DNA from: Holosporales bacterium | GTDB taxonomy: Bacteria; Pseudomonadota; Alphaproteobacteria; UBA3830; JAIRMZ01 | Assembly (NCBI GenBank): GCA_031266655.1 | Contig: JAISAP010000047.1 | Coordinates: 1-51,505 of the forward strand | Length of the DNA: 51,505 bases | Direction of reading: 5' to 3' | Shown: positions 1 to 51,505 of the stretch, piece after piece | Layout of the letters: each line of letters begins with the position of its first letter | Numbering within the stretch: position 1 is the first letter of the stretch | Translations under genes and position numbers: made by a program | Notes under the pieces: model-generated | The model's database searches: none | What the model saw: the letters and a program-made list of their open reading frames with translations, nothing else | Told to the model about the DNA's origin: nothing

Positions 1-39
1 ATCTTATCCACACGTCATGAGCAAAACCCTCCAGGACCG

Positions 40-720
40 CGTTTATACTGAGCCCACGGTAACCGCGGCTAAACGCCGCGAGGCCCTTGCGATCTCTGTT
101 CATCTTTGGTGGGCGCAAGGGTGCGGAGGTTGCAAAGGCGTGAAGGAAGAGAGTCAAGGGAGTTTGTGGAGAAGCTCGGTAGTGCAGGAAGGACGAAGAG
201 AGGAGTAACTCTCCTACCCACTTTAGCCGCGTCCCATAGGGGACGCGGGGCCTTTGTGACATCAGTTCGATTTAGTAAGATCACAAAGGCGACGATCCCT
301 TTACACCAGCGTTACTCTAGAATCCCTAGCAGTGCACTTGTATGGAGGTGGTAGACGTGCCGATATACGTTCTGCGATCAAAGCTGCAGCATAAACATCT
401 ATACTGAATCCGCGATAACCGCGCCCCGTGGGGGACGCAGGGCCTTCGTGACGTTAGTTCAGTGTAAATACGGTCACAAAGGCGATGATAACCCTGCACC
501 AGCGCCACGCAAAAACTGCAACCGTAGAGCTCTGTATTGGGTTTCATCGTAGCTACGCAGAGCATTCGCCAACAATCCGTAAACCCTCATTGGTCTTTAC
601 CCGAAGCATAATGCCGCGGCGGCTCTCATGCCATCCATCCACTCGATCAAATCATGAGGGCGACGATCCCCCGCACCAACCTCACATATACCTTCAACTT
701 TAGAGACCTGTATTGGCTTC
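40..720. repeat. Degenerate tandem array (about 4 units, spaced roughly 150-195 nt) of a non-coding two-hairpin element; it may continue upstream of the window
   Basis: No consistent ORF. TCACAAAGGCGAYGAT...CACCAGCG occurs at 281 and 474, with a diverged copy (TCATGAGGGCGACGAT...GCACCAAC) at 652 and a weaker copy near 131. TATACTGA..CC.CG.TAACCGCG occurs at 44 and 400. TAGAGMYCTGTATTGG occurs at 525 and 701. The best copy has hairpins CCGCGTCCC (227-235)/GGGACGCGG (240-248) and CCTTTGTGA (251-259)/TCACAAAGG (281-289). Confidence 0.55.
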
Positions 721-822
721 CAACCAACAAAATTGTGTGGTTTTAGGCTAGCAAAATGATAGTAGGGTCGTTAGGAAAGAACCTTGCCCTTCCGGATTGT
801 CGTGGTGTGCAGTTGCTGCGCG

Positions 823-1719
823 TCAACGATGCTCGCCAAGAGCCTTTTTGACTTCCTCTAAAACGGTTGCAACAATTTCCCAATGGTCATGTCCGTAAGT
901 CAGAAAACCGTGTTGTGTATGATCAACGGTGTATTGATAGGTCTCTATTCCCGCTCTTTTCAGCTTCGATACGAATAAAATCTGCCCATCCAGCAAAACA
1001 TCTTCTTGGGCAGATACTATTAAAGTTCTTGGAAAAACGGACATGTCGTCTTCTAGCAACGGATAAATGAATTTATTATTTCTTGTACTTTCGTCATCAA
1101 ATTCTTTATCGGTGTACATCTGCACAAACCACTTCATCATCGATTCTGTTAAATGGATTGTGTTGCCAAATTTTTGGAAGGATGTGGATTGAAAATCATT
1201 GGATAAGACTGGGTAAAACAGGATCTGTGCCATCGGCAGTTTTGGAAAGCCTTTTTCTCGTAGTTTGATGCAGAGGGAAGCACACAAATTCCCGCCTGCA
1301 CTGTCACCAGCAAGGATGATTCCCTCAAGATCCATGGAGGGATGATCCGAGAGAGCGCAATAAACACTGAAAACATCATGTAAAGCCGTTGGGAACCTGT
1401 GTTGGGGCACTAGTCGATACTCCACAGAAAGCACTCTCGTACCCAAAATATTGGCGATTTTTCGGCATAAAGCATCGTGAGTTTCTACGCCTTCTCCTAC
1501 CCAACCCCCTCCGTGAACATATAGTATGACATTCCGATTGGCTTTTTCTGGCTCGTAGAGCGTGGCAGGAATCAAAAAATCATCTCCATCCACCATACTT
1601 TCGAAGGTGAGCCTAGAGATTTTCCTTACGTTTTGTTTTTGTCCATCACGCTTTAAAAAGATGGCGGCAGGATCTTCCTCAAAACGGGCGTTCGAGTCTT
1701 CTTGTCCTTTGCATGTCAT
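823..1719 (-). CDS. Alpha/beta hydrolase, family IV (hormone-sensitive-lipase-type) esterase/lipase
   Basis: HGGGW oxyanion motif (YVHGGGWVGEG), GDSAGG nucleophile elbow and a C-terminal His (DHTQHGF). Track ORF 823..2112 extends 131 codons further into the divergent mfd gene. The ATG at 1719 (MTCKGQEDS...) gives a normal ~298 aa enzyme. Confidence 0.85.
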   Translation of the reverse strand: MTCKGQEDSNARFEEDPAAIFLKRDGQKQNVRKISRLTFESMVDGDDFLIPATLYEPEKANRNVILYVHGGGWVGEGVETHDALCRKIANILGTRVLSVEYRLVPQHRFPTALHDVFSVYCALSDHPSMDLEGIILAGDSAGGNLCASLCIKLREKGFPKLPMAQILFYPVLSNDFQSTSFQKFGNTIHLTESMMKWFVQMYTDKEFDDESTRNNKFIYPLLEDDMSVFPRTLIVSAQEDVLLDGQILFVSKLKRAGIETYQYTVDHTQHGFLTYGHDHWEIVATVLEEVKKALGEHR

Positions 1720-1900
1720 CACAGAACCTCTTTTGCAGAAGTCCCACTCTATCCTACAGGGGTTTTCCTTAAAACAAGAAAGGCGGGTCCATGGAAGGAG
1801 TGGTCCTAGAAATGCCGGGTGCGATTCCCTTCCAGCAAGAATCCTGTTAGCCTCCCTCGGTGCCAAAAGCCACCACAAGCCAAAGAGCGAGAGCCAGTCG

Positions 1901-4900
1901 ATGCCTTTAGCGCAGAAGCCTCCTCTTGTGGCCGCGGCGTACGCGTTACGTGCGGAGAGTGCATCCTGCGTCCTGTGGGTTGTTCCAGATAGCGCCATGC
2001 TGGAGTCCTGCGCCGAATGGGTCCGGTTCTTCGCCCCCTCCCGGCAAGTGCTCGTTTTTCCGCCCTGGGATTGCCTTCCATACGATCGAGCGTCTCCCAG
2101 AAGAGACCTCATGGAGCAGCGCCTCTGTACGTTGGACCAGTTGTCTCAAAGGCCAGATACCTCCCGATGCGTGATCACCTCCCTTTCCGCTTTCGGTCAG
2201 CGCCTACCCCCCAAAGAGTTGCTGCGCAAGGCGTTTTCTCTCCGTCTCGGGGATCGGATTGCGTTCTCTGACCTCAAGAATCGGCTGATTTCCCTGGGAT
2301 TTGCGCGGGTGGAGACCGTTGTGTCTCCTGGAGAATTTTCCGTACGCGGCGAAATTTTTGATCTCTTTCCCGCGGGAACGCCTAACCCTTATCGTCTGGG
2401 ATTCCAGGAGGAAGAGATCGAGCGCCTCCACCTTTTTGACCCAGAAACGCAATGCAGCAAGGAAGAGTGTTCTGAGCTTCGGGTATTGCCCATGCGGGAA
2501 GTCATTCTGACGCAAGAGACATGCGAGCGGTTCGCGCAACACTACCAAGAGATTTTTGACGAACGGACTACGCCAGATCCCTTCTTCGAAGCGACTTCTT
2601 TGGGCCTCTCCTATCCCGGGCAGGAGCATTGGTTGCCGCTCTTTTACCCATCCCTCTCCTCATTTTCTGACGCTTTGCCTCCAGAGACGCGGGTACTGCT
2701 CCCGGACCAGTGGCAGGAGGAGGTCTCATCGCGTTTCCAGCAGATCACCGACTTTTTTACGACACGCCAGCGCTACCAAGAGGAGCCGCTCCTGGCGGAC
2801 TCGGTTCCTTACTATCCCCTGCCTCCTGAAGCCTTGTACCTCTCGCCCTCGGAAGTCTGCGCAGCGCTGTCTTCTCTGCAAGAGACAAGCACCAAGCACA
2901 TGCTCGAAACGGCGCGGAGAGGGGAGGATTTCTCCCTCGAGCGGCGCGAAGTTGCGCATCTCGTGCAAAAGGCGGCGGATTGCCTGGAGAAGGAGCGTAG
3001 AAGCGGGAAGAACCTGCTTATCGCTTGCGCAACAGAGGGAGGGCGCACGCGCCTCTGTCAAGCTTTTTCCGCTGGATCATTGCTGTCTCTGACCTGTGTG
3101 GAAACCTGGGAGGAAGCCATTCAGGAGAATAAAAACGGCACGATTCCCGTAAAACGTTTATTTCTCCCGGAAGGGTTCGCGTTTCCGGATCTTTGGGTTC
3201 TTTCAGAGGCGGACTTGTGGGGTGCGAGCCTCCGGACAGTGCGGCCTAAAAAGGGGAGAACCCTGAGGCCAGTAGATATAGAGACTGGAGATTATGTCGT
3301 GCATGAAGAGCACGGGCTCGGCCAGTACAAAGGGTTGTGGACACTGGAGGTAGATGGGGTACATCACGATTGCTTGGAGCTTTTGTACGATCAAGGAGAC
3401 AAACTTTACGTTCCGGTAGAGAACCTGGACCTTGTGTCCCACTATGGCTCCGAGGAGCGTTTGGTGACGCTCGATCGTCTCGGGACGCTGCAGTGGCAAA
3501 GTCGGAAAGCGCGGATCAAGGAGCGCATCGGGATCATGGCGCAGAAGCTGCTCGATGTTGCGGCGCAGAGGCTCTTAAAGGAGGCACCTCCGATGGAGAA
3601 AATTCCTTCGGAATACGATCTCTTTTGTGCAAGATTTCCCTACCCGGAAACCGAGGATCAGGGACGGGCGATCGCAGAGGTGACAGCAGATTTTCGTTCC
3701 GGCCACTTTTCCGATCGGCTGATCTGCGGAGATGTGGGCTTTGGTAAAACAGAGGTTGCCTTGCGAGCGGCGTTCCTGATGGTTGCGGCTGGGAAGCAAG
3801 TGGCCGTTGTCGTCCCCACGACGCTCTTGTGCCGGCAGCATTTCCATCATTTTTCGGAACGTTTCTCGGGTTTTTCCAAACAGGTCGCCTTTTTGTCGCG
3901 TTTGACGCCCCCAGGACGGCGTAAGGAGATCCGAGAGGAGGCGGCCCGTGGCACGATCGATATCCTGATAGGAACCCATACGCTCCTGCGGGAGACCATG
4001 CGCTTCCACAACCTCGGGTTGCTCATTGTCGATGAGGAACAGCATTTTGGCGTCAAGCAAAAAGAACAGCTGAAGTCGCTGTATGCAGACGTCCATGTTT
4101 TGACCCTCACGGCCACTCCCATTCCTCGGACGTTACAGCTCTCTCTGGCAGGCGTGCGAGACCTAAGCTTGATTGCCTCTCCTCCCATCGATCGGCGAGC
4201 GGTCCATACCTTCGTGACCCCTTTCGACCCTGTTGTTCTGCGTGAGGCACTCCTAAGAGAACGCGCACGCGGGGGCCAAACTTTCTACGTGTGCCCCCAT
4301 GTGAAGGATCTGCCGTCCATTGAGCAATTTCTTACAGAATTCGTGCCCGAAATACGGTTTTGCTGCGCACATGGACAGATGCCAACGGCGCAACTGGAGT
4401 CCACGATTCATCATTTCTTGGAGGGGAAATACGACACGCTGGTGGCCACCAACATTATTGAGTCCGGTATTGACATCCCGACGGCCAACACCATCATTCT
4501 GCATCGCGCGGATCTCTTCGGCCTCTCCCAATTATACCAGTTGCGAGGCCGTGTGGGGCGCGCGCAGAAGCAGGCGTACGCCTATTTTACGTATAATGCG
4601 CAGCAGCCTTTGCCAGAAAAGGCACGCAAACGCCTGGAGATTTTGGAGAGACTGGATCACCTCGGGGCTGGATTCACGTTGGCCAGCTTTGACCTGGATT
4701 TGCGGGGAGCTGGAAACCTGCTGGGAGAGGAGCAATCAGGGCATATTCGAGAAGTAGGTGTGGAGCTCTATCAGAACCTCCTGCAGCAGGCTGTGGAGAC
4801 GCTCAGGAAAGAGAAAACTTCGGCAGAAGAGGTCGAGGGGGGAGCTCCGCAGCTGTCTCTAGGGCTCCCGGTTCTCATTCCGGACACGTATGTGCGCGAC

Positions 4901-5308
4901 CATGCGACGAAGCTGGAGCTGTATCGACGGGCGGCAACCTTGAAGACGGAGGAAGAGTTCCAGGCCCTCCACGAGGAGCTGATCGACCGCTTTGGGCCGC
5001 TTCCGGCAGAAGTCCACAACCTCTTTACCGCGATTCGTCTGCGCAACAAGGCAAAAGAGGCGTTTGTGCAACGGCTAAGCGTGAGTGTGCAGGGAGGTCT
5101 CATGACCTTGCACGGATTTCCCAACCCGGAGGGTATGATTGCCCTCATTCAGCAATCAAAAGGCGCCCTTCAGCTGCGTCCAGGGGACAAGCTCTTTTTT
5201 CCATTTTCCAAGTCGTTAACTGCTCCGGAGCGCCTTCGCGTTTGCGAAAAAGTGCTGACACGCATTGCTGCTGTGGCCAGAACAGGGGAGCCTACTGGGT
5301 CAGCTTAA
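1901..5308 (+). CDS. mfd: Transcription-repair coupling factor Mfd
   Basis: Walker A GDVGFGKTEV, DEEQHFG helicase box, UvrB-homology N-terminus, ~1135 aa. Track ORF starts at 1562 but that part overlaps the esterase. The first non-overlapping ATG is 1901 (MPLAQKPP...). The exact start is uncertain. Confidence 0.93.
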   Translation: MPLAQKPPLVAAAYALRAESASCVLWVVPDSAMLESCAEWVRFFAPSRQVLVFPPWDCLPYDRASPRRDLMEQRLCTLDQLSQRPDTSRCVITSLSAFGQRLPPKELLRKAFSLRLGDRIAFSDLKNRLISLGFARVETVVSPGEFSVRGEIFDLFPAGTPNPYRLGFQEEEIERLHLFDPETQCSKEECSELRVLPMREVILTQETCERFAQHYQEIFDERTTPDPFFEATSLGLSYPGQEHWLPLFYPSLSSFSDALPPETRVLLPDQWQEEVSSRFQQITDFFTTRQRYQEEPLLADSVPYYPLPPEALYLSPSEVCAALSSLQETSTKHMLETARRGEDFSLERREVAHLVQKAADCLEKERRSGKNLLIACATEGGRTRLCQAFSAGSLLSLTCVETWEEAIQENKNGTIPVKRLFLPEGFAFPDLWVLSEADLWGASLRTVRPKKGRTLRPVDIETGDYVVHEEHGLGQYKGLWTLEVDGVHHDCLELLYDQGDKLYVPVENLDLVSHYGSEERLVTLDRLGTLQWQSRKARIKERIGIMAQKLLDVAAQRLLKEAPPMEKIPSEYDLFCARFPYPETEDQGRAIAEVTADFRSGHFSDRLICGDVGFGKTEVALRAAFLMVAAGKQVAVVVPTTLLCRQHFHHFSERFSGFSKQVAFLSRLTPPGRRKEIREEAARGTIDILIGTHTLLRETMRFHNLGLLIVDEEQHFGVKQKEQLKSLYADVHVLTLTATPIPRTLQLSLAGVRDLSLIASPPIDRRAVHTFVTPFDPVVLREALLRERARGGQTFYVCPHVKDLPSIEQFLTEFVPEIRFCCAHGQMPTAQLESTIHHFLEGKYDTLVATNIIESGIDIPTANTIILHRADLFGLSQLYQLRGRVGRAQKQAYAYFTYNAQQPLPEKARKRLEILERLDHLGAGFTLASFDLDLRGAGNLLGEEQSGHIREVGVELYQNLLQQAVETLRKEKTSAEEVEGGAPQLSLGLPVLIPDTYVRDHATKLELYRRAATLKTEEEFQALHEELIDRFGPLPAEVHNLFTAIRLRNKAKEAFVQRLSVSVQGGLMTLHGFPNPEGMIALIQQSKGALQLRPGDKLFFPFSKSLTAPERLRVCEKVLTRIAAVARTGEPTGSA

Positions 5309-5826
5309 GATGCGCTGAGTCCTTCAGCGATCTGTTTTTTAAATCTGCGTATTACGGAGGCTCTTTTGAGTTTCGAGAGGTGATCGATGAAGAGGATCCC
5401 ATCCAGATGGTCGATTTCGTGCTGAATGCAGACTGCAAGGAGGCCCTGTGCTTTGAGGCTTTGCGGGCGAAAGTTTACATCCTGATAGGCTACGACGATC
5501 TCCTCTGGACGTACCACGTCTTCCCAAAACCCGGGGAAGGAGAGACAACCGTTCGAACAAGCGCTCGTTTCCTCGGATCGCCAGGTGATCTCTGGATTGA
5601 TCAGCGCAAGCGGGAGCGTTTCGCTGTATTCAGGACCAAGATCGACGACGACAACCCGTTTCAGAATGCCCACTTGCGGAGCGGCGAGTCCGATACCTCT
5701 ACCCTCGAGTGTAGCGAAGAGATCTGTAACGAGCTGGGGAATCGTCGTGTCCTGGGGACTGACGGGAACAGAAAGTTTGCGCAAAACAGGATCTGGATAG
5801 TACCGAATCTCCAGGGGCGCTGCCAT
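5305..5826 (-). CDS. def: Peptide deformylase
   Basis: The three Def motifs are present: GIGLAAPQVG, NGCLSFPG and QHEIDHLDG. The ATG at 5826 (MAAPLEIRYYPDP) is preferred over the track start at 5865. Confidence 0.93.
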   Translation of the reverse strand: MAAPLEIRYYPDPVLRKLSVPVSPQDTTIPQLVTDLFATLEGRGIGLAAPQVGILKRVVVVDLGPEYSETLPLALINPEITWRSEETSACSNGCLSFPGFWEDVVRPEEIVVAYQDVNFRPQSLKAQGLLAVCIQHEIDHLDGILFIDHLSKLKRASVIRRFKKQIAEGLSAS

Positions 5827-5872
5827 AAACTCCGCACATTTTAGATGTGCTCCCTGTACCACCAAAGCACGC

Positions 5873-7129
5873 TTAAAACAAGGGACGCCCTTTTCTCAGA
5901 GCGAGACCACTGAGCGGGAAAAGAGCGACAAGAGCAAGCGTTGAGAGATCCGTCGAATAAATAACAAAGACGCAAAAGCTAGCAGCTCCGAGGCCCACGG
6001 CTTTTCGCACGTATTGTCCAGAGGGGAGCAACTTCAGAAAGGCAACACAGCAAAGAAGGTAAATAAACAGAAAAGCATTCACCGAAATATCGATAAAAGC
6101 CGTAATTTGCTGCATCATGCTTTTACTTTGCGTCAAAAACAAGAGGAGAGCGATTCCGGCACTGCTCATGAGGATATTGCTGTACGGAGCTCCTTCTCGG
6201 TTGGTCTTCCCAAAAATCGCTGGGAGAAACCCATCTTTGGAGAGGCCTAGTGCGATCTGGCCCGAAGTAATCGTCCAGGCATTGAGGGTCCCGATACAAA
6301 TGAATGAGGCGAGTGCCGCCATCACTTGTCCGCTGCCCGTTCCCCATATTCTTTCAATAGCAAGGCTGTGTGCCGTACTGGTTTGGGAGAGGAGCTTGGC
6401 ATCGAGCATTCCCATGATAGCCAAGCAATCAATGAAATAGAGAAGAGCAACGCAGATGGTCCCAACGACCGTAGCGAGAGGGATGATTCTCGTGGGCTTT
6501 GATACGGATCCAGCGGGTACGGTAGCGGACTCCACACCGATAAACCCCCAGAAGGCAATCATCGCCACATTGCCCACAATTTTCAGTGGAGGCGTCTCAG
6601 GAATTAACACCTGGATATTGTCGCTATCGAAGTACGAGAACGTAAAGAGCGGAAGAACAATCAGGGACCCATACTTAATGGCCGTCAGGAATACCTCTAC
6701 CTGACTAGCAGTGCGGATGCTCTTGCAGTTGACGAGAGTGATCACGAGCAGCAGGACGAGCTCCAATAGGAGCTGAACCCCTGCCGATTGCTCTCCGATA
6801 ATAGGAGCTAAGAACCCGATGCCTGTCATGACCACAACGCAGCTACTCATCCAGGAAACCAGCCAGTAAGTCCAACCTGCATAAAAAGCAGCTGTCTTCC
6901 CAAGGGCTGCCTCAATAAAGACATGCGGACCGCCGGTTTTGGTGGTTTTCATGCTGAGTTCTGCGAAGACCAACGCTAGCAAGACCGCCCCGATCCCTGT
7001 GATCCACCAAGAGGAAAGACCGTAGGATCCGTAAGGCGCGAGACTGGATGGGAGCACAAAGATGCTCGATCCAAGCTGGCTACCGATGACGATAGACAGT
7101 ACCGAGAAAAATCCCATCTTTTTAGACAC
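5873..7129 (-). CDS. APC-superfamily amino acid/polyamine permease (antiporter-like)
   Basis: 418 aa, hydrophobic throughout (about 12 TM-like segments). The N-terminal IGSQLGSSIFVLPSSLA ... ITGIGAVLLALVFAELS signature is typical of APC/APA transporters. Substrate cannot be read from the sequence. Confidence 0.8.
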   Translation of the reverse strand: MSKKMGFFSVLSIVIGSQLGSSIFVLPSSLAPYGSYGLSSWWITGIGAVLLALVFAELSMKTTKTGGPHVFIEAALGKTAAFYAGWTYWLVSWMSSCVVVMTGIGFLAPIIGEQSAGVQLLLELVLLLVITLVNCKSIRTASQVEVFLTAIKYGSLIVLPLFTFSYFDSDNIQVLIPETPPLKIVGNVAMIAFWGFIGVESATVPAGSVSKPTRIIPLATVVGTICVALLYFIDCLAIMGMLDAKLLSQTSTAHSLAIERIWGTGSGQVMAALASFICIGTLNAWTITSGQIALGLSKDGFLPAIFGKTNREGAPYSNILMSSAGIALLLFLTQSKSMMQQITAFIDISVNAFLFIYLLCCVAFLKLLPSGQYVRKAVGLGAASFCVFVIYSTDLSTLALVALFPLSGLALRKGRPLF

Positions 7130-7258
7130 TGTATGCTCCTAGGCGCTTGGAACCGGCGGCGCTCAGGGTACCACGAGCTCCTCCGAGAGTATAGCGGTGC
7201 TGTTGACGCGGCTTTCTCGGATCTTCATTCTAAGGGCCGCGGGAAAACGTGGGAAGCT

Positions 7259-7675
7259 GTGCTGTACAGATCTTTGCTCTGGGCGCTTTTGCTGGCGGCT
7301 TGTACTCCGACACAAGACATTCGGGGGAACCTGGTCGATCAAGAGGATATTGCGCGGTTAGTTCCTTACAAGCACACACGGGAAGACGTAGTCGAGATTC
7401 TCGGCCCCCCTTCTTTGAAGGTGGAAGAGAACAAGTGGCTCTATCTCGGGCAGGAGCAGACGCGGGTTGCTTTCCTCACCCCGAAAGTAAAAGGGCAGCG
7501 CTCTTTTCTGGTCCTTTTCGATGCTGCGGGTCGCTATCTTCGAACGGAGAGGTGTATTCTGAAGGGGCGTCATCTCCTCCCGGATCCGGAGATTTCCCCA
7601 CAGAAGGGGAAGGAGATCACGATCCTCGGTCAAACCCTCGACAACCTCCGCCGTGCGACACAGAAGAAGAAATGA
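7259..7675 (+). CDS. bamE: Outer membrane assembly lipoprotein BamE (SmpA/OmlA family)
   Basis: Lipobox LLLAAC|T followed by a SmpA/OmlA-like block (DIRGNLVDQEDIARLVPYKHTREDVVEILGPPS...WLY). The in-frame GTG at 7259 gives a normal lipoprotein signal peptide. Track ORF begins at 7133. Confidence 0.75.
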   Translation: MLYRSLLWALLLAACTPTQDIRGNLVDQEDIARLVPYKHTREDVVEILGPPSLKVEENKWLYLGQEQTRVAFLTPKVKGQRSFLVLFDAAGRYLRTERCILKGRHLLPDPEISPQKGKEITILGQTLDNLRRATQKKK

Positions 7676-7700
7676 ATGGGAGCCTTCTTGCCTAAGAAGA

Positions 7701-8702
7701 TTAGAAATCTAGGATTTGAAAGGGTGGGCAAGGAGCGGTAGATACTGCGCGCCACTCTTCTTTGAGAATCTCCAAAACATCTGGATAAGTTTTCATCAAA
7801 TCTGGATAGGCGGAGAAGCCAATCTTTCTCCCAGCGATCGAGCCTGCAAGGCAGAGCATTTTTAAATCTACCTCGTCATCCGCGATATGAATCCTCGTCC
7901 TCTTTCGAACGGCCATAACCCAACACCATCCCTGATCTTCGCGGGGAGCAACCTCCATCGCCATATCCGACCGCACAACGTCTTCGTGCAAGCTATGCGG
8001 CGGATACAGAACGCCCATCCCTGCTGAGGGAACACATAGCAAAGACGGAACCCCACTTTCCGCAACATTTGTTCCTAAATCTGCATCGCACGCGTTATTC
8101 CAGAAACATAGGAACGACCTATTACCATGTATACAAGAGGGGTCTTTTTGGTAATGTGTATAAAGGATTTTCAACCAATCGACAGGGTACAGAATATCAT
8201 CGTCAGCCACCACGATGATATCGTCTGGGCAAGCTTTTATCGAGGGAATGATCTTTTTTAACGACTTCAAATCTTCGCACCACTGGATAGACAACCCAAA
8301 CTGACGCAAGTGCAAGAGCTCATAAGGAAGGTCATGCTCTTTACAGGGAAACTGGGATTCTGCTAGCCACATTACCACCTTGTCAGGTTTTAAGGACTGC
8401 GTGAGAAGCGTGTAGACAGCTGCATAAGACTGCGCTATCCGCGCAGGGTGGGAGGTTAGAGAGACGATAAGACGAGGTGTCGGGCGTTCCGGGACTTGGA
8501 TGCCACTCTCTTGCAAGCGATAGACCTTCACTCGCGTTTCCAGAAGGTGAACTTTCGTCTGGTAGTTCCACAGATGAGTAGGAAAGTCCAGCATCTTTCG
8601 AAGGGCAATATAGACGTCGCGCACGAGCGGCGTCCTGTACCAAAGCGTTCGCGCCAGTTCTCCCCAGTATCCGCGATAAGCGTACTGTTCCTGCTCCGTC
8701 AC
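7701..8702 (-). CDS. Putative DXD glycosyltransferase, uncharacterised family (paralog of 44797..45783)
   Basis: Block RLIVSLTSHPARI...YTLLTQSLKPDKVVMWLAE..FP....LP.ELL.L..FGLSI.WCEDL.S.KKIIP.....PDDIIVVADDDILY. The DDD (DXD-like) motif and architecture resemble capsule/LPS-locus glycosyltransferases. It aligns end to end with 44797..45783. Confidence 0.6.
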   Translation of the reverse strand: MTEQEQYAYRGYWGELARTLWYRTPLVRDVYIALRKMLDFPTHLWNYQTKVHLLETRVKVYRLQESGIQVPERPTPRLIVSLTSHPARIAQSYAAVYTLLTQSLKPDKVVMWLAESQFPCKEHDLPYELLHLRQFGLSIQWCEDLKSLKKIIPSIKACPDDIIVVADDDILYPVDWLKILYTHYQKDPSCIHGNRSFLCFWNNACDADLGTNVAESGVPSLLCVPSAGMGVLYPPHSLHEDVVRSDMAMEVAPREDQGWCWVMAVRKRTRIHIADDEVDLKMLCLAGSIAGRKIGFSAYPDLMKTYPDVLEILKEEWRAVSTAPCPPFQILDF

Positions 8703-8708
8703 AATCGT

Positions 8709-9041
8709 TTATTCCTTTCCGTACAAAGAAGAACTAAAAGTGTAGTCAGGAACTAGAATCAGGATATCCTCCGGGTGCGCCAGTTCCAGCGCGTACGCCT
8801 GCTCTCCAAGCAGATCCAGGTCAAGACTTTTGTTACTCAAATGAAGGACCTTCTCTCGCAAAGAATGGTTCTTTTCTTTCCACTCCGCAAGACACCGTTC
8901 GGCCTTGGCGTACTGCTTCTCGAGGCGCACCCACGCGAGCAATCCACGATCTCCCCTAATAAGGTGATAAGAAAAATACCCCAGCAAGAACACCGTTAGG
9001 AGGGGAGAGAAGAATTTGGAAAAACGAGGGAAGCCGAGCAT
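8709..9041 (-). CDS. ftsB: Cell division protein FtsB (septum formation initiator)
   Basis: 110 aa with an N-terminal TM segment (LLTVFLLGYFSYHLI), then a coiled coil and the typical ...DLDLLGEQAYALELAHPEDILI... tail. It sits downstream of kdsA, as in many alphaproteobacteria. Confidence 0.8.
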   Translation of the reverse strand: MLGFPRFSKFFSPLLTVFLLGYFSYHLIRGDRGLLAWVRLEKQYAKAERCLAEWKEKNHSLREKVLHLSNKSLDLDLLGEQAYALELAHPEDILILVPDYTFSSSLYGKE

Positions 9042-9047
9042 CTTTTC

Positions 9048-9914
9048 CTATTTCCCTTCTGACATTTCCAAAAGAGGATTTTGTTTTGCAAAAGCGTCCA
9101 GCTCTTGCAATCTCGGGAGTAATCGCTTCAACGTCGTGAGCGACAACATATTCGGCCCATCGCAGGGGGCCTTATCCGGGTCCTCATGTGTTTCTATGAA
9201 AACGCCAGCCACCCCTACGGCAACGGCTGCACGCGCTAACGGCTCCACAAATTGCCTCTGCCCACCGCTTCGCACGCCACACCCTCCTGGCAGTTGCACT
9301 GAGTGTGTCGCATCAAAAACAACGGGGTACCCTGTTTGGGCCAAAATGACCAAGGAGCGCATATCCGAGACGAGGGTGTTGTACCCAAAACAGGTTCCAC
9401 GCTCTCCCAAAAGGAGCGCGTTGTTATGATGTTCCGTAAACTTCTGGACAACCTGTGTCATATCCCAGGGAGCCAGGAATTGTCCTTTTTTAATGAGCAC
9501 CGGCTTGCGCGTTTTCGCAGCTGCCGCAAGGAGGTCCGTTTGCCGGCAAAGATACGCGGGGGTCTGGAGCGCATCGACCTTCTCCGCAACCCGTGCGCAC
9601 TGGTGGCTCTCATGGACATCCGTCAGGACGGGACAGCCGTACGTCTGGCGAATCTCGTCGAAAATAGGAAGCGCCTGATCAAGGCCAACACCCCGCGCGC
9701 TGGCTCCACTTGTGCGATTGGCCTTGTCAAAGGAGGTTTTGAAAATGAATGGTATCTTCCACTTTTGCGTCATCTTCACTAAGTGTTCTGCGATCTTCAG
9801 CGCGTGTTCCCGACTCTCCAGGGCGCAAGGGCCCGCAATCAAGACGAAAGGAAGGTCGTTTCCCACCACGCAAGGGCCAACGGACACATGGCGCAAAGAG
9901 GAGGGCGCGGTCAT
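9048..9914 (-). CDS. kdsA: 3-deoxy-8-phosphooctulonate synthase (KDO-8-P synthase)
   Basis: FVLIAGPCALES...IPFIFKTSFDKANRTS...VLTDVHE...FDATHSVQLPGG: canonical KdsA blocks. 4-nt overlap with the pyrG stop. Confidence 0.95.
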   Translation of the reverse strand: MTAPSSLRHVSVGPCVVGNDLPFVLIAGPCALESREHALKIAEHLVKMTQKWKIPFIFKTSFDKANRTSGASARGVGLDQALPIFDEIRQTYGCPVLTDVHESHQCARVAEKVDALQTPAYLCRQTDLLAAAAKTRKPVLIKKGQFLAPWDMTQVVQKFTEHHNNALLLGERGTCFGYNTLVSDMRSLVILAQTGYPVVFDATHSVQLPGGCGVRSGGQRQFVEPLARAAVAVGVAGVFIETHEDPDKAPCDGPNMLSLTTLKRLLPRLQELDAFAKQNPLLEMSEGK

Positions 9915-11548
9915 TGTGCTCCCTTCTTCTTGCGAAGAGCAGCTTGTACGAGATGCACAAAGAGCGGATGCGGAGCAAAAGGACGCGATTTAAACTCCGG
10001 ATGGTATTGAACCGCGAGAAACCAGGGATGATCGGTGTATTCCACCGCTTCCGGGAGATCTCCATCAGGGGACCAACCGGAAAAGCACAACCCTACCTTT
10101 TCCAGGCGCTCCAGGTACGTGCTGTTGACCTCGTACCGGTGCCGATGTCTCTCGGAAATCTCCTTCTTCCCGTCGTAGACACCCGCAAGTTTGCTGTTCG
10201 GCCGAACGACGCAGGGGTAGGCGCCCAACCGCATGGTCCCCCCCAGATTCCCGCAGGCCGTACGCCTCTGCAGCTGCTCCCCTTGCATCCACTCGGTCAT
10301 AAGAGCGATCACCGGCTCGGGTGTCTCTCCGAACTCTGTGGAAGACGCATCGGGAAGTCCTAGTAAATGGCGCGCCGCTTCAATAATGGCAAGCTGCATC
10401 CCCAGACAAATGCCAAGGAAAGGAATTTTATTTTCCCGTGCGTACTGAATGGCCCTGAGTTTCCCTGGAATCCCTCGAGATCCGAATCCGCCGGGGACGA
10501 TCATGGCATGGACCTCTGGAAGGGCAGCCTGTACGCAGGCTTCGTCTTCCGTCTCCACCCACTGTACTTCTACCTTGGTCCCCTGCGCTCCCCCCGCATG
10601 CACAATAGCCTCTTGCAGGGATTTATAAGCCTCTAAAAAGTGCGCATATTTCCCGAAGACACCAAGACGCACCGTGTTCCTGGAGCTCTGGAATCTGGTG
10701 ACAAGCTCTTCCCACTTTTTCAAATCCACCTTCTGACAGGAAAGAGAAAAATATCGACAAAGCGCTCCATCCAAGTCGCTTTTGTGAAAATTCAGAGGAA
10801 TTTGGTAGATCCAATTCTCGTCAGGGGCATCTACGATATGAGGCTCCGGAATATTGCAGAAAAGAGAGAGCTTTTTGCGCGTCTCTCCCTCAAACCCATG
10901 AGAACTGCGACAGATGAGAAATTCCGGCTGAATTCCGGTCCTCAGGAGCTCCCGAACAGAGTGCTGGCTGGGCTTAGTCTTGAGCTCATTGGCCGAAGCG
11001 ATGTAGGGAAGGAGCGTTAGGTGAACATTGACGGAGCGTTGTGGTCCGAGGTCGTTGCGCAGCTGGCGAATGGCTTCCAAAAAGGGCAAGCTTTCTATGT
11101 CTCCAACCGTGCCTCCAACCTCGCATATGACAAAATCCACGCCCTCCACGGCAGATAGGACGCAGCGCTTGATCTCATCCGTGATGTGCGGCACTACCTG
11201 AATGTCGGAGCCGAGGTAGTCCCCCTTGCGCTCTCGGGCAATCACGGAGGAATAGACTTTTCCTGTTGTCAGGAGGTCAATAGCGCGCGTCGGAATGCCG
11301 GTAAAACGCTCGTAATGCCCCATATCCAGGTCGGTTTCCCCGCCATCGTCTGTGACGTAGACCTCTCCATGTTTGTAGGGATTAATCGTGCCCGGATCGA
11401 CGTTGATATAGGGCTCCAGCTTTTTGAGGCGTGCCGAGAAGCCCCGCGCTAGCAGCAGGGCTCCAATTGAGGCAGCTGCGATCCCCTTGCCGACAGAAGA
11501 AACGACTCCACCCGTAACAAAGACAAAACGCGGCCCTACTACCGTCAT
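9911..11548 (-). CDS. pyrG: CTP synthase
   Basis: N-terminal FVFVTGGVVSSVGKGI, and a C-terminal glutamine amidotransferase domain with GICLGMQ and HRHRYEVN. Confidence 0.97.
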   Translation of the reverse strand: MTVVGPRFVFVTGGVVSSVGKGIAAASIGALLLARGFSARLKKLEPYINVDPGTINPYKHGEVYVTDDGGETDLDMGHYERFTGIPTRAIDLLTTGKVYSSVIARERKGDYLGSDIQVVPHITDEIKRCVLSAVEGVDFVICEVGGTVGDIESLPFLEAIRQLRNDLGPQRSVNVHLTLLPYIASANELKTKPSQHSVRELLRTGIQPEFLICRSSHGFEGETRKKLSLFCNIPEPHIVDAPDENWIYQIPLNFHKSDLDGALCRYFSLSCQKVDLKKWEELVTRFQSSRNTVRLGVFGKYAHFLEAYKSLQEAIVHAGGAQGTKVEVQWVETEDEACVQAALPEVHAMIVPGGFGSRGIPGKLRAIQYARENKIPFLGICLGMQLAIIEAARHLLGLPDASSTEFGETPEPVIALMTEWMQGEQLQRRTACGNLGGTMRLGAYPCVVRPNSKLAGVYDGKKEISERHRHRYEVNSTYLERLEKVGLCFSGWSPDGDLPEAVEYTDHPWFLAVQYHPEFKSRPFAPHPLFVHLVQAALRKKKGAQ

Positions 11549-11886
11549 TTTTTCGCTTTAGCAGGTTCTGGAGTGGATGGTTCCGAAGTAAGACATCCTT
11601 GCAGAGGCGCCGAATCCTGTCTTTGTGCCGCTTCGTCGATCAGGGATTTCTTGGTGTCTACGTGATGATGATGGACATAAGCGGCCATGATCAAGCAATT
11701 CGCCACAAAGATAGCAGCAAGAATCGCCGTGACGCGTGTCAGCAAATTGGCTTGACCGCGTGGAGTCAGGACGCCCCCGCCTCCTCCTCCCATGCCCCAA
11801 GCGCCCCCTTCGCTTTTCTGGAGGAGGATGCTCGTAACCAGCATAATCGTAATGACAAAGTGCAACGACAAAAGAAACGTCAGCAT
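11545..11886 (-). CDS. secG: Preprotein translocase subunit SecG
   Basis: 113 aa, two TM segments, LLQKSEGGAWGMGGGGGG motif. 4-nt overlap with the pyrG start. Confidence 0.9.
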   Translation of the reverse strand: MLTFLLSLHFVITIMLVTSILLQKSEGGAWGMGGGGGGVLTPRGQANLLTRVTAILAAIFVANCLIMAAYVHHHHVDTKKSLIDEAAQRQDSAPLQGCLTSEPSTPEPAKAKK

Positions 11887-12181
11887 GCTTTCTTCCTCTG
11901 TTCCTATTCGGGGCAGTGTACCCAGACACTCCAGAACTTACAATTACCGTTCTTGCGCGGGGCTAGCACCGCGACTTTACACGCGCAGATGTTTCTTCTA
12001 TTGTAAGGGTGGTTTTTTGCGCGCATGGGGCGCGTGAGAAGAGTATTCAAGAGGCGGACAGGATGATGTTTTATTCCTTCGCGACTTTGCTCCTATCGGG
12101 TGCAGTGGCGTGCCTGTTTGCGCCTATTTTTAAGGAAGAGGAGAAAGAGCCTCTCTTGCCTCTTCCCGGAAAGGAGTTTCT

Positions 12182-14494
12182 ATGGTGCGGCGCATGCTTA
12201 TTGATGCCGCTTACCCTGAGGAGACGCGGGTAGCGGTCGTTGAGGACAACAAGTTAGAAGAGTTTGATCTCGAAAGTGCTTCGAAGATTCCCCTCAAGGG
12301 GAACGTTTTTTTGGCAAAGGTGGCGCGCGTAGAGCCCTCCTTGCAGGCTGCTTTTGTCGATTTCGGACATGAGCGTCACGGCTTCTTGAGCCTACACGAG
12401 ATCCATCATGACTATTATCAGCTGCCGGTTGAGGATCGTGAAGAGTTTGAACAGTGGGTCGCCAACGCAACCCATGCTGCTCCCTCTGGGGAGGAGGAAG
12501 CGGAAGCTCCCACGGAAGGTGCTCAGAAAAACGGCATTTCTCGGTTGCGCGAGCAGTTTCTGCGCCGCTATAAAATCCAGGAGGTCATCAAGCGCCGTCA
12601 GGTCTTGCTGGTGCAGGTGGTGCGGGAGGAGCGCGGCAATAAGGGAGCCGCCCTCACCACTTATCTGTCTCTTGCGGGACGGTACGTTGTTCTCATGCCA
12701 AATTCCGATCGTAGTGGCGGAGTTTCACGGAAAATCACGAACGACCAGGATCGGAAACGCCTCAAGGATGTCATCGGATCGCTGCAGGTCCCCTCTGGCA
12801 TGGGTGTGGTGGCCCGCACAGCGGGGGTGGAGCGCAGTAAGACGGACATCAAGAGAGACTACGAGTACCTGCTTAAAACTTGGGAACAAATCCGGTCTGT
12901 GACACTCCAGTCGACAGCGCCCGTTCTGGTCCATGAGGAAGCGAACATTGTCAAACGTGCCATTCGGGACATGTACACGCGGGATATTACGGAAATCCTC
13001 GTGGAGGGAGAAGAAGGGTACAAAACCGCCAAAGATTTCATTAAGTCCTTGATCCCCAGTCATGCGCGGCGTGTGCAGCTCTTCAAAGAGAAGGACAAGC
13101 GTCTCTTCCAGGCCTACAACCTTGAAGAGCAGATTGACAGTATTTACGAGACGCGCGTCAATCTAGGATCGGGCGGGTATTTGTTCATTAACGCCACCGA
13201 GGCGCTGGTTGCGATTGACGTCAATTCCGGACGTTCCACAAGGGAGCGCAATATCGAAGAAACCGCATTGCGCACGAATCTTGAGGCCGCTACGGAGATC
13301 GCGCGACAGCTGCGTGTTCGTGATTTGGCGGGGCTGATTGTGATCGATTTCATCGATATGTCCGATCATCGCAACAATGCGGCCGTCGAACGACGCATGA
13401 AAGAGGCGACGAAAGGGGACCGAGCGCGCATCCAGATCGGAAAAATCAGTCCGTTCGGGATGATGGAACTTTCTCGACAAAGGCTTGGACGAAGTATCTT
13501 CGAAGCCAGCACCTTCCCTTGCCCTTGCTGCGAAGGGGCCGGAATCGTCCGCTCCACGGAGTCGACGGCCATTTGTGTCCTCCGTGCCATTGAGGAAAAG
13601 ATCTCCAAAAGAGAAAAGGCGAGAATTAAAATTCTGGTCGCCCCTACCGTAGCCAGCTATTTACTCAACCACAAACGCAACACGCTTTGCACTCTCGAAT
13701 CCAGTGGGAGCGTGCAAATTGCCATTGAGAGCAGTGCCGTACTCACACCGGGGAAATTTGAGTTAAAGGTAGAGCAGATCGTTTCTGATGAAGAGAAGGA
13801 AGTCGTAGGAGGTAGTAGCTCTTCTCCTAAGCCTACGGAAGGAGAGAGTAAGGCGGAAAGCAGCCATGCTCCCGACGAGGAGAATCTCCCCGCGAAAAAA
13901 CGAGGATCGAGACGACGCCGCAGAAGGTCTTCTGCCCCGCAGAGCGCTCCAGGAGAGGAGATTACGTCTCTCCCCCATCAGGAAGAGGAGATTGCAGAAG
14001 GTAGCGGCCTTTCTCCTAAGCTTGCGGAGGGAGAGGGCGGTAGCGCTCCCGACGAGGAGGGTCTCTCGACCAAAAAGCGAGGGTCGAGACGGCGTCGCAG
14101 AAAGTCTTCTACCCCGCAGAATGCTCCAGGAGAGGAGGTTGTGTCCTTCCCCCGCCAGGAAGAATCCTTCTCTGAAGAAACGCCGCTACGTATCATCAAA
14201 CCAAGGATTCTGCGTCCAGGACGCGCTAGGGTAAAGCCTGCCCCCGAAGAGAAAGTGACGACCTTGTCGCCTCCCGCGTCAGAGGCGCCCGCAGAGTCGA
14301 CCTCTGATCAAAAAGCGCAGCCTGCAAAAGGGCGGAGGTCTCCGAAAAAGGAGAAAACGCCTTCCACTCCTGCCTCACGCACCAAGAAAAAGGTTGTGGC
14401 GGCCAGTGGGGAAGAGCCTCCCTCGGAAATGCAGGAGGCAGCCGCTTCAGGAAAGGCGCGTCGCGGTGGCTGGTGGCGTCGCTTTGCGCAGTAG
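12182..14494 (+). CDS. rne: Ribonuclease E with an Arg-rich, internally duplicated C-terminal tail
   Basis: MVRRMLIDAAYPEETRVAVVEDNKLEEFDLE matches the RNase E/G N-terminus (S1 domain), followed by a catalytic core with the CPCCEG Zn-link. The C-terminal ~250 aa are low-complexity with two KKRGSRRRRR segments. A ~290 nt leader precedes the start. Confidence 0.93.
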   Translation: MVRRMLIDAAYPEETRVAVVEDNKLEEFDLESASKIPLKGNVFLAKVARVEPSLQAAFVDFGHERHGFLSLHEIHHDYYQLPVEDREEFEQWVANATHAAPSGEEEAEAPTEGAQKNGISRLREQFLRRYKIQEVIKRRQVLLVQVVREERGNKGAALTTYLSLAGRYVVLMPNSDRSGGVSRKITNDQDRKRLKDVIGSLQVPSGMGVVARTAGVERSKTDIKRDYEYLLKTWEQIRSVTLQSTAPVLVHEEANIVKRAIRDMYTRDITEILVEGEEGYKTAKDFIKSLIPSHARRVQLFKEKDKRLFQAYNLEEQIDSIYETRVNLGSGGYLFINATEALVAIDVNSGRSTRERNIEETALRTNLEAATEIARQLRVRDLAGLIVIDFIDMSDHRNNAAVERRMKEATKGDRARIQIGKISPFGMMELSRQRLGRSIFEASTFPCPCCEGAGIVRSTESTAICVLRAIEEKISKREKARIKILVAPTVASYLLNHKRNTLCTLESSGSVQIAIESSAVLTPGKFELKVEQIVSDEEKEVVGGSSSSPKPTEGESKAESSHAPDEENLPAKKRGSRRRRRRSSAPQSAPGEEITSLPHQEEEIAEGSGLSPKLAEGEGGSAPDEEGLSTKKRGSRRRRRKSSTPQNAPGEEVVSFPRQEESFSEETPLRIIKPRILRPGRARVKPAPEEKVTTLSPPASEAPAESTSDQKAQPAKGRRSPKKEKTPSTPASRTKKKVVAASGEEPPSEMQEAAASGKARRGGWWRRFAQ

Positions 14495-15836
14495 CTTCTG
14501 CCCGCGCCGTCTCCGTCTTTGGCTTCTGCCTATACTCGTTGTTTGGTCGACTGTTTTCTGTTGGGGTGGCTCCTCCATCGTCCTTCTGCGCGATACAGAA
14601 ATAGATGCCTTCTTTCACCGCATGATCGCCGAACTTGCAAAGGCGGCTGGACTCAAAGAAAAGGCCATCCGAATTTACGTGCTAGGAACCTCAGAGATCA
14701 ATGCCGCTGCCACGAGAGATGGACGCGTCTTCCTTAATTCCGGGCTGATCCTTCATTGCAAGAGCGTGGACCAAGTGCGCGGGGTTCTTGCCCATGAAGT
14801 CGGCCATATCGTGGCCCATCATGGAGTCCGTATAGACGAGCTTTCCAGGAACCTGTCTACGACCTTCTGGGCAACCGTTTTCCTGGGGACCATCGCAGGA
14901 GTCGCGGGTCGTCCCGATATCGGCATAGGTACCGTAATGGGGGGGCAATCCATGATGGCCCACGCCTTTCTCAGCCACAGTCAGAAGGAGGAAGCGGCGG
15001 CGGATGTACAAGCCGTCCGCATTCTGAAAAAACTCGGGTACTCCCCGCAGGGTCTGATGGATTTCCTAGCACTGATCCAGAAACAAGAACGTTTTATGGA
15101 AGGGGACCTTCCCGCCTATTGGCGGACCCATCCAGGAACGAAAGAGCGGATGGAGAGGTTACGAGAACAATTTTCGGAAGGCAGTCGCTCTCGCTCTTCC
15201 CAAGAAGATCAGGATTACCTTCGCATAAAAGAAAAAATCTTTGCCCTCCTGGAACCACTCGATCGCGTCCTCCGAACGACGGGTAATCGGGATACGTTCA
15301 CGCGTGCTCTTGCTTTGTACCGCCGGGGCGACCTCTCTGAGGCGCTCGCCATCCTTGAAAGGCTGATTACTCTCAAGAAAGACCCTTATCTCCTCGAGCT
15401 CAAGGCGCAGATTCTGCTGGAGCAAAAAGAAACGCGCCTATCGATTGCTGTGTACCGGGAAGCGCTGGGAATGTTCCCGCAGCCGGATCAGGCGCCCCTG
15501 ATACAGCTATCCTTGGCGCATGCCCTGCTAGAAAGTGGGGATGCTCCTTCTCTGGAAGAGGCGACAACGCTCCTCAACGGACTGGTGATAAAAGAAAACG
15601 ACAACCACCAATTATGGCACCTGCTAGCAGTGGCTTATGGCAGAAAAGGAGATGTCGGAAGAGCCGCCTTGGCGCTTGCAGAAGAGGCTTGGGCCCTGGG
15701 TCATGTGAAGCGCGCGCGACAGAAGGCTTTCCAGGCACAAAAGCAGCTGCCCAAGGGTGCGGCAGGGCACGCTCGAGCGCGGGACTTGATGAAACTCGCG
15801 GACGAGGTTCTTGCGAGAGGCAAGGGGACTCCGTAA
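14484..15836 (+). CDS. M48-family zinc metalloprotease with C-terminal TPR region (BepA/YfgC-like)
   Basis: HEVGHIVAHH (HEXXH), a downstream E, and TPR-like helices in the C-terminal half. Track ORF starts at 14394 inside rne. The in-frame TTG at 14484 gives a signal-like N-terminus (RSSFCPRRLRLWLLPILVVWSTVFC). The start is uncertain. Confidence 0.8.
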   Translation: MRSSFCPRRLRLWLLPILVVWSTVFCWGGSSIVLLRDTEIDAFFHRMIAELAKAAGLKEKAIRIYVLGTSEINAAATRDGRVFLNSGLILHCKSVDQVRGVLAHEVGHIVAHHGVRIDELSRNLSTTFWATVFLGTIAGVAGRPDIGIGTVMGGQSMMAHAFLSHSQKEEAAADVQAVRILKKLGYSPQGLMDFLALIQKQERFMEGDLPAYWRTHPGTKERMERLREQFSEGSRSRSSQEDQDYLRIKEKIFALLEPLDRVLRTTGNRDTFTRALALYRRGDLSEALAILERLITLKKDPYLLELKAQILLEQKETRLSIAVYREALGMFPQPDQAPLIQLSLAHALLESGDAPSLEEATTLLNGLVIKENDNHQLWHLLAVAYGRKGDVGRAALALAEEAWALGHVKRARQKAFQAQKQLPKGAAGHARARDLMKLADEVLARGKGTP

Positions 15837-15848
15837 CTCTTGCGTATG

Positions 15849-17246
15849 CTAAGGGGAGAGCTTTCCCTCTTTGCAGCGAGAAATGGGGATTTGTAGGAAT
15901 TTCAATTTGCGATGCAGAGCGGAGCGCTCCATGCCGACGAACTCCGCGGTTTGAGAGATGTTGCCCGAGAAACGTTGCACCTGTGCGGTCAAATAATCGC
16001 GTTCGAAGAGATTCCGGGCATCTTTCAGGGGGAGAGCAATCAGGCGCGAAGCTTGAGAGGAAGAAAGGGTCTGTTCTGCGGAAATCGAAATCTCCGGTGG
16101 AAGGAAATCGAGACCAATCTCCGCCTCTTCCGATCCGGAAGCCATGATGAGAATCCACTCCACCACATTGCGCACTTGCCGAACGTTTCCGGGCCAATGA
16201 TAGGATTGCAGGGTTGTCAGTAATTCGGCGTTCATGGCGCGCGGAGGCATGCCGAAAAACTCTTCAGAATGGTCCAAGAAGTGCTTAATGAGCGGAGCAC
16301 TATCCTCACGACGCTCCGCAATGGGGGGAATCTCTATCGGGACGATCCTCAGACGGTAATACAGATTTTGGAGCAAGTTGCTTCCTCCGGCCTGTAGCTC
16401 TTCTGGAGAAAGGGATGTGGAGCTCATGATGCGGACGTCTGTTTGCAGAAAACGCGTGCCACCCACGCGCCGAAAGGCACCTTCCTGAAACATCTGGAGG
16501 AACTTTGCCTGGATGTCCGTTGGCATATCCGTCACTTCCTCCAGGAACAGGGTTCCCCCTTCCGCCTGTTCGAGGAGCCCTTTTCGGACGCCCGTGGCGG
16601 TCTCCTCTCCAAAGAGGTCCTTCTCCAGCTGCACCGCGTCTTTCATTGAGCAGTTCACCCCAACAAACGGAGCGGTCTTTCGATGGGATTTTTCATGGAT
16701 AAGGTAGGCGACATCCTCTCCCTCTCCCCCGATGGGGCTATGGAGAAAAACGCGACTGTTCGTGGGGGCCACCTTGTCCAGGAGGCGGCGGATCGCCCCT
16801 ATGGCATGGGAGGACCCGATGAGGCAAGTGTCACGATGTTTTTTCTGGCGCAGGCAGGAGTTTTCTTCCTTCAGACGCGCCACCTCGCACCCTCTCCGAG
16901 CCACCGAGAGCAGCCGGCTGGCGACAAAAGGTTTCTCCACGAAATCGTAGGCCCCTTTGCGTACCGCTTCCAGTGCGACTTCAATGGTGCCATGACCGGA
17001 GATCATAACGACCGGAATATCTGGGAATTTCTTTTGCAGCTTTTCCAGAAGCGCCAGTCCCCCGGAAGAGTCTCCATCTAGCCACAGGTCCAGAAAGATC
17101 ATGGTAGGTTTGTGGTGTGCGACGAGATCCCATGCCTCAGCGGAGCTGCTTGCCAGCAATGCGTCATATCCCTCGTCCTCGATGAGCTCCCCTATGAGGC
17201 GCCGCACCTCCGGCTCATCGTCCACAATGAGGATATTGGGGGTCAT
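15849..17246 (-). CDS. ntrX: NtrX-type response regulator (receiver + degenerate AAA+ + Fis-type HTH)
   Basis: Receiver ILIVDDEPEVR...D. The central domain aligns to NtrC-family AAA+ but has SPIGGEGED in place of the GESGTGKE Walker A, and EETATGV in place of GAFTGA. It retains WPGNVRQ and a C-terminal HTH (ISQTAEFVGMERSALHRKL). The ATG at 17246 overlaps the ntrY stop as ATGA. Confidence 0.85.
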   Translation of the reverse strand: MTPNILIVDDEPEVRRLIGELIEDEGYDALLASSSAEAWDLVAHHKPTMIFLDLWLDGDSSGGLALLEKLQKKFPDIPVVMISGHGTIEVALEAVRKGAYDFVEKPFVASRLLSVARRGCEVARLKEENSCLRQKKHRDTCLIGSSHAIGAIRRLLDKVAPTNSRVFLHSPIGGEGEDVAYLIHEKSHRKTAPFVGVNCSMKDAVQLEKDLFGEETATGVRKGLLEQAEGGTLFLEEVTDMPTDIQAKFLQMFQEGAFRRVGGTRFLQTDVRIMSSTSLSPEELQAGGSNLLQNLYYRLRIVPIEIPPIAERREDSAPLIKHFLDHSEEFFGMPPRAMNAELLTTLQSYHWPGNVRQVRNVVEWILIMASGSEEAEIGLDFLPPEISISAEQTLSSSQASRLIALPLKDARNLFERDYLTAQVQRFSGNISQTAEFVGMERSALHRKLKFLQIPISRCKEGKLSP

Positions 17247-19468
17247 GCCTGCTGGCCCCTGTCCTTCTCCAAGAGGAACGTCAAACACACTTCTGCACCC
17301 TTTCTCCGATTCTTTAATACCATGGATCCTTTATGGTCTTGCACGATCTTCTTGGCGATCGCAAGACCGAGGCCTGTGCCTCCCTGGGAAAAAGTCACGT
17401 AGGAATCGGTGAGATCCTCTAGGCGCGCTTCCGGAAAGCCGGGACCATTATCCAAGAAGGTTATTTTAACATTTTTCTTCCCTTTTGAAAGACAGATTTC
17501 GATCGCTGGGGGTCTCCCCAGAGGAGTGGGGCCTTCTAGCAAAGCGTGCGCTGAGTTCTTGAGGAGATTGAGAAATGCCTGTTGGAGGAGCCTTTCGTCC
17601 CCCTCGATCGTCGCGGCACTCTCTTCCTTCTTGCAGGTGAGCGTGACCTGAATGGTGGGGTAAGTCGTGCGCGCGAGAAACACCGCTTGCTCACAGAGCT
17701 TCTGCAGGTCGCAGGTACGCAAGCTGGGCTCGGGGAGGCGCGCAAAGAGGCTGAACTCATCCAGAAGCTTGCGGATGGTATCCACTTGCTGCGTAATGGT
17801 CTCCGTGAGCCTTTCGAAGGTATCAAGCTCCGTTGCGATTTGCGCGCTGTATTTCCGATGGAGGCGCTCCGCCGCAAGCTGAATAGGTGTGAGTGGGTTC
17901 TTGATTTCATGAGCAAGACGGCGCGCCACATCTCCCCAAGCCGCCTTCTTCTGCGCGGCAATGAGATCCGTTAAGTCGTCAAACGTCACCACCCATCCAT
18001 CGAATTGGTTCTCGCGGGACGTTGGCGTGAAGCGCAGCAAAAGCGTCCGCCACTCTCCGGATAATTTGAGAGGGATTTCTGCCTCGTGTAGGTTTTTGAG
18101 AGGATCGCGGGCTGCTTCTTCCATGGTTGCCGCGAACTCTGGGAAAAATCCGCCAAAGTCTCGACCTATGCAGGGCGATTTTTCCACCTTCAAAAGGGAG
18201 ATGGCAGTTTTGTTCAGAAAAAGAATGATGCCCTGCGCATCCACGCGAATGGTGCCACAGGAAATGCTGGAAAGGACGTTTTCGACAAACTGGTGGCGTT
18301 CCTCAAGAAGGGCATTGGTATGCGCGAGCGCGCGCTGCTGCTCCTGCAATTCCTCCGCCATCTCGTTAAAAGTGCGCTGCAAGAGGTGGAGCTCGTCGCG
18401 CTGATGCCCCTCTTTCAGGGGAATGCGGATCGCCAGGTTCCTGGCCTTCATACTCCGCGTTGCTGAAATCAATTGACTGATGGGGCGTACGATGTCTGAA
18501 GAGACAGCGAGAGCAACAATCATCGAGGAAAAAACAAAGAGCAGCGCCACGAGCAGAAAGGTGAAGGCAAATGTGACCTCTAGCTTCCATCGCTCGGAGA
18601 AAGTCCGCATGTAGTCGCTGACCATTTTCCGCACCCTTGTGAGGTGTGTCATGACTTGCGCATCGACATCTCTCCCCACGAGGAGAAAAGCGCGTTCTCC
18701 TCCGAAATCAAGGCCCACTAGGGCGCGAATATGTCCGGAAGATGCGTTGAGCAGCACCGCGCTTTGGTGCAACGCCTCTTCCAGGGCTTGACGCCGAACA
18801 TTTTCAAACTCCAGCGCATAACTGAGGGGAGTGCGTGCCATGACCTCGAGGGAAGAGTCGAGGAGGATGGCCTCAGAGAAGGATTTCAAGGAAGAGATCT
18901 TCGTCAAAATGGCGCAAAGCGCCTCTTCTCTGTCCAGGACCTCCGGGATATGCGTCTCGACGAGCTGCGCCATGGTAGAGGCGTCTGCAAGGATTTTTTT
19001 CTTGTGTTCCTCAAAATACGTTTCTGCGACCCGGAGGGACTCTTGCAAAGATTGCTGATGCCGCTCATTGAACCAGGACTCGAGGGCTCCGTGGAGGAAA
19101 GTGGCGGCAAAAAGCGCCACAGAGAGGGAGGGGACGACCGTCAAGAGGGAAAAAATGGAGACAAAACGCCCTTGCAAGCGCGCGCCCGGGAGCTTTTTGC
19201 GATGCGCAACCCATAGGGCAAGAAAGCGTCGTCCAACGAGGTAAAATAAAATAAGGCCGAGGAGAATGTCTCCGTAGATGACGGCAAGCGCATAGCCGTT
19301 ATAGGCGAGGGTTTTTTGCGCGATTTCTATGTAAGTGACGGCGCTGAGGACGGTTACCAACGCAAGGAGAAGGGAGATCCAATGGTTGCGGATAGGGTGT
19401 AACAAGGTAGATGCGACTTTGTACCCGATGGGACGGTGCAGCAAGCTTCTCTCCTGTTGAGTTCTCAT
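17243..19468 (-). CDS. ntrY: NtrY-type sensor histidine kinase (TM-HAMP-PAS-HisKA-HATPase)
   Basis: N-terminal TM segments, a HAMP-like linker, a PAS region, the H-box AHEIKNPLTPIQL, and G-boxes DNGPGF / GGTGLGLAI. The ATG at 19468 (MRTQQERS...) is preferred over the track start at 19681. Confidence 0.88.
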   Translation of the reverse strand: MRTQQERSLLHRPIGYKVASTLLHPIRNHWISLLLALVTVLSAVTYIEIAQKTLAYNGYALAVIYGDILLGLILFYLVGRRFLALWVAHRKKLPGARLQGRFVSIFSLLTVVPSLSVALFAATFLHGALESWFNERHQQSLQESLRVAETYFEEHKKKILADASTMAQLVETHIPEVLDREEALCAILTKISSLKSFSEAILLDSSLEVMARTPLSYALEFENVRRQALEEALHQSAVLLNASSGHIRALVGLDFGGERAFLLVGRDVDAQVMTHLTRVRKMVSDYMRTFSERWKLEVTFAFTFLLVALLFVFSSMIVALAVSSDIVRPISQLISATRSMKARNLAIRIPLKEGHQRDELHLLQRTFNEMAEELQEQQRALAHTNALLEERHQFVENVLSSISCGTIRVDAQGIILFLNKTAISLLKVEKSPCIGRDFGGFFPEFAATMEEAARDPLKNLHEAEIPLKLSGEWRTLLLRFTPTSRENQFDGWVVTFDDLTDLIAAQKKAAWGDVARRLAHEIKNPLTPIQLAAERLHRKYSAQIATELDTFERLTETITQQVDTIRKLLDEFSLFARLPEPSLRTCDLQKLCEQAVFLARTTYPTIQVTLTCKKEESAATIEGDERLLQQAFLNLLKNSAHALLEGPTPLGRPPAIEICLSKGKKNVKITFLDNGPGFPEARLEDLTDSYVTFSQGGTGLGLAIAKKIVQDHKGSMVLKNRRKGAEVCLTFLLEKDRGQQA

Positions 19469-19517
19469 TGTGTAGCATTTTTGATGGTGGAAGACGACTG
19501 AGGCGAAGTAAGGCTTT

Positions 19518-19830
19518 TTACGGCAGCAGCGGGCTGGGTCCCGTAGGAGGAGGGAAGCGGGAGAAAGCTTGCTCTGACTCTTCTGTGAGAGGCCCTTCGA
19601 AGGTAACGGTGTGTTCATAGTCGGGTGTGGGATCAAAGTTGAGGAGCACCGCGGCCATTCTGCGGAGATACGCCAGCACATTGGCTTTGGTGATGCGATG
19701 CTTTCCCGCCTTAATTGACCGAAGAATATAGCGATTCACCCCTATGCCGTAATGAATGTGGTCATAATAGTTGGCTGTATTTCCTGTAATCTCCGCCACA
19801 TCGTCGAAGGTGTAAAGGTGGATGTTGGGG
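19518..19830 (-). pseudogene. Orphan C-terminal gene fragment of unknown function, truncated by the adjacent IS remnant
   Basis: ORF 19518..19904 (...HLYTFDDVAEITGNTANYYDHIHYGIGVNRYILRSIKAGKHRIT...). Its 5' end runs into the transposase remnant with no credible start or RBS. No family recognised. Confidence 0.3.
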
Positions 19831-19836
19831 GAGGGT

Positions 19837-20520
19837 CTATGTTTGGCTCTCGCCCAGCATCTTCTCCTTAATCGACAAACTGAGGAGATTCTCACCCCTG
19901 CCATCGTACCGGAACCTACCCTCTTTCACGCGCAAGAGAAAAACATCGCCTCTTAAACCATTAAACCCAACACAACGCCGCTTCGCGAAGCTCCAAAAGG
20001 CCTCCATGCTGTTAATGGGGTTCTTGCCCCTAGCAAACTCATTGTGGCAAGGGAAAGGTTCGGCAGTGGTCGTCAATAAGCAGTCCATTATGGGCCTTTC
20101 AGGTACGCGTAGGGACGTCTGACCCTGCAAGAATTCTCCCCTGAGTATATAGGGAATAGCTCCTCTCTTGAGGAGAGTCAGGCTTTCTGGAAGCGAAGTG
20201 AACGAAGGGGTACGCAATGGAAGAAGTAGCCCAGAAAGCGTCTAACAGAGGTGGCAAATAGACCGTACCGAAGGGCATGAAGGGTGTCCCCCCGCATACC
20301 TCCTCCCGTCTTTCTTCCATGCTCCGTAGAGCCCGCAGCAAACAAACGCCGCAGTCTTTCCTACTGCTCCACAGCCTCTTTTACCCCGACCTTTCTTCGC
20401 TCCAAAAGACCTCTTATCCAGTACGAAGACGCCACAATCTCGAGAATTCTCCGTGTCCTCGCAGGAACAGGTTCGTTCCCTCCCGAAAGATGGGCAGTAT
20501 TCCGGTGGGGTTTTGAGTAA
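19837..20520 (-). pseudogene. Decayed IS1595/ISXO2-like DDE transposase, frameshifted and 5'-truncated
   Basis: Minus-strand translation gives three conserved blocks: ...VLDKRSFGAKKGRGKRGCGAVGKTAAF..., then ...GTVYLPPLLDA..., then ...FARGKNPINSMEAFWSFAKRRCVGFNGLRGDVFLLRVKEGRFRYDGRG... These are the blocks I associate with ISXO2-like IS1595-family transposases. They lie in at least three different frames, and the N-terminal zinc-ribbon part is absent. Confidence 0.65.
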
Positions 20521-20607
20521 TATATTTGCCTAATTAGGCGTAGTTATTTTACATAACAGGAAGTATTCTGTAGGCCCTTAACTTATTGTAGTACAATGTA
20601 ATTTGTG

Positions 20608-20733
20608 CCGACTAAAATCATCTAACCAACTCCATATATGGATATAAAAATATCTATAATTGGCATATTATTAATACTTTTTTAATAAAGTACCATTAAA
20701 GTCAAAAAATATACGCCAACCGCAGGAGTTTGG
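20608..20733 (+). promoter_or_regulatory. AT-rich conserved upstream element (copy 1), duplicated with the paralog pair
   Basis: CCGACTAAAATCATCTAACCAACTCCATATATGGATATAAAAATATCTATAATTGGCATATTATTAATAC... aligns with 22071-22177 (CCGACTAAAATAATCTAGTCAGTCTACAATTTGGATATAAAATACTTACTAAATGACATATTTTAAGAC...). Confidence 0.5.
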
Positions 20734-21660
20734 ATGCCCCTATACACCAAGAAAGCACTGCTTATAGCGGTAGTACTCTTCTCATTCCTCCCCAAGGGAG
20801 AGGGCATGAATCCGACAAAAGTCATCACAACAGGAGAGGAGCGGCTGCTGTGTGCGATGACCAGCGATCCTGCCAGGTTGCAACACATATTGTTGCATTT
20901 TGTCAGCAATAAGGCCGATATTCAGGGTATTATTTCCCTCATTGACATTAGAGAGAAACTCCTCCATGGCATTTTGTGCCTAGAAGGCGAGGATCCAACA
21001 GGATTTGTACAAAACATGGTAAAATACTTCCTGGCAGAAGCTAAGCGAAAACGCTCCTCTTGCTTTTTCGGCAGAGGAACCGTTTTGATGCCGGACGCAT
21101 CGAATCCAGATATACGGATCCTCACTACGGGATTGGAGCTAAGAGGAGCCCTTGTAGGCGTGAATGAACGGTATCGCTTCTACATGTTCTCTCATAACAG
21201 GAAAATCGCAAAAGTTAAGGGCGGAAAGCTTTATAAATTTAACCCCGCTGGCAGGGCACGTCTCGTAGAGGGCTTCTCGGGAGGGAGAGATATGGAATTA
21301 AGAATACACCTTCGACACTATACAGATTCCCATGGAGCACTAGTAAGAACGGAAGGCACTCTTTTCTCTGCGTTGAGTGAAGAGCTCTTGGGTGAAGTAC
21401 TGCACTACGAAAAGGAAGTAACGCCGTTCTCCCATCTTGTAAACTTTTTGGAAACAACCTACACGGGCGATGCCTATAGGTGGGTGCAAGACCGTCAAGA
21501 AAATTTGTACGATCTCGTCTGCAAATTTCGCGCAGAATTGCCTCAAGGGGCGGATCTCCAGCAGGCTCTTTTCTGCGTCACTGGGAAAGCTTTGGGAGGA
21601 ACCATAGGAAGGGAAGAGCAACAAGAACTATGTGGACACCTTTTTTCTCTGCTTCATTAA
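20734..21660 (+). CDS. Exported protein of unknown function, paralog A of a tandem pair
   Basis: AGGAG lies 5-6 nt upstream of the ATG. Hydrophobic leader KKALLIAVVLFSFLPKGEG|M. Aligns end to end with 22178..23116 through shared blocks HILLHF, HGILCL.GE.P..FVQ, EAKRK, F.SG.RDMEL and EGTLFSAL.E. No known domain recognised. Confidence 0.8.
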   Translation: MPLYTKKALLIAVVLFSFLPKGEGMNPTKVITTGEERLLCAMTSDPARLQHILLHFVSNKADIQGIISLIDIREKLLHGILCLEGEDPTGFVQNMVKYFLAEAKRKRSSCFFGRGTVLMPDASNPDIRILTTGLELRGALVGVNERYRFYMFSHNRKIAKVKGGKLYKFNPAGRARLVEGFSGGRDMELRIHLRHYTDSHGALVRTEGTLFSALSEELLGEVLHYEKEVTPFSHLVNFLETTYTGDAYRWVQDRQENLYDLVCKFRAELPQGADLQQALFCVTGKALGGTIGREEQQELCGHLFSLLH

Positions 21661-21669
21661 GCGAGAAGC

Positions 21670-21698
21670 GAAGGGGGCGGAAGAGCAGCGCCCCCTTC
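21670..21698 (+). terminator. Candidate intrinsic terminator hairpin after paralog A
   Basis: GAAGGGGGCG (21670-21679) pairs perfectly with CGCCCCCTTC (21689-21698), 10 nt after the stop codon. The 3' tail is only weakly T-rich. Confidence 0.5.
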
Positions 21699-21822
21699 CC
21701 CTGTTCTTGGATGTTAACGGAAACTTCTTTGTTTCCAACCCAGATAGAATGAAGTCTCTTGAGAAAAACGGTACAAAAAACAATTCGCAAGAACAGTAGT
21801 GCTGACGTTTCGCGTGTTCTCT

Positions 21823-21833
21823 CCCCCCCCCCC
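21823..21833. repeat. C11 homopolymer tract in the spacer between the paralogs
   Basis: ctCTCCCCCCCCCCCACCg: eleven consecutive C at 21823-21833. Confidence 0.9.
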
Positions 21834-22070
21834 ACCGTTAAAGAAAAACTCCATGGAGGAAAACACCATTAACTATACTTATGAGCGCTTTTGAAAGTTA
21901 ATATTGCTGTAGGGTGCTGAAAAGAATTCTCGAGAGTTTAGTTTGACGAGAGTCACTACGTTGCTGAACCCTCGTAGAGAAGCGTTTAACCAAGCTTTAA
22001 TGACTTGAAAAGTAACTGGGCAGAATGTGAGTTCCGATATAACAACAGAACCTCATCAGTGCGCCATATA

Positions 22071-22177
22071 CCGACTAAAATAATCTAGTCAGTCTACAAT
22101 TTGGATATAAAATACTTACTAAATGACATATTTTAAGACTTTCTTAACACAATACGATTAATATCGAACGACAGTCA
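22071..22177 (+). promoter_or_regulatory. AT-rich conserved upstream element (copy 2)
   Basis: See 20608..20733. The order of conserved blocks is the same, and the distance to the coding region is similar. Confidence 0.5.
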
Positions 22178-23116
22178 GTGGCAGTAAATGAACGAGTGCA
22201 AAAAAAGTTACTGCTTGTTGCGGTCACATTCTTGTCATTCCTTCCTAAAGGAGGAGGAATGTCTCAGCCCGGAACAATAACGGGCGAAGATATAAAGCCT
22301 CTTCAGGCGGCAATTAACGATACGCGCAGACTGGAGCACATACTACTTCATTTTGCTCAGGATGAAGCTGCAATTGAGGGAATCATGGGTCAAGCTCGCA
22401 TGGGTGACAAGAAGTTTCATGGCATTCTGTGTCTAAATGGCGAAAATCCAGTAAAATTTGTACAAGAAACGTTGTTCCACTTCCTTGAGGAAGCCAAGCG
22501 AAAACCCAATTCCGATTTTCTTACAAAAGGTGAAGCGTTGCTTCCATTGGGGCCAGAGGATCCGAACGCAAAGATTCGTGTCACGAAACTTTCCCTAGAA
22601 GGAACCCTCCCAGGTGTAGATACAGACAAATATAGTTTTCACCTGTTCCATTTTGGAGAGAAAGTTGCAGAAGTCAGGAAGGGAGTACTTTACAGGATTG
22701 ATCCCGACGGCGGAAAATATCCCATTGAGGATTTCTCTGGAAGTAGAGACATGGAACTCTCAATGTTTCTCCGGTGTTACGTTTCGGATCGGGATATAGT
22801 AAAGGCGGAAGGTACTCTCTTCTCTGCGCTAGAAGAAAAGGTTTTTTCCACGGTCCTCTTTGAACCGATCCAAAAGCTGGAAGCCTTTTTGGTGGACTCT
22901 GCGCCCCAAATTGCCGCGCTAGGTGCACATGAGTGGTCTCAAGACAATTCAGACCTGTACAATCTTCTTTTTGAGGCTAAGGAGTGTGCCGTGTCTAAAA
23001 GGCTGGACTATAGGAACGTTCTCTCCACTGTTATCAGAAGAAGCCTGAACGGAACTGCCGTAGGATCGGCTGAACGAACAATGCTATTCGGATATTCTAT
23101 GGACCTGGTTTACTAA
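22178..23116 (+). CDS. Exported protein of unknown function, paralog B of the tandem pair
   Basis: Leader KKLLLVAVTFLSFLPKGGG|M. Alignable throughout with 20734..21660. The start is ambiguous: GTG at 22178 or GTG at 22196. The internal ATG at 22259 is preceded by AAAGGAGGAGGA. Confidence 0.8.
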   Translation: MAVNERVQKKLLLVAVTFLSFLPKGGGMSQPGTITGEDIKPLQAAINDTRRLEHILLHFAQDEAAIEGIMGQARMGDKKFHGILCLNGENPVKFVQETLFHFLEEAKRKPNSDFLTKGEALLPLGPEDPNAKIRVTKLSLEGTLPGVDTDKYSFHLFHFGEKVAEVRKGVLYRIDPDGGKYPIEDFSGSRDMELSMFLRCYVSDRDIVKAEGTLFSALEEKVFSTVLFEPIQKLEAFLVDSAPQIAALGAHEWSQDNSDLYNLLFEAKECAVSKRLDYRNVLSTVIRRSLNGTAVGSAERTMLFGYSMDLVY

Positions 23117-23229
23117 TCAATCGCAAAGAGGAGTGGGAGAGAATAGCTCTTTCCCACATGCGCTTGTGCTCTGACGGAAACTTTCCTTACACTAACCCGA
23201 AGGGCGTTGAGCCCGTTAAGGAGCAGAGT

Positions 23230-23817
23230 ATGGGAAGGAACCTTGCAAAGGCAGTCGCTAGTTTGACAGTTGTATTGGCGTTTTGTGGCGTTACGGTAAA
23301 GGGGAGTTCTATGGAAGGGGTATCCATATACCCCGATATAGAAGAAACTGAATTCGGAAAGCGACCCATTTTTCGACTTGTCAAAACCGACAGGAAAGTT
23401 ATGAAAAGTGACTATCTGAAAGGGGTAGGGGGATCTGTAGTTTTACCTCAAACGCCAGAAGAGCTGGAAAAGCGCTACCAGCAGTATGCAAAGGTGGGGG
23501 ATGTTTATAAGCTGATAGACTGTGACTGTTTTCAGAAGGAGGGTTTTCTAACGTACGAGATCGTCTTCTCCTGCTTTGAAAAAGCAAGCCCGGCGGACCT
23601 TTTCCCAATGCTCAGGAGCTACGCCACTCTCCTGCGGAAACACTCAAGCGGGACTTTTGTCTCTTTCTTCTCGGGAGGGCTTGATCATAGTTTGAGTGGA
23701 GCACGTACCATGTTGGAACGGTCGCGCGATGCGTGTGACATGACGGACAAGGACCTGTTCCTGGACGTTCTTGCTGAAGAATTTGATAACATTTCCGGAC
23801 TTTTCAAATCTCAATAG
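23230..23817 (+). CDS. Small exported protein of unknown function
   Basis: AAGGAG lies 7 nt upstream of the ATG at 23230. Leader MGRNLAKAVASLTVVLAFCGVTVKGSS|M. Track ORF begins at 23158. No recognisable domain. Confidence 0.7.
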   Translation: MGRNLAKAVASLTVVLAFCGVTVKGSSMEGVSIYPDIEETEFGKRPIFRLVKTDRKVMKSDYLKGVGGSVVLPQTPEELEKRYQQYAKVGDVYKLIDCDCFQKEGFLTYEIVFSCFEKASPADLFPMLRSYATLLRKHSSGTFVSFFSGGLDHSLSGARTMLERSRDACDMTDKDLFLDVLAEEFDNISGLFKSQ

Positions 23818-24088
23818 ACGTTTATGTTCCTACTCTCAATAAAACAGCCGTTCTAAAGGAGAACTTCTTGCTAGTAGTCGTGCCGAGGATGACTCCATTC
23901 GGCAAAACAGGAATGTAAGGTTCAGGGTGCGAAGAAACGTAGATGAAGAGGGACTGTATTCTTGTAGAAGGAGTTTTGGTCGTGCTTTATTCGGGGACAT
24001 ACGCGTGAGACGAAAGAAGACCCTAATTTGGGTTGGCATGGTTTTGTTGGGATAGAGGCTACAGCGAGTAGTAAGGATGCTCCTCAAA

Positions 24089-25732
24089 ATGAAGCAACGG
24101 AAGATTTTAGAGGCGATTGTTGTTGGCTCCTCAGGGGCTCTGAGTGCCTTTTCCGAGGTTGATGCAATGTGGTGGGATCTTGATTCCCTCCGGAGCGTGG
24201 CTGTTGTTCAAGGAGAATTAGTTACACCCTCTTCTCAGCCTGAAGAAGGTGTTGTGTTATGGCTAGGCACAGAGGCCGCTCATGCTTGGGGGCCTGATTG
24301 GCGCTTTAGCTTGTGTTACGTTGTTGTTCCCTGGAACATGGAGGTGCTGGGTGTGAGGTGCTTCGAAGGGTGTCACTTTCTCACCGCTGTTGTCTTCGAA
24401 TGGGGTTCTGCACCCCGAGTCATAGCAGAAAGAGCCTTCGCTGATTCCGGCCTTCAATCTTTCACTATTTTTGCGAGTGTGGGGGTTCTTGGAAACGAAT
24501 GTTTCGCAGATTGCCAATCTCTTGCCTGCGCCGTCTTTGAGGTTGGTTTTCCGCTCCGGACTATCGGGAAGGGGGTTTTCGCACGTTCTGGTCTGCAAGC
24601 ATTCACTATTCCCGCGGGCGTGGAGGTGCTGGCTGCAGGGTGCTTCGACAGTTGCCAATCTCTCACTTCCATCGTTTTTGAACAGGGTTCTAAACTTCTA
24701 GCCGTAGAAGAAAGGGCGTTTGCCGATACCGGTCTGCGATCCTTCACTATTTTTGCGAGCATAGAGGTGCTTGGGAAAGAATGTTTCGCAGGCTGCCAAT
24801 CTCTTGCCTGCGCCGTCTTTGAGGTTGGTTCTCCGATCCAGACTATCGGGGAGGGAGTTTTTGCCGGCTCTGGTCTGCAAGCATTCACTATTCCCGCGGG
24901 CGTGGAGGTGCTGGCTGCAGGGTGCTTCGACGGTTGCCAATCTCTCACTTCCATCGTTTTTGAACAGGGTTCTAAACTTCGAGTCATAGAAGAAAGAGCG
25001 TTTGCCGATACCGGTCTGCTGTTCTTCCATGTTTTTGCGAGTGTGAGGGTTCTTGGAAACGCATGTTTCGCAGACTGCCAATCTCTTGCCTACGTTACCT
25101 TTGAGGTCGGTTCTCCGCTCCAAACTATCGGAGAGGGAGTTTTTGCCCGCTCTGGTCTGCAAGCATTCACTATTCCCGCGGGCGTAGAGAAGATTGGAGA
25201 AGGCTGTTTTGCCTATTGCCAATCGCTTTCCAGTGTTGCCTTTGAGGGTGGTTCGCATCTCCAAACTATCGGGGAGGGAGTTTTTGCCGGCTCTGGTCTG
25301 CAAGCATTCACTATTCCCGCGGGCGTGAAGGTGCTGAGTGCAAACTGCTTTGCAGGTTGTCAACTTCTCACCGCCCTTGCCTTCGAACCGGGTTCTCAAC
25401 TCCGAGCCATAGGAAAAGCGGCCTTTATCGACTGCGCCAACTTGCCGTCCATTTGCATTCCCGCGGGCGTGGAGAAGATTGGAGAAGGCTGTTTTGCCTA
25501 TTGCCAATCGCTTTCCAGTGTTGCCTTTGAGGCTGGTTCGCATCTCCAAACTATCGGGGAATGTACCTTCCTTGCTTCCAGTATATGCTCCATAGGGATC
25601 CCCGCGAGCGTAGAGGAGATTGGGGAATGTTGTTTTCTGGATTGCCAATCGCTTGGCTCTGTCACCTGCAACAGTTCGCGATTTATCGTAGTGCGTCGAG
25701 GCTGTGGGTGGGAAGTTTATAAGCGCGAATGA
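24089..25732 (+). CDS. BspA-type leucine-rich-repeat protein (LRR_5-like), LRR1
   Basis: About 20 units of the ~23-24 aa repeat ..IPAGVEVLAAGCFDSCQSLTSIVFEQGSKLLAVEERAFADTGL.., with a 26-aa leader from the ATG at 24089 (the alternative ATG at 24077 is the track start). Nucleotide repeats are in 141/282-nt register. Confidence 0.88.
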   Translation: MKQRKILEAIVVGSSGALSAFSEVDAMWWDLDSLRSVAVVQGELVTPSSQPEEGVVLWLGTEAAHAWGPDWRFSLCYVVVPWNMEVLGVRCFEGCHFLTAVVFEWGSAPRVIAERAFADSGLQSFTIFASVGVLGNECFADCQSLACAVFEVGFPLRTIGKGVFARSGLQAFTIPAGVEVLAAGCFDSCQSLTSIVFEQGSKLLAVEERAFADTGLRSFTIFASIEVLGKECFAGCQSLACAVFEVGSPIQTIGEGVFAGSGLQAFTIPAGVEVLAAGCFDGCQSLTSIVFEQGSKLRVIEERAFADTGLLFFHVFASVRVLGNACFADCQSLAYVTFEVGSPLQTIGEGVFARSGLQAFTIPAGVEKIGEGCFAYCQSLSSVAFEGGSHLQTIGEGVFAGSGLQAFTIPAGVKVLSANCFAGCQLLTALAFEPGSQLRAIGKAAFIDCANLPSICIPAGVEKIGEGCFAYCQSLSSVAFEAGSHLQTIGECTFLASSICSIGIPASVEEIGECCFLDCQSLGSVTCNSSRFIVVRRGCGWEVYKRE

Positions 25733-25748
25733 CCAGGAAAGACTTCCG

Positions 25749-27392
25749 CTATTCTGATCTTTTCATAGGAGGAAGTCCGAGAATAGGGCCAGAACGCCTG
25801 ATCATCCGAGCAGCGACGACAGCGGCGTTCCATCCTGCTGCGGTATGACCGAAAGTTTGAGGAGTTGCTTTCGGCTCGTCTAACAGGACATAGACGAGAT
25901 AACGCGGAGAAGAGGCCGGGAAGGCGCCCACGAAGGTGCAGATGTTGGCATCCTTGCGGTATCCTCCTCTCTCTCTCACTTTCTCTGCTGATCCTGTTTT
26001 GCCAATGACAGAATACTCTTCCACTTCCGCTTTACGGCTTGTCCCTGCCGTCACAACCAGACGAAGAAGGGAACACACCTGGTGAGAGATTTTTTCCGAT
26101 AGGATGCGTCGTCCAGGTCCTGCCGACCCCGTCTTCAAGATCGTCGGGGTATGGTAGAGACCATTGTGGATGATACCCCCCACCACGGAAGCAAAGTGCA
26201 AGGGGTTGAATGCAATGCCATGTCCAAAGGCAATGGTTGCAGAGTTCACCTCTCCCCAAGACTTAGGATACAGCGGCGCCTGGATCTCACAGAGCTCGAA
26301 GGGAAGCGCCGACAACAGGCCTAGTTTCTGGAAAAAACTGCGTTGTGCTTTCGCGCCAATTTTCATCGCAATTTTGGCAGATCCGATGTTGGAAGACCGT
26401 GTTAAAATCTCCGCGACCGTCAAGGCACGTCCCTCTCTATGAAAATCGTGGATGGTGAAGCGTCCGATCCTGAGCGGTTCGCTGACATCAAATTGCGTGT
26501 GGATGGTCACCAACCCACTCTCCAAAGCCAGTGCCGTATTGATGATTTTGGCCGAGGAGCCAGGTTCAAAGACCGCGCAAGTCGCTCGATTGAAAAGCGC
26601 TTTCGTCGAAGCCGTCTTGACCTGATTGGGATCAAAATCAGGAAGAGACACTAACGACAGGATTTCCCCCGTTTCCAAATCCATCACAAGGCTCGCAGCG
26701 CCCAGAGCGTTAAATTCCTGCATTCCTTCGATGAGAATCTCGCGCACTGCGTGCTGCAGGGTCATATCTACCGACAGGGCGATGGGCTCCGAAGAAGAGG
26801 ACAGGGCGGCGTCAAACGCCTTTTCAGCTCCCGCAATTCCATGATTATCGGTGTCTGTGAGCCCAACAATATGGGCAAACAACGCCCCATCGGGATAAAC
26901 GCGTCGCTCTGTCTTCTGAAAGGACACTCCAGGAAGACCAAGTCGCAAGACCCTCTCCTGTTCGGTGGGCGTAAGATGGTGCTTGACCCAAACAAATCCT
27001 TTGGGAGAAGTAAAACGCCGCACAAGCTCTTCTGGATCGAGATCGGGGAGCGCCCTGGAAAGGCACCGCGCATCATTCACCGGATCGAGGAGATCTCTGG
27101 GATTGGCGTACACGGAAACCGTTGGCAAGCTCGTCGCAATGAGCTCTCCCTGGCGGTCCGTAATGTCTGAACGCGCAAATCGCGCAGGCGCTTCAAGGGA
27201 GGCAAAAGAAGTACCTTCTAGGGCTTCTCCAAAGACCATCACCTGGAAAAGCTTGGCGATGATGAGGCTCGCGAAAAACACAAAGACACTCATCCCGAGA
27301 ACAATGCGTTGCCGACGTTTTTCTACAGACTGGCGTAGCGATTCTCCGTACTTGTCCATTAAGTGCAGAAGATCGTGCATACCTGCCTTCAT
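25749..27392 (-). CDS. ftsI: Peptidoglycan D,D-transpeptidase FtsI (PBP3)
   Basis: N-terminal TM anchor and a transpeptidase domain with SSAK (SXXK), SSN and KTG motifs. It lies immediately downstream of ftsL. Confidence 0.92.
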   Translation of the reverse strand: MKAGMHDLLHLMDKYGESLRQSVEKRRQRIVLGMSVFVFFASLIIAKLFQVMVFGEALEGTSFASLEAPARFARSDITDRQGELIATSLPTVSVYANPRDLLDPVNDARCLSRALPDLDPEELVRRFTSPKGFVWVKHHLTPTEQERVLRLGLPGVSFQKTERRVYPDGALFAHIVGLTDTDNHGIAGAEKAFDAALSSSSEPIALSVDMTLQHAVREILIEGMQEFNALGAASLVMDLETGEILSLVSLPDFDPNQVKTASTKALFNRATCAVFEPGSSAKIINTALALESGLVTIHTQFDVSEPLRIGRFTIHDFHREGRALTVAEILTRSSNIGSAKIAMKIGAKAQRSFFQKLGLLSALPFELCEIQAPLYPKSWGEVNSATIAFGHGIAFNPLHFASVVGGIIHNGLYHTPTILKTGSAGPGRRILSEKISHQVCSLLRLVVTAGTSRKAEVEEYSVIGKTGSAEKVRERGGYRKDANICTFVGAFPASSPRYLVYVLLDEPKATPQTFGHTAAGWNAAVVAARMIRRSGPILGLPPMKRSE

Positions 27393-27396
27393 CCTC

Positions 27397-27750
27397 TTAG
27401 GGCTCTTTCCGCTGGGGGGCCTTCAAGACCTCCTCCTCCGCCTCGATGAGACTCCCAAGCGCGTCGCGCACAGGGGCAACGCGGAGAAAATCCTCTTTTG
27501 GCATCAGCTGCTTCGGCATGAGGGGCGCAAATCCCAAATGCTTCTGCGCTAGCTTCTGTACGCGCTGGGCATCGGTTGCATACTTCCATTCCGCCTTGAG
27601 CACGTGGTGCTGCTCTTCCTCCTTGTCGATGGCTCGCAAGAGAGCGCGCACATTCTCTTCGATCTCCACAACACGATACTTTGAGTAACACAGCACAAGA
27701 CCGCACAGTATGCCGAGAGATAAGAGTAAGAGGACAGATCTGCGCATCAC
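27397..27750 (-). CDS. ftsL: Cell division protein FtsL
   Basis: 117 aa, a single N-terminal TM segment (VLLLLSLGILCGLVLCY) and then a coiled coil. Located between rsmH and ftsI; its start overlaps the rsmH stop as ATGA. Confidence 0.8.
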   Translation of the reverse strand: MMRRSVLLLLSLGILCGLVLCYSKYRVVEIEENVRALLRAIDKEEEQHHVLKAEWKYATDAQRVQKLAQKHLGFAPLMPKQLMPKEDFLRVAPVRDALGSLIEAEEEVLKAPQRKEP

Positions 27751-28649
27751 GGCTGCTTCACGCCGACTCGCATTTTGGCCGAGCGCGCTCGCGGATGCAT
27801 GCGTTTTTCCTCCTCAGAAGGCGTCATGGGCTTTTTGTACAGAGGGGCGAAAGGGCCTTTCCCAGGGAGAGGCTTGCCTGAGATCGGATCGACAGGCGCC
27901 TCCGGTCCGTTGAGAAAGCGCTTCACCAGCCGGTCTTCCAGGGAGTGAAACGCGACCACGACCAATCGCCCCCCGGCCTTGAGGTACTTTTCCGCATGAA
28001 GGAGCGCCTTTTGCAACTCTCCCAACTCGTCGTTTACAAAAATCCGGAGGGCTTGAAAAGTGCGGGTCGCAGGATCTCTTAGGGGAGAACCCCGCACGAC
28101 AGAGGCGACAAGGCGCTGTAGATCCCAAGTCGTTTGCAAGGGCCGTTTACGGCGCGCCTCCACAATTTTCCTGGCAATAGCACGCGATTTGGGTTCTTCT
28201 CCGTAGGTCCACAAGATTTCCGAAATCTGCTCCTCCGGAAAAGTGTTCACCACCTCCGCAGCGGAGAGAGCGTTGGCGCCCATCCTCATATCCAGCGGAC
28301 CCTTTTTCTGAAAGGAAAATCCCCTCTCTGGTACGTCAATTTGCATCGCAGAAACCCCGAGATCTAGCACCATTCCATCAAGGGTTGTGTATCCCGCCCG
28401 AGCGAGCAGGGCGGGGATCTCTGAGAAGCAAGCTGTAAAAAATTGGAAGCGCTCTCCAAATTGCTCGCGCAACGACTGTGCATAAGGAAGAGCGGCCGAA
28501 TCCCGATCGCAGGCAAGAACGCGGCAGGTGCAGGAGGAGAGAAGAGCGCGGCTATACCCTCCCGCACCAAAGGTCCCGTCTAGGTACGCCCCCCCCTCTC
28601 TTGGAGCGAGCTGGGTGAGGAACTGAGAGAGTAAGACCGGTTTGTGCAT
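27747..28649 (-). CDS. rsmH: 16S rRNA (cytosine1402-N4)-methyltransferase RsmH (MraW)
   Basis: HKPVLL...YLDGTFGAGGYS...DLGVSAMQID...RGFSF...FHSLEDR: canonical RsmH blocks. The ATG at 28649 (MHKPVLL) is preferred over the track start at 28694. Confidence 0.95.
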   Translation of the reverse strand: MHKPVLLSQFLTQLAPREGGAYLDGTFGAGGYSRALLSSCTCRVLACDRDSAALPYAQSLREQFGERFQFFTACFSEIPALLARAGYTTLDGMVLDLGVSAMQIDVPERGFSFQKKGPLDMRMGANALSAAEVVNTFPEEQISEILWTYGEEPKSRAIARKIVEARRKRPLQTTWDLQRLVASVVRGSPLRDPATRTFQALRIFVNDELGELQKALLHAEKYLKAGGRLVVVAFHSLEDRLVKRFLNGPEAPVDPISGKPLPGKGPFAPLYKKPMTPSEEEKRMHPRARSAKMRVGVKQP

Positions 28650-28866
28650 AACTGGAAAAGAGCTCCCTCTGTTTCTACAAGCGCTCAAACGCATCCTCGT
28701 ACTCTAGCAGAAAAAGTCCCTCCTGCAGATGACGTCCTGAGCATGGGCTCTTCCTTCGATTTGACGTTCCTTCCCAGTGAAATTTACGGTTTTTTCATTC
28801 TCGTCACGTTAACTGTCTGCAACCTGTCCTGCGCCACGCGCACAGTCAAAAACAAAGGTGACAAAA

Positions 28867-30441
28867 ATGAAACAGCAAAGACGTTTAGGAACGATGGTCG
28901 CATGGGCTTTGGGAGTGCTGGGAGCATGTCCCGCAACTGAAGCGATGCGGCAGCTTCTGGAAGAGTCTCCCGACGGACAAGAGCGGGTTATCCTTCCCGC
29001 AGAGCTGAAAACGCTGCATGCGAGCCTTTTCGCCAATCACTTCGCTCCTTTCTCTGTTACTTTTGATCAGGGCTCTCGTTTTACGGAGATAGAAACACAC
29101 CTTTTCGCTTATTCCAGGATTCAGTCCGTTATCCTTCCCGCAAGCGTAGAAGTGCTTGAGGCAAGTTGCTTCGCCCATTGTCCATCGCTCATCTCCGTCA
29201 TGTTTGAAGCTGGTTCCTACCTGACCATCATCAGGGAGAATGTTTTCCAAGATTCTACTTTGCAGTCCATTGTGATCCCTGCGCGCGTGGAGGTCATGGG
29301 TGCACGGTGCTTCTCGGGGTGCCACTCGCTTGCTACCGTTGTCTTCGAAGCGGATTCCCGACTCGCGAGATTGGAGGAAGGCGTTTTCTGGAGCTCTAGC
29401 CTGCCCTCTCTCACCCTTCCGGCAAGCGTAGAGGTGATGGCAGAAAAGTGTTTTCAATTCTGTCAGTCTCTTGCTGCGCTTGCCTTTGAGACCGATTCTC
29501 GGTTGAGAAGCATAGAGGCGGACGCCTTTGCTTATTCTGGCTTGCCCTCTATCACCCTCCCAAGGAGTGTGGAAATGCTGGGAGTTGGGTGTTTCAGATA
29601 CTGCCGATCTCTTGTCTCCCTTGTCGTTGAGGAAGATTCTCGACTCGGAGATGTGGGAAGCGAAGCGTTTGCGGGAACGCTTTTGACAAGCATTGATTTC
29701 CCGGGTGGAGTGGCTCTTGGGGACTGTGTGTTTCAAGATTCTTGCATCCGAGAAATATACCTTGGAGGTGCCTTAGTGGACACTTCCAGTGACGCTTACG
29801 CAGGTGCCAAAATGCTGCAAAAACCGAAAGTGAGACAGGATGCACCACCCCCCAAGCCCTCTGAGGAGGGACGTTTGCAGGCACAGTTCCTCCTCAGCCA
29901 AATACAGGCCCAAGATCCGGCGTCTCCGATGGATACGAAAGAGATGCTGAAAGAGCTTTCCCCCCTCGTCCAGATGCGGAACCTAGAGGATCTGAACAAT
30001 GCCTTGGCTTCCTCCAGTTCTGGCGTTTCTGTGCACTCCGAGATGCATCTCCGGCAGCAAGGAGGGCTGCAGCGTACTGACCAACCTCTAGGTCTGGCTC
30101 TCGACGGAACAGGACCCTTTCAGAGCGCCAAAGAAGGCCTCTTGGGCAAATCCGCGGGCCTCTCCCTCCAAGATTGGTCCTTGCCGCAAGGGGGTCAGGG
30201 GATGGAAACCGGCGATGGCTCCCATGATGCGATTCCTGCTTCAGGGGCCTTCCGAACTGGGGTCTCGGGGGAGGGTGGATTGAGCATAATTGCCTCAGGC
30301 ACTCTGGAGCGCTCTCCCACAGATCTTGCCCACGAACTTTCCGAAATGATCCGCGCCCAATACGCTGCCAGTACCAAAGTCCTCTCTACCCTCGACGATA
30401 TGCTCGATATGTGCAACGTATCAGACGCGCCAAATGCCTGA
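28867..30441 (+). CDS. BspA-type LRR protein with a non-LRR C-terminal domain, LRR2
   Basis: AAAGGTG lies 6 nt upstream of the ATG at 28867 (the track start is the GTG at 28858). 26-aa leader MKQQRRLGTMVAWALGVLGACPATEA|M. About 11 LRR units (..LPASVEVMAEKCFQFCQSLAALAFETDSRLRSIEADAFAYSGL..) followed by ~210 aa with no repeats. Confidence 0.85.
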   Translation: MKQQRRLGTMVAWALGVLGACPATEAMRQLLEESPDGQERVILPAELKTLHASLFANHFAPFSVTFDQGSRFTEIETHLFAYSRIQSVILPASVEVLEASCFAHCPSLISVMFEAGSYLTIIRENVFQDSTLQSIVIPARVEVMGARCFSGCHSLATVVFEADSRLARLEEGVFWSSSLPSLTLPASVEVMAEKCFQFCQSLAALAFETDSRLRSIEADAFAYSGLPSITLPRSVEMLGVGCFRYCRSLVSLVVEEDSRLGDVGSEAFAGTLLTSIDFPGGVALGDCVFQDSCIREIYLGGALVDTSSDAYAGAKMLQKPKVRQDAPPPKPSEEGRLQAQFLLSQIQAQDPASPMDTKEMLKELSPLVQMRNLEDLNNALASSSSGVSVHSEMHLRQQGGLQRTDQPLGLALDGTGPFQSAKEGLLGKSAGLSLQDWSLPQGGQGMETGDGSHDAIPASGAFRTGVSGEGGLSIIASGTLERSPTDLAHELSEMIRAQYAASTKVLSTLDDMLDMCNVSDAPNA

Positions 30442-30470
30442 AAACATCCTTAGCCCCTCCACAGCAACTA

Positions 30471-30504
30471 CGTAGCTTTGCTTTTGTTGTGCGACAAAGC
30501 TACG
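30471..30504. terminator. Candidate bidirectional terminator hairpin between convergent genes
   Basis: CGTAGCTTTG (30471-30480) pairs perfectly with CAAAGCTACG (30495-30504) across a T-rich 14-nt loop. It sits between the stops at 30441 (+) and 30521 (-). Confidence 0.55.
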
Positions 30505-30520
30505 CGAGGCTGAAGAACCT

Positions 30521-31117
30521 TTACTCAGGAGAAGGAGTCCAGAGTATAGGTAGTGCTCCATCATTCGGAGTATTGAGCCGTGGCCCAATAACAGTGGGCT
30601 GCGACGGCTTAGCCGCCTTGAAGTTCAACGGAGCCGGATAACGATAGCGCCTACGATGGCCTCCCTCCGCCCGAAGAAGGGCAAGATCTCGTAGCCTCGC
30701 ACACTCTCCACGAGAGTTCTCATTGAACAGTGCCCCTGTGTGTCTGTTCAAATCATCGTACCTCCCATCCCTCGTTAAATTAAGATATCTGCTTTTCGTA
30801 GGACTATCGGCTCCCATGGGCAGCAACACTGCCGTAGCTTCGTTCGGAATTGAATAGAATGCCCAAGTCCTCTGATGATCCAATGTCTCTCCATTCCAAA
30901 TGACTGTCAGATCTACACGCCCAAACCTCGACTTCAAGCTGTCACCAACAGCTTCCTGTTTATTCATGTTTCTCGCTCGTATGACCACTTGGCCTGGCAG
31001 AAGGAATCTCATCTCCGATTGATCGTTCTCCGACTGGGAAGAATCGGGAGACATGGCCTGCGCAACCATTCCATAGCAAAACAGCACCCCTAACATCGAT
31101 CCTAATATTTTTCTCAT
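30521..31117 (-). CDS. Small exported protein of unknown function
   Basis: Leader MRKILGSMLGVLFCYGMVAQA|M from the ATG at 31117. Track ORF starts at 31234 inside an extremely AT-rich spacer. No recognisable domain. Confidence 0.65.
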   Translation of the reverse strand: MRKILGSMLGVLFCYGMVAQAMSPDSSQSENDQSEMRFLLPGQVVIRARNMNKQEAVGDSLKSRFGRVDLTVIWNGETLDHQRTWAFYSIPNEATAVLLPMGADSPTKSRYLNLTRDGRYDDLNRHTGALFNENSRGECARLRDLALLRAEGGHRRRYRYPAPLNFKAAKPSQPTVIGPRLNTPNDGALPILWTPSPE

Positions 31118-31439
31118 TGTCTTTTCCTTTATTTTAATACAGTACATTTCGTACCATAATATACATATAGTGAAAAAAATAAAAAAGACAAGCAGAAAAA
31201 AATATAATGGACAAAAGTCGTCGAGTTTTGGCAATTTCTTCGGAAGGCAGAGTTTCGCCTATGCTGCGCGCAGCGAGGCCTCCCAAGGGACCTACACTGC
31301 TGACCAAGAAGGGTATGAGACAGAGTCATGAGATATGCATACTCCACCCTATCCATTCCCACTGCGAAAATCTGTGTTTCTATAGCTTGTTCTACCGGAG
31401 AATTCGTACATAATGCACAGCAGACAGAGGCAACGAACC

Positions 31440-33002
31440 ATGGGACAGCACAAGGGTTTTCGCACGATTTCTGTGTTGATTCTGGGAGTGCTGAGCGTTC
31501 CTTCCAAGCCTGAAGCGATGCAATCGGAACGGGCCCCTGGTATTTCTGTTTTCCCTAGAAGAGGGGTCGCTCGTGCGGGGAGATTCGTTCCGTTTCCTAT
31601 CATTGAATCCTGCATAAACGACCAGATGGTAGGGGGCATTGCTTGGAAAGCCTGTCGGTGTTTTCCCTTACAATCCCTTGTTGTTCCCGCCTCCGTGAAG
31701 GGGATGGGAGTTGGATATTTCGAAGATTGTCGTTCTCTGGTCTGGGTTGTTTTCGAATGCGGTTCTCAGCTCCGAGACATTAAAGAGCGCACTTTCGCAA
31801 ATGTCGGTTTGAGGGCTATTGCGATTCCCAAAAGCGTTGAGACAATCGGAGAGTGGTGTTTCGGGAATTGCGATTCTCTAGCCTTGGTTACCTTTGAAGT
31901 TGGCTCTCGACTCCAAGACATTGGGGAAAACGCCTTCTTTGATTCTGGCGTGACAGCCATGATTCTGCCCGTAAGCGTTGGAAAAATTGGAAAGAATTGT
32001 TTCATGAATTGCGATTCTCTAGCCTTGGTTACCTTTGAAGTGGGATCTCGACCCCAAGACATTGGGGAAAACACTTTCTTCAATGTCGGTTTGAGGGCTA
32101 TTGCGATTCCCAAAAGCGTTGAGAGAATCGGAGGGTGGTGTTTCGCGAGTTGCCTTTTTCTAGCCTGGGTTACTTTTGAAGTTGGCTTTCGACTCCAAGC
32201 CATGGGAAAAAGCGCTTTCTTTAATACCGGTTTGAGAGCCATTACCCTTCCCACCAGTCTTGAGAGGATTGAAAGGGAGTGTTTCATGAATTGCCGATCT
32301 TTGACCTCGTTCACCTTTGAAGCGGGATCTCAACCTCAAGAAATAGGAGAAAGTTCCTTCGCTGGTTCTGGCGTGACAGCCATGACTCTGCCCGCAAGCG
32401 TTGGAAAAATTGGAAAGAATTGTTTCATGGATTGCCGATCTTTGACCTCGTTCACCTTTGAAGCTGGTTCTCAACTCCGAGACATTGGAGAAAGTGCCTT
32501 CTTTGGTTCCGGCGTGACAGCCATGATTCTGCCCGCAAGCGTTGGAAAAATTGGCAAGAATTGTTTCATGAATTGCCGATCTTTGACCTCGTTCACCTTT
32601 GAAGCTGGTTCTCAACTCCAAGACATTGGGGAAAACGCTTTCTCTAGTACCGATTTGAGAGCCATTACCCTTCCCGCCAGTCTTGAGAGAATTGGAGAGG
32701 GTTGTTTCGCGAATTGCCGATCTTTGACCTCGTTCACCTTTGAAGTGGGATCTCGACTCCAAGCCATGGGAAAAAGCGCCTTCGCTGGTTCCGGCGTAAC
32801 AGCCATGACTCTGCCCGCAAGTGTTGAGACAATGGGAAGGTGGTGTTTTATGGATTGCCGATCTCTTATCTTCGTTGATTCTGAGGAGGGCTCCCGGCTC
32901 ACGAGAATTGAGGCAAACACTTTCTCTGAGAGCCCTCAGGTGCAGCTCTCTCTTTTTCTCAGCAGCTTAATGGAGGCTAGCGCGACTGCCCCGCCCCTCT
33001 AA
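31440..33002 (+). CDS. BspA-type LRR protein, LRR3 (highly regular 141-nt repeats)
   Basis: 26-aa leader MGQHKGFRTISVLILGVLSVPSKPEA|M from the ATG at 31440 (track start 31413). Units take the form ..LPASVGKIGKNCFMNCRSLTSFTFEAGSQLQDIGENAF..G..A... The TGC-of-CxSL register recurs at 31869, 32010, 32151, 32292, 32433, 32574, 32715 and 32856. Confidence 0.88.
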   Translation: MGQHKGFRTISVLILGVLSVPSKPEAMQSERAPGISVFPRRGVARAGRFVPFPIIESCINDQMVGGIAWKACRCFPLQSLVVPASVKGMGVGYFEDCRSLVWVVFECGSQLRDIKERTFANVGLRAIAIPKSVETIGEWCFGNCDSLALVTFEVGSRLQDIGENAFFDSGVTAMILPVSVGKIGKNCFMNCDSLALVTFEVGSRPQDIGENTFFNVGLRAIAIPKSVERIGGWCFASCLFLAWVTFEVGFRLQAMGKSAFFNTGLRAITLPTSLERIERECFMNCRSLTSFTFEAGSQPQEIGESSFAGSGVTAMTLPASVGKIGKNCFMDCRSLTSFTFEAGSQLRDIGESAFFGSGVTAMILPASVGKIGKNCFMNCRSLTSFTFEAGSQLQDIGENAFSSTDLRAITLPASLERIGEGCFANCRSLTSFTFEVGSRLQAMGKSAFAGSGVTAMTLPASVETMGRWCFMDCRSLIFVDSEEGSRLTRIEANTFSESPQVQLSLFLSSLMEASATAPPL

Positions 33003-33049
33003 GTTGGGCAAGAAGAGACCAGCTTTCCGAGCAACAGGCGACCTGCTCC

Positions 33050-35005
33050 CTACTGAGTTAATTGCGGGAGATCTTTGAAGTACTCTAAGACGGAGGCGTC
33101 TTCCAGGGACTCCTTGTTCTTGATCTCTTTGCCATGGATCATGCACTTAACCGCAATTTCTGTGATCTTCCCATTCTTGGTGTGCGGAATAGCCGGCACC
33201 TGGAGAATCAGGCTAGGAACGTGGCGCGGAGTCGCATTCGTGCGGATCACGCGCTTGATGCGGTCTACGAGCTCTTCTGTCAAGGTCACGCCTTCAGCAA
33301 GCGCCACAAACAAGAGGACGCGCTCATCGTTGTTCCACTGCTGTCCCACTGCGACGCTCTCTAGCACCTCTTTGACAGTGCAAACCTGCTCATAAATCTC
33401 CGCCGTGCCAATACGCACCCCTCCGGGATTCAACACTGTGTCCGCCCGTCCTGAGATCACCACCCCATGATTCTTGGTGACTTCTCCCCAGTCTCCATGG
33501 CACCAGACATTCGGGAAGGATTCGAAATAGGCCTTGTGATACCGCTCTCCGGAGGCATCCCCCCAGAACCCAATGGGTTGCGAAGGGAACGTCTGCGTGC
33601 AGACAAGATCGCCCTGCTCTCCCGTGGCCACAGGTTTTCCTCGACTATTGAAGAATTCCACCTTCATTCCTAAGCCGCGCCCCTGCATCTCACTGGAAAA
33701 AACGGGGCTGATGGGGTTTCCTATCATGAAGCAAGAAACGATGTCTGTCCCCCCCGAAAAGACGTTCAAATGCACATCCTTTTTGATGTTTTTGTAAACG
33801 CTGGTCGCGGTTTCTGGGCTGAGGGGGGACCCCGTGACGCCCACCGTTCGGAGCGTCATGAGCCTATGCGTCTTGGCTGGACGGATTTCCATTTTGGAGA
33901 TCATGTCCAAGTATTTGGCGGAAGTACCAAAGAAGGTCATATCCCAAGCATCCGCGTAGTCAAAGAGGATGTCCGGCCTGGGGTGCAGCGGAGAGCCGTC
34001 ATACAGGAGCAAAGTGGCCTCAGAAGCCAGAACGGAAGTAAACCAGTTCCACATCATCCAACTGCAGGTTGTAAAGTAAAAGACACGATCGTTGGGAGTG
34101 ATATTACAGTGCAGCTGGTGCTCTTTGAGGTGCTGCAGAAGGGTGCCTCCGGCGCCATGGACGATACACTTGGGTACCCCTGTGGTTCCCGAGGTGAAAA
34201 GAATGTAGATCGGGTGATTGAAGGGGAACTTCTTAAATTCCAAGGGAGGAACAGGACCCTTCCCAGAGAAAGTGGCGAAGTCGGTGACGCGCTTGCCGAT
34301 CCCGCGAGGAAGGCCTGCTTCGATGTAGGGAATGATCACCAGTTTTTCGACAGAAGGTAATCCGTTGACGACCTCTGTGATTTTGTTGGTGTTATCAAAG
34401 GCTTTTCCCTTGTAGTAGTACCCGTCTACGGCGAAAAGCACTTTCGGGGCCACCTGACCGAAGCGGTCAATGGCACCTGCTGCGCCGAAATCGGGGGAAC
34501 AAGAGGACCAGATCGCTCCAATACTGATCGTCGCGAGGGCGGCGATGATCGTCTCTGGAACGTTGGCGACGTATCCGGCAACCCGATCGCCTGGGACGAC
34601 CTTTAGCTCTTTCAAGGCATGCGCAACGCGCGCAACCGCATCAAAGAGCTCCTTATACGTGTAGGTCTTCTGGACCTTGTCCTCCCCCCAGAACACCAGG
34701 GCGAGACGCCCATCTTGCCTTCGAAGCAAATTTTCTGCGAAATTCAAGCGCGCTTCTGGGAAATAATGGTGGCATTCAAAGCGCTTTTCCCCATTGGTGA
34801 TGCGCTCTCCCTTGGTTTCCGCAATAACGCCGCAAAAGTCCCACACGCTATTCCAGAACGCTTGCGGATTCTTGACAGACCACTCCCACAGAGCCGGCAT
34901 GCCGGGGAGCGAACAATGTTGTTCTTGCTCTATTTTATGAAGTAATCGATAAAGATTGGTCTGTGCAATTTGTCCTTCCGAAGGGCTCCAAAGGGGCTTT
35001 TTCAT
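33050..35005 (-). CDS. Acetoacetyl-CoA synthetase (acetoacetate-CoA ligase)
   Basis: 651 aa. The N-terminus (LWSPSEGQIAQTNLYRLLHKIE...ALWEWSVKNPQAFWNSVWDFCGV) is typical of acetoacetyl-CoA synthetases. AMP-binding motif FTSGTTGVPKCIVH. The length fits AACS rather than acetyl-CoA synthetase. Confidence 0.85.
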   Translation of the reverse strand: MKKPLWSPSEGQIAQTNLYRLLHKIEQEQHCSLPGMPALWEWSVKNPQAFWNSVWDFCGVIAETKGERITNGEKRFECHHYFPEARLNFAENLLRRQDGRLALVFWGEDKVQKTYTYKELFDAVARVAHALKELKVVPGDRVAGYVANVPETIIAALATISIGAIWSSCSPDFGAAGAIDRFGQVAPKVLFAVDGYYYKGKAFDNTNKITEVVNGLPSVEKLVIIPYIEAGLPRGIGKRVTDFATFSGKGPVPPLEFKKFPFNHPIYILFTSGTTGVPKCIVHGAGGTLLQHLKEHQLHCNITPNDRVFYFTTCSWMMWNWFTSVLASEATLLLYDGSPLHPRPDILFDYADAWDMTFFGTSAKYLDMISKMEIRPAKTHRLMTLRTVGVTGSPLSPETATSVYKNIKKDVHLNVFSGGTDIVSCFMIGNPISPVFSSEMQGRGLGMKVEFFNSRGKPVATGEQGDLVCTQTFPSQPIGFWGDASGERYHKAYFESFPNVWCHGDWGEVTKNHGVVISGRADTVLNPGGVRIGTAEIYEQVCTVKEVLESVAVGQQWNNDERVLLFVALAEGVTLTEELVDRIKRVIRTNATPRHVPSLILQVPAIPHTKNGKITEIAVKCMIHGKEIKNKESLEDASVLEYFKDLPQLTQ

Positions 35006-35194
35006 CGCTGTTTCTCCTGCAATCTATGGAATGTCCATTTTGGGATAAAATTATTACCAATTGGTAAACTAAGCACATTTTTTGCGCCAATTCATCAAAA
35101 ATTCCCCAATATACTCCCGCATAGCGCCTCTCTCCCTTCTCCAGTCGGATTCCTGGGATGACAAGGCATGCAATCTCGAGTATCTTGCCGAGGG

Positions 35195-35280
35195 GCCCAG
35201 GTGGCGGAATTGGTAGACGCGCTAGATTCAGGTTCTAGTCTGTTCTGCAGGTGGAAGTTCGAGTCTTCTCCTGGGCACCA
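35195..35280 (+). tRNA. tRNA-Leu (anticodon CAG), type II with long variable arm and encoded CCA
   Basis: GCCCAGG acceptor / CCTGGGC-A-CCA. Anticodon stem CTAGA/TCTAG with loop TTCAGGT (CAG). Long variable arm. T-arm GGAAG-TTCGAGT-CTTCT. Confidence 0.92.
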
Positions 35281-35292
35281 TCGGGAGAAAAC

Positions 35293-35904
35293 ATGAAGGT
35301 TGTCTTGCACAAAGGGGATCTCCCTGCGGGAATGGAGTTCCCGAACGGAGTTGCCATCGATACGGAGGCGATGGGCCTGAAAATCGGCCGAGATCGGCTC
35401 TGCCTGGTGCAGCTCTGCGGAGGAGACGACGTCTGTCACTTGGTGCAAATTGCTCCTGTTCCTAGGGCAGCCCCGCACTTGGTGCGTCTCCTGGAAGACC
35501 GCACGGTATTGAAAATCTTCCACTTTGCGCGCTTCGATGTTGCTCTTCTGGAAAAGACTTTTCCGTGCACCGTCCGTCCTTTTTACTGCACAAAACTTGC
35601 CTCCAAACTTGTGCGTACCTACACGGACCGGCATGGTCTTAAAGAGTTGTGCAAAAGCCTGTTGCAAGTGGACCTTTCCAAGGAAGAACAGACGTCTGAC
35701 TGGGGAAGCGAAACGCTCAGTCCAGAGCAACAGCGCTACGCGGCAACAGATGTCCTCCACTTACACGCCTTGAAAAAGCGGTTAGACGCGATGATGCTAC
35801 GAGAAGAAAAGGTCGAGCTTCTGCAGGCCAGCTTTCGGGGGCTTGCAGAGATCCTGCTCCTAGAACAAGCTGGATTTGAGGCGGAGAGCTTGTTTCGCCA
35901 TTAA
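35293..35904 (+). CDS. rnd: Short RNase D-like 3'-5' exonuclease (DEDDy)
   Basis: VAIDTEAMGL (ExoI), HFARFDVALL (ExoII) and YAATDVLHL (ExoIII with Tyr). ~203 aa from the ATG at 35293. The track start at 35251 lies inside the tRNA. Confidence 0.85.
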   Translation: MKVVLHKGDLPAGMEFPNGVAIDTEAMGLKIGRDRLCLVQLCGGDDVCHLVQIAPVPRAAPHLVRLLEDRTVLKIFHFARFDVALLEKTFPCTVRPFYCTKLASKLVRTYTDRHGLKELCKSLLQVDLSKEEQTSDWGSETLSPEQQRYAATDVLHLHALKKRLDAMMLREEKVELLQASFRGLAEILLLEQAGFEAESLFRH

Positions 35905-35908
35905 CTGC

Positions 35909-36868
35909 ATGCTGCCGCTGTCCCCCCTCACGCGCTCTTATACCCTTCCCGGGAAGGCGCTTCTCTTCGGAGAATACGGCCTGCTCCTCGGTCTCCCGGG
36001 GGTCGTCGTCACGCTTCCTGCCTTCCCGATGGAGGTGGTCTGCAGCCTCATCCCTGCGAAAGGGACGCCGGAGGTTCGGATCAAGAGCGCTTTGTTGCCA
36101 AAGCAACACCTCACTCTGCGCGGAGGAGAGCGGGGATTTTTCCCGAGCCTGCTCGCTCCTTATCAGGAGGTGCTGACCCATTTTCGACGGAAAGGATACG
36201 ACCTGACCATGGCGGTCACTCGGTATTTTCCCCCTTCCCTAGGGATGGGATCCTCTTCTGCTCTGCTTGCCAGCTTCCACGCGTTTCTCTTCTCTTTTCT
36301 CGATGCGGCACCCCCTCTGAGCTCCCCGATCTTCTTTGAGCGCCTACACACCAGCATCAACGACTGTCAAGGGGCGGGGAGTGGATACGATGCGACCCTC
36401 CAGCTCGCCGCTCAGGGGAGTTCCGTTCCTCAGTTGTGGAGGTACCAACGCGCACCTCATGCGGCCCTGCCAGATTTTTCGGTTTTGCCTCCTTCTTCAA
36501 AAAAGGCCGTTCACTATGGCACGATCTTGAAAACCAACAGGTATGCGAGAACCAAAAAGGCGTTAAAAAGATTCGCGACAAGCGGAGATCCCTCCTTGGC
36601 ACAAGCGCATGGAGCGTTGGCGACGCGTTTTCTACAGGATCCCTCTCCGTCCCACCTTTTAGGCCTTATGGAAGAAGCGCAGCATCTCCAGAAGCAGCAA
36701 GGGATTCTGCCAAATCTTCCTCTGCTTCAGCGTCTGCGCGCAGCACAGGTTCCGTTCAAAAGCCTGGGGGCAGGATTCGGAGATTGTCTATGGTCTCCCT
36801 GGAAGGCAGAAGGCTTATCGGAATTCCAAGAGGCGATCGTAACGGAGGTGATTCTCCCATGCGCTTAG
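35909..36868 (+). CDS. mvaK2: Phosphomevalonate kinase (GHMP family)
   Basis: LPGKALLFGEYGLLLGLPGVV N-terminal motif and GHMP motif II PPSLGMGSSSALLASF. Its position next to MVD and MVK supports the call. The ATG at 35909 follows the rnd stop. PMK versus another GHMP kinase is inferred mainly from context. Confidence 0.7.
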   Translation: MLPLSPLTRSYTLPGKALLFGEYGLLLGLPGVVVTLPAFPMEVVCSLIPAKGTPEVRIKSALLPKQHLTLRGGERGFFPSLLAPYQEVLTHFRRKGYDLTMAVTRYFPPSLGMGSSSALLASFHAFLFSFLDAAPPLSSPIFFERLHTSINDCQGAGSGYDATLQLAAQGSSVPQLWRYQRAPHAALPDFSVLPPSSKKAVHYGTILKTNRYARTKKALKRFATSGDPSLAQAHGALATRFLQDPSPSHLLGLMEEAQHLQKQQGILPNLPLLQRLRAAQVPFKSLGAGFGDCLWSPWKAEGLSEFQEAIVTEVILPCA

Positions 36869-37977
36869 AGCTTTCTCCTGCTTTGCTCCCCATTTTGGAA
36901 AAAGCGCGACAGGCGGGTCTTGCACCCCGATCGGGGAGCTGCAGCGCACCTTCCAATATCGCTCTTATCAAGTATTGGGGAAAGGAGCCCGATGCGTTCC
37001 AAATCCCTCTCAACTCAAGCCTCAGCATGACCCTAGGGGGGTTCCGATCCTTCGTAACTCTGCGCTCCATCGAGCAGTCGGAGCACCTATTTTCTCTCAA
37101 CGACGTCATGGTGCCTCTTCCCGCGCGCTTGCAGACGGTGTTGGACTTTCTCCTGCCATCCCTGGGATATCCCGGCGGCCTTTCCATCACAGGTTCCGGC
37201 AATTTCCCCATCGCTTGCGGACTGGCGTCCAGCGCTTCAGGAGGAGCTGCCCTTATCGGCGCCCTGTCCGATGCCTTCCGCCTCCAAGAGGTTTTGTCCC
37301 CCGAAGAGCACCTCTTGTGGCTGACAGAAGGCGCTCGCCTCTTCAGTGGGTCGGCCACACGCTCCGTTCTCCCTGCTCCTTTTGTCCTGTGGGAGCGCTT
37401 GGCGGGTCAGAAGGCAACGCGCACAAGAGCGGTGCCCACAGGTTTTCCTCCTCTAGGACACGGTGTCGTTCTCATGGAAGCGGGGAAGAAGCCCTTCTCG
37501 AGCAGTCGGGGTCACGAGGCGGCGCCCACCTCCCCGTTGTTTCTATGGCATCAGGCTACCGTTCCCCAGGCGCTCCAAGAAGTGCAGAAAGCTCTGCTCT
37601 CAGGAGATTGGCAGACGCTTGCGCAGCATACAGAGCAGGAGGCGTTTGCGTTGCACGCCATCATGCAGACGGCCCATCCTCCTCTGCAGTGTCTGCCGGA
37701 GAAAACCCAGACTTTCTTGAACGCCTTTCTCTCAGAACGCCATCGGCATGCCTTGCGGGCGATGATTTCCCTGGATGCGGGTCCGAATGTGCACCTCCTG
37801 TTTCTCGAAGAAGACAAATCTGCGTTAGAGTCTCTTCTAGAGATAATTGCAAAGGCGCAAAAAATGTCCTTTTCTGTACTATGGAACAATGCTTCTGCAC
37901 CGATCGCACTTGGCAAAGATCAGGTGGATTCCCTGCCGAAGGCTCTTCTCCTTCAAAAGCACTTCTCCGGCTCATGA
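36859..37977 (+). CDS. mvaD: Diphosphomevalonate decarboxylase
   Basis: APSNIALIKYWGKEPD..IPLNSSLSMTL and GLASSASGGAALIGAL are hallmark MVD blocks. The ATG at 36859 overlaps the PMK end by 10 nt. The upstream part of track ORF 36436..37977 is read-through. Confidence 0.88.
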   Translation: MRLELSPALLPILEKARQAGLAPRSGSCSAPSNIALIKYWGKEPDAFQIPLNSSLSMTLGGFRSFVTLRSIEQSEHLFSLNDVMVPLPARLQTVLDFLLPSLGYPGGLSITGSGNFPIACGLASSASGGAALIGALSDAFRLQEVLSPEEHLLWLTEGARLFSGSATRSVLPAPFVLWERLAGQKATRTRAVPTGFPPLGHGVVLMEAGKKPFSSSRGHEAAPTSPLFLWHQATVPQALQEVQKALLSGDWQTLAQHTEQEAFALHAIMQTAHPPLQCLPEKTQTFLNAFLSERHRHALRAMISLDAGPNVHLLFLEEDKSALESLLEIIAKAQKMSFSVLWNNASAPIALGKDQVDSLPKALLLQKHFSGS

Positions 37978-38867
37978 CGGTACATGCCCACGCGGGGGGT
38001 AAACTTATTTTGGTCGGCGAGCATGCCGTTGTCTATGGACATCCCGCGGTCGCCATTCCCCTTCCTTCCCTCACGGTCGAAATCAGTGTGAACACTGCGC
38101 AGGAGCCAAATACCCTGTTCTCGGAAGAAGAATGGGGGAGGGTCATGCGCGCCTTCCTGCTCTGTCGCCAGCTCTTGGCGCGCCAATATCCTCCTATTCC
38201 GACAGGAGGCCTTCCTCCCTTGCGGATCCAGTCTTCTCTACCCCTTGGCAAGGGCTTGGGGGGAAGTGCGGCGGTGAGTATCGCGCTGGTACGGTTTTGC
38301 GCGCAATGGTTCTCGATCGATCTCACGGTGCGTGAAGTGGCCTCTTATGCAAACCAACTCGAGTCCATCTTTCACCATGCTCCCAGCGGGGTAGATGTCG
38401 AGACGGCCCTGTCCTCTGCTCCCCTCTTTTTCCAGAAAGGCCAACCAGGGCGCACGCTGCCCGCGCTTCCCCCTTGCAGTATCGTCCTGATCGATACGCG
38501 AGAGCATGCCTCTACGGAAAAGATGGTGCGGTGTTTGCAAAAACATCTGGAGGAGACCCCCGCCGACCATCAGCATTTGCAGGCGATAGGGTCCCTTGCC
38601 CAAGATGTGAGGCAAGCGATAGAGCAGCAAGATCTTCCACGGCTGGGCGCCTCTCTGACGCAGGCCCAGGGTCATTTGCGCGCGCTGCACCTATCGACGC
38701 CTGCCCTGGATCGCGCTGTAGCAACGTTGTGCGATAAGGGAGCGCTTGGGGCGAAGATGACAGGCAGTGGAGGCGGAGGAATAGCGTTCGGCGTGTTTTC
38801 CTCTCCGCCGGATCTCTCTTCGTTGCAAGCGTGCGGAGATACCTTTTTGTTAGACAGAACTCTGTAG
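37974..38867 (+). CDS. mvk: Mevalonate kinase
   Basis: GGKLILVGEHAVVYGHPAVAIP, PLGKGLGGSAAVSIALV (GHMP motif II) and KMTGSGGGGIAFGV (motif III). The ATG overlaps the mvaD stop as ATGA. The N-terminal 333 codons of track ORF 36975..38867 are out-of-frame read-through of mvaD. Confidence 0.88.
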   Translation: MTVHAHAGGKLILVGEHAVVYGHPAVAIPLPSLTVEISVNTAQEPNTLFSEEEWGRVMRAFLLCRQLLARQYPPIPTGGLPPLRIQSSLPLGKGLGGSAAVSIALVRFCAQWFSIDLTVREVASYANQLESIFHHAPSGVDVETALSSAPLFFQKGQPGRTLPALPPCSIVLIDTREHASTEKMVRCLQKHLEETPADHQHLQAIGSLAQDVRQAIEQQDLPRLGASLTQAQGHLRALHLSTPALDRAVATLCDKGALGAKMTGSGGGGIAFGVFSSPPDLSSLQACGDTFLLDRTL

Positions 38868-39464
38868 ATGCAGAAAAAGCACAACACACTGGATGTCCAG
38901 AACGAACGACGGCGTTCTGCCGCTGTGCGCAGGGCAGGATACAGTATCGCGGGCGTTGTCCTGGGTCTTATCGGCCTTTTCGCAGGCTTCCCCATCTTAA
39001 AGGAAGGGTTGTCCTCCCCTCCTACCTACGAACCCACGCCTTCCTCCCAGGGAGAAGAGCAGATCGTCGGATTATCGATGCGAGGAGAGACAGGGGACCC
39101 CAAAGAGCCCTTCTTTTTACTTTCCGATAAAGCGTACATGGTACAAAATAAGCAATACCTGGAGAATCCCTTCATGAAGGTTCCCAAGGATGGAAAGATG
39201 ATCCGATATTGGGGAAAAGAGGGGGAGTTGGATATGGAGAAGAATATTCTCGTGATGCGACGGGATGTGCGCGCCCTCACAGAGTCCGGGATCCTTGTGA
39301 TGACAGAAGAGGCCACCGTGGACGTAAAAAACAAAAAAGCGTGGGGCGAGGTGCCCGTCCGTGCCTTCTACCAGACTGGCCGTCTTACAGGAACTGCTTT
39401 CCGATACGATGGGAAACTAGGGCGCTTGTACGTTTCTGGTCTCGTGCGCATCACGGTCCATTGA
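38868..39464 (+). CDS. lptC: LPS export system protein LptC
   Basis: 198 aa, a single N-terminal TM segment (YSIAGVVLGLIGLFAGF), a beta-rich periplasmic part, and a position directly upstream of lptA-lptB-rpoN. The ATG immediately follows the mvk stop codon. Confidence 0.65.
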   Translation: MQKKHNTLDVQNERRRSAAVRRAGYSIAGVVLGLIGLFAGFPILKEGLSSPPTYEPTPSSQGEEQIVGLSMRGETGDPKEPFFLLSDKAYMVQNKQYLENPFMKVPKDGKMIRYWGKEGELDMEKNILVMRRDVRALTESGILVMTEEATVDVKNKKAWGEVPVRAFYQTGRLTGTAFRYDGKLGRLYVSGLVRITVH

Positions 39465-39479
39465 AGAAGTAAGGGAAGC

Positions 39480-40466
39480 ATGGTTTTCAAAAAGCGCCTT
39501 ATTATTGGATTCCTATCGTCCCTCGTACTTTGCCCTCGCGTGTCGACCTCAAAGGAGGCGGTCAAGGCACCTCCTCCTGCGGCTCCCAAGACCTCCTCTG
39601 CCTCCAAGACTCCAGCTCCTGTTCCTGCAGACAAGAAGCCCGCCTCTTCCGCGCCGTTGCGCGCTCCTCCATCGGTTTCTCTCATTCCGCCCCCCCCACC
39701 GGCGCCTCCCTCTCCTGCGGCGCCTCCGGCTTCCTCTCAGAGCGAGAGTGAGCCTCTTGAAGTGACAGCAGACTCCTGCGTAGCGGATGAGAATGCCAAC
39801 GTGGTGCAACTCAGTGGAAGGGTGGAGGCCATCCAAAAAGATCTGCACCTATGGGCCGATGAGGCGGAGGGAATTGCTCCTCCGGGCACGAAATTCGGTA
39901 TGAAAAACCCAGAGATTGTGGAAGCACGTGGTCAGGTGGTGGCCAAAACTCCTACACAGATGGGATATGCAGATACGGCAATCTATAAAACGGAAGAGCA
40001 GCATCTGCATCTCCAGGGGAAGGAGGTGCATCTCATGGGGGGAGATCACCGTCTGACAGCGGCAGAATCGGCGGATTATTGGGAGAATGATCTAAAAGCG
40101 GTGGCGCGTAAAAATGTGATTTTGCATACGAGCGATAAAGTGATCAAAACCGATGAGCTTTGGGTCTTTTTTAAGCGAAACGAAGAAGGTAAATTGGAAA
40201 TTATCTTCGCCTACAGTCCCATTCGTGTCTCCCTGGCGACTCCCGATGAGATTTTCATCGGGGATCAGGGGACCTACGACCCGAGGAGCGGGATGGCCAC
40301 TCTAGAAGGAAATGTCAGTGTGACGCGTCTTTCCGATCAATCTCGCTTGTCAGGCGCTTATGCAACGCTGGATCTTAACACAGGGGTGTCGCATGTCTAT
40401 GCGCATCCTCCTGCCTCTAGCAAGGCGGTTGTCGTCCCGATCCAAGGAAAGCTACCAGAGAAATAA
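39480..40466 (+). CDS. lptA: LPS transport periplasmic protein LptA (OstA-like) with a Pro/Ala/Ser-rich N-terminal extension
   Basis: Signal-like N-terminus, then ~80 aa of P/A/S-rich sequence (APPPAAPKTSSASKTPAPVPADKKPASSAPLRAPP...PPPPPAPPSPAAPPASS). An OstA-type fold signature follows (LEVTADSCVADENANVVQLSGRVEAIQKDLHLWADE ... ATLEGNVSV). Located between lptC and lptB. Confidence 0.75.
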   Translation: MVFKKRLIIGFLSSLVLCPRVSTSKEAVKAPPPAAPKTSSASKTPAPVPADKKPASSAPLRAPPSVSLIPPPPPAPPSPAAPPASSQSESEPLEVTADSCVADENANVVQLSGRVEAIQKDLHLWADEAEGIAPPGTKFGMKNPEIVEARGQVVAKTPTQMGYADTAIYKTEEQHLHLQGKEVHLMGGDHRLTAAESADYWENDLKAVARKNVILHTSDKVIKTDELWVFFKRNEEGKLEIIFAYSPIRVSLATPDEIFIGDQGTYDPRSGMATLEGNVSVTRLSDQSRLSGAYATLDLNTGVSHVYAHPPASSKAVVVPIQGKLPEK

Positions 40467-40474
40467 GGTAAGCT

Positions 40475-41224
40475 ATGCACGAAACGCACACCCTCTCTGC
40501 ACGCAAGCTCTCCAAGAGCGTGGGGAAACGCGCGGATCGCCGTGTGATCGTCAGCGATGTTTCCATGCATATTCACTCGGGAGAGGTAGTGGCCTTACTG
40601 GGCCCGAATGGAGCGGGAAAAACGACCTGTTTCTCCATTTTGTGTGGATTGATCCCTCCCGAAGGAGGACAAGTCTTTCTGGATGATGAGGACATCTCTT
40701 GCCTTCCCATGTACCGGCGCGCCCGGTTGGGGATCGGGTATCTCCCTCAAGAACCTTCCATCTTCCGGGGATTATCGGTAGAGGAGAACATTCTGGCCGT
40801 TTTGGAACGCATTGAACCGAATGAGCAGAAGAGGCAGGAGCGAACACGCAAATTGCTGGAGGATTTTTCTATCGCGCATCTCCATGCCACTCCTTCCCTT
40901 GCTTTATCGGGGGGGGAGCGCCGACGGCTAGAGATCGCGCGGGCTTTGGCGACCGATCCGGCGTTTATCTTACTCGATGAACCCCTCGCCGGCATCGATC
41001 CCATCGCGGTAGGTGATATGCGCACCCTGATCCATCACCTCAAGGATCGGGGCATTGGCGTTCTCATCACCGATCACAATGTGCGCGATACCCTGACCAT
41101 CGCGGATCGCGCTTATATCATGTTCGACGGCAAGATCCTTTCCGAAGGGTCTTCTGAGGAAATCATCAAAGACGAAAATGCGCGGCGCGTTTACCTTGGA
41201 GAAAGTTTTTCCCTCTACACCTAG
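40475..41224 (+). CDS. lptB: LPS export ABC transporter ATP-binding protein LptB
   Basis: Walker [10 protein letters not shown], signature [15 protein letters not shown], Walker B ILLDEP. 249 aa, upstream of rpoN. Confidence 0.93.
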
Positions 41225-41229
41225 AGGGG

Positions 41230-42591
41230 ATGGAAAAATATAGACTCCGTTTAGACGCACGTTTTGCCCCTTCTCTTGTGGTAACGCCACAGATGCGACT
41301 GGCCGTCAAAATGCTCCAAATGAGCAATATAGAGCTCTCCGAGTTTTTGCGCCAAAAAACAGAAACCAACCCTTTTGTCCAGCTCGAGACCTCCGGCCCA
41401 AGCAGTGCTTTGCCATCAGACACGCAAGGTTGGCGCGCGGAGGTGGAGCCTACTGATCCCTTTGCGCAGGTGATCGCGCCTGTCTCTCTGCGGGAGCACC
41501 TCATGAAGCAGCTTATGCTTATGAGCTCCGATCCAGAGAAGTGCCTGCTTGGGGAAGTGATGATTGACGCCTTGGATCCCCGCGGCTATTTCCTTCCGCA
41601 GGCGAAAAGCGCCGTTGTAGAGGTCGCCAACGTCTCTCCTGAGCAGGTGGAGGCGCTTCAGCGGGAGATGCAGCATTTTACTCCCGTGGGGATTTTCGCT
41701 TCCTCCTTAGAGGAGTGCTTTAAGCTTCAGCTAGCGGATTCTGGGGTCTTAACGCCAGCCATGCTGCAAATTATTGACCACCTAGAGCTTTTCAAAAATG
41801 GGCAGTTTGGAGCTCTGCAGCAGCTTTGTCACATGGACATATCAGAGATCCGCCATTGCGTGCAAAAACTGCGCACTCTGGCACCCTATCCTGCCGCTTC
41901 TTTTAGTACTGAGCCAATTTGGCCCCGTATTCCGGATTTGATCGCGGAGGATCTTGGAGGGGGGGATTGGAGGATCACCGTCAACCCCGAGACGCAGCCC
42001 GCCATCTGCGTCGATCGCACCTATTATGCCGAGATTTCGGCTCGCGCGCGCGCGCAAGAAGAGCAAAAATTCATGCGCCAGAACTTCTCTCAAGCTCTAT
42101 GGTTTGAGACCGTCTTGCAACAGCGTGCAGCAACCCTTGTTCGCGTCACCCGCGAGATCGTTCGCCAGCAAGAGGCTTTCTTCGAGAAGGGTATCCATTA
42201 CCTGAAACCTCTCTGTCAAAGACAAATCGCAGAGGAGCTGGATGTGCACGAAAGTACGATCAGTCGTGTTGTTTCCTCGAAAAGCCTGTGGACTCCTGCG
42301 GGCATTTTCGATCTTCGCCTCTTTTTCTCCTCTGGCGTACCAGACTGCGGAGAGGAGAACATCGTGCGTACGAGCCGTTCTGTATCTGCGCGTCTCAGGG
42401 AATTGATCCAAAAAGAGTCTCCTGCCGCTCCATTATCCGACGACCAATTGGCAACCCTTCTGTTCCAGCAAGACCGCATTGCGATTGCGCGTAGGACGGT
42501 GACCAAGCACAGGAATACTTTACGGATACCGACCGCAACGGAGCGCTACCGCACAGGCCAGATCTCACAGTGGGAATCTCTTCACGAGTGA
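41230..42591 (+). CDS. rpoN: RNA polymerase sigma-54 factor RpoN
   Basis: Region I LVVTPQMRLAVKMLQMSNIELSEFL, an HTH, and the RpoN box ARRTVTKHRNTLRIP near the C-terminus. Confidence 0.93.
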   Translation: MEKYRLRLDARFAPSLVVTPQMRLAVKMLQMSNIELSEFLRQKTETNPFVQLETSGPSSALPSDTQGWRAEVEPTDPFAQVIAPVSLREHLMKQLMLMSSDPEKCLLGEVMIDALDPRGYFLPQAKSAVVEVANVSPEQVEALQREMQHFTPVGIFASSLEECFKLQLADSGVLTPAMLQIIDHLELFKNGQFGALQQLCHMDISEIRHCVQKLRTLAPYPAASFSTEPIWPRIPDLIAEDLGGGDWRITVNPETQPAICVDRTYYAEISARARAQEEQKFMRQNFSQALWFETVLQQRAATLVRVTREIVRQQEAFFEKGIHYLKPLCQRQIAEELDVHESTISRVVSSKSLWTPAGIFDLRLFFSSGVPDCGEENIVRTSRSVSARLRELIQKESPAAPLSDDQLATLLFQQDRIAIARRTVTKHRNTLRIPTATERYRTGQISQWESLHE

Positions 42592-42595
42592 GCGT

Positions 42596-43561
42596 TTACG
42601 CGGATGCGCAATGTTGGGATGCTTCTCCCACAGGAAGAAATGACAAGGGGGAGACGGAGGCGGGGGTTCCTTGGAGAGGATAGGTGAACTCCCAGCTCTC
42701 TGGGCGCGCCATGAGCTCCGATACGAGTTGTGCGCTAAGGGCGTGCCCCGGGCGGTTCCCTGAAAAGTGCGCGACAAGAGGGGCTCCAAGAAGGGCCAAA
42801 TCTCCCAAGACATCCAGGACTTTGTGCCGAACAATCTCGTTTTTGAAGCGCAGTCCACCAGGATTGAGGGGTTTTCCTTCTGAAAACACCACGGCATTCT
42901 CCAACGAGGATCCTTTCGCAAGACCTTGCGCTCGCAGCGCTGTCACCTCCTCAAAAAAGCCAAAACTACGCGCGGGCGCGATGTCCCGGAAAAAAGACTG
43001 TGTCGTGAGGGCGGATTCGTAGCTCTCCGGAGGAACCTGGTGCGCGCTATAATCGCACGCGACAGAGACTGAAAAGCCAGAGGATGCGGGAAACAGGGCT
43101 TCCTTCCGATTTCCCTCTTGGACTTCAATCGGTTTACAGATACGCAAAAAGCGGCGCTGCGCCTTTTGTACAAGCCGACCCGCTTTCTGAAGGGCCTGCA
43201 CGTAGGGGCGTGCGCTTCCATCGAGAATCGGCACTTCCTCCGATGTCAGCTCGATGACAGCGTTATCGATGCCATACAAGAAGAGCGCGGCAAGTAGGTG
43301 TTCCACGGTTTGAACACATACCCCCTCCGCATTTCTCAGCGTTGTGCAGAGAGCACTTCTCTCCACCCATTTATGATGCACGGGAATACGGTTCTCTCGA
43401 TCGGTAACATCCGCACGTACAAAAACAAGCCCACTCCCTTCAGGAGCCGGCTGAATCTTCATACGCGCATGCCTGCCCTGATGCGTCCCTACGCCCTCAA
43501 AAGCAATAAGCTCCCGAACAGTTCCCTGGAGGGGAGAAGTAAACACATCTACCACGGACAC
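42596..43561 (-). CDS. lpxC: UDP-3-O-acyl-N-acetylglucosamine deacetylase
   Basis: FEGVGTHQG..., TVEHLLAALFLYGIDNAVIELTSEEVPILDGSARPYV, and RHKVLDVLGDLALLG with a His/Asp zinc site pattern. Confidence 0.93.
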   Translation of the reverse strand: MSVVDVFTSPLQGTVRELIAFEGVGTHQGRHARMKIQPAPEGSGLVFVRADVTDRENRIPVHHKWVERSALCTTLRNAEGVCVQTVEHLLAALFLYGIDNAVIELTSEEVPILDGSARPYVQALQKAGRLVQKAQRRFLRICKPIEVQEGNRKEALFPASSGFSVSVACDYSAHQVPPESYESALTTQSFFRDIAPARSFGFFEEVTALRAQGLAKGSSLENAVVFSEGKPLNPGGLRFKNEIVRHKVLDVLGDLALLGAPLVAHFSGNRPGHALSAQLVSELMARPESWEFTYPLQGTPASVSPLSFLPVGEASQHCASA

Positions 43562-43654
43562 CTAGTGCTGTATGGACTATCAATGCGCCCATCATAAGGG
43601 AAAAATGACTCTAGAGTGTTGATTGCTTGTTACAAATTGTTGCAGCCTCCGAGA

Positions 43655-43669
43655 GGATTGCATTTTGCA
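43655..43669 (+). promoter_or_regulatory. Weak candidate sigma-54 -24/-12 element
   Basis: aGGattgcattTTGCa has GG-N10-GC spacing identical to the TGGCACG-N4-TTGCW consensus. The -12 half matches well and the -24 half poorly. It lies about 55-65 nt upstream of ORF 43723/43735. Confidence 0.2.
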
Positions 43670-43722
43670 TTTAATTAAATAATTTTTTAACTATTTAGTC
43701 GCATAATCCAAAAAAAACGGAA

Positions 43723-44280
43723 ATGGAGACTTCCATGAGGAAAAGTATACTATGCTTTGCGGCAATATCGTGCGCGTTCATGAGTTTTGGGATGCAGCAG
43801 GATCCAGAGAGAGGGACCCTGATAGACCTCCAGCAAGCACCTGTTCTGCATCGTACGCTTTCCATGGATCCTCCCCCCGATCGTCCTGATCAGGCACAGC
43901 TTCCAGAGGAAGAGTTTCCCATGCAACTTTTGGCGGAAAGTCGGTGCGTTCTCTGGTGTTTGCGATTTGGTACCACCTGCTGTTTCCTTTCGCGGAATGT
44001 TCTCAACATTCTTTCCGTACTTCTTTACACCACGGCGAGCGGCCTCCTTATCGTACCCGAAAAGCTGACAGACGATTTCTCCACTCTGAAATGGTGCAAT
44101 ATAGCGGCTGTTTTTATGGTTGCAGGTGCCGCTGCCTCTCGAGAACTGGCCATACGCGCGCAAGATCACGTGATCAACAACGAGCGAGAATATGCCCGCA
44201 TCATGGAGTACCAGCGACAACAGCAGCAGCGGCAGACAGCGGAACTTGAAGGACAAACACCCGCTGCCACGGAAGTATGA
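43723..44280 (+). CDS. Hypothetical membrane/exported protein with a Gln-rich tail
   Basis: Leader MRKSILCFAAISCAFMSFG|M (the ATG at 43735 is the likely start). Two or three further hydrophobic segments (VLWCLRFGTTCCFL, ILSVLLYTTASGLLIV, IAAVFMVAGAAA) and a tail YQRQQQQRQTAE. Preceded by a very AT-rich spacer. Confidence 0.55.
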   Translation: METSMRKSILCFAAISCAFMSFGMQQDPERGTLIDLQQAPVLHRTLSMDPPPDRPDQAQLPEEEFPMQLLAESRCVLWCLRFGTTCCFLSRNVLNILSVLLYTTASGLLIVPEKLTDDFSTLKWCNIAAVFMVAGAAASRELAIRAQDHVINNEREYARIMEYQRQQQQRQTAELEGQTPAATEV

Positions 44281-44373
44281 GACTAAGACACGACGTAACC
44301 TGATTAAAAAGGGAGCAGTGCGTGCGTTCTGAAGCTATCCAGGGTAGAATGTTCTGTCCTGGAGGAAAAGACT

Positions 44374-44790
44374 ATGGATTGGACGCAGCGCATTCTTGTG
44401 ACACGTACTCTGGCCATGCCGGCAGATACGAACCCGAGAGGGGATATTTTTGGTGGGTGGATTGTTTCTTTAATGGATATTTCCGTGGCAGCTATGTCTT
44501 CTCGCTTTGCCAGAGGACTGACGGCTACACGTGCTATCCGTCAAGTTCTCTTTGATCGCCCGATTTTCGTGGGAGACGAAATCTCTGTTTACGTCAAGCT
44601 CGAGAATGTCGGGCATACATCGATGACCTTTGAGGTGGATGTAACCGTCCAGCGGAGCGGCTTGGAAGAGGAACTTCCCGCCGTACGCGGAACCTTCATC
44701 ATGGTTGCGCTAGATAAAAACAGGCGTCCCCGCCGGGTGAACTGCTGTGAGCTCCCTCATCACCAGGGGGAGACGAAGGGTCGCTGCTGA
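44374..44790 (+). CDS. Acyl-CoA thioesterase, hotdog fold (YciA-like)
   Basis: LAMPADTNPRGDIFGGWIVSLMD...GDEISVYVKLENVGHTSMTFEVDV...FIMVALD: the typical YciA-type thioesterase pattern. Confidence 0.8.
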   Translation: MDWTQRILVTRTLAMPADTNPRGDIFGGWIVSLMDISVAAMSSRFARGLTATRAIRQVLFDRPIFVGDEISVYVKLENVGHTSMTFEVDVTVQRSGLEEELPAVRGTFIMVALDKNRRPRRVNCCELPHHQGETKGRC

Positions 44791-44796
44791 GGGAGC

Positions 44797-45783
44797 CTAT
44801 CGCCAAGAAAGCGCAGAGGGCATAGCGCGTTCCTCCTCCTTCAGAAGGTCGAGCACCTCTGGGTAAGCCTGAATGACGGCGGAGCTCTGTCGTACAAAGC
44901 GACCCATGGGAGATCCCGAGACGGGATGCGATAAGTATAGTTGCTTCAAGTCTTTCCACCCCCTCTCCAGAACGTGGATCTTTGTTCCCTTGCGTATAGC
45001 CATGACCCAACACCAAGTCTCTTCGTCATAGGGGGCAAGCTTGGAGGCGATGTCCATGCGGAAGACATCGTCATGCAGCGTATGCGGCGGATACAGCACG
45101 CCACTCGATGTCGAGGGGACGTATAAAAGGGAGGGTTCCTCGTCCTTATCGACTTCAAGAAAGGGCCCATGACGCACCCAGTGGTAGAATTCTCCGCCCA
45201 CAAAGGAGCGATAGACCGTTCGAGCATGGATGCAAGTGGGCCTTTTCTGGTAGGCCGAAAACAGTCCCTCCAGCCAATCGGGAGAGTACATCATGTCGTC
45301 ATCGGCAATCACCAGGATGTCTTCCGGGTAGTCCCGCAAAGCGGGGATGATCTTCTTCCGTGAGTTCAGATTTTCGCACCACCGAATAGACAGGCCGCAT
45401 TGGCACAAGTGGAGGAGCTCATCTGGCAAATCGTATTCCTTATGAGGAAATTCCTCTTCCGCAAGCCACAAAAGGACGGCATCGGGCTTTAAAGATTGCG
45501 TGAGCAACGTGTAAATCGCCGCGTAAATCTGTCGGATCCGCGGAGGATGAGAAGAAAGGGAGACGATTAGCCGAGGCGTAGGTCGAGGAGGCGTTTGCAG
45601 ACCCCCTGCCTTTAAGCGATAGAGCTTGATGCGTGTTTCCTGCAGACGCACGCGCGTTGTGTAACCCTGCCAAGCAGGTCTTATGGAGTTTATCAGGTGG
45701 TGGAGGAAGGGAGTCCTGTAGAAAACCGTGCGCGCCACCTCCTTCCACAGGCGCCGATCGGCGTACCGCTCCTCCTCCCTCAT
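44797..45783 (-). CDS. Putative DXD glycosyltransferase, paralog of 7701..8702
   Basis: RLIVSLSSHPPRIRQIYAAIYTLLTQSLKPDAVLLWLAEEEFPHKEYDLPDELLHL...KKIIPALRDYPEDILVIADDDMMYSPDWL aligns throughout with 7701..8702. The ATG at 45783 overlaps the upstream GT4 stop as ATGA. Confidence 0.6.
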   Translation of the reverse strand: MREEERYADRRLWKEVARTVFYRTPFLHHLINSIRPAWQGYTTRVRLQETRIKLYRLKAGGLQTPPRPTPRLIVSLSSHPPRIRQIYAAIYTLLTQSLKPDAVLLWLAEEEFPHKEYDLPDELLHLCQCGLSIRWCENLNSRKKIIPALRDYPEDILVIADDDMMYSPDWLEGLFSAYQKRPTCIHARTVYRSFVGGEFYHWVRHGPFLEVDKDEEPSLLYVPSTSSGVLYPPHTLHDDVFRMDIASKLAPYDEETWCWVMAIRKGTKIHVLERGWKDLKQLYLSHPVSGSPMGRFVRQSSAVIQAYPEVLDLLKEEERAMPSALSWR

Positions 45784-46910
45784 AAAGAGGATTCCGCTAT
45801 GGCTTCCGTGATCACACTTTTCCAAAGTTGGCGATTGCGATCCTCCGAAAAACGCTCCGGAAGACGGCGCGCATTGCGACTGAGACGTTGACGCTCCTCT
45901 GGATGGTCTATTAAGAAGGCTATCTTTTCCGTCAAAGCAGCCCCATCTCCCACAGGAACAAGCAAGCCATCGATGCCGTCTCGCACAAGCGTTCTGTTCC
46001 CAAGGCAGTTGGAGGCGACAACGGGAAGTCCGACCGCCATCGCTTCGCAGAGCGCATTGGGAAACCCCTCATGGCGCGAGGGAAAAGCGAACAAATCCGC
46101 ACGAGCAAGCATCTCTTCTATCTCCGTCGTTGCTCCCGGAAGGGAAACACGATCCTCCACCTTATACGCCCGAATCTTTTGCTCCAAGAAGACCCTATAG
46201 GGCCCTTCCCCGTAGAGAGTCAACTGGAGAGAGGGATGGCTGGGAAAAAGTTGCACGCAGCTCTCGAGCAGCAGATCAAACCCCTTGTCGGCATCCAGCC
46301 GTCCGGAAGACACGAGAAAACGCACATTTTTGCGGATCGTGCAATGCTTGGAGGGAGAACGCACCCCATTAGGGATCACACAGATGTTCTTCTGGAGAGA
46401 CCGAGGAAAGTAAGAAGCCACTGTGGGAGTTTGCACCACTACTTTTCGCGCCCATCTATAGGTTCTTCGACGCAGTGCATCGCAAAAGCGCCCTATCTTG
46501 TACATAAAGGGGTCCGAGCGCTCTGCAACGATGACGGGCGCGCCCAGCCCGCGACTAACCAGGAGCGTCAGGATGTTGGTGATATCCACGTAGGAAATAA
46601 TCACGTGAGGGCGAAACGCCCTTAAGGCGTGCCGAAGAGCGACCATGCACAAAAAACGCCGTAGAGAAGCGCAGAATCTCTCAGCGAGGAAATGATCTTT
46701 CAGGAAGCAGAGACGCACCCGAGCATCGAGCGGATAGACCGGCGGATTTTTTGAAGATGTAAAAGCGAAAATACAGACTTCTTTCTCCTCTGAGGCCCAG
46801 AAATTGGCGCATACGGAGAGGTCTCGCTCTGCTCCCCCGAGGCCTAGGGAGGAAATGACAAAGGCTAGCCGCTCCTGCTTGGTTCCGAGCGCGCCGACTC
46901 GAGCAATCAC
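45780..46910 (-). CDS. Glycosyltransferase family 4 (group 1 / GT-B)
   Basis: C-terminal FAFPSRHEGFPNALCEAMAVGLPVVASN...LV (E-X7-E-type motif) and an N-terminal SLGLGGAER. The start is a GTG that overlaps the upstream stop. Confidence 0.85.
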   Translation of the reverse strand: MIARVGALGTKQERLAFVISSLGLGGAERDLSVCANFWASEEKEVCIFAFTSSKNPPVYPLDARVRLCFLKDHFLAERFCASLRRFLCMVALRHALRAFRPHVIISYVDITNILTLLVSRGLGAPVIVAERSDPFMYKIGRFCDALRRRTYRWARKVVVQTPTVASYFPRSLQKNICVIPNGVRSPSKHCTIRKNVRFLVSSGRLDADKGFDLLLESCVQLFPSHPSLQLTLYGEGPYRVFLEQKIRAYKVEDRVSLPGATTEIEEMLARADLFAFPSRHEGFPNALCEAMAVGLPVVASNCLGNRTLVRDGIDGLLVPVGDGAALTEKIAFLIDHPEERQRLSRNARRLPERFSEDRNRQLWKSVITEAIAESSL

Positions 46911-47644
46911 GATGTCAGGTGTTTTTCGAGAAAATCACAGGCCTTTTGCAGGCTTTCAGGATCGATGCTATGCCCCATATTGGGAACCAGCAAGGCCTCA
47001 AAGGGAATCTGCTGCGCCCGCAAAGCTTCTTGTGTTTGAAAGAAATATTGTGTCCGCAGGACGGAATCAGAATCTCCATGGACCAGCAGGATAGCGGGAA
47101 GAGAGGGGCTTTTCTGCACATCAGGGTCTACGAGAACACCGGAGAACGAAACCACCGCGCGGACTCCCTCCTGCAACCCAAAGTGCAGCGCCATCATCGC
47201 TCCTTGGGAGAACCCGACAAGCGCCACATCCTGCAGAGTCAGGTGACGTTCCTTGAGAAGGGGGAGCAGGTAATCCTCAAAGCGTTTTTTCACTTGTGCA
47301 AGCTGCACTTTCCACTCTGGGAGCGTCCAGTTTCCCATCTTGAACCATTGCCGTCCCCCTCCTCCCGCTTCGCAGGGGTCGAAGGCGTGAGGAAGGAGCA
47401 CTTCTGCCTCTGGGAGCGTCTTGGAGATCTCGTACCCGATGGGCCAGAGGTCCTCCGCACTGGCTCCGTACCCATGCATGACGATGATCAGCTTTTTCGG
47501 AGATTTTCCTTCTTTGGGCGCAAAAACCGCTCCCTCCATGCGTCCTCCTTTCTGCAGGTGCTTCTTGGGGTCCTGCGATGGCCACCAAAGGAACAGCGCT
47601 CCTCCTACCGCAAGCGCTAATAGAGCATACAGAGAACGCCGCAT
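46907..47644 (-). CDS. Phospholipase/carboxylesterase-family alpha/beta hydrolase with an N-terminal membrane anchor
   Basis: LIIVMHGYGASAEDL, GFSQGAMMAL (GXSXG), LLVHGDSDSVL, and a late His. The ATG at 47644 (MRRSLYALLALAVGGALFLWW) is preferred over the track start at 47797. Confidence 0.8.
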   Translation of the reverse strand: MRRSLYALLALAVGGALFLWWPSQDPKKHLQKGGRMEGAVFAPKEGKSPKKLIIVMHGYGASAEDLWPIGYEISKTLPEAEVLLPHAFDPCEAGGGGRQWFKMGNWTLPEWKVQLAQVKKRFEDYLLPLLKERHLTLQDVALVGFSQGAMMALHFGLQEGVRAVVSFSGVLVDPDVQKSPSLPAILLVHGDSDSVLRTQYFFQTQEALRAQQIPFEALLVPNMGHSIDPESLQKACDFLEKHLTS

Positions 47645-48090
47645 TCCTTCCACCACAAAAGTCCGGAGCAAACACTCCAACCGCAGAATATGGGAAAAGC
47701 GAAGGGAATGCGACGCTGATGGGAGATCCAACAGCGCAGGCATCCGACGCTCCCTACAAGGATGAGGAACAAGGGGAGGGAGGATACAGGCAACCACAAG
47801 CTACAGAGGCTGAGTAGCTTCATGTCCCCTGCTCCTAGGAGGGGTTTTCCCAGGAAACGGGGGAGGATCTTGCACAGCGATACTGCGCCTCCTCCCAGCA
47901 GGCACAAGCTTTCCCAAAAGAAAGGAACGCACCAGGCGTGCGCTACGCTCAGCAGGAAAAACCAGAGGAGAGCGCTTTCCGGGAGCGTCTGTGTGCGTTC
48001 ATCCTGGAGCACCAGGTTTTTCCAGGGGAGTAAAGTGAGAAACAAACACGCTGTCCGCGCCGTTTCTTCGTAGGGAAGGAGAGGATCCAT
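47617..48090 (-). CDS. CpaA/TadV-like A24 prepilin peptidase (short form)
   Basis: 157 aa polytopic membrane protein. It has an Asp in VLQDERTQTLPE and the second catalytic motif LGAGDMKLL (compare GGGDVKL). No other pilus genes lie in the window. Confidence 0.5.
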   Translation of the reverse strand: MDPLLPYEETARTACLFLTLLPWKNLVLQDERTQTLPESALLWFFLLSVAHAWCVPFFWESLCLLGGGAVSLCKILPRFLGKPLLGAGDMKLLSLCSLWLPVSSLPLFLILVGSVGCLRCWISHQRRIPFAFPIFCGWSVCSGLLWWKECGVLCMLY

Positions 48091-48241
48091 GCGGGGCTTT
48101 TCCTGAAATACCGTTGGAAAGTGAAGCTACCAAAGAATTCTTTCCAAGACCATGTCGGTAGAGCTCCCTTCGATTTTTACCGTGTTGATTTTTAAAAATC
48201 TTTCGCCATACTGTTTACTTCCAATATCAAGCGAGAAAATA

Positions 48242-49543
48242 GTGACTATACGAAAAATTTTATATGCAACTTCTCTGTTTACCGCAGGAGTGCTGAGCGT
48301 CTTTCCTGAGGCTGGAGCAATGCAGAGATGGGAAGAACCCTCTGATGGATGGTTCCTTGCTTTTAGGAATGAGGTCGCTTGGCAGGGAATAGCCCTCATG
48401 CCTTTTGGACCCGAAAGTATGATCGAGGGTACTCCACGCTATCCTGGTTTGCAGCGCATCTTTATTTCTGCATGCATGGAGGCGCTTGGAGGGTGTTGTT
48501 TCGCTGGGCTTCAAGCCCTCTCCCATATCGCTTTTGAGGCTGGTTCTCGAGTTACGTGTATGAACACGGGTGTTTTCCAGGGGTCCGCCTTGCAGGCCAT
48601 ATGTATTCCCGCGCCTGTAAAGAAACTCGGGAAATGTTGTTTTTCGCACTGTTCGTCTCTTACCTGCGTTACTTTCAGTTCCCCTTCTCAACTCGCAGTC
48701 ATTGGAGAATATACGTTTTCTAAAACAGCGCTGAGCTTCCTCAATCTCCCGTTTCATCCCTCATATGACATAGAGGTTGGGATCTGCCCATTTGACGAGT
48801 CTAGCATCGTGAGGATATGTATCGGAGGAGAGCCTGTGGACCCTCAGACTGGTCTGTACGCTGGCACCGGCATTGTGCGAGACGTAACGATTCACCAAGA
48901 GCTTCCGTCTTACTGCTTTGCAAGTTGCCGCTCTCTCACTTCTGCCACCTTTAAGCCTGATTTTTCCCCTGCAACGATAGAGTCGTACGTCTTCTACAGG
49001 TCTGGTTTGCGGAGCGTGACAATCCCCGCAAGTGTGGAGACGATCATGCAAAGATGTTTTTCAGCTTGTACCTCCCTTGCTTTCGTTGCCTTTGATGCTG
49101 GTTCCCGGCTCACGCGTATAGAGCCTTACGCTTTCTGTAATACTGCCCTTCCAAGTATCGTGATCCCCGCAAGCGTAGAAACCATCATGAAAAGATGTTT
49201 CGCTCAGTGTCAGTTTCTTATCTCTTTTTCTTTCGAGGCCAGTTCCCGACTCACGGAGATGGGAGAAGGCGTTTTTTTCTGTTCTAATTTGAGGAACATA
49301 GCCGTTCCTGCGGGCGTTACGGCGCTCAGGAAAGAGTGCTTCTTCAGTTGCCCTTTTCTTATTCACGTTACTTTTGGAGCTGGTTCCCAACTCAAAAGCG
49401 TATGCGCAGACGCTTTCTCCAGAAGCCCTCAGGCACAAGTTCTTCTTCCGGATAGAAAGAATTACTCTTCCAAGCAGCTTAGTTCGGGTTGGACGTTGGA
49501 GGAGGAATTAGGCAAGAGCCCCAGCTCATCCACTCCCTCGTGA
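48242..49543 (+). CDS. BspA-type LRR protein, LRR4
   Basis: The in-frame GTG at 48242 gives the 26-aa family leader (TIRKILYATSLFTAGVLSVFPEAGA|M); track ORF starts at 48152. The N-terminal block WEEPSDGWFLAFRNEV is shared with LRR5, followed by LRR units (..IPASVETIMQRCFSACTSLAFVAFDAGSRLTRIEPYAF..). Confidence 0.85.
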   Translation: MTIRKILYATSLFTAGVLSVFPEAGAMQRWEEPSDGWFLAFRNEVAWQGIALMPFGPESMIEGTPRYPGLQRIFISACMEALGGCCFAGLQALSHIAFEAGSRVTCMNTGVFQGSALQAICIPAPVKKLGKCCFSHCSSLTCVTFSSPSQLAVIGEYTFSKTALSFLNLPFHPSYDIEVGICPFDESSIVRICIGGEPVDPQTGLYAGTGIVRDVTIHQELPSYCFASCRSLTSATFKPDFSPATIESYVFYRSGLRSVTIPASVETIMQRCFSACTSLAFVAFDAGSRLTRIEPYAFCNTALPSIVIPASVETIMKRCFAQCQFLISFSFEASSRLTEMGEGVFFCSNLRNIAVPAGVTALRKECFFSCPFLIHVTFGAGSQLKSVCADAFSRSPQAQVLLPDRKNYSSKQLSSGWTLEEELGKSPSSSTPS

Positions 49544-50860
49544 GGGCTGAAGAAGGTATCCTGTTGGTGTCTGATTCAGGGAAGCGCGTTGCCAGCCCTG
49601 GTCTAGCCGTACTGCGGAGCGTACCTCTCCCTCTGGAGGAAGAGCGACCTGTGCCTGAGGGCTCCCAGTAAAGGCACCTGCTTCTATCTCTTCCAGTCGA
49701 GAAGCAACCTCAAAGGCGATGAAGGTGAGGGAAAAACAACTTGCGAAGCATTGTTTCCTCAGTATTGTAACACCTCTAGGAATAATAATATTTAGTATGC
49801 CAGAATGGGCAAAAGCGCCCTTTTTTATTTGCGCAACCCTAGAATGCACGCCAAAGGAAACAGAGGTAAGAGATAAGCAATCCATAAAACACCATTCCCC
49901 AAGCACTTCTACACCATCGGGAAGCACCATGGAGCGCAAACCAGCACGGAAGAAAGCTTTCTCTCCAACAACTCTGAGTTGGGAATTTTTCACAAAGTTA
50001 AAACAGGCAAGAGCAAGACAATGAGAGAAACATCCTTTGTCAAGCTTCCCAACGCCTGCGGGTAGGTCGATAGACTGATCGCGGGTGCCTTGAAAAGCGC
50101 CCCCTTTTATGATCATGAGGCGGGAGCCGGCTGCAAAGGTAATATCGACCAGGGGTGAGCAATAGAGGAAACACTCTTTCTCGATCCTCTCTACGCTCGC
50201 GGGAATCGTCACAGACTGTAAACCGGAAGTGTTGAAAACGCTCTCTCTGAGGATTGTGAGTGGAGAACCTACTCTGAAGGTAACGAAGGCAAGGGACTGG
50301 CACTGTACGAAACATCCTTTACCAATCTCCCTTACGCTCATGGGAAGTGTAGCGGAATGTAAGCCGGAATGAGAAAAAGCATACTCCCCTATCTCCATGA
50401 GCTGGGAACCGAATTCAAAGGCGGCGTGAGCAAGCGAGGAACAGCGCGAAAAGCAAGAGTATCCAAGCGTCTCCACGCTCGCGGGAAGACAAATGGAACT
50501 CAAGCTGGAGCAGCCTCTAAAGGCGCTCTGCTCTACCGTCACGAGCTGAGAATTGGCTTCAAAGGCAACGAAGATAAACGAGAGGCAATCAGCAAAGCAC
50601 GCTTCTTCAAGCTTCCCGACGCTCGCGGAAATGCAGAGGCACTGTAGACCAGGATGGCGCGGAGCATGCTGTGCATCTTCAGGAAGCTCAGAAGCAAGGA
50701 TGCGCATCCCCCACCGCATCACTGTATTCCTAGAAGCGAGGAACCATCCAAAGAGAGACTCTTCCCAGATCTTCGGCTGCATCGCCTCCGCCTTGGAGAG
50801 GGTCCCTAGCACTCCCAACATCAATAGAGAGCATGACTTTAAAATCTTTCGTTTCTTCAT
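49526..50860 (-). CDS. BspA-type LRR protein, LRR5
   Basis: Leader MKKRKILKSCSLLMLGVLGTLSKAEA|M, then the WEESLFGWFLASRNTV block, then ~14 LRR units. Its 3' end overlaps LRR4 by 18 nt (convergent). Confidence 0.88.
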   Translation of the reverse strand: MKKRKILKSCSLLMLGVLGTLSKAEAMQPKIWEESLFGWFLASRNTVMRWGMRILASELPEDAQHAPRHPGLQCLCISASVGKLEEACFADCLSFIFVAFEANSQLVTVEQSAFRGCSSLSSICLPASVETLGYSCFSRCSSLAHAAFEFGSQLMEIGEYAFSHSGLHSATLPMSVREIGKGCFVQCQSLAFVTFRVGSPLTILRESVFNTSGLQSVTIPASVERIEKECFLYCSPLVDITFAAGSRLMIIKGGAFQGTRDQSIDLPAGVGKLDKGCFSHCLALACFNFVKNSQLRVVGEKAFFRAGLRSMVLPDGVEVLGEWCFMDCLSLTSVSFGVHSRVAQIKKGAFAHSGILNIIIPRGVTILRKQCFASCFSLTFIAFEVASRLEEIEAGAFTGSPQAQVALPPEGEVRSAVRLDQGWQRASLNQTPTGYLLQPSRGSG

Positions 50861-50924
50861 GATTAGAGTATTCCTACTACGTGCAGTGTACTTGCGATGA
50901 CGTGTAATGCGAATAGTGCCCCAA

Positions 50925-51505
50925 CTAATGGGGGTTCATTCTCCTGGCGCACCCATGAGTGAACCTGACTCCGAGGAACGTAGCCAGCGTCTCTTGGGAC
51001 TGGAAACCAGGATTACAAATTGCTCTCAAGTTTTCGGGAATGCTAGAAACCTTCACACGGGATTCATAGAAAGCTTTCGTCCCTACTCTCTTGAGCTGGG
51101 AACCGGATTCAAAGGTGATGTGATCAAGAGAGTGGCAAGACAGGAAGCACTTTTCTCCAAGCTCCTCTACGCTCGCGGGAATATAAATGGAATTCAAGCT
51201 GGAGCAGTGCGCGAAAGCGGACTCTTCTATTCGCGCGAGCTGGGAACCGGATGCAAAGGTAACGACGGAAAGAGAGCCACAATATAGGAAGCACTCTTTT
51301 CCAAGCCCCTCTACGCCCACAGGAATACCAATGGATCCCAAGCTGAAGCAGCTTGCAAAAGCGGATTCTTCTATCCTCTCGAGCTGAGAATGGGACTCAA
51401 AGGTCACGACAGAAAGCGAGCGGCAATATTTGAAGCACTCTTTTCCAAGCCCCTTTACGCTCGTGGGAATGCAAATAGAACTCAAGCTGGAGCAGTCTGC
51501 AAAAG
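50925..51505 (-). CDS. BspA-type LRR protein, LRR6 (partial; 5' end beyond the window)
   Basis: The frame stays open to the window edge. Units ..IPTSVKGLGKECFKYCRSLSVVTFESHSQLERIEESAFASC.SL.. lie in tandem with LRR5. Confidence 0.8.
   Translation of the reverse strand, partial: FADCSSLSSICIPTSVKGLGKECFKYCRSLSVVTFESHSQLERIEESAFASCFSLGSIGIPVGVEGLGKECFLYCGSLSVVTFASGSQLARIEESAFAHCSSLNSIYIPASVEELGEKCFLSCHSLDHITFESGSQLKRVGTKAFYESRVKVSSIPENLRAICNPGFQSQETLATFLGVRFTHGCARRMNPH

Follow-up and report, generated by a model that had tools for sequence, protein, structure and literature searches.

Predicted export signals followed directly by methionine in lineage-specific secreted proteins of a Holosporales bacterium

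The MAG of an uncultured, protist-symbiont-type Holosporales bacterium encodes accessory proteins whose N-terminal leaders end in a small residue followed by methionine (Met). Does this junction mark a shared sorting tag, or is the Met the trace of a start codon? Ten such open reading frames (ORFs) lie in the window, the whole 51,505-nucleotide stretch analysed here, and about 72 kb of the genome was examined in total. The observation behind the original prediction, one leader tagging a whole accessory secretome, was partly confirmed and its interpretation partly supported. As judged from sequence, the lineage-specific secreted proteins appear to carry ordinary export signals, and the Met after the predicted cut probably represents a former or second start codon rather than a novel sorting tag.

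Leaders of the LRR proteins and accessory orphans

Direct translation placed every previously quoted N-terminus and DNA string where it had been reported. All ten ORFs show, by heuristic scoring and inspection, a Sec-type signal peptide anatomy, with a basic n-region, a hydrophobic core and small residues at -3 and -1, and then Met directly. Small residues at -3/-1 immediately before Met were present in 12 of the 13 leaders inspected.

Five of the ORFs encode BspA-type LRR proteins with Pfam LRR_5 matches, namely LRR1 (24089..25732, + strand, E = 9.5e-105), LRR2 (28867..30441, +, E = 8.5e-53), LRR3 (31440..33002, +, E = 1.3e-92), LRR4 (48242..49543, +, GTG start) and LRR5 (49526..50860, -, E = 8.8e-85). 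Their leaders are located at 24089-24166, 28867-28944, 31440-31517, 48242-48319 and 50783-50860, followed by the Met27 codons at 24167-24169, 28945-28947, 31518-31520, 48320-48322 and 50780-50782, respectively. The best heuristic cleavage site of LRR5 lies between AEA and M; LRR3 carries a Pro at -3, unusual for signal peptidase I sites. LRR2 (P0124) is annotated with its leader, as is LRR4 in NCBI (P0002, 433 aa). The C-terminal third of LRR2 consists of FlgD and FlgE fragments (Pfam FlgD and Flg_bbr_C; NCBIfam FlgE and FlgD), so in-frame fusion into gene remnants does occur in this genome. An LRR_5-like fragment at the window edge (50925..51485, -), recognised by BspA-type repeats in its translation, has no leader.

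The leader measures exactly 26 residues in LRR1-5, as had been noted, and also in 13 more copies from outside the window; of these 18 copies, 17 belong to the Holosporales MAG and one to a JGI metagenome. Among 1.84 billion representative proteins the leader matched only proteins of this MAG, and the sole copy outside it (P0004) came from a separate search; the Met is also present in a second organism, of 43% GC (P0004/L026). Ala26-Met27 occurs in 18 of 18 copies, Met27 being as invariant as Met1 while position -3 varies freely. Directly past Met27 the identity drops from 43% to 10% (residues 28-40), and the residue after Met shows no regularity (Q, R, S, L, E, N, H, V, W, Y). The conserved block coincides exactly with the leader codons (nucleotides +1 to ~+90), and nothing upstream of it is conserved. 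Across the 11 DNA copies only frame 1 stays open throughout, and the differences by codon position (0.44/0.40/0.58) are most frequent at the third; this shows that the leader is translated, in agreement with the earlier reading.

The remaining five ORFs are orphans. A1, by its translation a secreted protein of 308 aa (20734..21660, +), possesses the leader MPLYTKKALLIAVVLFSFLPKGEG (20734-20805; Met25 codon 20806-20808), with the heuristic cleavage site between GEG and M. It has no Pfam or NCBIfam match, its homologs were found only in the same MAG, and the NCBI annotation (P0121) includes the leader. Its paralog A2 (40% identity; 22178..23116, +) has a leader at 22178-22258, with AAAGGAGGAGGA just before Met28 (codon 22259-22261). 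Of 25 positions in the leaders of A1, A2 and P0122, 12 are invariant, among them SFLPKGxGM, and none follows from Met25 to Asp45. A3 (195 aa; 23230..23817, +; leader MGRNLAKAVASLTVVLAFCGVTVKGSS, 23230-23310; Met28 codon 23311-23313) showed no relation to the A1 family with hhalign (probability 0.1). A4 (198 aa; 30521..31117, -) carries MRKILGSMLGVLFCYGMVAQA (31055-31117; Met22 codon 31052-31054), with its best heuristic site between AQA and M; family searches gave no match, and the PDB search a weak one to ubiquitin (E = 0.1). A5 (181 aa; 43735..44280, +) carries MRKSILCFAAISCAFMSFG (43735-43791; Met20 codon 43792-43794) and has more hydrophobic segments downstream; the heuristic yields no cleavage site for it because the hydrophobic core extends to -2. 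The NCBI entry of A5, MDR1267406.1, is the 181-aa form including the leader.

The ten ORFs had been taken as otherwise unrelated carriers of one common leader, and neither part of this description held. Because LRR1-5 share LRR_5 and A1/A2 are paralogs, the ORFs form five independent groups, with A3, A4 and A5 as singletons. A profile of the 18 LRR leaders scored A1-A5 at -0.2 to 4.8 bits, values also reached by unrelated signal peptides used as controls. There is no single export or sorting tag; the unrelated leader types number at least five. The 26-residue leader is inherited by descent within one LRR paralog family, which has at least 18 members, and the A1/A2/P0122 family has a second type.

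Frequency and distribution of methionine at +1

With one scoring heuristic run blindly and uniformly on all ORFs, the ~72 kb of this genome gave 30 signal-peptide-like N-termini, 14 of them with Met at +1, and ~1 Mb of other bacteria gave 267, 4 of them with it (47% versus 1.5%, ~30-fold; Fisher p = 1e-12). None of 73 LRR_5 homologs with signal peptides from other phyla has it. Five of six accessory exported families of the genome carry the Met, the exception being a lineage-specific orphan (L111 1649-2179) whose signal peptide ends in LLGKA before DPG. It was absent from all four conserved exported proteins checked: BamE with its lipobox, LptA and the M48 protease in the window, as previously described, and an ABC binding protein on another contig (L027). 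The junction of a small residue plus Met is real, lineage specific and confined to accessory genes, that is, to LRR proteins and to orphans that lack Pfam or NCBIfam matches; this part of the proposed secretome tag stands, the single tag does not. The junction codon is ATG in 24 of 24 leaders, never GTG or TTG; of 18 annotated upstream starts, at least 3 are GTG.

Origin of the methionine

The explanation that we prefer, tentatively, is that ordinary Sec leaders were gained by 5' extension and that the Met is the retained original start codon. An orphan or acquired gene would first have started at the ATG now at +1; an in-frame start would then have arisen further upstream, and the gene product would have become exported, the former 5' untranslated region and its Shine-Dalgarno sequence now being read as a Lys/Glu/Gly/Ala-rich leader end. 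These lineage-specific proteins would leave the cell through Sec-type signal peptides, cut by signal peptidase I right before the Met. In agreement with this, the leader ends are rich in Glu (15% versus 3.7% in controls) and Lys (6% versus 0.9%) and are Shine-Dalgarno-like when back-translated (-5.56 versus -3.36 kcal/mol, p = 1.6e-5; 4 of 5 families within the top 20% of controls), which gives them the look of a translated former ribosome-binding site. The upstream starts resemble true starts in their relaxed mRNA structure (mean MFE -7.1, GC 0.40; control internal ATGs -13.3, GC 0.52), and in A2 and A3 gene finders set the start at the Met. Outside the lineage, the most closely related LRR protein (P0003) is encoded beside eukaryote-type protein kinase genes and has no signal peptide, as would be expected if the gene had been acquired and had needed a leader. 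The enrichment of Met at +1, its distribution among the exported families, the limitation of conservation to the leader codons and the in-frame fusion in LRR2 also agree with this origin. However, the invariance of Met27, next to residues at 10% identity and with a freely varying -3 position, and the presence of the Met in a second organism suggest that some selection still acts on it; a mere fossil should have decayed, and 5' extension leaves this selection unnamed. The Met-free signal peptide of the L111 orphan also speaks against it. No leaderless ortholog starting at the homologous Met was found, so the ancestral state can only be inferred.

Alternatively, the Met may be a working second initiation codon, as originally proposed from the Shine-Dalgarno-like runs before it, with one mRNA giving an exported and a leaderless cytoplasmic form. 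The exported form, cut before the Met, and the leaderless form, beginning there, would have the same mature sequence in two compartments, and the cytoplasmic copy could feed the secretion of cytoplasmic substrates, for example by the type VI secretion system, which is nearly universal and conserved across Holosporales (PMC11909080). Internal starts just past signal sequences have been proposed for single Salmonella genes (PMC13515050). Such a nested start agrees with the exclusive use of ATG at the junction despite GTG among the upstream starts, and with a Met27 conserved like Met1. It also agrees with the choice of the Met by gene callers in A2 and A3, with the upstream GTG of A2 and its missing Shine-Dalgarno sequence, and with the Glu- and Lys-rich leader ends, whose RNA is Shine-Dalgarno-like. 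The reported purine runs are present, and their mean Shine-Dalgarno-likeness of -5.8 kcal/mol equals that of true starts (-4.8 to -5.2) and exceeds that of 171 control internal ATGs (-3.6, p = 0.03), with -7.8 to -12.1 in the A1 family and A3. Nonetheless, synonymous-codon shuffling revealed no extra signal at synonymous sites (observed -5.76, expected -5.56 kcal/mol, p = 0.37). The run is reproduced from the Glu/Lys/Gly-rich amino acids of the leader ends alone, so it is not independent evidence, and it is missing in 3 of 11 LRR copies (LRR2, LRR3 and P0137), all of which keep the Met. The mRNA at the Met ATG is not relaxed either (MFE -14.7 versus -13.3 in control internal ATGs; unpaired fraction 0.476 versus 0.473), whereas true starts of the same genome are (-7.1 and -11.8, p = 3e-6). 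For A1, A2 and P0122, structure prediction pairs both the ATG and the purine run within a hairpin of -12 to -14 kcal/mol (-12.5 in A2). The tests thus lean against the dual product, which we regard as a possible but rather unlikely explanation.

Other readings place the constraint in the protein or dispense with the leader. The mature exported protein may need Met as its first residue, through lineage-specific processing or sorting, or for a stable, native-looking N-terminus inside a eukaryotic host. None of the 24 leaders has Leu, Ile or Val in place of the Met, Ala26-Met27 forms a sharp edge of the conserved block, and the shuffling and mRNA structure results make the internal ATG unlike an initiation site. 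By the heuristic, 65% of the +1 residues in the control bacteria fall in classes that are destabilising eukaryotic N-degrons; Ala, Ser, Gly, Thr or Val would equally avoid an N-degron, yet they do not appear. We know of no export, sorting or processing system that recognises a Met at +1, and signal peptidase I accepts almost any residue there. LRR proteins and orphans are typical of host-interaction factors in this obligate symbiont lineage (PMC11909080), but conserved proteins exported by this bacterium do without the Met and the residue following it is patternless; we consider a protein-level requirement unlikely. Still less likely is that the leaders are not made in A2, A3 and possibly others, with the Met, as in GenBank, as the true start and the open stretch before it as an extension that is decaying or was never translated. 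The gene callers of NCBI, JGI and Logan all begin A2 at Met28 (285 aa, MDR1267388.1), where the Shine-Dalgarno value is the strongest in the window (-12.1 kcal/mol) and that of the upstream GTG, which has no Shine-Dalgarno sequence, is 0.1; NCBI also begins A3 at Met28 (168 aa, MDR1267389.1), JGI and Logan at an upstream ATG at 23158. However, the 27 upstream codons of A2 are open, hydrophobic and better conserved with A1 and P0122 than the next 20 residues, A3 has a good signal peptide and, at its upstream start, a strong Shine-Dalgarno sequence (AAGGAG, -8.4), and the LRR family, in which 18 copies keep the leader in frame, could not be covered. That Met residues merely happen to lie near signal-peptide ends is extremely improbable. 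A lax rule (small-x-small and then Met, within residues 16-35) does match 14 of 77 control proteins, but these have the Met inside the hydrophobic core or c-region and a more canonical site after it. The blind counts given above, and five independent families at a 2% background (p ~7e-7), rule out chance or ascertainment at the level tested.

Comparison with known systems

Similar to known Sec/signal peptidase I peptides, the leaders possess a basic n-region, a core of ~10-15 residues and small -3/-1 residues in a polar c-region, and the mature part has an acidic start. They differ in the first mature residue, which is Met in nearly half of the cases here and in ~1.5-2% elsewhere, in a c-region unusually rich in Glu and Lys, and in a leader end better conserved than the mature start in both multi-copy families. 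The phytoplasma SVM signal (PF12113), one conserved signal peptide common to unrelated effectors such as SAP11 and SAP54 (PMC8026896), corresponds to the single tag proposed originally; like the LRR leader, it is conserved on rapidly evolving proteins that an obligately host-associated bacterium secretes. The Pfam search gave no match to PF12113, and the conserved leader is here limited to the LRR paralogs, the other leaders being non-homologous.

Known internal-initiation proteoforms, among them the Salmonella candidates OmpX, PagC and YdgA with internal starts right behind their signal sequences (reviewed in PMC13515050), share with the present genes an in-frame ATG at which initiation would remove exactly the export signal. 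Those are isolated genes, whereas here the ATG lies exactly at +1 in at least five families of one genome, with the sequence signatures of an active start missing or ambiguous. LRR1-5 and the 13 additional copies clearly belong to the BspA-type LRR surface proteins (PF13306), from whose signal-peptide-bearing homologs in other phyla they are distinguished by the Met at +1 and by a 26-residue leader of their own.

Genome setting and anatomy of the leaders

The window is the complete contig of a public MAG named 'Holosporales bacterium' (locus tags LBJ70_*), and its conserved genes fit an alphaproteobacterium, including NtrY/NtrX, RpoN, LptC/A/B, LpxC, FtsI, RsmH, RNase E, SecG, and a mevalonate-pathway cluster. 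The Holosporales are obligate associates of eukaryotes, mainly protists (PMC11909080). The accessory genes with leaders are interspersed among the conserved genes. Between positions 33050 and 38867, the window encodes an acetoacetate-CoA ligase, RNase D, and the three mevalonate-pathway genes (GHMP kinase, diphosphomevalonate decarboxylase, and mevalonate kinase), located directly upstream of lptC-lptA-lptB-rpoN. Two paralogous ORFs with similar N-termini, at 7701-8702 (-) and 44797-45825 (-), show only faint similarity to glycosyltransferase family 2 (E = 0.015 and 0.0018, respectively).

Direct translation of the window reproduced every N-terminus and DNA string on which the original prediction was based. 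In all ten ORFs, namely the five complete BspA-type LRR genes (LRR1 to LRR5) and the orphan ORFs A1 to A5 (at 20734, 22178, 23230, 30521 (-), and 43735), a basic n-region is followed by an uncharged hydrophobic core, a short polar stretch, small residues at -3 and -1, and then Met. A positively charged n-region and a hydrophobic core of about 7-15 residues were found in the ten leaders of the window and in 14 further ones. Small uncharged residues at -1 and -3, with no Pro from -3 to +1, were present in 12 of the 13 leaders inspected, the exception being LRR3, which has Pro at -3. Among the junctions seen were AEA↓M, AGA↓M, TEA↓M, VDA↓M, GEG↓M, GGG↓M, GSS↓M, AQA↓M, and SFG↓M. This anatomy is in agreement with that of signal peptidase I substrates. 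As judged from sequence, the leaders match Sec-type signal peptides on lineage-specific proteins, which is the ordinary and solid part of the finding; the cut sites are predicted, by a hand-made score of hydrophobic core and -3/-1 site with which controls were scored identically.

Other signal classes were considered and rejected. In a lipoprotein signal, cleaved by signal peptidase II, the +1 residue would be the invariant lipobox Cys, and here it is Met; the LRR2 leader carries a lipobox-like L-G-A-C at residues 18-21 (28918-28932), which is not conserved in the other 17 leaders of its type. The n-regions are rich in Lys (MKKRKIL), and the RR pair required of a Tat signal occurs in LRR2 only, outside the consensus context (S/T-R-R-x-F-L-K). 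Type IV prepilin leaders are short, charged, and cut after Gly, with the hydrophobic segment downstream of the cut; in the present proteins this segment precedes the Met, and the mature part opens with polar and acidic residues. Double-glycine leaders of C39 peptidase transporters are non-hydrophobic, 15-30 residues long, and end in GG without a Sec-type core. The leaders of A2 (GGG↓M) and A1 (GEG↓M) recall this ending, yet each contains a 12-residue hydrophobic core of the classical kind. The phytoplasma SVM signal (PF12113) was likewise rejected, with zero Pfam matches at E <= 0.01 in the ten proteins.

Leader families of the LRR and orphan genes

All five LRR genes match Pfam LRR_5 (PF13306) at 174-346 bits (cut-off, 27.7). 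A search of 1.84 billion representative proteins with a 32-column leader profile returned 15 leader-type matches, three of which were profile input (protein P0001, LRR4, and LRR2) and ten of which were new proteins encoded on nine other contigs of this MAG. Every significant leader-type match came from this MAG, mostly from LRR_5 proteins; the short hypothetical ORFs P0125 (62 aa) and P0132 (126 aa) also matched and carry no LRR annotation. Two further copies were found, one in a second gene of L111, a locus of the same genome, and one in P0004, a JGI metagenome protein from a different organism with 43% GC. Since the profile itself contains Ala-Met, weak matches are biased toward Ala-Met; those of 45-59 bits would score sufficiently even without the Met, and all of them carry it.

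In this set of 18 leaders, the length is 26 residues and the next residue is Met in every case (18/18 for both). Only Met1, Leu18, Ala26, and Met27 have zero column entropy. Pairs of copies are on average 43% identical in residues 2-26 and 10% identical in residues 28-40. In the DNA, conservation extends from the start codon to about +90 and is at background level upstream; the idea that duplication had spread a cassette of promoter plus leader was therefore rejected. The 26-residue leader is a trait of one expanded paralog family, inherited by descent.

Three other searches recovered no further member. A scan with LRR5 of species-representative genomes, which do not include this MAG, gave only unrelated gut-bacterial BspA proteins. 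In a metagenome scan with a 3-sequence alignment, none of the best 40 of 80 loci carried the leader or belonged to this lineage, and a word-indexed protein search with a 45-residue leader alignment gave 11 candidates and 0 matches.

Several LRR paralogs have a conserved C-terminal tail in common (SPQAQVxLP...S..QL..GW; 49400-49543, 49526-49650, and proteins P0001, P0131, and P0133). LRR4 and LRR5 are convergent, and their 3' ends overlap by 18 nt. The C-terminal third of LRR2 (29872-30417, +) is not LRR: residues 336-392 resemble the N-terminus of FlgD, and residues 445-517 the C-terminus of FlgE/FlgG. The LRR2 ORF seems to run in frame into the remnants of a decayed flgD-flgE pair.

The original prediction described ten otherwise unrelated ORFs sharing one leader, and neither part of this description holds. 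LRR1 to LRR5 are paralogs of each other, and A1 and A2 are paralogs with 40% identity. The profile of the 18 LRR leaders scores A1 to A5 at -0.2 to 4.8 bits, in the range of unrelated bacterial signal peptides and LptA. These scores, together with the paralogy, reduce the set to five independent leader types. A third copy of the A1 family, P0122, is encoded on another contig, and the leader end SFLPKGxGM is the best conserved stretch within the first 45 residues of this family. A3 was tried as a remote A1-family member and rejected (hhalign probability 0.1). The A4 leader was tried as a shortened LRR leader (RKIL...MLGVL...A.AM), and its score of 4.8 bits was non-significant (E = 0.25 among 130 sequences).

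A1 to A5 had zero matches in Pfam and NCBIfam, and nothing better than E = 0.1 was found among PDB sequences. Residues 52-110 of mature A4 (30521-31054, -) weakly resemble the ubiquitin of ubiquitin-S27a (PDB 5opt_j, E = 0.1); the single-sequence AlphaFold model of mature A4 has a pLDDT of 33 and is unusable. Downstream of its leader, A5 has a Pro/Gln-rich stretch and then two more hydrophobic segments (43990-44200; CVLWCLRFGTTCCFL...ILSVLLYTTASGLLIV and WCNIAAVFMVAGAAA), and from its sequence it may be a membrane protein rather than a soluble secreted one. In the A1-A2-A3 cluster (20000-24000), GC drops to 45-47%, compared with about 54% elsewhere in the window.

The proposal that the leader itself is translated was borne out in the 11 LRR leaders with DNA, where differences at the three codon positions are 0.44/0.40/0.58 and the leader frame alone is free of stops. 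The upstream starts lie in AT-rich, unstructured RNA, with a 60-nt MFE of -7.1, compared with -11.8 at conserved-gene starts and -13.3 at 165 internal ATGs (p = 3e-6). Public records of A1, A5, LRR2, and LRR4 include the leader. NCBI deposited A2 (22178-23116) from Met28, as 285 aa (MDR1267388.1), and JGI and Logan use the same start; A3 (23158-23817) was also deposited by NCBI from Met28, as 168 aa (MDR1267389.1), and JGI and Logan chose an ATG further upstream. For the LRR1, LRR3, and LRR5 proteins, no public record was found under any start tried. This has a practical side already now: gene callers conflict on these starts, and secretome predictions made from public annotation miss A2 and A3, both of which were deposited leaderless.

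Met at +1 and the sequence preceding it

A lax pattern of small residues followed by Met also occurs in 14 of 77 control proteins, but in these the Met is internal to the leader and is followed by a better site. Therefore, a single rule scoring core and -3/-1 site was applied blindly. With this rule, Met at +1, the first residue past the predicted cut site, was found in 4 of 267 cases (1.5%) across all the ORFs of unrelated loci totalling about 1 Mb, and Met followed the best site in 0 of 73 LRR_5 homologs with a signal peptide from other phyla. The window and five small contigs of the genome, about 72 kb in total, gave 14/30 (Fisher p = 1e-12), a count that includes one false positive (a cytoplasmic thioesterase) and in which LRR1, LRR3, and A5 were missed or mis-sited by the rule.

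Because paralogs are not independent, such per-sequence p-values overstate the evidence, and family-level counts are safer. Five of the six accessory exported families have Met at +1, the exception being a 176-residue orphan on L111 (LLGKA↓DPG); for at least five of ten families at a 2% background, p is ~7e-7. Translation upheld the earlier claim that the conserved exported proteins of the window, BamE (with its lipobox), LptA, and the M48-TPR protease, lack this Met. The Met is also missing from an ABC substrate-binding protein encoded on a different contig of this genome, which brings the conserved exported proteins to 0/4.

The Shine-Dalgarno-like purine run reported before the Met varies among the genes. 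The A1 family and A3 have a strong run and about half of the LRR copies a moderate one; LRR2, LRR3, and protein P0137 have none, yet all three retain the Met. An ATG is present at the Met site in every leader. Anti-Shine-Dalgarno pairing before the Met averages -5.8 kcal/mol, compared with -3.6 at 171 other internal ATGs (p = 0.03), and true starts are similar. When synonymous codons were resampled under the codon usage of the window, the expected value was -5.56 and the observed one -5.76 (p = 0.37). Codon choice adds nothing, and the choice of amino acids fully explains the purine run. However, the composition of the c-region at the leader end is itself unusual, with 15% Glu and 6% Lys compared with 3.7% and 0.9% in controls, and back-translated leader ends are more Shine-Dalgarno-like than control c-regions.

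The mRNA at the Met is not relaxed, with an MFE of -14.7 compared with -13.3 at control internal ATGs, and an unpaired fraction of 0.476 compared with 0.473. A hairpin of -12 to -14 kcal/mol is predicted in A1, A2, and P0122, where the Phe-Leu-Pro codons would pair with the purine run and ATG that follow them. This hairpin sets TTCCTYCCY against the purine-rich Lys-Gly-Glu/Gly-Gly codons and the ATG (20785-20811, 22238-22264, and about 3970-3995 on L027, a locus of the same genome), and may be a mere by-product of the conserved peptide SFLPKGxGM.

Origin of the Met

Met is the sole residue whose codon is the canonical start. We tentatively favour the reading that the Met at +1 is an original start codon, retained after the gain of an upstream start: genes would have gained export with a new in-frame start upstream of the old ATG, which would have stayed at +1. 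This reading is favoured because the Met codon is a start, the leader ends resemble translated ribosome-binding sites, and the trait is confined to orphan or possibly acquired genes. Outside the lineage, the closest LRR relative is P0003 (E = 2e-66; JGI 3300042615, 724-5453 of locus L113), which has no signal peptide and adjoins two protein kinase genes of eukaryotic type (Pkinase, 222 bits); this neighbourhood suggests that L113 is a protist contig. Both the missing signal peptide and the neighbours of P0003 fit an origin of the Met as a start codon, as do the FlgD/FlgE remnants read through by LRR2, since they indicate that in-frame fusions occur in this genome. However, Met27 is strictly kept in 18 very divergent copies and in a second organism, which points to continuing selection and is not explained by a start-codon origin.

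Selection might act on the Met as a second start that is still active. This is somewhat unlikely, as the structure and codon tests reported above do not favour it. It might instead act on the mature N-terminus of the protein; we know of no precedent for selection on Met at this position, and a role at the protein level appears less likely still. We also regard as unlikely a genome-wide design of nested starts, in which most lineage-specific secreted genes would carry an in-frame ATG exactly at the cut site, so that one gene would serve two delivery routes. The first start would then give a Sec-exported protein and the second a cytoplasmic protein with identical mature sequence, which would be available to a secretion system fed from the cytoplasm, such as a type VI system.

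If the Met is the footprint of export gain, several independent cytoplasmic or acquired genes became secreted by gaining an upstream start, with the former ribosome-binding site reused as cleavage region, and the Met would be a simple sequence marker of recently 'secretised' genes in symbiont genomes. If it is a working second start, these would be the first family-wide dual-compartment proteins in bacteria, and effector prediction for uncultured symbionts would change.

The concept of a shared tag comes closest to the phytoplasma SVM signal (PF12113; PMC8026896), in which one homologous leader is found on non-homologous cargo, whereas here no leader crosses families. Our literature search turned up neither a report of Met at +1 in Holosporales nor a description of family-wide placement of an ATG exactly at +1. 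Internal starts just past signal sequences have been proposed in Salmonella (PMC13515050); those concern single genes, whereas in the present genome the placement is exactly at +1 and family-wide.

Follow-up and report, generated by a model that had tools for sequence, protein, structure and literature searches.

Two tandem genes and a third, smaller one lie between ntrY and ftsI on a contig from a Holosporales MAG, and they raise the question of what kind of protein they encode and whether these proteins could act on a host. According to PMC11909080, members of the Holosporales are obligate protist symbionts whose host-interface molecules are almost unknown. The window analyzed, 51,505 nucleotides, is the entire contig. 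The initial annotation had reported three open reading frames on the plus strand, here called paralog A, paralog B, and ORF3, followed on the same strand by an LRR gene; all four are present (Table 1).

Table 1. Features of the locus, numbered from the first nucleotide of the window.
Feature	Position	Strand	Description
IS1595-family transposase gene remnant	19894..20055	-	Found by tblastn with the IS fragment of locus L004
AT-rich conserved 5' region of A	20660..20728	+	Aligned with the regions upstream of B and P0002
Paralog A	20734..21660	+	308 aa; GenBank LBJ70_03345
GC-rich 10-bp hairpin	21670..21698	+	Directly 3' of the A stop codon; no U-tract
Conserved 5' region of B	22086..22177	+	Shares homology with the 5' region of A
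Paralog B	22178..23116	+	312 aa from GTG 22178; GenBank LBJ70_03350
ORF3	23230..23817	+	195 aa; GenBank LBJ70_03355
LRR1, BspA-type LRR protein	24077..25732	+	PF13306, E = 1e-104 (Pfam)

A and B had been described as full-length relatives, and they align with 122 identities over 307 positions (40%; E = 3e-65). The sequence blocks cited in support of that relationship (RL.HILLHF, HGILCL.GE.P..FVQ, EAKRK, FSG.RDMEL, and EGTLFSAL.E) all fall within the alignment, and the pair is a true paralogous duplication. A third paralog, P0002 (58% identity), is intact; it is encoded on another contig of this MAG, where its neighbor is an ABC transporter operon that includes a periplasmic binding protein. 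When 1.84 billion representative proteins were searched by profile, the only real relatives were A, B, P0004, P0005, and P0007, which come from three Holosporales MAGs (LBJ70, LBD15, and LBQ26). A sixth match, the 1,288-aa repeat protein P0006, was rejected as spurious (hhalign probability, 1.8%). A scan of 185,579 species genomes returned one locus, also from a Holosporales MAG, and metagenome contigs scanned with patterns for the family and for ORF3 yielded no relatives, in a collection that apparently does not hold the source project. A, B, and P0002 thus belong to a small, fast-evolving family limited to a clade of uncultured Holosporales, and both the A/B family and ORF3 are new families with relatives in only a few sister genomes.

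The starts of two of the three genes differ from those in GenBank, where LBJ70_03350 (B) begins at an inner Met at position 22259 (285 aa) and LBJ70_03355 (ORF3) likewise at an inner Met (168 aa), the leader being left out of both. For ORF3, the likely start is the ATG at 23230, with AAGGAG 6 nt upstream, and a good Shine-Dalgarno sequence precedes the leader-containing start in A (AGGAG at 20724 to 20728) as well as in ORF3. The start region of B is damaged: the ATG at 22188, equivalent to the start of the paralogs, is one base out of frame and adjoins an A7 run (22200 to 22206), and the in-frame GTG at 22178 is not preceded by a Shine-Dalgarno sequence. General internal initiation at the Met that follows the leader was rejected, since a strong Shine-Dalgarno sequence is found there in B alone.

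About 75 nt before the start codon can be aligned among A, B, and the unlinked P0002. Upstream of A, this region contains the promoter-like hexamers TTGGCA (20660 to 20665) and TAATAA (20683 to 20688) with a 17-nt spacer, from which we infer a candidate promoter, one absent from the output of the consensus scan. Upstream of B, the scan did report a promoter-like site, TAGTCA-16-TAAAAT at 22086 to 22113; such sites are no commoner than in shuffled sequence, and this one is therefore suggestive only. A sigma-54 promoter was rejected by eye because the GG of TGGCA occurs only upstream of A, not of B or P0002. No RNA family was found by Rfam in the conserved 5' regions (search range, 19400..24200). 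The hairpin that follows A (-26.1 kcal/mol; z, -2.2; equaled in 6 of 200 shuffles) could be a terminator lacking a U-tract, but is a weak candidate, since the terminator consensus scan misses it.

All three proteins are predicted to carry Sec-type leaders, as the initial annotation had proposed. Signal peptidase I substrates have a charged n-region, an h-region of 7 to 15 residues, and small uncharged residues at positions -3 and -1. Leaders and cleavage sites were called by sequence rule, and A, B, and ORF3 each have n-, h-, and c-regions, with a K/R-rich n-region, a hydrophobic core of 11 or 12 residues (best 11-aa Kyte-Doolittle windows, 2.5 to 3.2), and small residues at -3 and -1. With a slash for the predicted cut, the leaders read MPLYTKK-ALLIAVVLFSFL-PKGEG/M in A (residues 1 to 24), ..VQKK-LLLVAVTFLSFL-PKGGG/M in B, and MGRNLAK-AVASLTVVLAF-CGVTVKGSS/M in ORF3 (residues 1 to 27). 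Cleavage would leave a mature A protein of 32 kDa, modeled with an alpha/beta fold, and an acidic mature ORF3 protein of 19 kDa. The three regions, with small -3 and -1 residues, recur in every member of the A/B family, and conservation in these proteins peaks in the leader (mean identity of 62%, versus 23 to 36% elsewhere). Its synonymous sites are saturated (pS, 0.6 to 0.88) and its dN/dS is 0.07 to 0.22, which indicates that it is translated and constrained. The export of A, B, and ORF3 is thus a well-supported step, as predicted from these leaders.

Lipoproteins processed by signal peptidase II were rejected for the A/B family, whose leaders have no Cys, and for ORF3, where LAFC (MVFC in the L003 homolog) places Phe at -1 and does not match the lipobox [LVI][ASTVI][GAS]C. 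Sec export by itself ends in the periplasm, and no secretion system or surface-anchoring signal was found linked to A, B, or ORF3.

The initial annotation saw no recognisable domains in these proteins, and none emerged here: Pfam, NCBIfam, PHROGs, PADLOC, and PDB sequences gave no credible match. The Pfam search extended to an E value of 10 and included the mature sequences and a consensus fragment, and PADLOC assigned none of its families to A, B, ORF3, P0002, or P0007. The best PDB sequence match was to yeast RXT2 (E = 0.003); it covers the leader and was set aside as spurious. The AlphaFold2 model of A, built from 6 sequences, has a pLDDT of 78.7 and a pTM of 0.59, and the other four models have pLDDT values of 50 to 68, points that also count against the reading we favor below; the ORF3 model (pLDDT of 42 from 2 sequences) is unusable. 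In the A model, a short helical N-terminal part is followed by a beta sheet of eight strands and then by a helical bundle at the C terminus. Foldseek comparison of the A model with PDB and BFVD gave a best E value of 5e-3, probabilities of at most 0.35, and TM-scores of at most 0.16, and the top matches (Sec24, a vWA protein, astrotactin, RNase R, and Kir channels) were judged to be noise. An outer-membrane beta-barrel, in which the barrel would run to a C-terminal aromatic residue, was rejected because the C-terminal 90 residues are modeled as helical; the C-termini of family members read ..SLLH, ..DLVY, ..SLLH, and ..SYRK. As neither profile nor structure searches produced a family or fold match, the A/B family is undescribed.

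The initial annotation had speculated that an invariant Cys, His, and Asp might form a catalytic set, which would make these proteins secreted hydrolases. C82, H78, H51, H55, and D186 are indeed common to A and B, and C82 and H78 also occur in P0004 and P0007. The invariance of Cys and His, however, holds between A and B and not across the family: intact P0002 has Leu, Phe, and Ser in place of C82, H78, and H51 (FSISLL for HGILCL and KSMSRHF for QHILLHF), and D186 is unaligned in P0007. Structural residues (Leu, Gly, Phe, and Thr) occupy the columns that are invariant throughout the family, and Cys-His(-Asp) hydrolases of the papain-like, NlpC/P60, and transglutaminase-like kinds were rejected for want of any Pfam, NCBIfam, PDB profile, or fold match to a peptidase or hydrolase. 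We therefore consider a hydrolase of this type very unlikely. The family has no conserved polar set typical of catalytic sites, and on that ground we read its role as one of binding or structure, not catalysis, although an enzyme is still compatible with missing catalytic conservation in an alignment of only 5 or 6 members.

One local resemblance was followed further. About 50 residues forming a helix-strand-helix unit (RL.HILLHF ... HGILCL.G..P..FVQ..L..F) resemble the Hsp70 segment with RFEEL, which raises the idea of a very divergent, truncated Hsp70 derivative made of the end of the nucleotide-binding domain and the substrate-binding domain (SBD). PDB profile matches join family residues 49 to 102 to Hsp70 residues of about 313 to 372, at database-wide E values of 0.4 to 1.2 that are not significant. 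In a comparison chosen after the fact, with a purpose-built 10-sequence alignment and shuffle controls, hhalign scored 25.3 for family positions 60 to 106 against columns 288 to 334 (about DnaK 317 to 363), a score reached by none of 60 column shuffles. The SBDs of DnaK, BiP, and Ssb1 are among the noise-level Foldseek matches, and the modeled secondary-structure elements come in a similar order (a beta-alpha unit, then eight strands and a helical bundle). Against this, there is no Pfam HSP70 (PF00012) match even at an E value of 10, the A/B family has no ATPase domain, and the C-terminal 200 residues are dissimilar, scoring 11.3 against the SBD where shuffles average 12.3 and 41 of 60 do as well. 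Nor can the model be superposed on the DnaK SBD (TM-scores, 0.12 to 0.14; rmsd, 16 Å). Only the beta-alpha motif of about 47 columns stands out and the remainder is noise, so Hsp70 homology was rejected as extremely unlikely.

The family genes might also be non-functional relics of mobile-element cargo, decaying and open by chance. The IS remnant alongside, the very narrow distribution, the damaged B start, and frameshifts in the related loci L003 and L005 would all fit such an origin. However, A, P0002, and P0007 remain open across some 310 codons even though synonymous divergence is saturated; the family dN/dS is 0.29 to 0.43 at a dS of about 1 or more, lower still in the leader; the promoter-like 5' region is conserved; and the fold of A is predicted with some confidence. 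By their dN/dS and the fairly confident AlphaFold model, the genes look functional, and chance open frames are a quite improbable explanation.

The related loci place ORF3 in a new light. L003 and L005 are orthologous mutL-linked loci in two related organisms (81% nucleotide identity in mutL), and at the DNA level their family copies are closest to B, not A. The order of family member and then ORF3 is kept in the window, in L003, and in L005. In L003 an intact ORF3 homolog (10765..11394) directly follows the family member after a 9-nt gap, and in L005 a frameshifted one does so; in L004 an ORF3 homolog without a leader stands alone beside an IS1595 fragment. The ancestral unit is a two-gene cassette of family member and ORF3, represented here by B-ORF3. 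A and P0002 are later duplicates, A being solo with no ORF3 behind it, and no decayed ORF3 copy was found behind A. ORF3 itself has a dN/dS of 0.25 to 0.34 and was rejected as a distant relative of A and B, because hhalign aligns the leader only (probability, 0.85%). By its recurring position ORF3 is a conserved partner of the A/B family, beyond a mere neighbor, a point missed in the initial annotation; read from synteny, the partnership is a predicted one. Pseudogenization in sister strains, which had been named as grounds for doubt, was found in part, in that the family member is frameshifted or truncated in both LBD15-type loci, L003 and L005. Together with the damaged B start, this disruption indicates that the family is dispensable, and it may be decaying.

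Such a cassette recalls polymorphic toxin-immunity pairs, with which it has in common a large-then-small arrangement, an association with IS elements, unusual composition, duplication with decay, and a longer-lived partner gene. A periplasm-acting toxin of 32 kDa with the 19-kDa ORF3 product as its co-exported immunity protein, a bacteriocin-like or addiction module that IS elements would carry and shuffle, would account for the 9-nt gap in L003, for the predicted delivery of both products to one compartment, and for the low GC3 and adjoining IS1595 remnants. It would also account for decay of the L003 family member next to an intact ORF3 homolog, and the lone ORF3 homolog beside an IS fragment in L004 has the pattern of an orphan immunity gene. 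Putative toxin-antitoxin systems are also reported for a Paracaedibacter-like Holosporales endosymbiont (PMC8163844), a further point in its favor. Yet no toxin, immunity, anti-phage defense, or delivery domain was found in Pfam, NCBIfam, or PADLOC; unlike polymorphic toxin systems, A, B, and ORF3 have no recognizable PAAR or Rhs domain; and Sec leaders are predicted on both cassette proteins. The genome holds three family members and one ORF3, a 3:1 stoichiometry, and A and, as far as is visible, P0002 are intact without an adjacent ORF3. A Sec-exported toxin would strike the producer's own periplasm, conserved catalytic residues are absent, and the L004 ORF3 homolog, having no leader, may itself be a relic. 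The conserved two-gene order in the window, L003, and L005 is insufficient by itself for membership among toxin-immunity pairs, and we regard a pair of this kind as unlikely.

The genomic setting is that of accessory genes. GC3 is 0.43 to 0.50 in A, B, and ORF3, versus 0.56 to 0.64 in core genes. The low-GC accessory segment is bounded upstream by an IS1595 remnant, which matches the L004 IS fragment with 57% identity over 54 aa (tblastn E = 1.5e-14) and includes broken minus-strand ORFs (19518..20217) with no intact ORF. The L004 fragment in turn matches NCBIfam NF033547 (transpos_IS1595) with E = 7.5e-7 and 29.2 bits, under the 75-bit cutoff. IS1595 remnants thus adjoin both the module here and the ORF3 homolog in L004. 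From this composition, the IS remnant, the variable copy number, and the decay in sister lineages, the A/B/ORF3 genes behave as accessory, high-turnover genes.

These features bear on the possibility that the proteins are lineage-specific periplasmic or envelope housekeeping components, for example in building the envelope or binding nutrients, and play no direct role toward the host. Sec leaders with no secretion-system signal, purifying selection on the genes, the transporter operon next to P0002, and the core neighbors ntrYX, ftsI, and mutL suit such a role. The variable copy number, the disruption of copies in sister lineages, the change of position (ntrY-ftsI here and mutL in the sister loci), the atypical GC3 with its adjoining IS remnant, and a dN/dS that is high for a housekeeping gene do not, and a housekeeping role likewise seems improbable.

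A functional link to the LRR gene, which its adjacency had suggested, did not hold up: no LRR gene lies near the family members in the five related loci (L001 to L005), and at least five LRR regions are spread along the contig (tblastn). BspA-type LRR proteins (PF13306) resemble A, B, and ORF3 in being adjacent, abundant on the contig, and fitted with predicted Sec-type leaders of the same ending; A, B, and ORF3, in contrast, contain no LRR and have no PF13306 match in Pfam, and the adjacency is not kept in other genomes. The shared ending is a small-x-small motif with Met exactly next, found in five unrelated families on the contig, namely, A/B, ORF3, the BspA-LRR genes, and the ORFs at 30521 and 43723. 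It is conceivable, if decidedly doubtful, that this is a special leader design of the lineage's accessory secretome (..FLPKGEG/M in A/B), reflecting a specialized pathway of export or processing, or else selection for an N-terminal Met on proteins that finish in the host cytoplasm, and that the A/B-ORF3 cassette is a novel-fold effector pair so delivered.

We tentatively favor, at somewhat short of even chances, a rapidly turning over pair of Sec-exported proteins without enzymatic activity, located at the envelope of the symbiont or its interface with the host. The A/B protein would be made with a classical Sec signal peptide and exported across the inner membrane, where signal peptidase I would probably cut after G-x-G and release a 32-kDa protein whose model matches no known fold. 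The duplications that gave A and P0002 would have taken the promoter and leader region along. The mature protein may serve a binding or structural rather than enzymatic role in the periplasm, on the cell surface, or, once released, where symbiont and host meet, and ORF3 would probably act with it. An obligate 1:1 partnership fits poorly with a genome that has three members and a single ORF3, the disrupted copies in both LBD15-type loci and the damaged B start also weigh against this reading, and Sec alone, with no linked secretion or anchoring signal, reaches only the periplasm; any effect on the host is conjectural.

Among known proteins, the closest in kind to these exported, unassigned symbiont proteins are the periplasmic infection proteins of Holospora obtusa (89, 63, and 5.4 kDa), some of which are released to the host during infection, according to reference titles in the review PMC11909080. 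Like the proteins described here, they come from the same order, are lineage restricted, and, by that account, are stored in the periplasm. They differ in size and have no detectable sequence relation to the A/B family; no homology to the 89- and 63-kDa proteins appeared in the 1.84-billion-protein profile search, in which Holospora proteomes were presumably included. Host release is reported for the Holospora proteins in that source, whereas A, B, and ORF3 are known here from MAG sequence.

As a well-delimited orphan family in MAGs, A/B is unsurprising. Its value for annotation is immediate, since two of the three genes (B and ORF3) are annotated without their leaders. For Holosporales biology, the locus offers a concrete set of candidates: a predicted exported 32-kDa family, its putative exported 19-kDa partner, and an unusually conserved leader. 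Should A/B-ORF3 prove to be a toxin-immunity pair, a new toxin fold would be added; should its proteins arrive in the host, they would count as new symbiosis factors.

A and B are tandem paralogs that align over their full length (40% amino acid identity; E value, 3e-65), and every conserved block described for the pair in the initial annotation was found. The three ORFs called there, namely, A, B, and the small downstream gene ORF3, are all present, and the next gene after ORF3 is, as it had claimed, a BspA-type LRR gene, LRR1 (PF13306; E value, 1e-104).

Features of the contig and its accessory genes (Met, Met directly after the predicted leader cleavage motif)
Feature	Position	Strand	Remark
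Upstream core block	15849..19681	-	presumably ntrX/ntrY-like, read by eye
IS1595-family transposase gene remnant	19894..20055	-	marks start of low-G+C segment
A	20734..21660	+	308 aa; predicted leader, Met
B	22178..23116	+	312 aa; predicted leader, Met
ORF3	23158/23230..23817	+	predicted leader (gene at 23230), Met
LRR1, LRR region	24077..25732	+	tblastn, Pfam; predicted leader, Met
Downstream core block	25749..28694		presumably ftsI/ftsL/rsmH, read by eye
Accessory gene	28858	+	predicted leader, Met
LRR region	28972..29745		tblastn, Pfam
Accessory gene	30521..31234	-	predicted leader, Met
Accessory gene	31413	+	predicted leader, Met
LRR region	31641..32963		tblastn, Pfam
Accessory gene	43723	+	predicted leader, Met
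Accessory gene	48152	+	predicted leader, Met
LRR region	48251..49450		tblastn, Pfam
Accessory gene	49526..50860	-	predicted leader, Met
LRR region	49670..51503	-	tblastn, Pfam; two ORFs, 49526..50860 and 50925..51485; reaches contig end

The family is real yet extremely narrow in distribution. Apart from A, a word-indexed search recovered just one protein, the third paralog P0002 (LBJ70_00100; 58% identical), which adjoins an ABC transporter operon on another contig. A profile built from the three paralogs and run over the full set of 1.84 billion representative proteins yielded six proteins: A, B, the fragments P0004 and P0005 of MAG LBD15, the full-length but only 24% identical P0007 of MAG LBQ26, and a 1,288-aa repeat protein that proved spurious (hhalign probability, 1.8%). 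All genuine members are annotated as "Holosporales bacterium." In a scan of one genome per species (185,579 species), a single locus was found, in the Holosporales MAG isolate Pcl387_bin109, and two scans of metagenomes found no relatives.

The N termini of A, B, and ORF3 consist of a basic n region, a hydrophobic core of 11 to 12 residues, and a c region whose -3 and -1 positions carry small residues. Since this core is below the length needed for a membrane anchor and inspection of the three leaders for a lipobox found none, sequence rules straightforwardly predict Sec export and cleavage by signal peptidase I. The likely start of ORF3 is ATG 23230, with the Shine-Dalgarno (SD) sequence AAGGAG 6 nt upstream, and AGGAG lies 5 nt upstream of the ATG of A. 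In B, ATG 22188, the counterpart of the paralogs' start, is shifted from the reading frame by a single base, with an A7 run (22200..22206) after it; eight A's instead would restore MNECKKKLLL, equal in length to P0002. The in-frame start of B, GTG 22178, is without an SD, and AAGGAGG precedes Met 22259, which directly follows the leader; among the leader-bearing accessory genes checked, B alone has a strong SD at this internal position. Export of B may thus be poor, or the gene may be heading to decay, unless assembly error or slippage correction intervenes; a genuine frameshift, a tract prone to slippage, or misassembly could each account for the anomaly itself. GenBank starts both B and ORF3 at the Met right after the leader. 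The A-B intergenic region also holds a run of 11 C's (21823..21833) that could be length variable or an assembly artefact.

The leader is the best-conserved part of the family, with a mean pairwise identity of 62% over residues 6 to 25 versus 23 to 36% in other regions. Saturation at its synonymous sites (pS, 0.6 to 0.88) together with a dN/dS of 0.07 to 0.22 argues that the leader is translated and that its protein sequence is under constraint, which ordinary signal peptides do not usually show.

A separate regularity was observed across five unrelated families: in every Sec-leader accessory protein of the contig, a Met exactly follows the predicted small-x-small cleavage motif (PKGEG/MN, PKGGG/MS, VKGSS/ME, EVDA/MW, ATEA/MR, KPEA/MQ, EAGA/MQ, KAEA/MQ, VAQA/MS, and MSFG/MQ). 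The same Met is found in P0002, P0004, P0007, and the ORF3 homolog of L003, a related locus in a sister MAG. It is absent from the exported housekeeping proteins checked, which are the M48 peptidase at 14394 and the products of 39480 and 7133, by eye presumably LptA-like and a BamE-like lipoprotein, respectively. The Sec-leader ORFs 30521..31234 (-) and 43723..44280 (+) had no NCBIfam match, with only a below-threshold DUF4131 (E value, 0.01) for the former in Pfam, and may be more of the accessory secretome.

The claim that these proteins lack recognizable domains was borne out: A, B, P0002, P0007, and ORF3 had no credible match in Pfam, NCBIfam, PHROGs, PADLOC, or PDB sequence profiles. The best AlphaFold2 model of A, built from a six-sequence alignment, is reasonably confident (pLDDT, 78.7; pTM, 0.59; other four models, 50 to 68) and predicts a leader helix, a disordered stretch (residues 17 to 28), short helices (33 to 73), and a strand-helix unit (78 to 105), followed by eight strands (112 to 214) and a six-helix C-terminal bundle (216 to 305). 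Foldseek found nothing similar to it in PDB or BFVD (best E value, 5e-3; TM, ≤0.16). The ORF3 model was unusable (pLDDT, 42).

When the six-sequence family profile was compared with PDB, a block of Hsp70 ATPase-domain chains was returned at E values of 0.4 to 1.2, with a persuasive-looking alignment of RL.HILLHF...HGILCL.G..P..FVQ..L..F to Hsp70 RFEEL...[24 protein letters not shown], and three Hsp70 substrate-binding domains were among the noise-level Foldseek matches of the A model. Against a reference alignment of 10 Hsp70 sequences from E. coli and plasmid-borne genes, family residues 60 to 106 and Hsp70 columns 288 to 334 (approximately DnaK 317 to 363) gave an hhalign local score of 25.3, equaled by none of 60 column shuffles, in a comparison picked post hoc. 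The remaining 200 family residues scored 11.3 against the substrate-binding domain (shuffle mean, 12.3), with 41 of 60 shuffles at or above this value, and Pfam HSP70 gave no match to the family. We rejected an Hsp70 relationship; the local motif likeness would be convergent or is unproven.

The Cys-His-Asp catalytic set that had been speculated upon did not hold. In P0002, an intact paralog whose comparison with A indicates purifying selection (dN/dS, 0.29), C82, H78, and H51 are all replaced (HGILCL by FSISLL and QHILLHF by KSMSRHF), and D186 is unaligned in P0007. The invariant columns of the family are Leu, Gly, Phe, and Thr; of the proposed residues, only H55 and the RD of FS..RDxE are broadly retained. 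Residue conservation thus lends no support to a Cys-His-Asp enzyme and suggests a nonenzymatic function.

The sister loci place a family member and ORF3 in a two-gene cassette. In L003 (MAG Pcl387_bin109), the member (9989..10755) is followed after a 9-nt gap by a 209-aa ORF3 homolog (55% identity) with its own leader, and the same order is repeated in L005, on a second contig of that bin. Both loci adjoin mutL, and this shared linkage with 81% mutL DNA identity indicates orthologous loci of two related organisms. The bin (GCA_031279495.1) therefore probably mixes two related organisms, as it holds the same mutL-member-ORF3 locus twice (L003 8036..11394 and L005 1..3726) at only about 70 to 81% DNA identity. 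At the DNA level, the sister-locus members are closer to B than to A, which argues for B-ORF3 as the ancestral cassette and A and P0002 as derived duplicates; a search for an ORF3 remnant 3' of A found none. About 75 nt 5' of the start, including promoter-like hexamers, can be aligned across A, B, and P0002, and the A-B alignment extends further upstream, so the duplication appears to have brought the 5' region along.

ORF3 aligns with the family only in the leader by hhalign and is otherwise unrelated. A search with it recovered nothing beyond P0012, which is ORF3 as annotated, and P0013, a single relative from a different sample, and therefore this genome seems to hold three family members and one ORF3. 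The synteny suggests that ORF3 is a partner of the family. The main rival to an exported, nonenzymatic protein with such a partner is a toxin-immunity-like pair, with which the gene order and tight spacing agree, as does the persistence of ORF3 homologs beyond a decayed member; however, the 3:1 ratio of members to ORF3 does not fit, and no toxin or delivery domain was found.

Turnover is evident at the related loci. The L003 member is split into two frames, lacks residues from about 53 to 85, and is truncated at the C terminus, L005 has frameshifts in the member as well as in its ORF3 homolog, and L004 holds a leaderless ORF3 homolog immediately 3' of an IS1595 fragment. Pairwise dN/dS values of 0.29 to 0.43 among intact members (dS saturated) and of 0.25 to 0.34 for ORF3 count against simple decay and indicate purifying yet relaxed selection.

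The window, the entire 51,505-bp contig of a MAG labeled "Holosporales bacterium" (locus tags LBJ70_), carries mfd, pyrG, the RNase E gene, rpoN, and further housekeeping genes, and core genes flank the A/B/ORF3 locus on both sides. The segment between the core blocks has a G+C content of 45 to 47% versus about 55%, and the GC3 of its genes is 0.43 to 0.50 versus 0.56 to 0.64 in core genes. Broken IS1595-family transposase remnants lie beside the module (19518..20217, -) and beside the ORF3 homolog of L004 (358..555), which suggests IS-mediated rearrangement of such accessory genes.

A tblastn search with LRR1, supported by Pfam, revealed that BspA-type LRR regions are strongly expanded locally, with five of them in 51 kb. 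Co-occurrence of the family with such genes was not seen at any of the five related loci (available flanks, tblastn), so LRR1 looks like an incidental neighbor. The LRR repeats produce long spurious antisense ORFs, e.g., 24698..25648 (-; 316 aa). One LRR protein (28858..30441, +) matches the FlgD N-terminal region (residues 344 to 384; E value, 1.2e-6) and Flg_bbr_C, the flagellar rod/hook C-terminal domain (residues 480 to 517; E value, 8e-7), an odd fusion that hints at export via a flagellar-type apparatus.

Orphan genes from the accessory secretome of an obligate symbiont are a common class, and the present ones are of moderate to low interest until expression, localization, or structure assigns a function. 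Their paralogy, narrow distribution, lack of a known family or fold, cassette synteny, and accessory-gene signatures describe a genuine, previously undescribed, lineage-restricted family of predicted exported proteins with a conserved, predicted exported partner. According to a review (PMC11909080), uncharacterized Paracaedibacteraceae often occur in the guts of animals, above all termites, and works cited in that review report that periplasmic proteins of Holospora are released during infection. By analogy with these Holospora proteins and from the lifestyle of the order, and from these only, we conjecture that the family might act on the host.

Follow-up and report, generated by a model that had tools for sequence, protein, structure and literature searches.

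Six leucine-rich-repeat ORFs of an uncultured Holosporales bacterium as probable lineage-private, exported BspA/TpLRR-type proteins with a putative role in host interaction

Results

Domain class and gene positions

The six leucine-rich-repeat (LRR) ORFs of the window (the whole 51,505-nt stretch of DNA analysed here) probably encode exported BspA/TpLRR-type (LRR_5) solenoid proteins that are private to a lineage of uncultured Holosporales and have a putative role in host interaction. All six copies proposed in an earlier note on this DNA were present in the 51.5 kb where it had placed them, and a Pfam HMM search matched 6/6 to LRR_5 (PF13306; E 1e-104 to 2e-41), far above the curated gathering score of 27.7 bits: LRR1 (24077 or 24089 to 25732, forward strand; 345.8 bits, E 1e-104); LRR2 (28858 or 28867 to 30441, forward; 178.0 bits, with its LRR part at 28858..29820, E 8.9e-53); LRR3 (31413 or 31440 to 33002, forward; 306.5 bits, E 1.5e-92); LRR4 (48242-49543, forward, with a GTG start and a further open ATG upstream at 48152; 173.1 bits, E 2.9e-51); LRR5 (49526-50860, reverse; 281.4 bits, E 8.8e-85); and LRR6 (50925 to beyond 51505, reverse; 141.2 bits, E 2.1e-41). 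LRR4 and LRR5 are convergent, with an 18-nt overlap at the LRR5 3' end, and LRR6, cut by the window end, is the 3' part of a family member whose N-terminus lies past that end. The LRR-homologous DNA detected by tblastn was confined to these six genes, the merged intervals amounting to 8,092 nt or 15.7% of the window, a figure that includes the non-LRR tail of LRR2.

Assignment to another LRR class by HMM would have counted against the earlier reading; the LRR_8 (internalin-like) class reached 17-22 bits in the Pfam search, below its cut-off of 27. The BspA/TpLRR type proposed there was instead borne out by the LRR_5 matches, by PDB sequence matches (4fs7, 4gt6, PcpA [4cp6] and TpLRR [6mlx]) and by fold. 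The AF2 model of LRR5 (pLDDT 88) is a BspA-type solenoid with 16 regularly spaced strands over aa 73-414; Foldseek aligned it to 4fs7 with E 5e-12 (TM 0.62/0.71), its top 10 PDB matches were LRR_5 structures throughout, and TpLRR was matched too.

Repeat unit and protein architecture

A ~23-aa LRR with an IPxSVxxIGxxAFxxCxxL-type consensus was recognised. The motif as written in the earlier note spans ~46 residues, not the 23-24 aa given there. What repeats is a 47-aa double unit made of two alternating LRRs (141-nt period by TRF), with the consensus xxIPASVExLGxxCFxxCxSLxxVxFExGSxLxxIxExAFxxSGLxS, and 40 such double units, about 15% of the window, were located with a unit HMM. Ten lie in LRR1 (24323-25666), five in LRR2 (28987-29691), nine in LRR3 (31680-32933; TRF periods 141/282/423), six in LRR4 (48464-49426, interrupted by an insert module), seven in LRR5 (49661-50632) and at least three in LRR6 (51051-51476; TRF period 144 nt).

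The plan of each protein comprises a Sec-type leader, a short variable N-terminal segment, 5-10 double LRRs and, in most family members, a C-terminal cap with the consensus SPQAQV.LP ... QL.QGW, seen as SESPQVQLSLF in LRR3, SRSPQAQVLLP..QLSSGW in LRR4 and GSPQAQVALP..RLDQGW in LRR5. LRR4 and LRR5 do share a pre-repeat block, as had been noticed earlier: QRWEEPSDGWFLAFRNEVAW aligns with KIWEESLFGWFLASRNTVMRW, followed by PRYPGLQ and PRHPGLQ respectively, the block of LRR4 reading WEEPSDGWFLAFRN..PRYPGLQ. No anchor domain was found in the LRR ORFs.

Leaders and the methionine at the predicted cleavage site

Sec-type leaders were called by eye, from n-, h- and c-regions and small residues at -3 and -1, in LRR1-5, that is, in 5/5 ORFs with a complete N-terminus. 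Their layout is an M(K/R)-rich n-region, an ..LGVL(S/G).. h-region and a c-region ending in ..EA, and then Met. The leader of LRR1 (aa 1-30) is MLLKMKQRKILEAIVVGSSGALSAFSEVDA, with Met+1 at 24167; that of LRR2 is MKQQRRLGTMVAWALGVLGACPATEA (ATG 28867, Met+1 at 28945), with a possible lipobox LGAC; that of LRR3 is MGQHKGFRTISVLILGVLSVPSKPEA (ATG 31440, Met+1 at 31518); that of LRR4 is (V)TIRKILYATSLFTAGVLSVFPEAGA, with Met+1 at 48320; and that of LRR5 is MKKRKILKSCSLLMLGVLGTLSKAEA, with Met+1 at 50782. Read from the sequence, such leaders fit exported adhesin- or effector-like proteins; the window contains no secretion-system genes.

The same leader and Met(+1) pattern occurs in five unrelated small ORFs of the window. 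A Met directly follows the predicted cleavage site in 10/10 of its accessory secreted ORFs, as it does in 5/5 clade homologues. At least five unrelated families share the leader (the LRR_5 family, the unkA/unkB pair, unkC, unkD and unkE), whose c-region pattern is [SP]K[AGP][EG][AG], always then Met. A Shine-Dalgarno-like purine run of -6 kcal/mol or stronger precedes 6/10 of the leader-internal ATGs; among 118 in-frame internal ATGs of core genes, taken as control, 18% passed the same test. That the leader represents a built-in second translation start, or a cleavage or sorting tag specific to the Holosporales clade, we regard as distinctly unlikely. If true, a second start would give each gene a Sec-exported isoform and a cytoplasmic isoform for a T6SS or flagellar-type exporter, and either a second start or a tag would be an undescribed way of marking symbiont host-interaction proteins. 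Prepilin-type (class III) leaders, as substrates of the neighbouring Peptidase_A24 gene (47617-48090), were rejected: the hydrophobic stretch precedes the site between G or A and Met, rather than following it. An AF2 model of unkA from a two-sequence alignment was unusable (pLDDT 47).

LRR2 and its flagellar tail

LRR2 is LRR-like only in its N-terminal 60%, the remainder being a flagellar-gene remnant. Its LRR part stops inside the family's insert module (..IYLGGALVDTSSDAYAGAKML), which aligns with that of LRR4 and of the proteins P0001, P0400 and P0410, and the in-frame tail (29875..30441, forward strand) matches Pfam FlgD and Flg_bbr_C. A FlgD N-terminal motif (about 29875-30042, forward; 29.1 bits, above cut-off) is followed by an N-proximal piece of FlgE (about 30013-30204, forward) from which 17 aa are missing, and then by the FlgE C-terminal D0 helix (about 30205-30408, forward) without 'HA' and the final ELERL; Flg_bbr_C scored 28.9 bits, also above cut-off. 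The tail does not hold a complete FlgE: the central ~380 aa (D1/D2) are absent, and the NCBIfam FlgE match (E 1.6e-14) reaches 53 bits against cut-offs of at least 365. By BLASTP, FlgE paralogues in a related Holosporales MAG share 71% identity with the last 68 aa. As judged from these alignments, LRR2 is an LRR gene that has lost its 3' part by deletion and now continues, in frame, into a decayed flgD'-'flgE remnant; such fusions are one way in which the family diversifies. GC3 is 0.52 in the LRR part and core-like (0.60) in the tail, which argues that the fusion is native to this genome.

Age, lineage and origin of the family

LRR5 and LRR6 are in tandem, adjacent and on the same strand, as reported earlier, but the recent local duplication proposed from that arrangement is not supported, because the copies are old by sequence divergence: paralogue pairs share 30-46% aa identity throughout, and LRR5 and LRR6 only 45% (at the nt level, 68-71% across some 300 nt). 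Within genes, repeats have turned over recently, by duplication or conversion; in LRR1 a 104-nt segment occurs at 25172 and again at 25457 with 98% identity, and 282-nt higher-order repeats are 80-87% identical (TRF). All LRR ORFs are intact, with dN/dS of 0.2-0.6 between internal units, an indication of coding constraint. The window and an independent Logan assembly of SRR14710922 agree at every position from 38152 to 50553, a span that covers LRR4 and most of LRR5, so these two genes are not an assembly artefact; the Logan contig and the window both end inside an LRR gene. GC3 is 0.43-0.56 in the LRR and other accessory genes and 0.54-0.65 in core genes, which fits foreign origin and weak expression equally well.

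Its relatives place the genome in the Holosporales, an alphaproteobacterial lineage that depends on eukaryotic hosts and lives only with them: PyrG is 79-84% identical to that of four MAGs labelled 'Holosporales bacterium' in the depositors' taxonomy and at most 61% identical to anything else. Related MAGs carry the same family, with a Sec-like leader ending in ..EA before Met, the insert module and the 'SPQAQV.LP' cap. Among proteins from related MAGs or metagenomes, the leader with Met+1 is common to P0001, P0410, P0400, P0004 and P0403, and the C-cap also occurs in P0001 and P0410, which are in tandem and adjoin a core oxidoreductase gene. Near pyrG in the relatives L163 and L164, where gene order differs, no LRR gene lay within reach. 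The best match in a related MAG is only 39% identical, though PyrG is ~80% identical. The strong enrichment claimed in the earlier note was upheld as an unusual density, with 0 homologues in 160 other alphaproteobacterial rsmH neighbourhoods (2.07 Mb; distant Alphaproteobacteria at no more than 56% identity, serving as negative control for LRR_5). On these comparisons the family appears private to an uncultured, apparently multi-species Holosporales clade.

As for its source, a Bacteroidota-like protein (P0401) has a per-residue family-profile score as high as that of clade members, and leaderless, probably protist LRR_5 proteins score lower; profile scores thus do not favour eukaryote-to-symbiont transfer, and no sign of direct transfer was seen. 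A candidate IS1595-type transposase remnant at 19837-20217 (reverse strand) was discarded, since Pfam and NCBIfam searches with E values as high as 1 gave nothing in its favour.

Discussion

In the reading that we prefer, the leader would carry the LRR protein across the inner membrane, after which it may be periplasmic, on the outer surface, or released; its concave beta-sheet, variable at non-scaffold positions, would then bind a protein ligand belonging to the host or to a host-derived compartment, by analogy with BspA, PcpA and other LRR_5 proteins on bacterial surfaces. A host-interaction role inferred in this way is plausible and unremarkable. Domain class alone is no proof of it, because LRR_5 proteins are abundant in free-living gut Bacteroidota and Firmicutes as well.

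It is unlikely that the proteins are instead effectors that reach the host cytosol through a T6SS or flagellar-type export apparatus as leaderless isoforms begun at the cleavage-site Met, the Sec-exported form being either an additional isoform or not the one that matters. The constancy of that Met in the window ORFs and clade homologues and the excess of Shine-Dalgarno-like runs over core genes speak for such effectors, as does a review of Holosporales in which the T6SS, retained by most members, is the most credible effector route and flagella a possible additional secretion system (PMC11909080). However, genes for a T6SS or for flagellar export are lacking from the window, the purine-rich c-region may just reflect K, G, E and A codons, and conservation of the leaders at the protein level, among paralogues as well as between genomes, argues that they are translated and under selection.

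Service to the bacterium's own envelope or to contacts between bacteria, as periplasmic or surface scaffolds or in co-aggregation and without a specific host ligand, we hold to be very unlikely. Core alphaproteobacterial genes flank the LRR genes, which are indeed scattered among them as first described, and the adjoining envelope genes (ftsI-ftsL-rsmH, lptCAB, lpxC and glycosyltransferases) would suit such a role, as would the abundance of LRR_5 in free-living gut bacteria and the co-aggregation with other bacteria that BspA also mediates (PMC4206474). Yet the flanking genes lie on differing strands rather than forming co-oriented operons with the LRR genes, the same envelope genes lack an LRR homologue in the 160 other alphaproteobacterial loci, and the family evolves quickly and is confined to a clade that depends on hosts. 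We consider it highly improbable that the genes are functionless DNA, decaying or selfish and rich in repeats, or that they stem from contamination or misassembly with sequence from Bacteroidota or protists in the sample: the truncated LRR2 with its flagellar debris, the atypical GC3 of accessory genes and the two assembly breaks within LRR genes would fit, but against them stand five ORFs that are long and intact, with unit-to-unit dN/dS values below 1, the retention of leader, insert module and C-cap in several MAGs, contiguity with core genes in two independent assemblies and the core-like GC3 of the relic tail.

Holosporales are major, poorly understood obligate symbionts of protists and animals whose effectors are essentially unknown, and a 2025 review that discusses their T6SS and flagella mentions neither 'leucine' nor 'LRR' (PMC11909080). 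The family offers a concrete candidate host-interaction set, fast-evolving, leader-bearing and recognisable by a shared leader signature that could be used to mine further exported proteins of the clade; it leaves the understanding of BspA-type proteins and of symbiont genome evolution unchanged.

Comparison with known systems

BspA of Tannerella forsythia and the LRR_5 structures 4fs7 (Bacteroides ovatus), 4gt6, 4h09, PcpA (4cp6) and TpLRR (6mlx) belong to the same Pfam family and share the ~23-aa motif, and the right-handed solenoid and N-terminal export signal of this class are predicted here too. In contrast to that class, the present family lacks BACON, Big_2, choline-binding, T9SS and cell-wall anchor domains; its two repeat types strictly alternate to give a 47-aa super-repeat, which contains the cysteine pair CFxxCxSL; its leader, insert module and C-cap are confined to the clade; its adhesion and TLR2 activities would be putative; and its organism is an alphaproteobacterial symbiont rather than a gut or oral anaerobe.

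The amoeba symbionts 'Ca. Amoebophilus asiaticus' and 'Ca. Jidaibacter' have expanded eukaryote-like repeat proteins (LRR, ankyrin, TPR), mostly of other LRR classes, and many members are regarded as substrates of dedicated secretion systems; the general pattern of expansion in obligate protist symbionts is alike, whereas the present proteins are of class LRR_5 and bear Sec-type leaders. The BspA-like families of Trichomonas, Entamoeba, Histomonas and diplomonads are of the same repeat class, and the nearer homologues include leaderless LRR_5 proteins (P0003, whose contig also carries kinase genes of eukaryotic type, and others), but protist BspA-like proteins lack a bacterial leader, have a differing interruption module (..EEGNxNFxxSGxFLLD..IRYFG) and score below the Bacteroidota-like protein per residue against the family profile. 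'Candidatus Mycoplasma girerdii', tied to Trichomonas vaginalis, has 26 BspA-like genes (PMC4206474). It resembles the present case as an LRR_5 expansion, there in a small genome, in a bacterium tied to a eukaryotic microbe, with members of varying length, some signal peptides and assemblies that break in LRR_5 genes; it differs in being a mollicute, most of whose members carry the C-terminal transmembrane anchors that are absent here.

Six genes encoding BspA-type leucine-rich repeats

The six leucine-rich-repeat (LRR) ORFs described in the earlier note were recovered by six-frame ORF listing and translation as LRR1 (24077/24089-25732, +), LRR2 (28858/28867-30441, +), LRR3 (31413/31440-33002, +), LRR4 (48242-49543, +), LRR5 (49526-50860, -) and LRR6 (50925->51505, -). 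Their products carry visible IPASVE.IG..CF..C.SL..V.FE.GS.L..I...AF..SGL repeats, and in hmmscan searches of Pfam all six matched LRR_5 (PF13306, 'BspA type leucine rich repeat region') at 5-12 times the gathering score (E = 1e-104, 8.9e-53, 1.5e-92, 2.9e-51, 8.8e-85 and 2.1e-41 for LRR1 to LRR6), the general LRR_8 model of the rival class falling below its own cut-off for these ORFs. In tblastn comparison of the six proteins with the window, homologous DNA was confined to these six genes, the merged intervals amounting to 8,092 nt (15.7% of the window) with the non-LRR tail of LRR2 counted in; together with the LRR_5 matches, this confirms the original observation. The repeat unit, previously given as ~23-24 aa, is better described as a 47-aa double LRR within which repeats of the 'CFxxCxSL' and 'AFxxSGL' types alternate: Tandem Repeats Finder returned period lengths of 141, 282 and 423 nt, with 144 nt for LRR6, and a unit HMM located 40 copies across the family (10 in LRR1, 5 in LRR2, 9 in LRR3, 6 in LRR4, 7 in LRR5 and at least 3 in LRR6).

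Among solved structures, LRR5 matched 4fs7, 4gt6, 4h09, 4fdw, 4fd0 and 4oju by sequence, as well as pneumococcal PcpA (4cp6) and Treponema pallidum TpLRR (6mlx). The AlphaFold2 model of LRR5 (15-sequence alignment; mean pLDDT 88, pTM 0.83) shows 16 short strands spaced by 23-24 residues over aa 73-414, and a Foldseek search of the PDB with this model placed 4fs7 at the top (E 5e-12, TM 0.62/0.71), followed by other LRR_5 structures only until the first generic LRR ectodomain. Membership of the BspA/TpLRR class, as first proposed, thus follows from sequence, motif and the predicted LRR5 fold together.

A clade-private family among core genes

Profile searches with the family alignment A2 extended the family by P0400 (728 aa) and P0410 (511 aa), both encoded in Holosporales MAGs, and by P0004 and P0403 from JGI metagenomes, P0004 adjoining a phasin gene; all four share their leader with the window family. 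The best outside match of LRR5 is P0001 (39%), from an NCBI-labelled Holosporales MAG, which lies in tandem with P0410 beside a core oxidoreductase gene. An insert module interrupting the LRR array (F/LP..V..G..VF....I..IY.GG...D...G.YAG...L..VTIP) is common to P0001, P0400, P0410, LRR2 and LRR4, and a C-terminal cap (SPQAQV.LP ... QL.QGW) to P0001, P0410, LRR3, LRR4 and LRR5. In 160 loci centred on rsmH from other Alphaproteobacteria (2.07 Mb in all), no LRR homologue reached E <= 1e-5, so that the strong enrichment noted earlier holds within this limited control.

Outside the LRR genes the window carries an ordinary proteobacterial core: mfd, def, bamE, ftsB, kdsA, pyrG, secG, rne, ntrYX, ftsI-ftsL-rsmH, acetoacetate-CoA ligase, tRNA-Leu, three mevalonate-pathway genes, lptCAB, rpoN, lpxC and glycosyltransferases. 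The CTP synthase (PyrG) has four close matches at 79-84% identity, three from MAGs labelled 'Holosporales bacterium' by NCBI and one an unlabelled JGI protein (P0282), with the next match at 61%; the placement in 'Holosporales' rests on NCBI labels and protein identity. Over 38152-50553 the window sequence recurs unchanged in an independent Logan assembly of SRR14710922, which rules out misassembly at the junction of LRR4/LRR5 with the core genes. The same run holds the window organism together with a second related Holosporales genome (contigs L166 and L165), and this second genome bears the tandem P0001 and P0410.

The division/cell-wall cluster (25749-28694, -) is reduced to rsmH-ftsL-ftsI, with LRR1 on the other strand in the usual position of murE after ftsI and LRR2 upstream of rsmH, also on the other strand, and the gene order around pyrG differs from that in two related MAGs (L163, L164); the genome is therefore heavily rearranged. 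Most Alphaproteobacteria use the MEP route rather than mevalonate; the 33050-38867 region holds an acetoacetate-CoA ligase gene (NCBIfam 891 bits) and, close by, a cluster of three mevalonate-pathway genes, for a GHMP kinase, diphosphomevalonate decarboxylase and mevalonate kinase. Two paralogous ORFs of ~335 aa (7701-8702, - and 44797-45825, -), each adjoining envelope genes and giving a faint Glycos_transf_2 signal (E 0.002-0.015), are probably clade-specific glycosyltransferases. In rne, the part encoding the C-terminal non-catalytic portion of RNase E contains a 119-nt direct repeat (13868-14163, +; 82% identity, spacing 177 nt).

Age and origin of the family

The LRR paralogues share 30-46% protein identity, and the gene copies are old. 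The tandem LRR5 and LRR6 had been attributed to recent local duplication; with 45% of amino acids and, over ~300 nt, 68-71% of nucleotides identical, the pair is too diverged for that. Turnover of repeats within the genes is recent: LRR1 contains 282-nt higher-order repeats that match at 80-87% and a pair of 104-nt segments with 98% identity. Values of dN/dS between internal unit pairs were 0.2-0.6 for older pairs and ~1 for the youngest, and the repeats are under constraint as coding sequence.

Outside the clade, the nearest homologues are a mix of leaderless proteins, with an interruption module different from that of the clade, and Bacteroidota-like proteins. The leaderless P0003 is probably of protist origin, since its contig carries eukaryote-type protein kinases, and against the family profile the Bacteroidota-like P0401 reaches a per-residue score as high as that of true members. 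With homologues so mixed, transfer from a eukaryotic host would be a candidate origin that is favoured neither way. GC3 was 0.49-0.56 in the LRR genes, 0.43-0.53 in the neighbouring small secreted ORFs and 0.54-0.65 in core genes, and the lower values of the accessory genes fit either foreign origin or weak expression.

Leader peptides and a methionine at the cleavage site

At the N-terminus, each of LRR1-LRR5 has a basic n-region, then 12-16 hydrophobic residues (in many cases with ..LGVLS/G..) and finally a short c-region whose last residue is small, for example SEVDA, ATEA, KPEA, EAGA and KAEA; the N-terminus of LRR6 lies beyond the window end. From these classical n-h-c features we infer Sec export of the five proteins, and LRR2 may carry a lipobox (LGAC). 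In all five, Met directly follows the predicted cleavage site (Met+1), as it does in five clade homologues and in five unrelated small window ORFs with Sec-like leaders, namely unkA (20734-21660, +), unkB (22178-23116, +), unkC (23230-23817, +), unkD (30521-31120, -) and unkE (43735-44280, +), whose leaders end, in coordinate order and with a slash at the predicted site, in ..KGEG/M, ..KGGG/M, ..KGSS/M, ..AQA/M and ..SFG/M. Searches of unkA-unkE against Pfam and NCBIfam gave no matches, and the AF2 model of unkA (pLDDT 47) was unusable. unkA and unkB are paralogous orphans (40% aa identity) between ntrY and LRR1, in the stretch with the window's lowest GC (0.45-0.47), and their AT-rich upstream regions are mutually similar.

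The housekeeping LptA leader (..SKEA/VKAP) breaks the pattern. The accessory leaders have unusually charged c-regions ([SP]K.[EG][AG]) encoded by purine-rich DNA; at six of ten internal ATGs the predicted anti-SD duplex was at least as strong as -6 kcal/mol, compared with 18% of 118 control in-frame ATGs. Judged from these sequences, the signature might mark a second start codon, act as a sorting motif or be a codon by-product, and it is the single feature here that may prove to be new. On the strand opposite LRR4, and immediately upstream of it, lies a Peptidase_A24 (prepilin peptidase family) gene of 157 aa (47617-48090, -); the idea that the accessory leaders are class III substrates of such an enzyme was rejected, since the leaders do not resemble those substrates.

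LRR2 as a chimera with flagellar sequence

The LRR part of LRR2 ends partway through the insert module, and the ORF runs on in frame through three flagellar pieces (29875-30441, +; the 3' 40% of the ORF): a motif from the FlgD N-terminus (29.1 bits in Pfam against a cut-off of 27), an N-proximal segment of FlgE and the C-terminal helix of FlgE (Flg_bbr_C at 28.9 bits against a cut-off of 23). The tail matched NCBIfam FlgE at E 1.6e-14, and an exhaustive search of 1.84 billion representative proteins with it returned true FlgE only, with no second LRR-Flg fusion. Its closest relatives are at least five FlgE paralogues of a related, NCBI-labelled Holosporales MAG, with 71% identity over the last 68 residues; it lacks the 17 residues after 'LDG.G', ~380 central residues of FlgE, the 'HA' of AQHAYAAN and the terminal ELERL. 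GC3 of the tail is core-like (0.60). The simplest reading would be a truncated LRR gene fused by deletions to a decayed flgD-flgE pair, and the fusion, if so read, is a snapshot of flagellar loss. The FlgE (hook protein) paralogues of the related MAG (P0272-P0276; MDR1267231, -233, -268, -583 and -063) have near-identical C-termini and variable central domains, several with Ser/Gly-rich N-termini where the canonical rod motif would be expected; for a hook gene, such an expansion is unusual.

Comparison with known repeat-protein families

LRR1-LRR6 are fairly likely to be exported or surface protein-binding solenoids serving host interaction by an obligate symbiont, a mechanism that we infer. 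Expansion of repeat proteins is a familiar theme in symbionts, so the principle behind this family is already known; what is new here is the lineage and the private features of the family. The closest precedents are, in host-associated bacteria, the BspA/TpLRR proteins and, in 'Ca. Mycoplasma girerdii', a BspA-like family with 26 members (PMC4206474).

Follow-up and report, generated by a model that had tools for sequence, protein, structure and literature searches.

The locus and its neighbours

The DNA examined for this report (51.5 kb, referred to here as the window) was assembled from a termite-gut metagenome and carries, at positions 35909-38867, three overlapping ORFs that form the subject of this analysis (the trio; Table 1). 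The first, g1, resembles phosphomevalonate kinase (PMK) and belongs to the GHMP kinases, the second, g2, has the features of a diphosphomevalonate decarboxylase (MDD, also MVD), and the third, g3, encodes a mevalonate kinase (MVK). An earlier note on this DNA had placed three GHMP genes here with overlaps of 10 nt and ATGA, and had quoted motifs for each; the ORFs lie where it put them, both overlaps are present and all of the motifs occur in the translations (PGKALLFGEY and GMGSSSALL in g1, APSNIALIKYWGK and GLASSASGGAAL in g2, and GKLILVGEHAVVYG, PLGKGLGGSAAVS and KMTGSGGGG in g3). The 10-nt overlap joins g1 to g2, the GGAGG Shine-Dalgarno sequence of which lies within the 3' end of g1, and the ATGA overlap couples g3 to g2. 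The outer junctions are tight as well, with 4 nt between rnd and g1 and a gap of 0 nt between the stop codon of g3 and the ATG of lptC at 38868.

Table 1. Features of the mevalonate locus and its surroundings in the window
Feature	Coordinates	Strand	Remarks
Acetoacetate-CoA ligase	33050..35005	-	NF002937 891 bits (cut-off 639); divergent neighbour
Sigma-70-like promoter match	35158..35186	+	Consensus match only; upstream of tRNA-Leu; 5 sites vs 2.9 expected
tRNA-Leu (CAG)	35195..35280	+	ARAGORN; Rfam RF00005, 54 bits; conserved left neighbour of rnd
rnd-like 3'-5' exonuclease	35293..35904	+	203 aa; PF01612 119.7 bits; left flank of insertion
g1	35909..36868	+	319 aa; orphan PMK-like GHMP kinase, putative phosphomevalonate kinase
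g2	36859..37977	+	372 aa; predicted diphosphomevalonate decarboxylase, MDD type
g3	37974..38867	+	297 aa; mevalonate kinase (TIGR00549, GHMP_N, GHMP_C)
lptC-lptA-lptB-rpoN	38868..42591	+	Pfam LptC, LptD_N, ABC_tran, Sigma54; right flank of insertion

The backbone of the window (tRNA-Leu, rnd, lptC-lptA-lptB-rpoN, lpxC, ntrYX and mfd) matches metagenome-assembled genomes (MAGs) labelled Holosporales, in agreement with the alphaproteobacterial core that had been proposed for it. The exonuclease gene, with its start taken from the L001 gene call, shows 70-75% identity in those Holosporales MAGs that have a whole or nearly whole copy; across 80 metagenome loci the identity is 52-59%. The tRNA-Leu gene, the only kind of RNA returned by an Rfam search of the window, precedes rnd in the loci L002 and L006 also. 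The sigma-70-like match is a possible start of the co-directional cluster, within which a scan for promoters and terminators found nothing exceeding background; among RNA-seq runs, none was found to contain the locus. The divergently oriented acetoacetate-CoA ligase is the only gene of an upper-pathway type in the window and might, though this is unproven, provide acetoacetyl-CoA for an upper pathway. We rejected it as a part of the module: it lies on the opposite strand and is non-syntenic in every relative, and a link to the module is speculative because the synteny is missing in the other MAGs.

The closest relatives of the window are five Holosporales-labelled MAGs from different termite samples. 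In all five, rnd is followed by genes of the trio, with mvk included in four, and in three the genes continue into lptC. The MAG without mvk at the site is Ct408_bin51. Assemblies of the clade include GCA_031279035.1 and, besides Ct408_bin51, the MAGs Cd354_bin124, Pcl387_bin109 and Kf353_bin55.

Predicted functions of the three gene products

The assignment of g3 is firm. Its product scores 201.1 bits on TIGR00549 in a profile search (cut-off 163.05), exceeds the cut-offs of both PF00288 and PF08544, and carries the GEHAVVYG and TGSGGGG motifs of a mevalonate kinase.

For g1, the label of PMK given in the earlier note agrees with motifs, operon context and gene fusions, but not with the curated PMK profiles, of which TIGR01220, TIGR01219 and NF040957 gave no match at E <= 0.01. 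Every curated MVK profile fails too, and the GHMP signals are weak, the best profile match being 30.6 bits on TIGR00549, with 20.0 bits on GHMP_kinases_N (cut-off 22.3). Among 26 members of the g1 family, eight match TIGR01220 weakly (best E 8e-7), two match Arch_PMK and one matches ERG8; a profile built from the family finds PMK 1k47 only at E = 0.8. The family consensus (PGKALLFGEYG, QGxGSGYDVA and GAGxGDCLW) can be set against the motifs of PMK 3k17 (PGKLYVAGEYAV, QGNGSCGDIA and GSGGGDC, in a fragment that scores as PMK with 244 bits on TIGR01220) and of MVK 1kkh (GEH, ASITD and GAGGGGC). On this comparison g1 has GEY where MVK has GEH, GSGxD(I/V)A, and GxGDC where MVK has GGGGC, and it shares all three motifs with the Gram-positive PMKs of TIGR01220 (for example Listeria Lin0012, 3k17, and S. 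pneumoniae 1k47 and 3gon). Six members of the family are natural g1::MVD fusions, one of them located in an idi2-hmgR-[g1::mvd]-mvk operon. Spirobacillus cienkowskii, which makes carotenoids via the mevalonate (MVA) pathway, has at the g1 position of its operon a gene listed as PMK (PMC12321486). A confident AF2 model of g1 (pLDDT 94.5), compared with the PDB, resembles MVK, PMK and galactokinase without distinction (TM-scores of 0.56-0.70), so that its substrate is not assignable from the fold. From the motifs, the operon position, the fusions and the S. cienkowskii label we infer that g1 is a phosphomevalonate kinase. The g1-type family comprises ~80 clusters at 50% identity, which appear in profile libraries as 'hypothetical' or are mislabelled as mevalonate kinase.

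The product of g2 is, as judged by its domains and active-site residues, a predicted decarboxylase of the MDD type. It exceeds the Pfam cut-offs for MVD-like_N (PF22700, 100.9 bits) and MDD_C (PF18376, 55.7 bits), and reaches 153.3 bits on the MDD profile TIGR01240, just short of the cut-off of 171.35, which is passed by the g2 orthologues of the Silvanigrellales type (184 and 213 bits). The MDD signature consists of Tyr18, Lys21, Ser139, Ser141 and Ser192 in S. epidermidis numbering; in the phosphomevalonate decarboxylases (PMDs) of Chloroflexi and haloarchaea the Lys is replaced by Leu, Met or Tyr, and in those of Chloroflexi two of the serines are replaced by Ala and Thr (Dellas et al. 2013, Table 4; PMC3857490). 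When g2 is aligned to 3qt5, Tyr39, Lys42 (in YWGK), the S-G-S of ARLFSGSATRS, the SSS of KKPFSSSRGH and the catalytic Asp of LDAGPNVH all align; fold and active site are those expected of a diphosphomevalonate decarboxylase.

It is nevertheless conceivable that g2 acts as a PMD on mevalonate 5-phosphate, as in the alternative pathway of Chloroflexi and haloarchaea, and that g1, instead of being a PMK, is a new isopentenyl-phosphate kinase (IPK) of the GHMP type. The best PDB match of g2, at 111 bits, is 6n0x of Anaerolinea thermophila, a phosphomevalonate decarboxylase (PMC9254496) that slightly outscores every MDD structure (104 bits for the Legionella MDD); a GH motif is common to g2 and 6n0x, with Met at that place in a 6n0z variant, and none of the PMK profiles fits g1. 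However, the His of the GH motif is likewise found in the Legionella MDD 3lto, and the phosphate-binding residues of g2 are of the MDD type, with Lys42 and the S-G-S and SSS serines kept at positions where PMDs differ (PMC3857490 Table 4). The score of g2 on the MDD model of NCBIfam far exceeds its 42.2 bits on NF040704, the model for Chloroflexi and haloarchaeal PMDs (cut-off 475); its Silvanigrellales orthologues exceed the MDD cut-off, and the motifs of g1 agree with PMK. An IPK of the amino-acid-kinase type was not seen in the window. We regard this alternative route as improbable, and the classical assignment of g1 as PMK and g2 as MDD is followed below.

Constraint on the trio and the question of decay

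The trio is under purifying selection: in the L120-L005 pair, the only one well within range (pairs between the window and its relatives are mostly saturated at synonymous sites), dN/dS is 0.136 for g1, 0.094 for mvd and 0.111 for mvk. The recurrence of the trio in five related MAGs, together with these low ratios in the one unsaturated pair, is far beyond chance. The third-position GC content (GC3) of the three genes is 0.616-0.621; the rnd-lpt-rpoN genes next to them have 0.54-0.62, and other housekeeping genes of the window reach values as high as 0.65. Because the GC3 of the trio matches that of its neighbours the insertion described below must be old, and the complete amelioration implies long retention.

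These observations bear on the possibility that the trio is an orphan, a decaying remnant without function in a bacterium that obtains its isoprenoids via the MEP pathway or by import. Such a fate might be suspected from the content of the window, in which no genes for HMG-CoA synthase (HMGS), HMG-CoA reductase (HMGR), IDI, the MEP pathway or prenyltransferases were found, from the fact that idi2 and hmgR did not accompany the trio at the site between rnd and lptC, and from the one MAG that is without mvk there. Against it stand the intact ORFs (the window and four MAGs have all three, the fifth MAG two), the conserved catalytic motifs, the preserved start/stop overlaps, the dN/dS values and the ameliorated GC3, which together make decay very improbable. 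The evidence supports the trio as an intact lower mevalonate module in an alphaproteobacterial backbone.

An insertion with relatives in the Silvanigrellales

The empty site was sought in 39 metagenome loci that extend for 2.5 kb or more downstream of rnd. None of these loci, in which the rnd-lpt-rpoN synteny is conserved, has the trio; in 34 of them lptB follows rnd at a distance of 1.0-3.5 kb, in most cases accompanied by lptA or rpoN, and no MVA gene is present. The genes lptC-lptA-lptB-rpoN are the ancestral neighbours of rnd, and since the trio is missing from the syntenic loci it is an insertion between rnd and lptC, within a conserved cluster of cell-envelope genes. The site has an empty counterpart in relatives, flanks that are conserved (tRNA-Leu, rnd and lptC) and an insert whose nearest homologues are foreign. 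The earlier note had raised the contrary case that close relatives might share the operon by vertical descent; this holds within the termite-gut clade and does not extend to the 39 syntenic loci. As the operon is inherited within that clade, the transfer is old and clade-wide rather than specific to one genome.

Outside the Holosporales, the closest relatives of both g1 and the MVD are found in the Silvanigrellales (Oligoflexia), and the g1 family is restricted to the Holosporales MAGs and to Silvanigrellales and Oligoflexia. In a search with the MVD, Holosporales proteins score 387-459 bits, followed by a Silvanigrellales tier at ~170-220 and other bacteria at no more than 160; the neighbour-joining (NJ) tree of MVDs gives a bootstrap of 100 to the Holosporales clade and of 72 to Holosporales plus Silvanigrellales-type proteins, two groups that also have the ACG(I/L)ASSASG and SSSxGH motifs in common. 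A Silvanigrellales-like donor lineage is suggested by these comparisons, the clade support being moderate (NJ bootstrap 72). Horizontal acquisition had been suspected before from the patchy distribution of the pathway, and the empty site and the outside homologues of g1 and MVD both point the same way. No relatives of g1 were found on PLSDB plasmids, and no mobile vector was identified.

In the Silvanigrellales and Oligoflexia the operon always has the order idi2-hmgR-g1-mvd-mvk (in Spirobacillus cienkowskii, Spiro2_03350 to 03330, and in Fluviispira and Silvanigrella), with the same orphan g1 family and the same succession g1-mvd-mvk. The order PMK-MVD-MVK, which had been singled out as unusual, is explained by this resemblance. 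It is the reverse of the Gram-positive mvaK1-mvaD-mvaK2 (mvk-mvd-pmk), in which three GHMP-superfamily enzymes carry out the same three reactions with a PMK of the TIGR01220 kind, a profile that g1 does not match at E 0.01. The window differs from the Silvanigrellales in having only the last three genes, with idi2 and hmgR not adjacent, in the identity of its genes to theirs (only 26-41%) and in the type of bacterium, an alphaproteobacterial gut symbiont as opposed to a free-living or Daphnia-pathogenic pigmented bacterium.

Vertical inheritance of the trio from the ancestor of the Alphaproteobacteria or of the Holosporales, with loss elsewhere, would fit the conserved position that all six genomes of the clade share and its native codon composition, but is highly improbable in view of the 39 syntenic loci without it, of the closest g1 and MVD homologues, which belong to the Oligoflexia and not to the Alphaproteobacteria, and of a 2025 review of the Holosporales in which isoprenoid, terpenoid, MEP and mevalonate are nowhere mentioned (PMC11909080). 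A chimera or contaminant, by which foreign DNA would have been joined to an alphaproteobacterial contig in a metagenome assembly, can be practically dismissed, as both junctions (rnd to g1 and mvk to lptC) recur in an independent Logan contig as well as in MAGs of other termite samples, the junctions are tight and the GC3 of the trio matches that of the flanking genes.

Proposed history of the module

We assign a probability of about 0.72 to the reading that the trio is a functional lower mevalonate module, captured from a Silvanigrellales-type operon, inserted between rnd and lptC and then inherited vertically under purifying selection. The ancestor of the termite-gut Holosporales clade would have taken up, horizontally, the 3' portion of an operon of the Silvanigrellales kind, idi2-hmgR-g1-mvd-mvk, and this block would have become inserted inside the conserved tRNA-Leu-rnd-lptCAB-rpoN cluster, with which it is probably co-transcribed; vertical inheritance under selection would have followed. 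In the module, g3 would phosphorylate mevalonate, g1, as a divergent PMK-like kinase, would presumably convert the product to mevalonate 5-diphosphate, and the MDD-type g2 would release IPP. The mevalonate itself might be made by the bacterium's own HMGS and HMGR, encoded elsewhere in the genome, or be supplied by the host.

A search with a Silvanigrellales-type HMGR found no Holosporales among its best 120 matches, all of at least 50% identity and all Oligoflexia-like proteins, a range that divergent or unlabelled copies would escape. One low-ranking match, P0147, belongs to another idi2-hmgR-GHMP-mvd-mvk operon on a non-Holosporales contig.

Isoprenoid supply in Holosporales and other intracellular Alphaproteobacteria

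The supply of isoprenoid precursors varies among obligate intracellular Alphaproteobacteria. In Rickettsia they are imported (PMC5615194). The Paramecium endosymbiont 'Candidatus Sarmatiella mevalonica' (Rickettsiaceae) has acquired genes of the mevalonate pathway by horizontal transfer (PMC11253213). It resembles the present case as an intracellular alphaproteobacterium of a protist with horizontally gained mevalonate genes, and differs in that its pathway is reported to be complete and in its membership of a taxonomic order other than the Holosporales. The borrowing of a pathway by a symbiont is real at the present locus but has precedent. The locus brings into this picture the Holosporales, whose isoprenoid synthesis goes unmentioned in the comprehensive 2025 review (PMC11909080), and provides a clean insertion that can be dated, for which there are both an empty site and a plausible donor lineage.

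A bolder reading, which we hold to be possible but rather unlikely, is that the termite-gut Holosporales are mevalonate scavengers that have kept just the lower half of the pathway and have neither MEP genes nor HMG-CoA reductase, with a PMK of a distinct lineage. Mevalonate or mevalonate 5-phosphate would then be imported from the protist or insect host and converted to IPP, from which undecaprenyl phosphate and quinones would be made, an isoprenoid dependency unlike the import of IPP and FPP inferred for Rickettsia. Should HMG-CoA reductase be missing from the clade, the module would be the sign of a dependency on host mevalonate. If this reading is true, g1 would represent a third lineage, biochemically uncharacterised, among the GHMP phosphomevalonate kinases. 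The g1-type family probably provides the PMK step in the Silvanigrellales and their relatives.

The insertion between rnd and lptC

The three GHMP-family genes of the window, g1 (encoding a PMK-like kinase), g2 (mvd) and g3 (mvk), are an insertion at the junction between the 3'-5' exonuclease gene rnd and lptC. A scan of JGI metagenomes with the rnd protein yielded 80 loci (52-59% identity), of which we counted the 39 whose sequence continues for 2.5 kb or more beyond rnd. None of these 39 loci carries g1, mvd or mvk, and in 34 of them lptB lies on the same strand, 1.0-3.5 kb past rnd and usually accompanied by lptA or rpoN. In the window, rnd and lptB are 4.6 kb apart, and the trio takes up 2.96 kb of this; the ~1.6 kb left when the trio is subtracted is the same as in a common class of the metagenome loci. 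The existence of loci that lack the trio and the matching distance therefore indicate that rnd-lptC-lptA-lptB-rpoN is the ancestral order.

The three ORFs match exactly the position that the earlier note gave for its PMK-MVD-MVK operon, the overlaps of 10 nt (g1/g2) and ATGA (g2/g3) were both found, and all of the motifs quoted there occur in the translations. A GGAGG sequence is located upstream of the g2 start, and the ATG of the next gene directly abuts the g3 stop codon.

Features of the window and fusion proteins of related loci
Feature	Position	Strand	Remarks
NtrY/NtrX two-component genes	15849-19681	-	
BspA-type LRR_5 protein	24077-25732	+	Pfam match
BspA-type LRR_5 protein	28858-30441	+	Pfam match; tail with weak FlgD and flagellar-rod C-terminal matches
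BspA-type LRR protein	31413-33002	+	repeat sequence only
Acetoacetate-CoA ligase	33050-35005	-	NF002937, 891 bits, full-length
g1	35909-36868		319 aa
g2	36859-37977		372 aa
g3	37974-38867		297 aa
rpoN (sigma-54)	41230-42591	+	
BspA-type LRR_5 protein	48152-49543	+	Pfam match
BspA-type LRR_5 protein	49526-50860	-	Pfam match
g1::MVD fusions, environmental relatives (P0318, P0320, P0325, P0326, P0333, P0335)			729-830 aa
g1::MVD fusion	L118 2761-5151		one of the six above; within idi2-hmgR-[g1::mvd]-mvk, adjoining separate MVK

Relatives and age of the trio

The window sequence was found in a termite-gut metagenome run, and its g1 and g2 are most similar to their homologues (54-62% and 54-60% identity, respectively) in five MAGs, which come from other termite samples and carry the label 'Holosporales bacterium'; the Holosporales affiliation of the window is taken from the labels of these nearest MAGs. 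In all five, rnd is followed by g1 and mvd, with mvk as well in four and continuation into lptC in three, after which lptA-lptB-rpoN follow wherever the contig reaches. In the window, and in both MAG contigs that reach that far, rnd is closely preceded by a tRNA-Leu(CAG) gene. Synteny is lost after mvd in Ct408_bin51 (L006 6903-10422), where a gene for an H+-translocating pyrophosphatase is found instead of mvk-lptC; the cause is either rearrangement or a chimeric contig. The remainder of the window bears out the alphaproteobacterial core described earlier, with ordinary housekeeping genes such as mfd, kdsA, pyrG, rne, ntrYX, ftsI, rsmH and lpxC.

The GC3 of the trio (0.616-0.621) is inside the range of the housekeeping genes of the window (0.54-0.65), and dN/dS, estimated from the single pair of MAGs similar enough to be clearly unsaturated, is 0.136 (g1), 0.094 (mvd) and 0.111 (mvk). 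The trio is therefore old and held by selection, which rules out for this clade the reading of the operon as a decaying orphan.

Assignment of the three enzymes

By the curated NCBIfam model TIGR00549 (201 bits, cut-off 163), and with both GHMP domains matched, g3 is a mevalonate kinase, as had been proposed. The MVD call for g2 is likewise upheld by its MVD-like_N and MDD_C domains and its MDD-type residues, though against TIGR01240, the MDD model, it scores 153 bits, slightly below the cut-off of 171. The structure closest to g2 is 6n0x (111 bits; Legionella MDD, 104 bits), a phosphomevalonate decarboxylase (PMD) of Anaerolinea (PMC9254496), and g2 might accordingly be read as a PMD, but it keeps the MDD-type residues listed by Dellas et al. 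(PMC3857490 Table 4), namely the Tyr and Lys of YWGK, the Ser-Gly-Ser stretch and the counterpart of Ser192; at three such positions the Chloroflexi PMDs carry Leu, Ala and Thr, and in haloarchaeal PMDs Met or Tyr replaces the Lys (same table). The catalytic Asp is also found, and the phosphomevalonate-decarboxylase model gives only 42 bits. We regard g2 as very probably a classical MDD.

The sequence of g1 clearly marks it as a GHMP kinase. Profile searches of the window placed it in no curated family; its sole profile match was a weak one to an MVK model (30.6 bits), and its Pfam GHMP_N score was under the cut-off. A profile built from 26 members of the g1 family matched MVK structures (E ~1e-10) and 3k17 of Listeria (E = 4e-9), but the PMK of S. 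pneumoniae only weakly (E = 0.8). A 225-residue fragment of 3k17 scores 244 bits on TIGR01220, which identifies it as a genuine PMK. The AF2 model of g1 (pLDDT 94.5, confident) resembles MVK, PMK and galactokinase to much the same degree.

We nevertheless favour PMK as the function of g1, an assignment from context and not from family membership. Its three diagnostic motifs (GEY, QGxGSGYDVA and GAGxGDC) are PMK-type, those of 3k17 being GEYAV, QGNGSCGDIA and GSGGGDC and those of MVKs, g3 included, GEH and GGGG(C), and the operon, with a recognisable MVK and an MDD, has no candidate but g1 for the intervening step. An exhaustive profile search (E <= 1e-30) gave 81 representative clusters of the g1 family, with a step in score below ~124 bits, and the natural g1::MVD fusions in six of them also argue for PMK. 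A more distant GHMP-MVD fusion is P0376 (670 aa). Further, in Spirobacillus cienkowskii, which makes carotenoids via the MVA pathway, the numbering (IDI 03350, HMGR 03345, PMK 03340, MDD 03335, MVK 03330) assigns the label PMK to the gene that corresponds in position to g1 (PMC12321486). Motifs, operon context and fusions speak for the PMK call of the earlier note; g1 matches no curated PMK family.

Origin of the trio

Beyond the termite MAGs, the g1 family was found only in Silvanigrellales and Oligoflexia (Fluviispira, Silvanigrella and many MAGs; 26-37% identity), where every locus long enough has the operon idi2-hmgR-g1-mvd-mvk; in two such loci, IDI2, class II HMGR, MDD and MVK exceeded NCBIfam cut-offs wherever tested. 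The supposedly unusual order of the trio is thus that of the Silvanigrellales/Oligoflexia operon. Searches with g2 gave three tiers, Holosporales (387-459 bits), Silvanigrellales-type (~170-220) and all other bacteria (<=160). A neighbour-joining tree of 120 MVDs (100 bootstraps) has a Holosporales clade in 100/100 bootstraps and groups it with Silvanigrellales-type MVDs in 72/100; the two share the motifs ACG(I/L)ASSASG and SSSxGH, at which other bacterial MVDs have AAG and S.xGM.

These comparisons point, with moderate confidence, to a Silvanigrellales-like donor, from whose operon an ancestor of the clade would have captured the 3' three genes; we infer this direction because diversity is far greater, and the operon more complete, in the Oligoflexia. 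The horizontal acquisition suggested earlier agrees with the 0/39 loci carrying the trio and with Silvanigrellales as nearest outside homologues.

Upper pathway and neighbouring genes

Genes for HMG-CoA synthase, HMG-CoA reductase, IDI, prenyltransferase and the MEP route are absent from the 51.5-kb window. A Silvanigrellales-type HMGR query found no Holosporales-labelled protein among its best 120 matches, all of at least 50% identity; more divergent or unlabelled copies would have escaped it. Mevalonate might come from either an upper pathway of the organism's own or the host. The acetoacetate-CoA ligase gene, unusual in a reduced symbiont, adjoins the tRNA-Leu/MVA cluster, upstream and divergent; a role in supplying acetoacetyl-CoA to an upper pathway is speculative, because this synteny was found in no related MAG. 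The HMG-CoA synthase assignment of S. cienkowskii is marked with question marks (PMC12321486, Table S2), and the putative donor lineage may itself depend on a non-canonical enzyme for its upper pathway.

Elsewhere in the window are at least five BspA-type leucine-rich-repeat (LRR_5) proteins, which are typical of protist- or gut-associated bacteria. A low-GC stretch (~19800-23800; 0.45-0.47 versus 0.53 for the window), whose two ~310-aa ORFs (20734-21660 and 22178-23116) had no Pfam match, may have been acquired separately as an island, or may hold effector genes. NtrY/NtrX and rpoN are kept, so sigma-54-dependent regulation is retained in the symbiont.

Relation to known systems

Horizontally acquired mevalonate pathways are already known in Gram-negative bacteria, as in the intracellular alphaproteobacterium 'Ca. 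Sarmatiella mevalonica' (PMC11253213); Rickettsia are without both isoprenoid routes and import the precursors (PMC5615194). A 2025 review of the Holosporales, in which isoprenoid, terpenoid, MEP and mevalonate have zero occurrences, treats the termite-gut 'Ca. Paracaedibacteraceae' as uncharacterised (PMC11909080), and our literature search found no paper tying Paracaedibacteraceae to the mevalonate pathway. The evidence supports an old, clade-wide transfer with a likely donor lineage named; modestly novel are the truncated version of the operon, embedded in an envelope cluster, and the uncharacterised family of PMK-like kinases.
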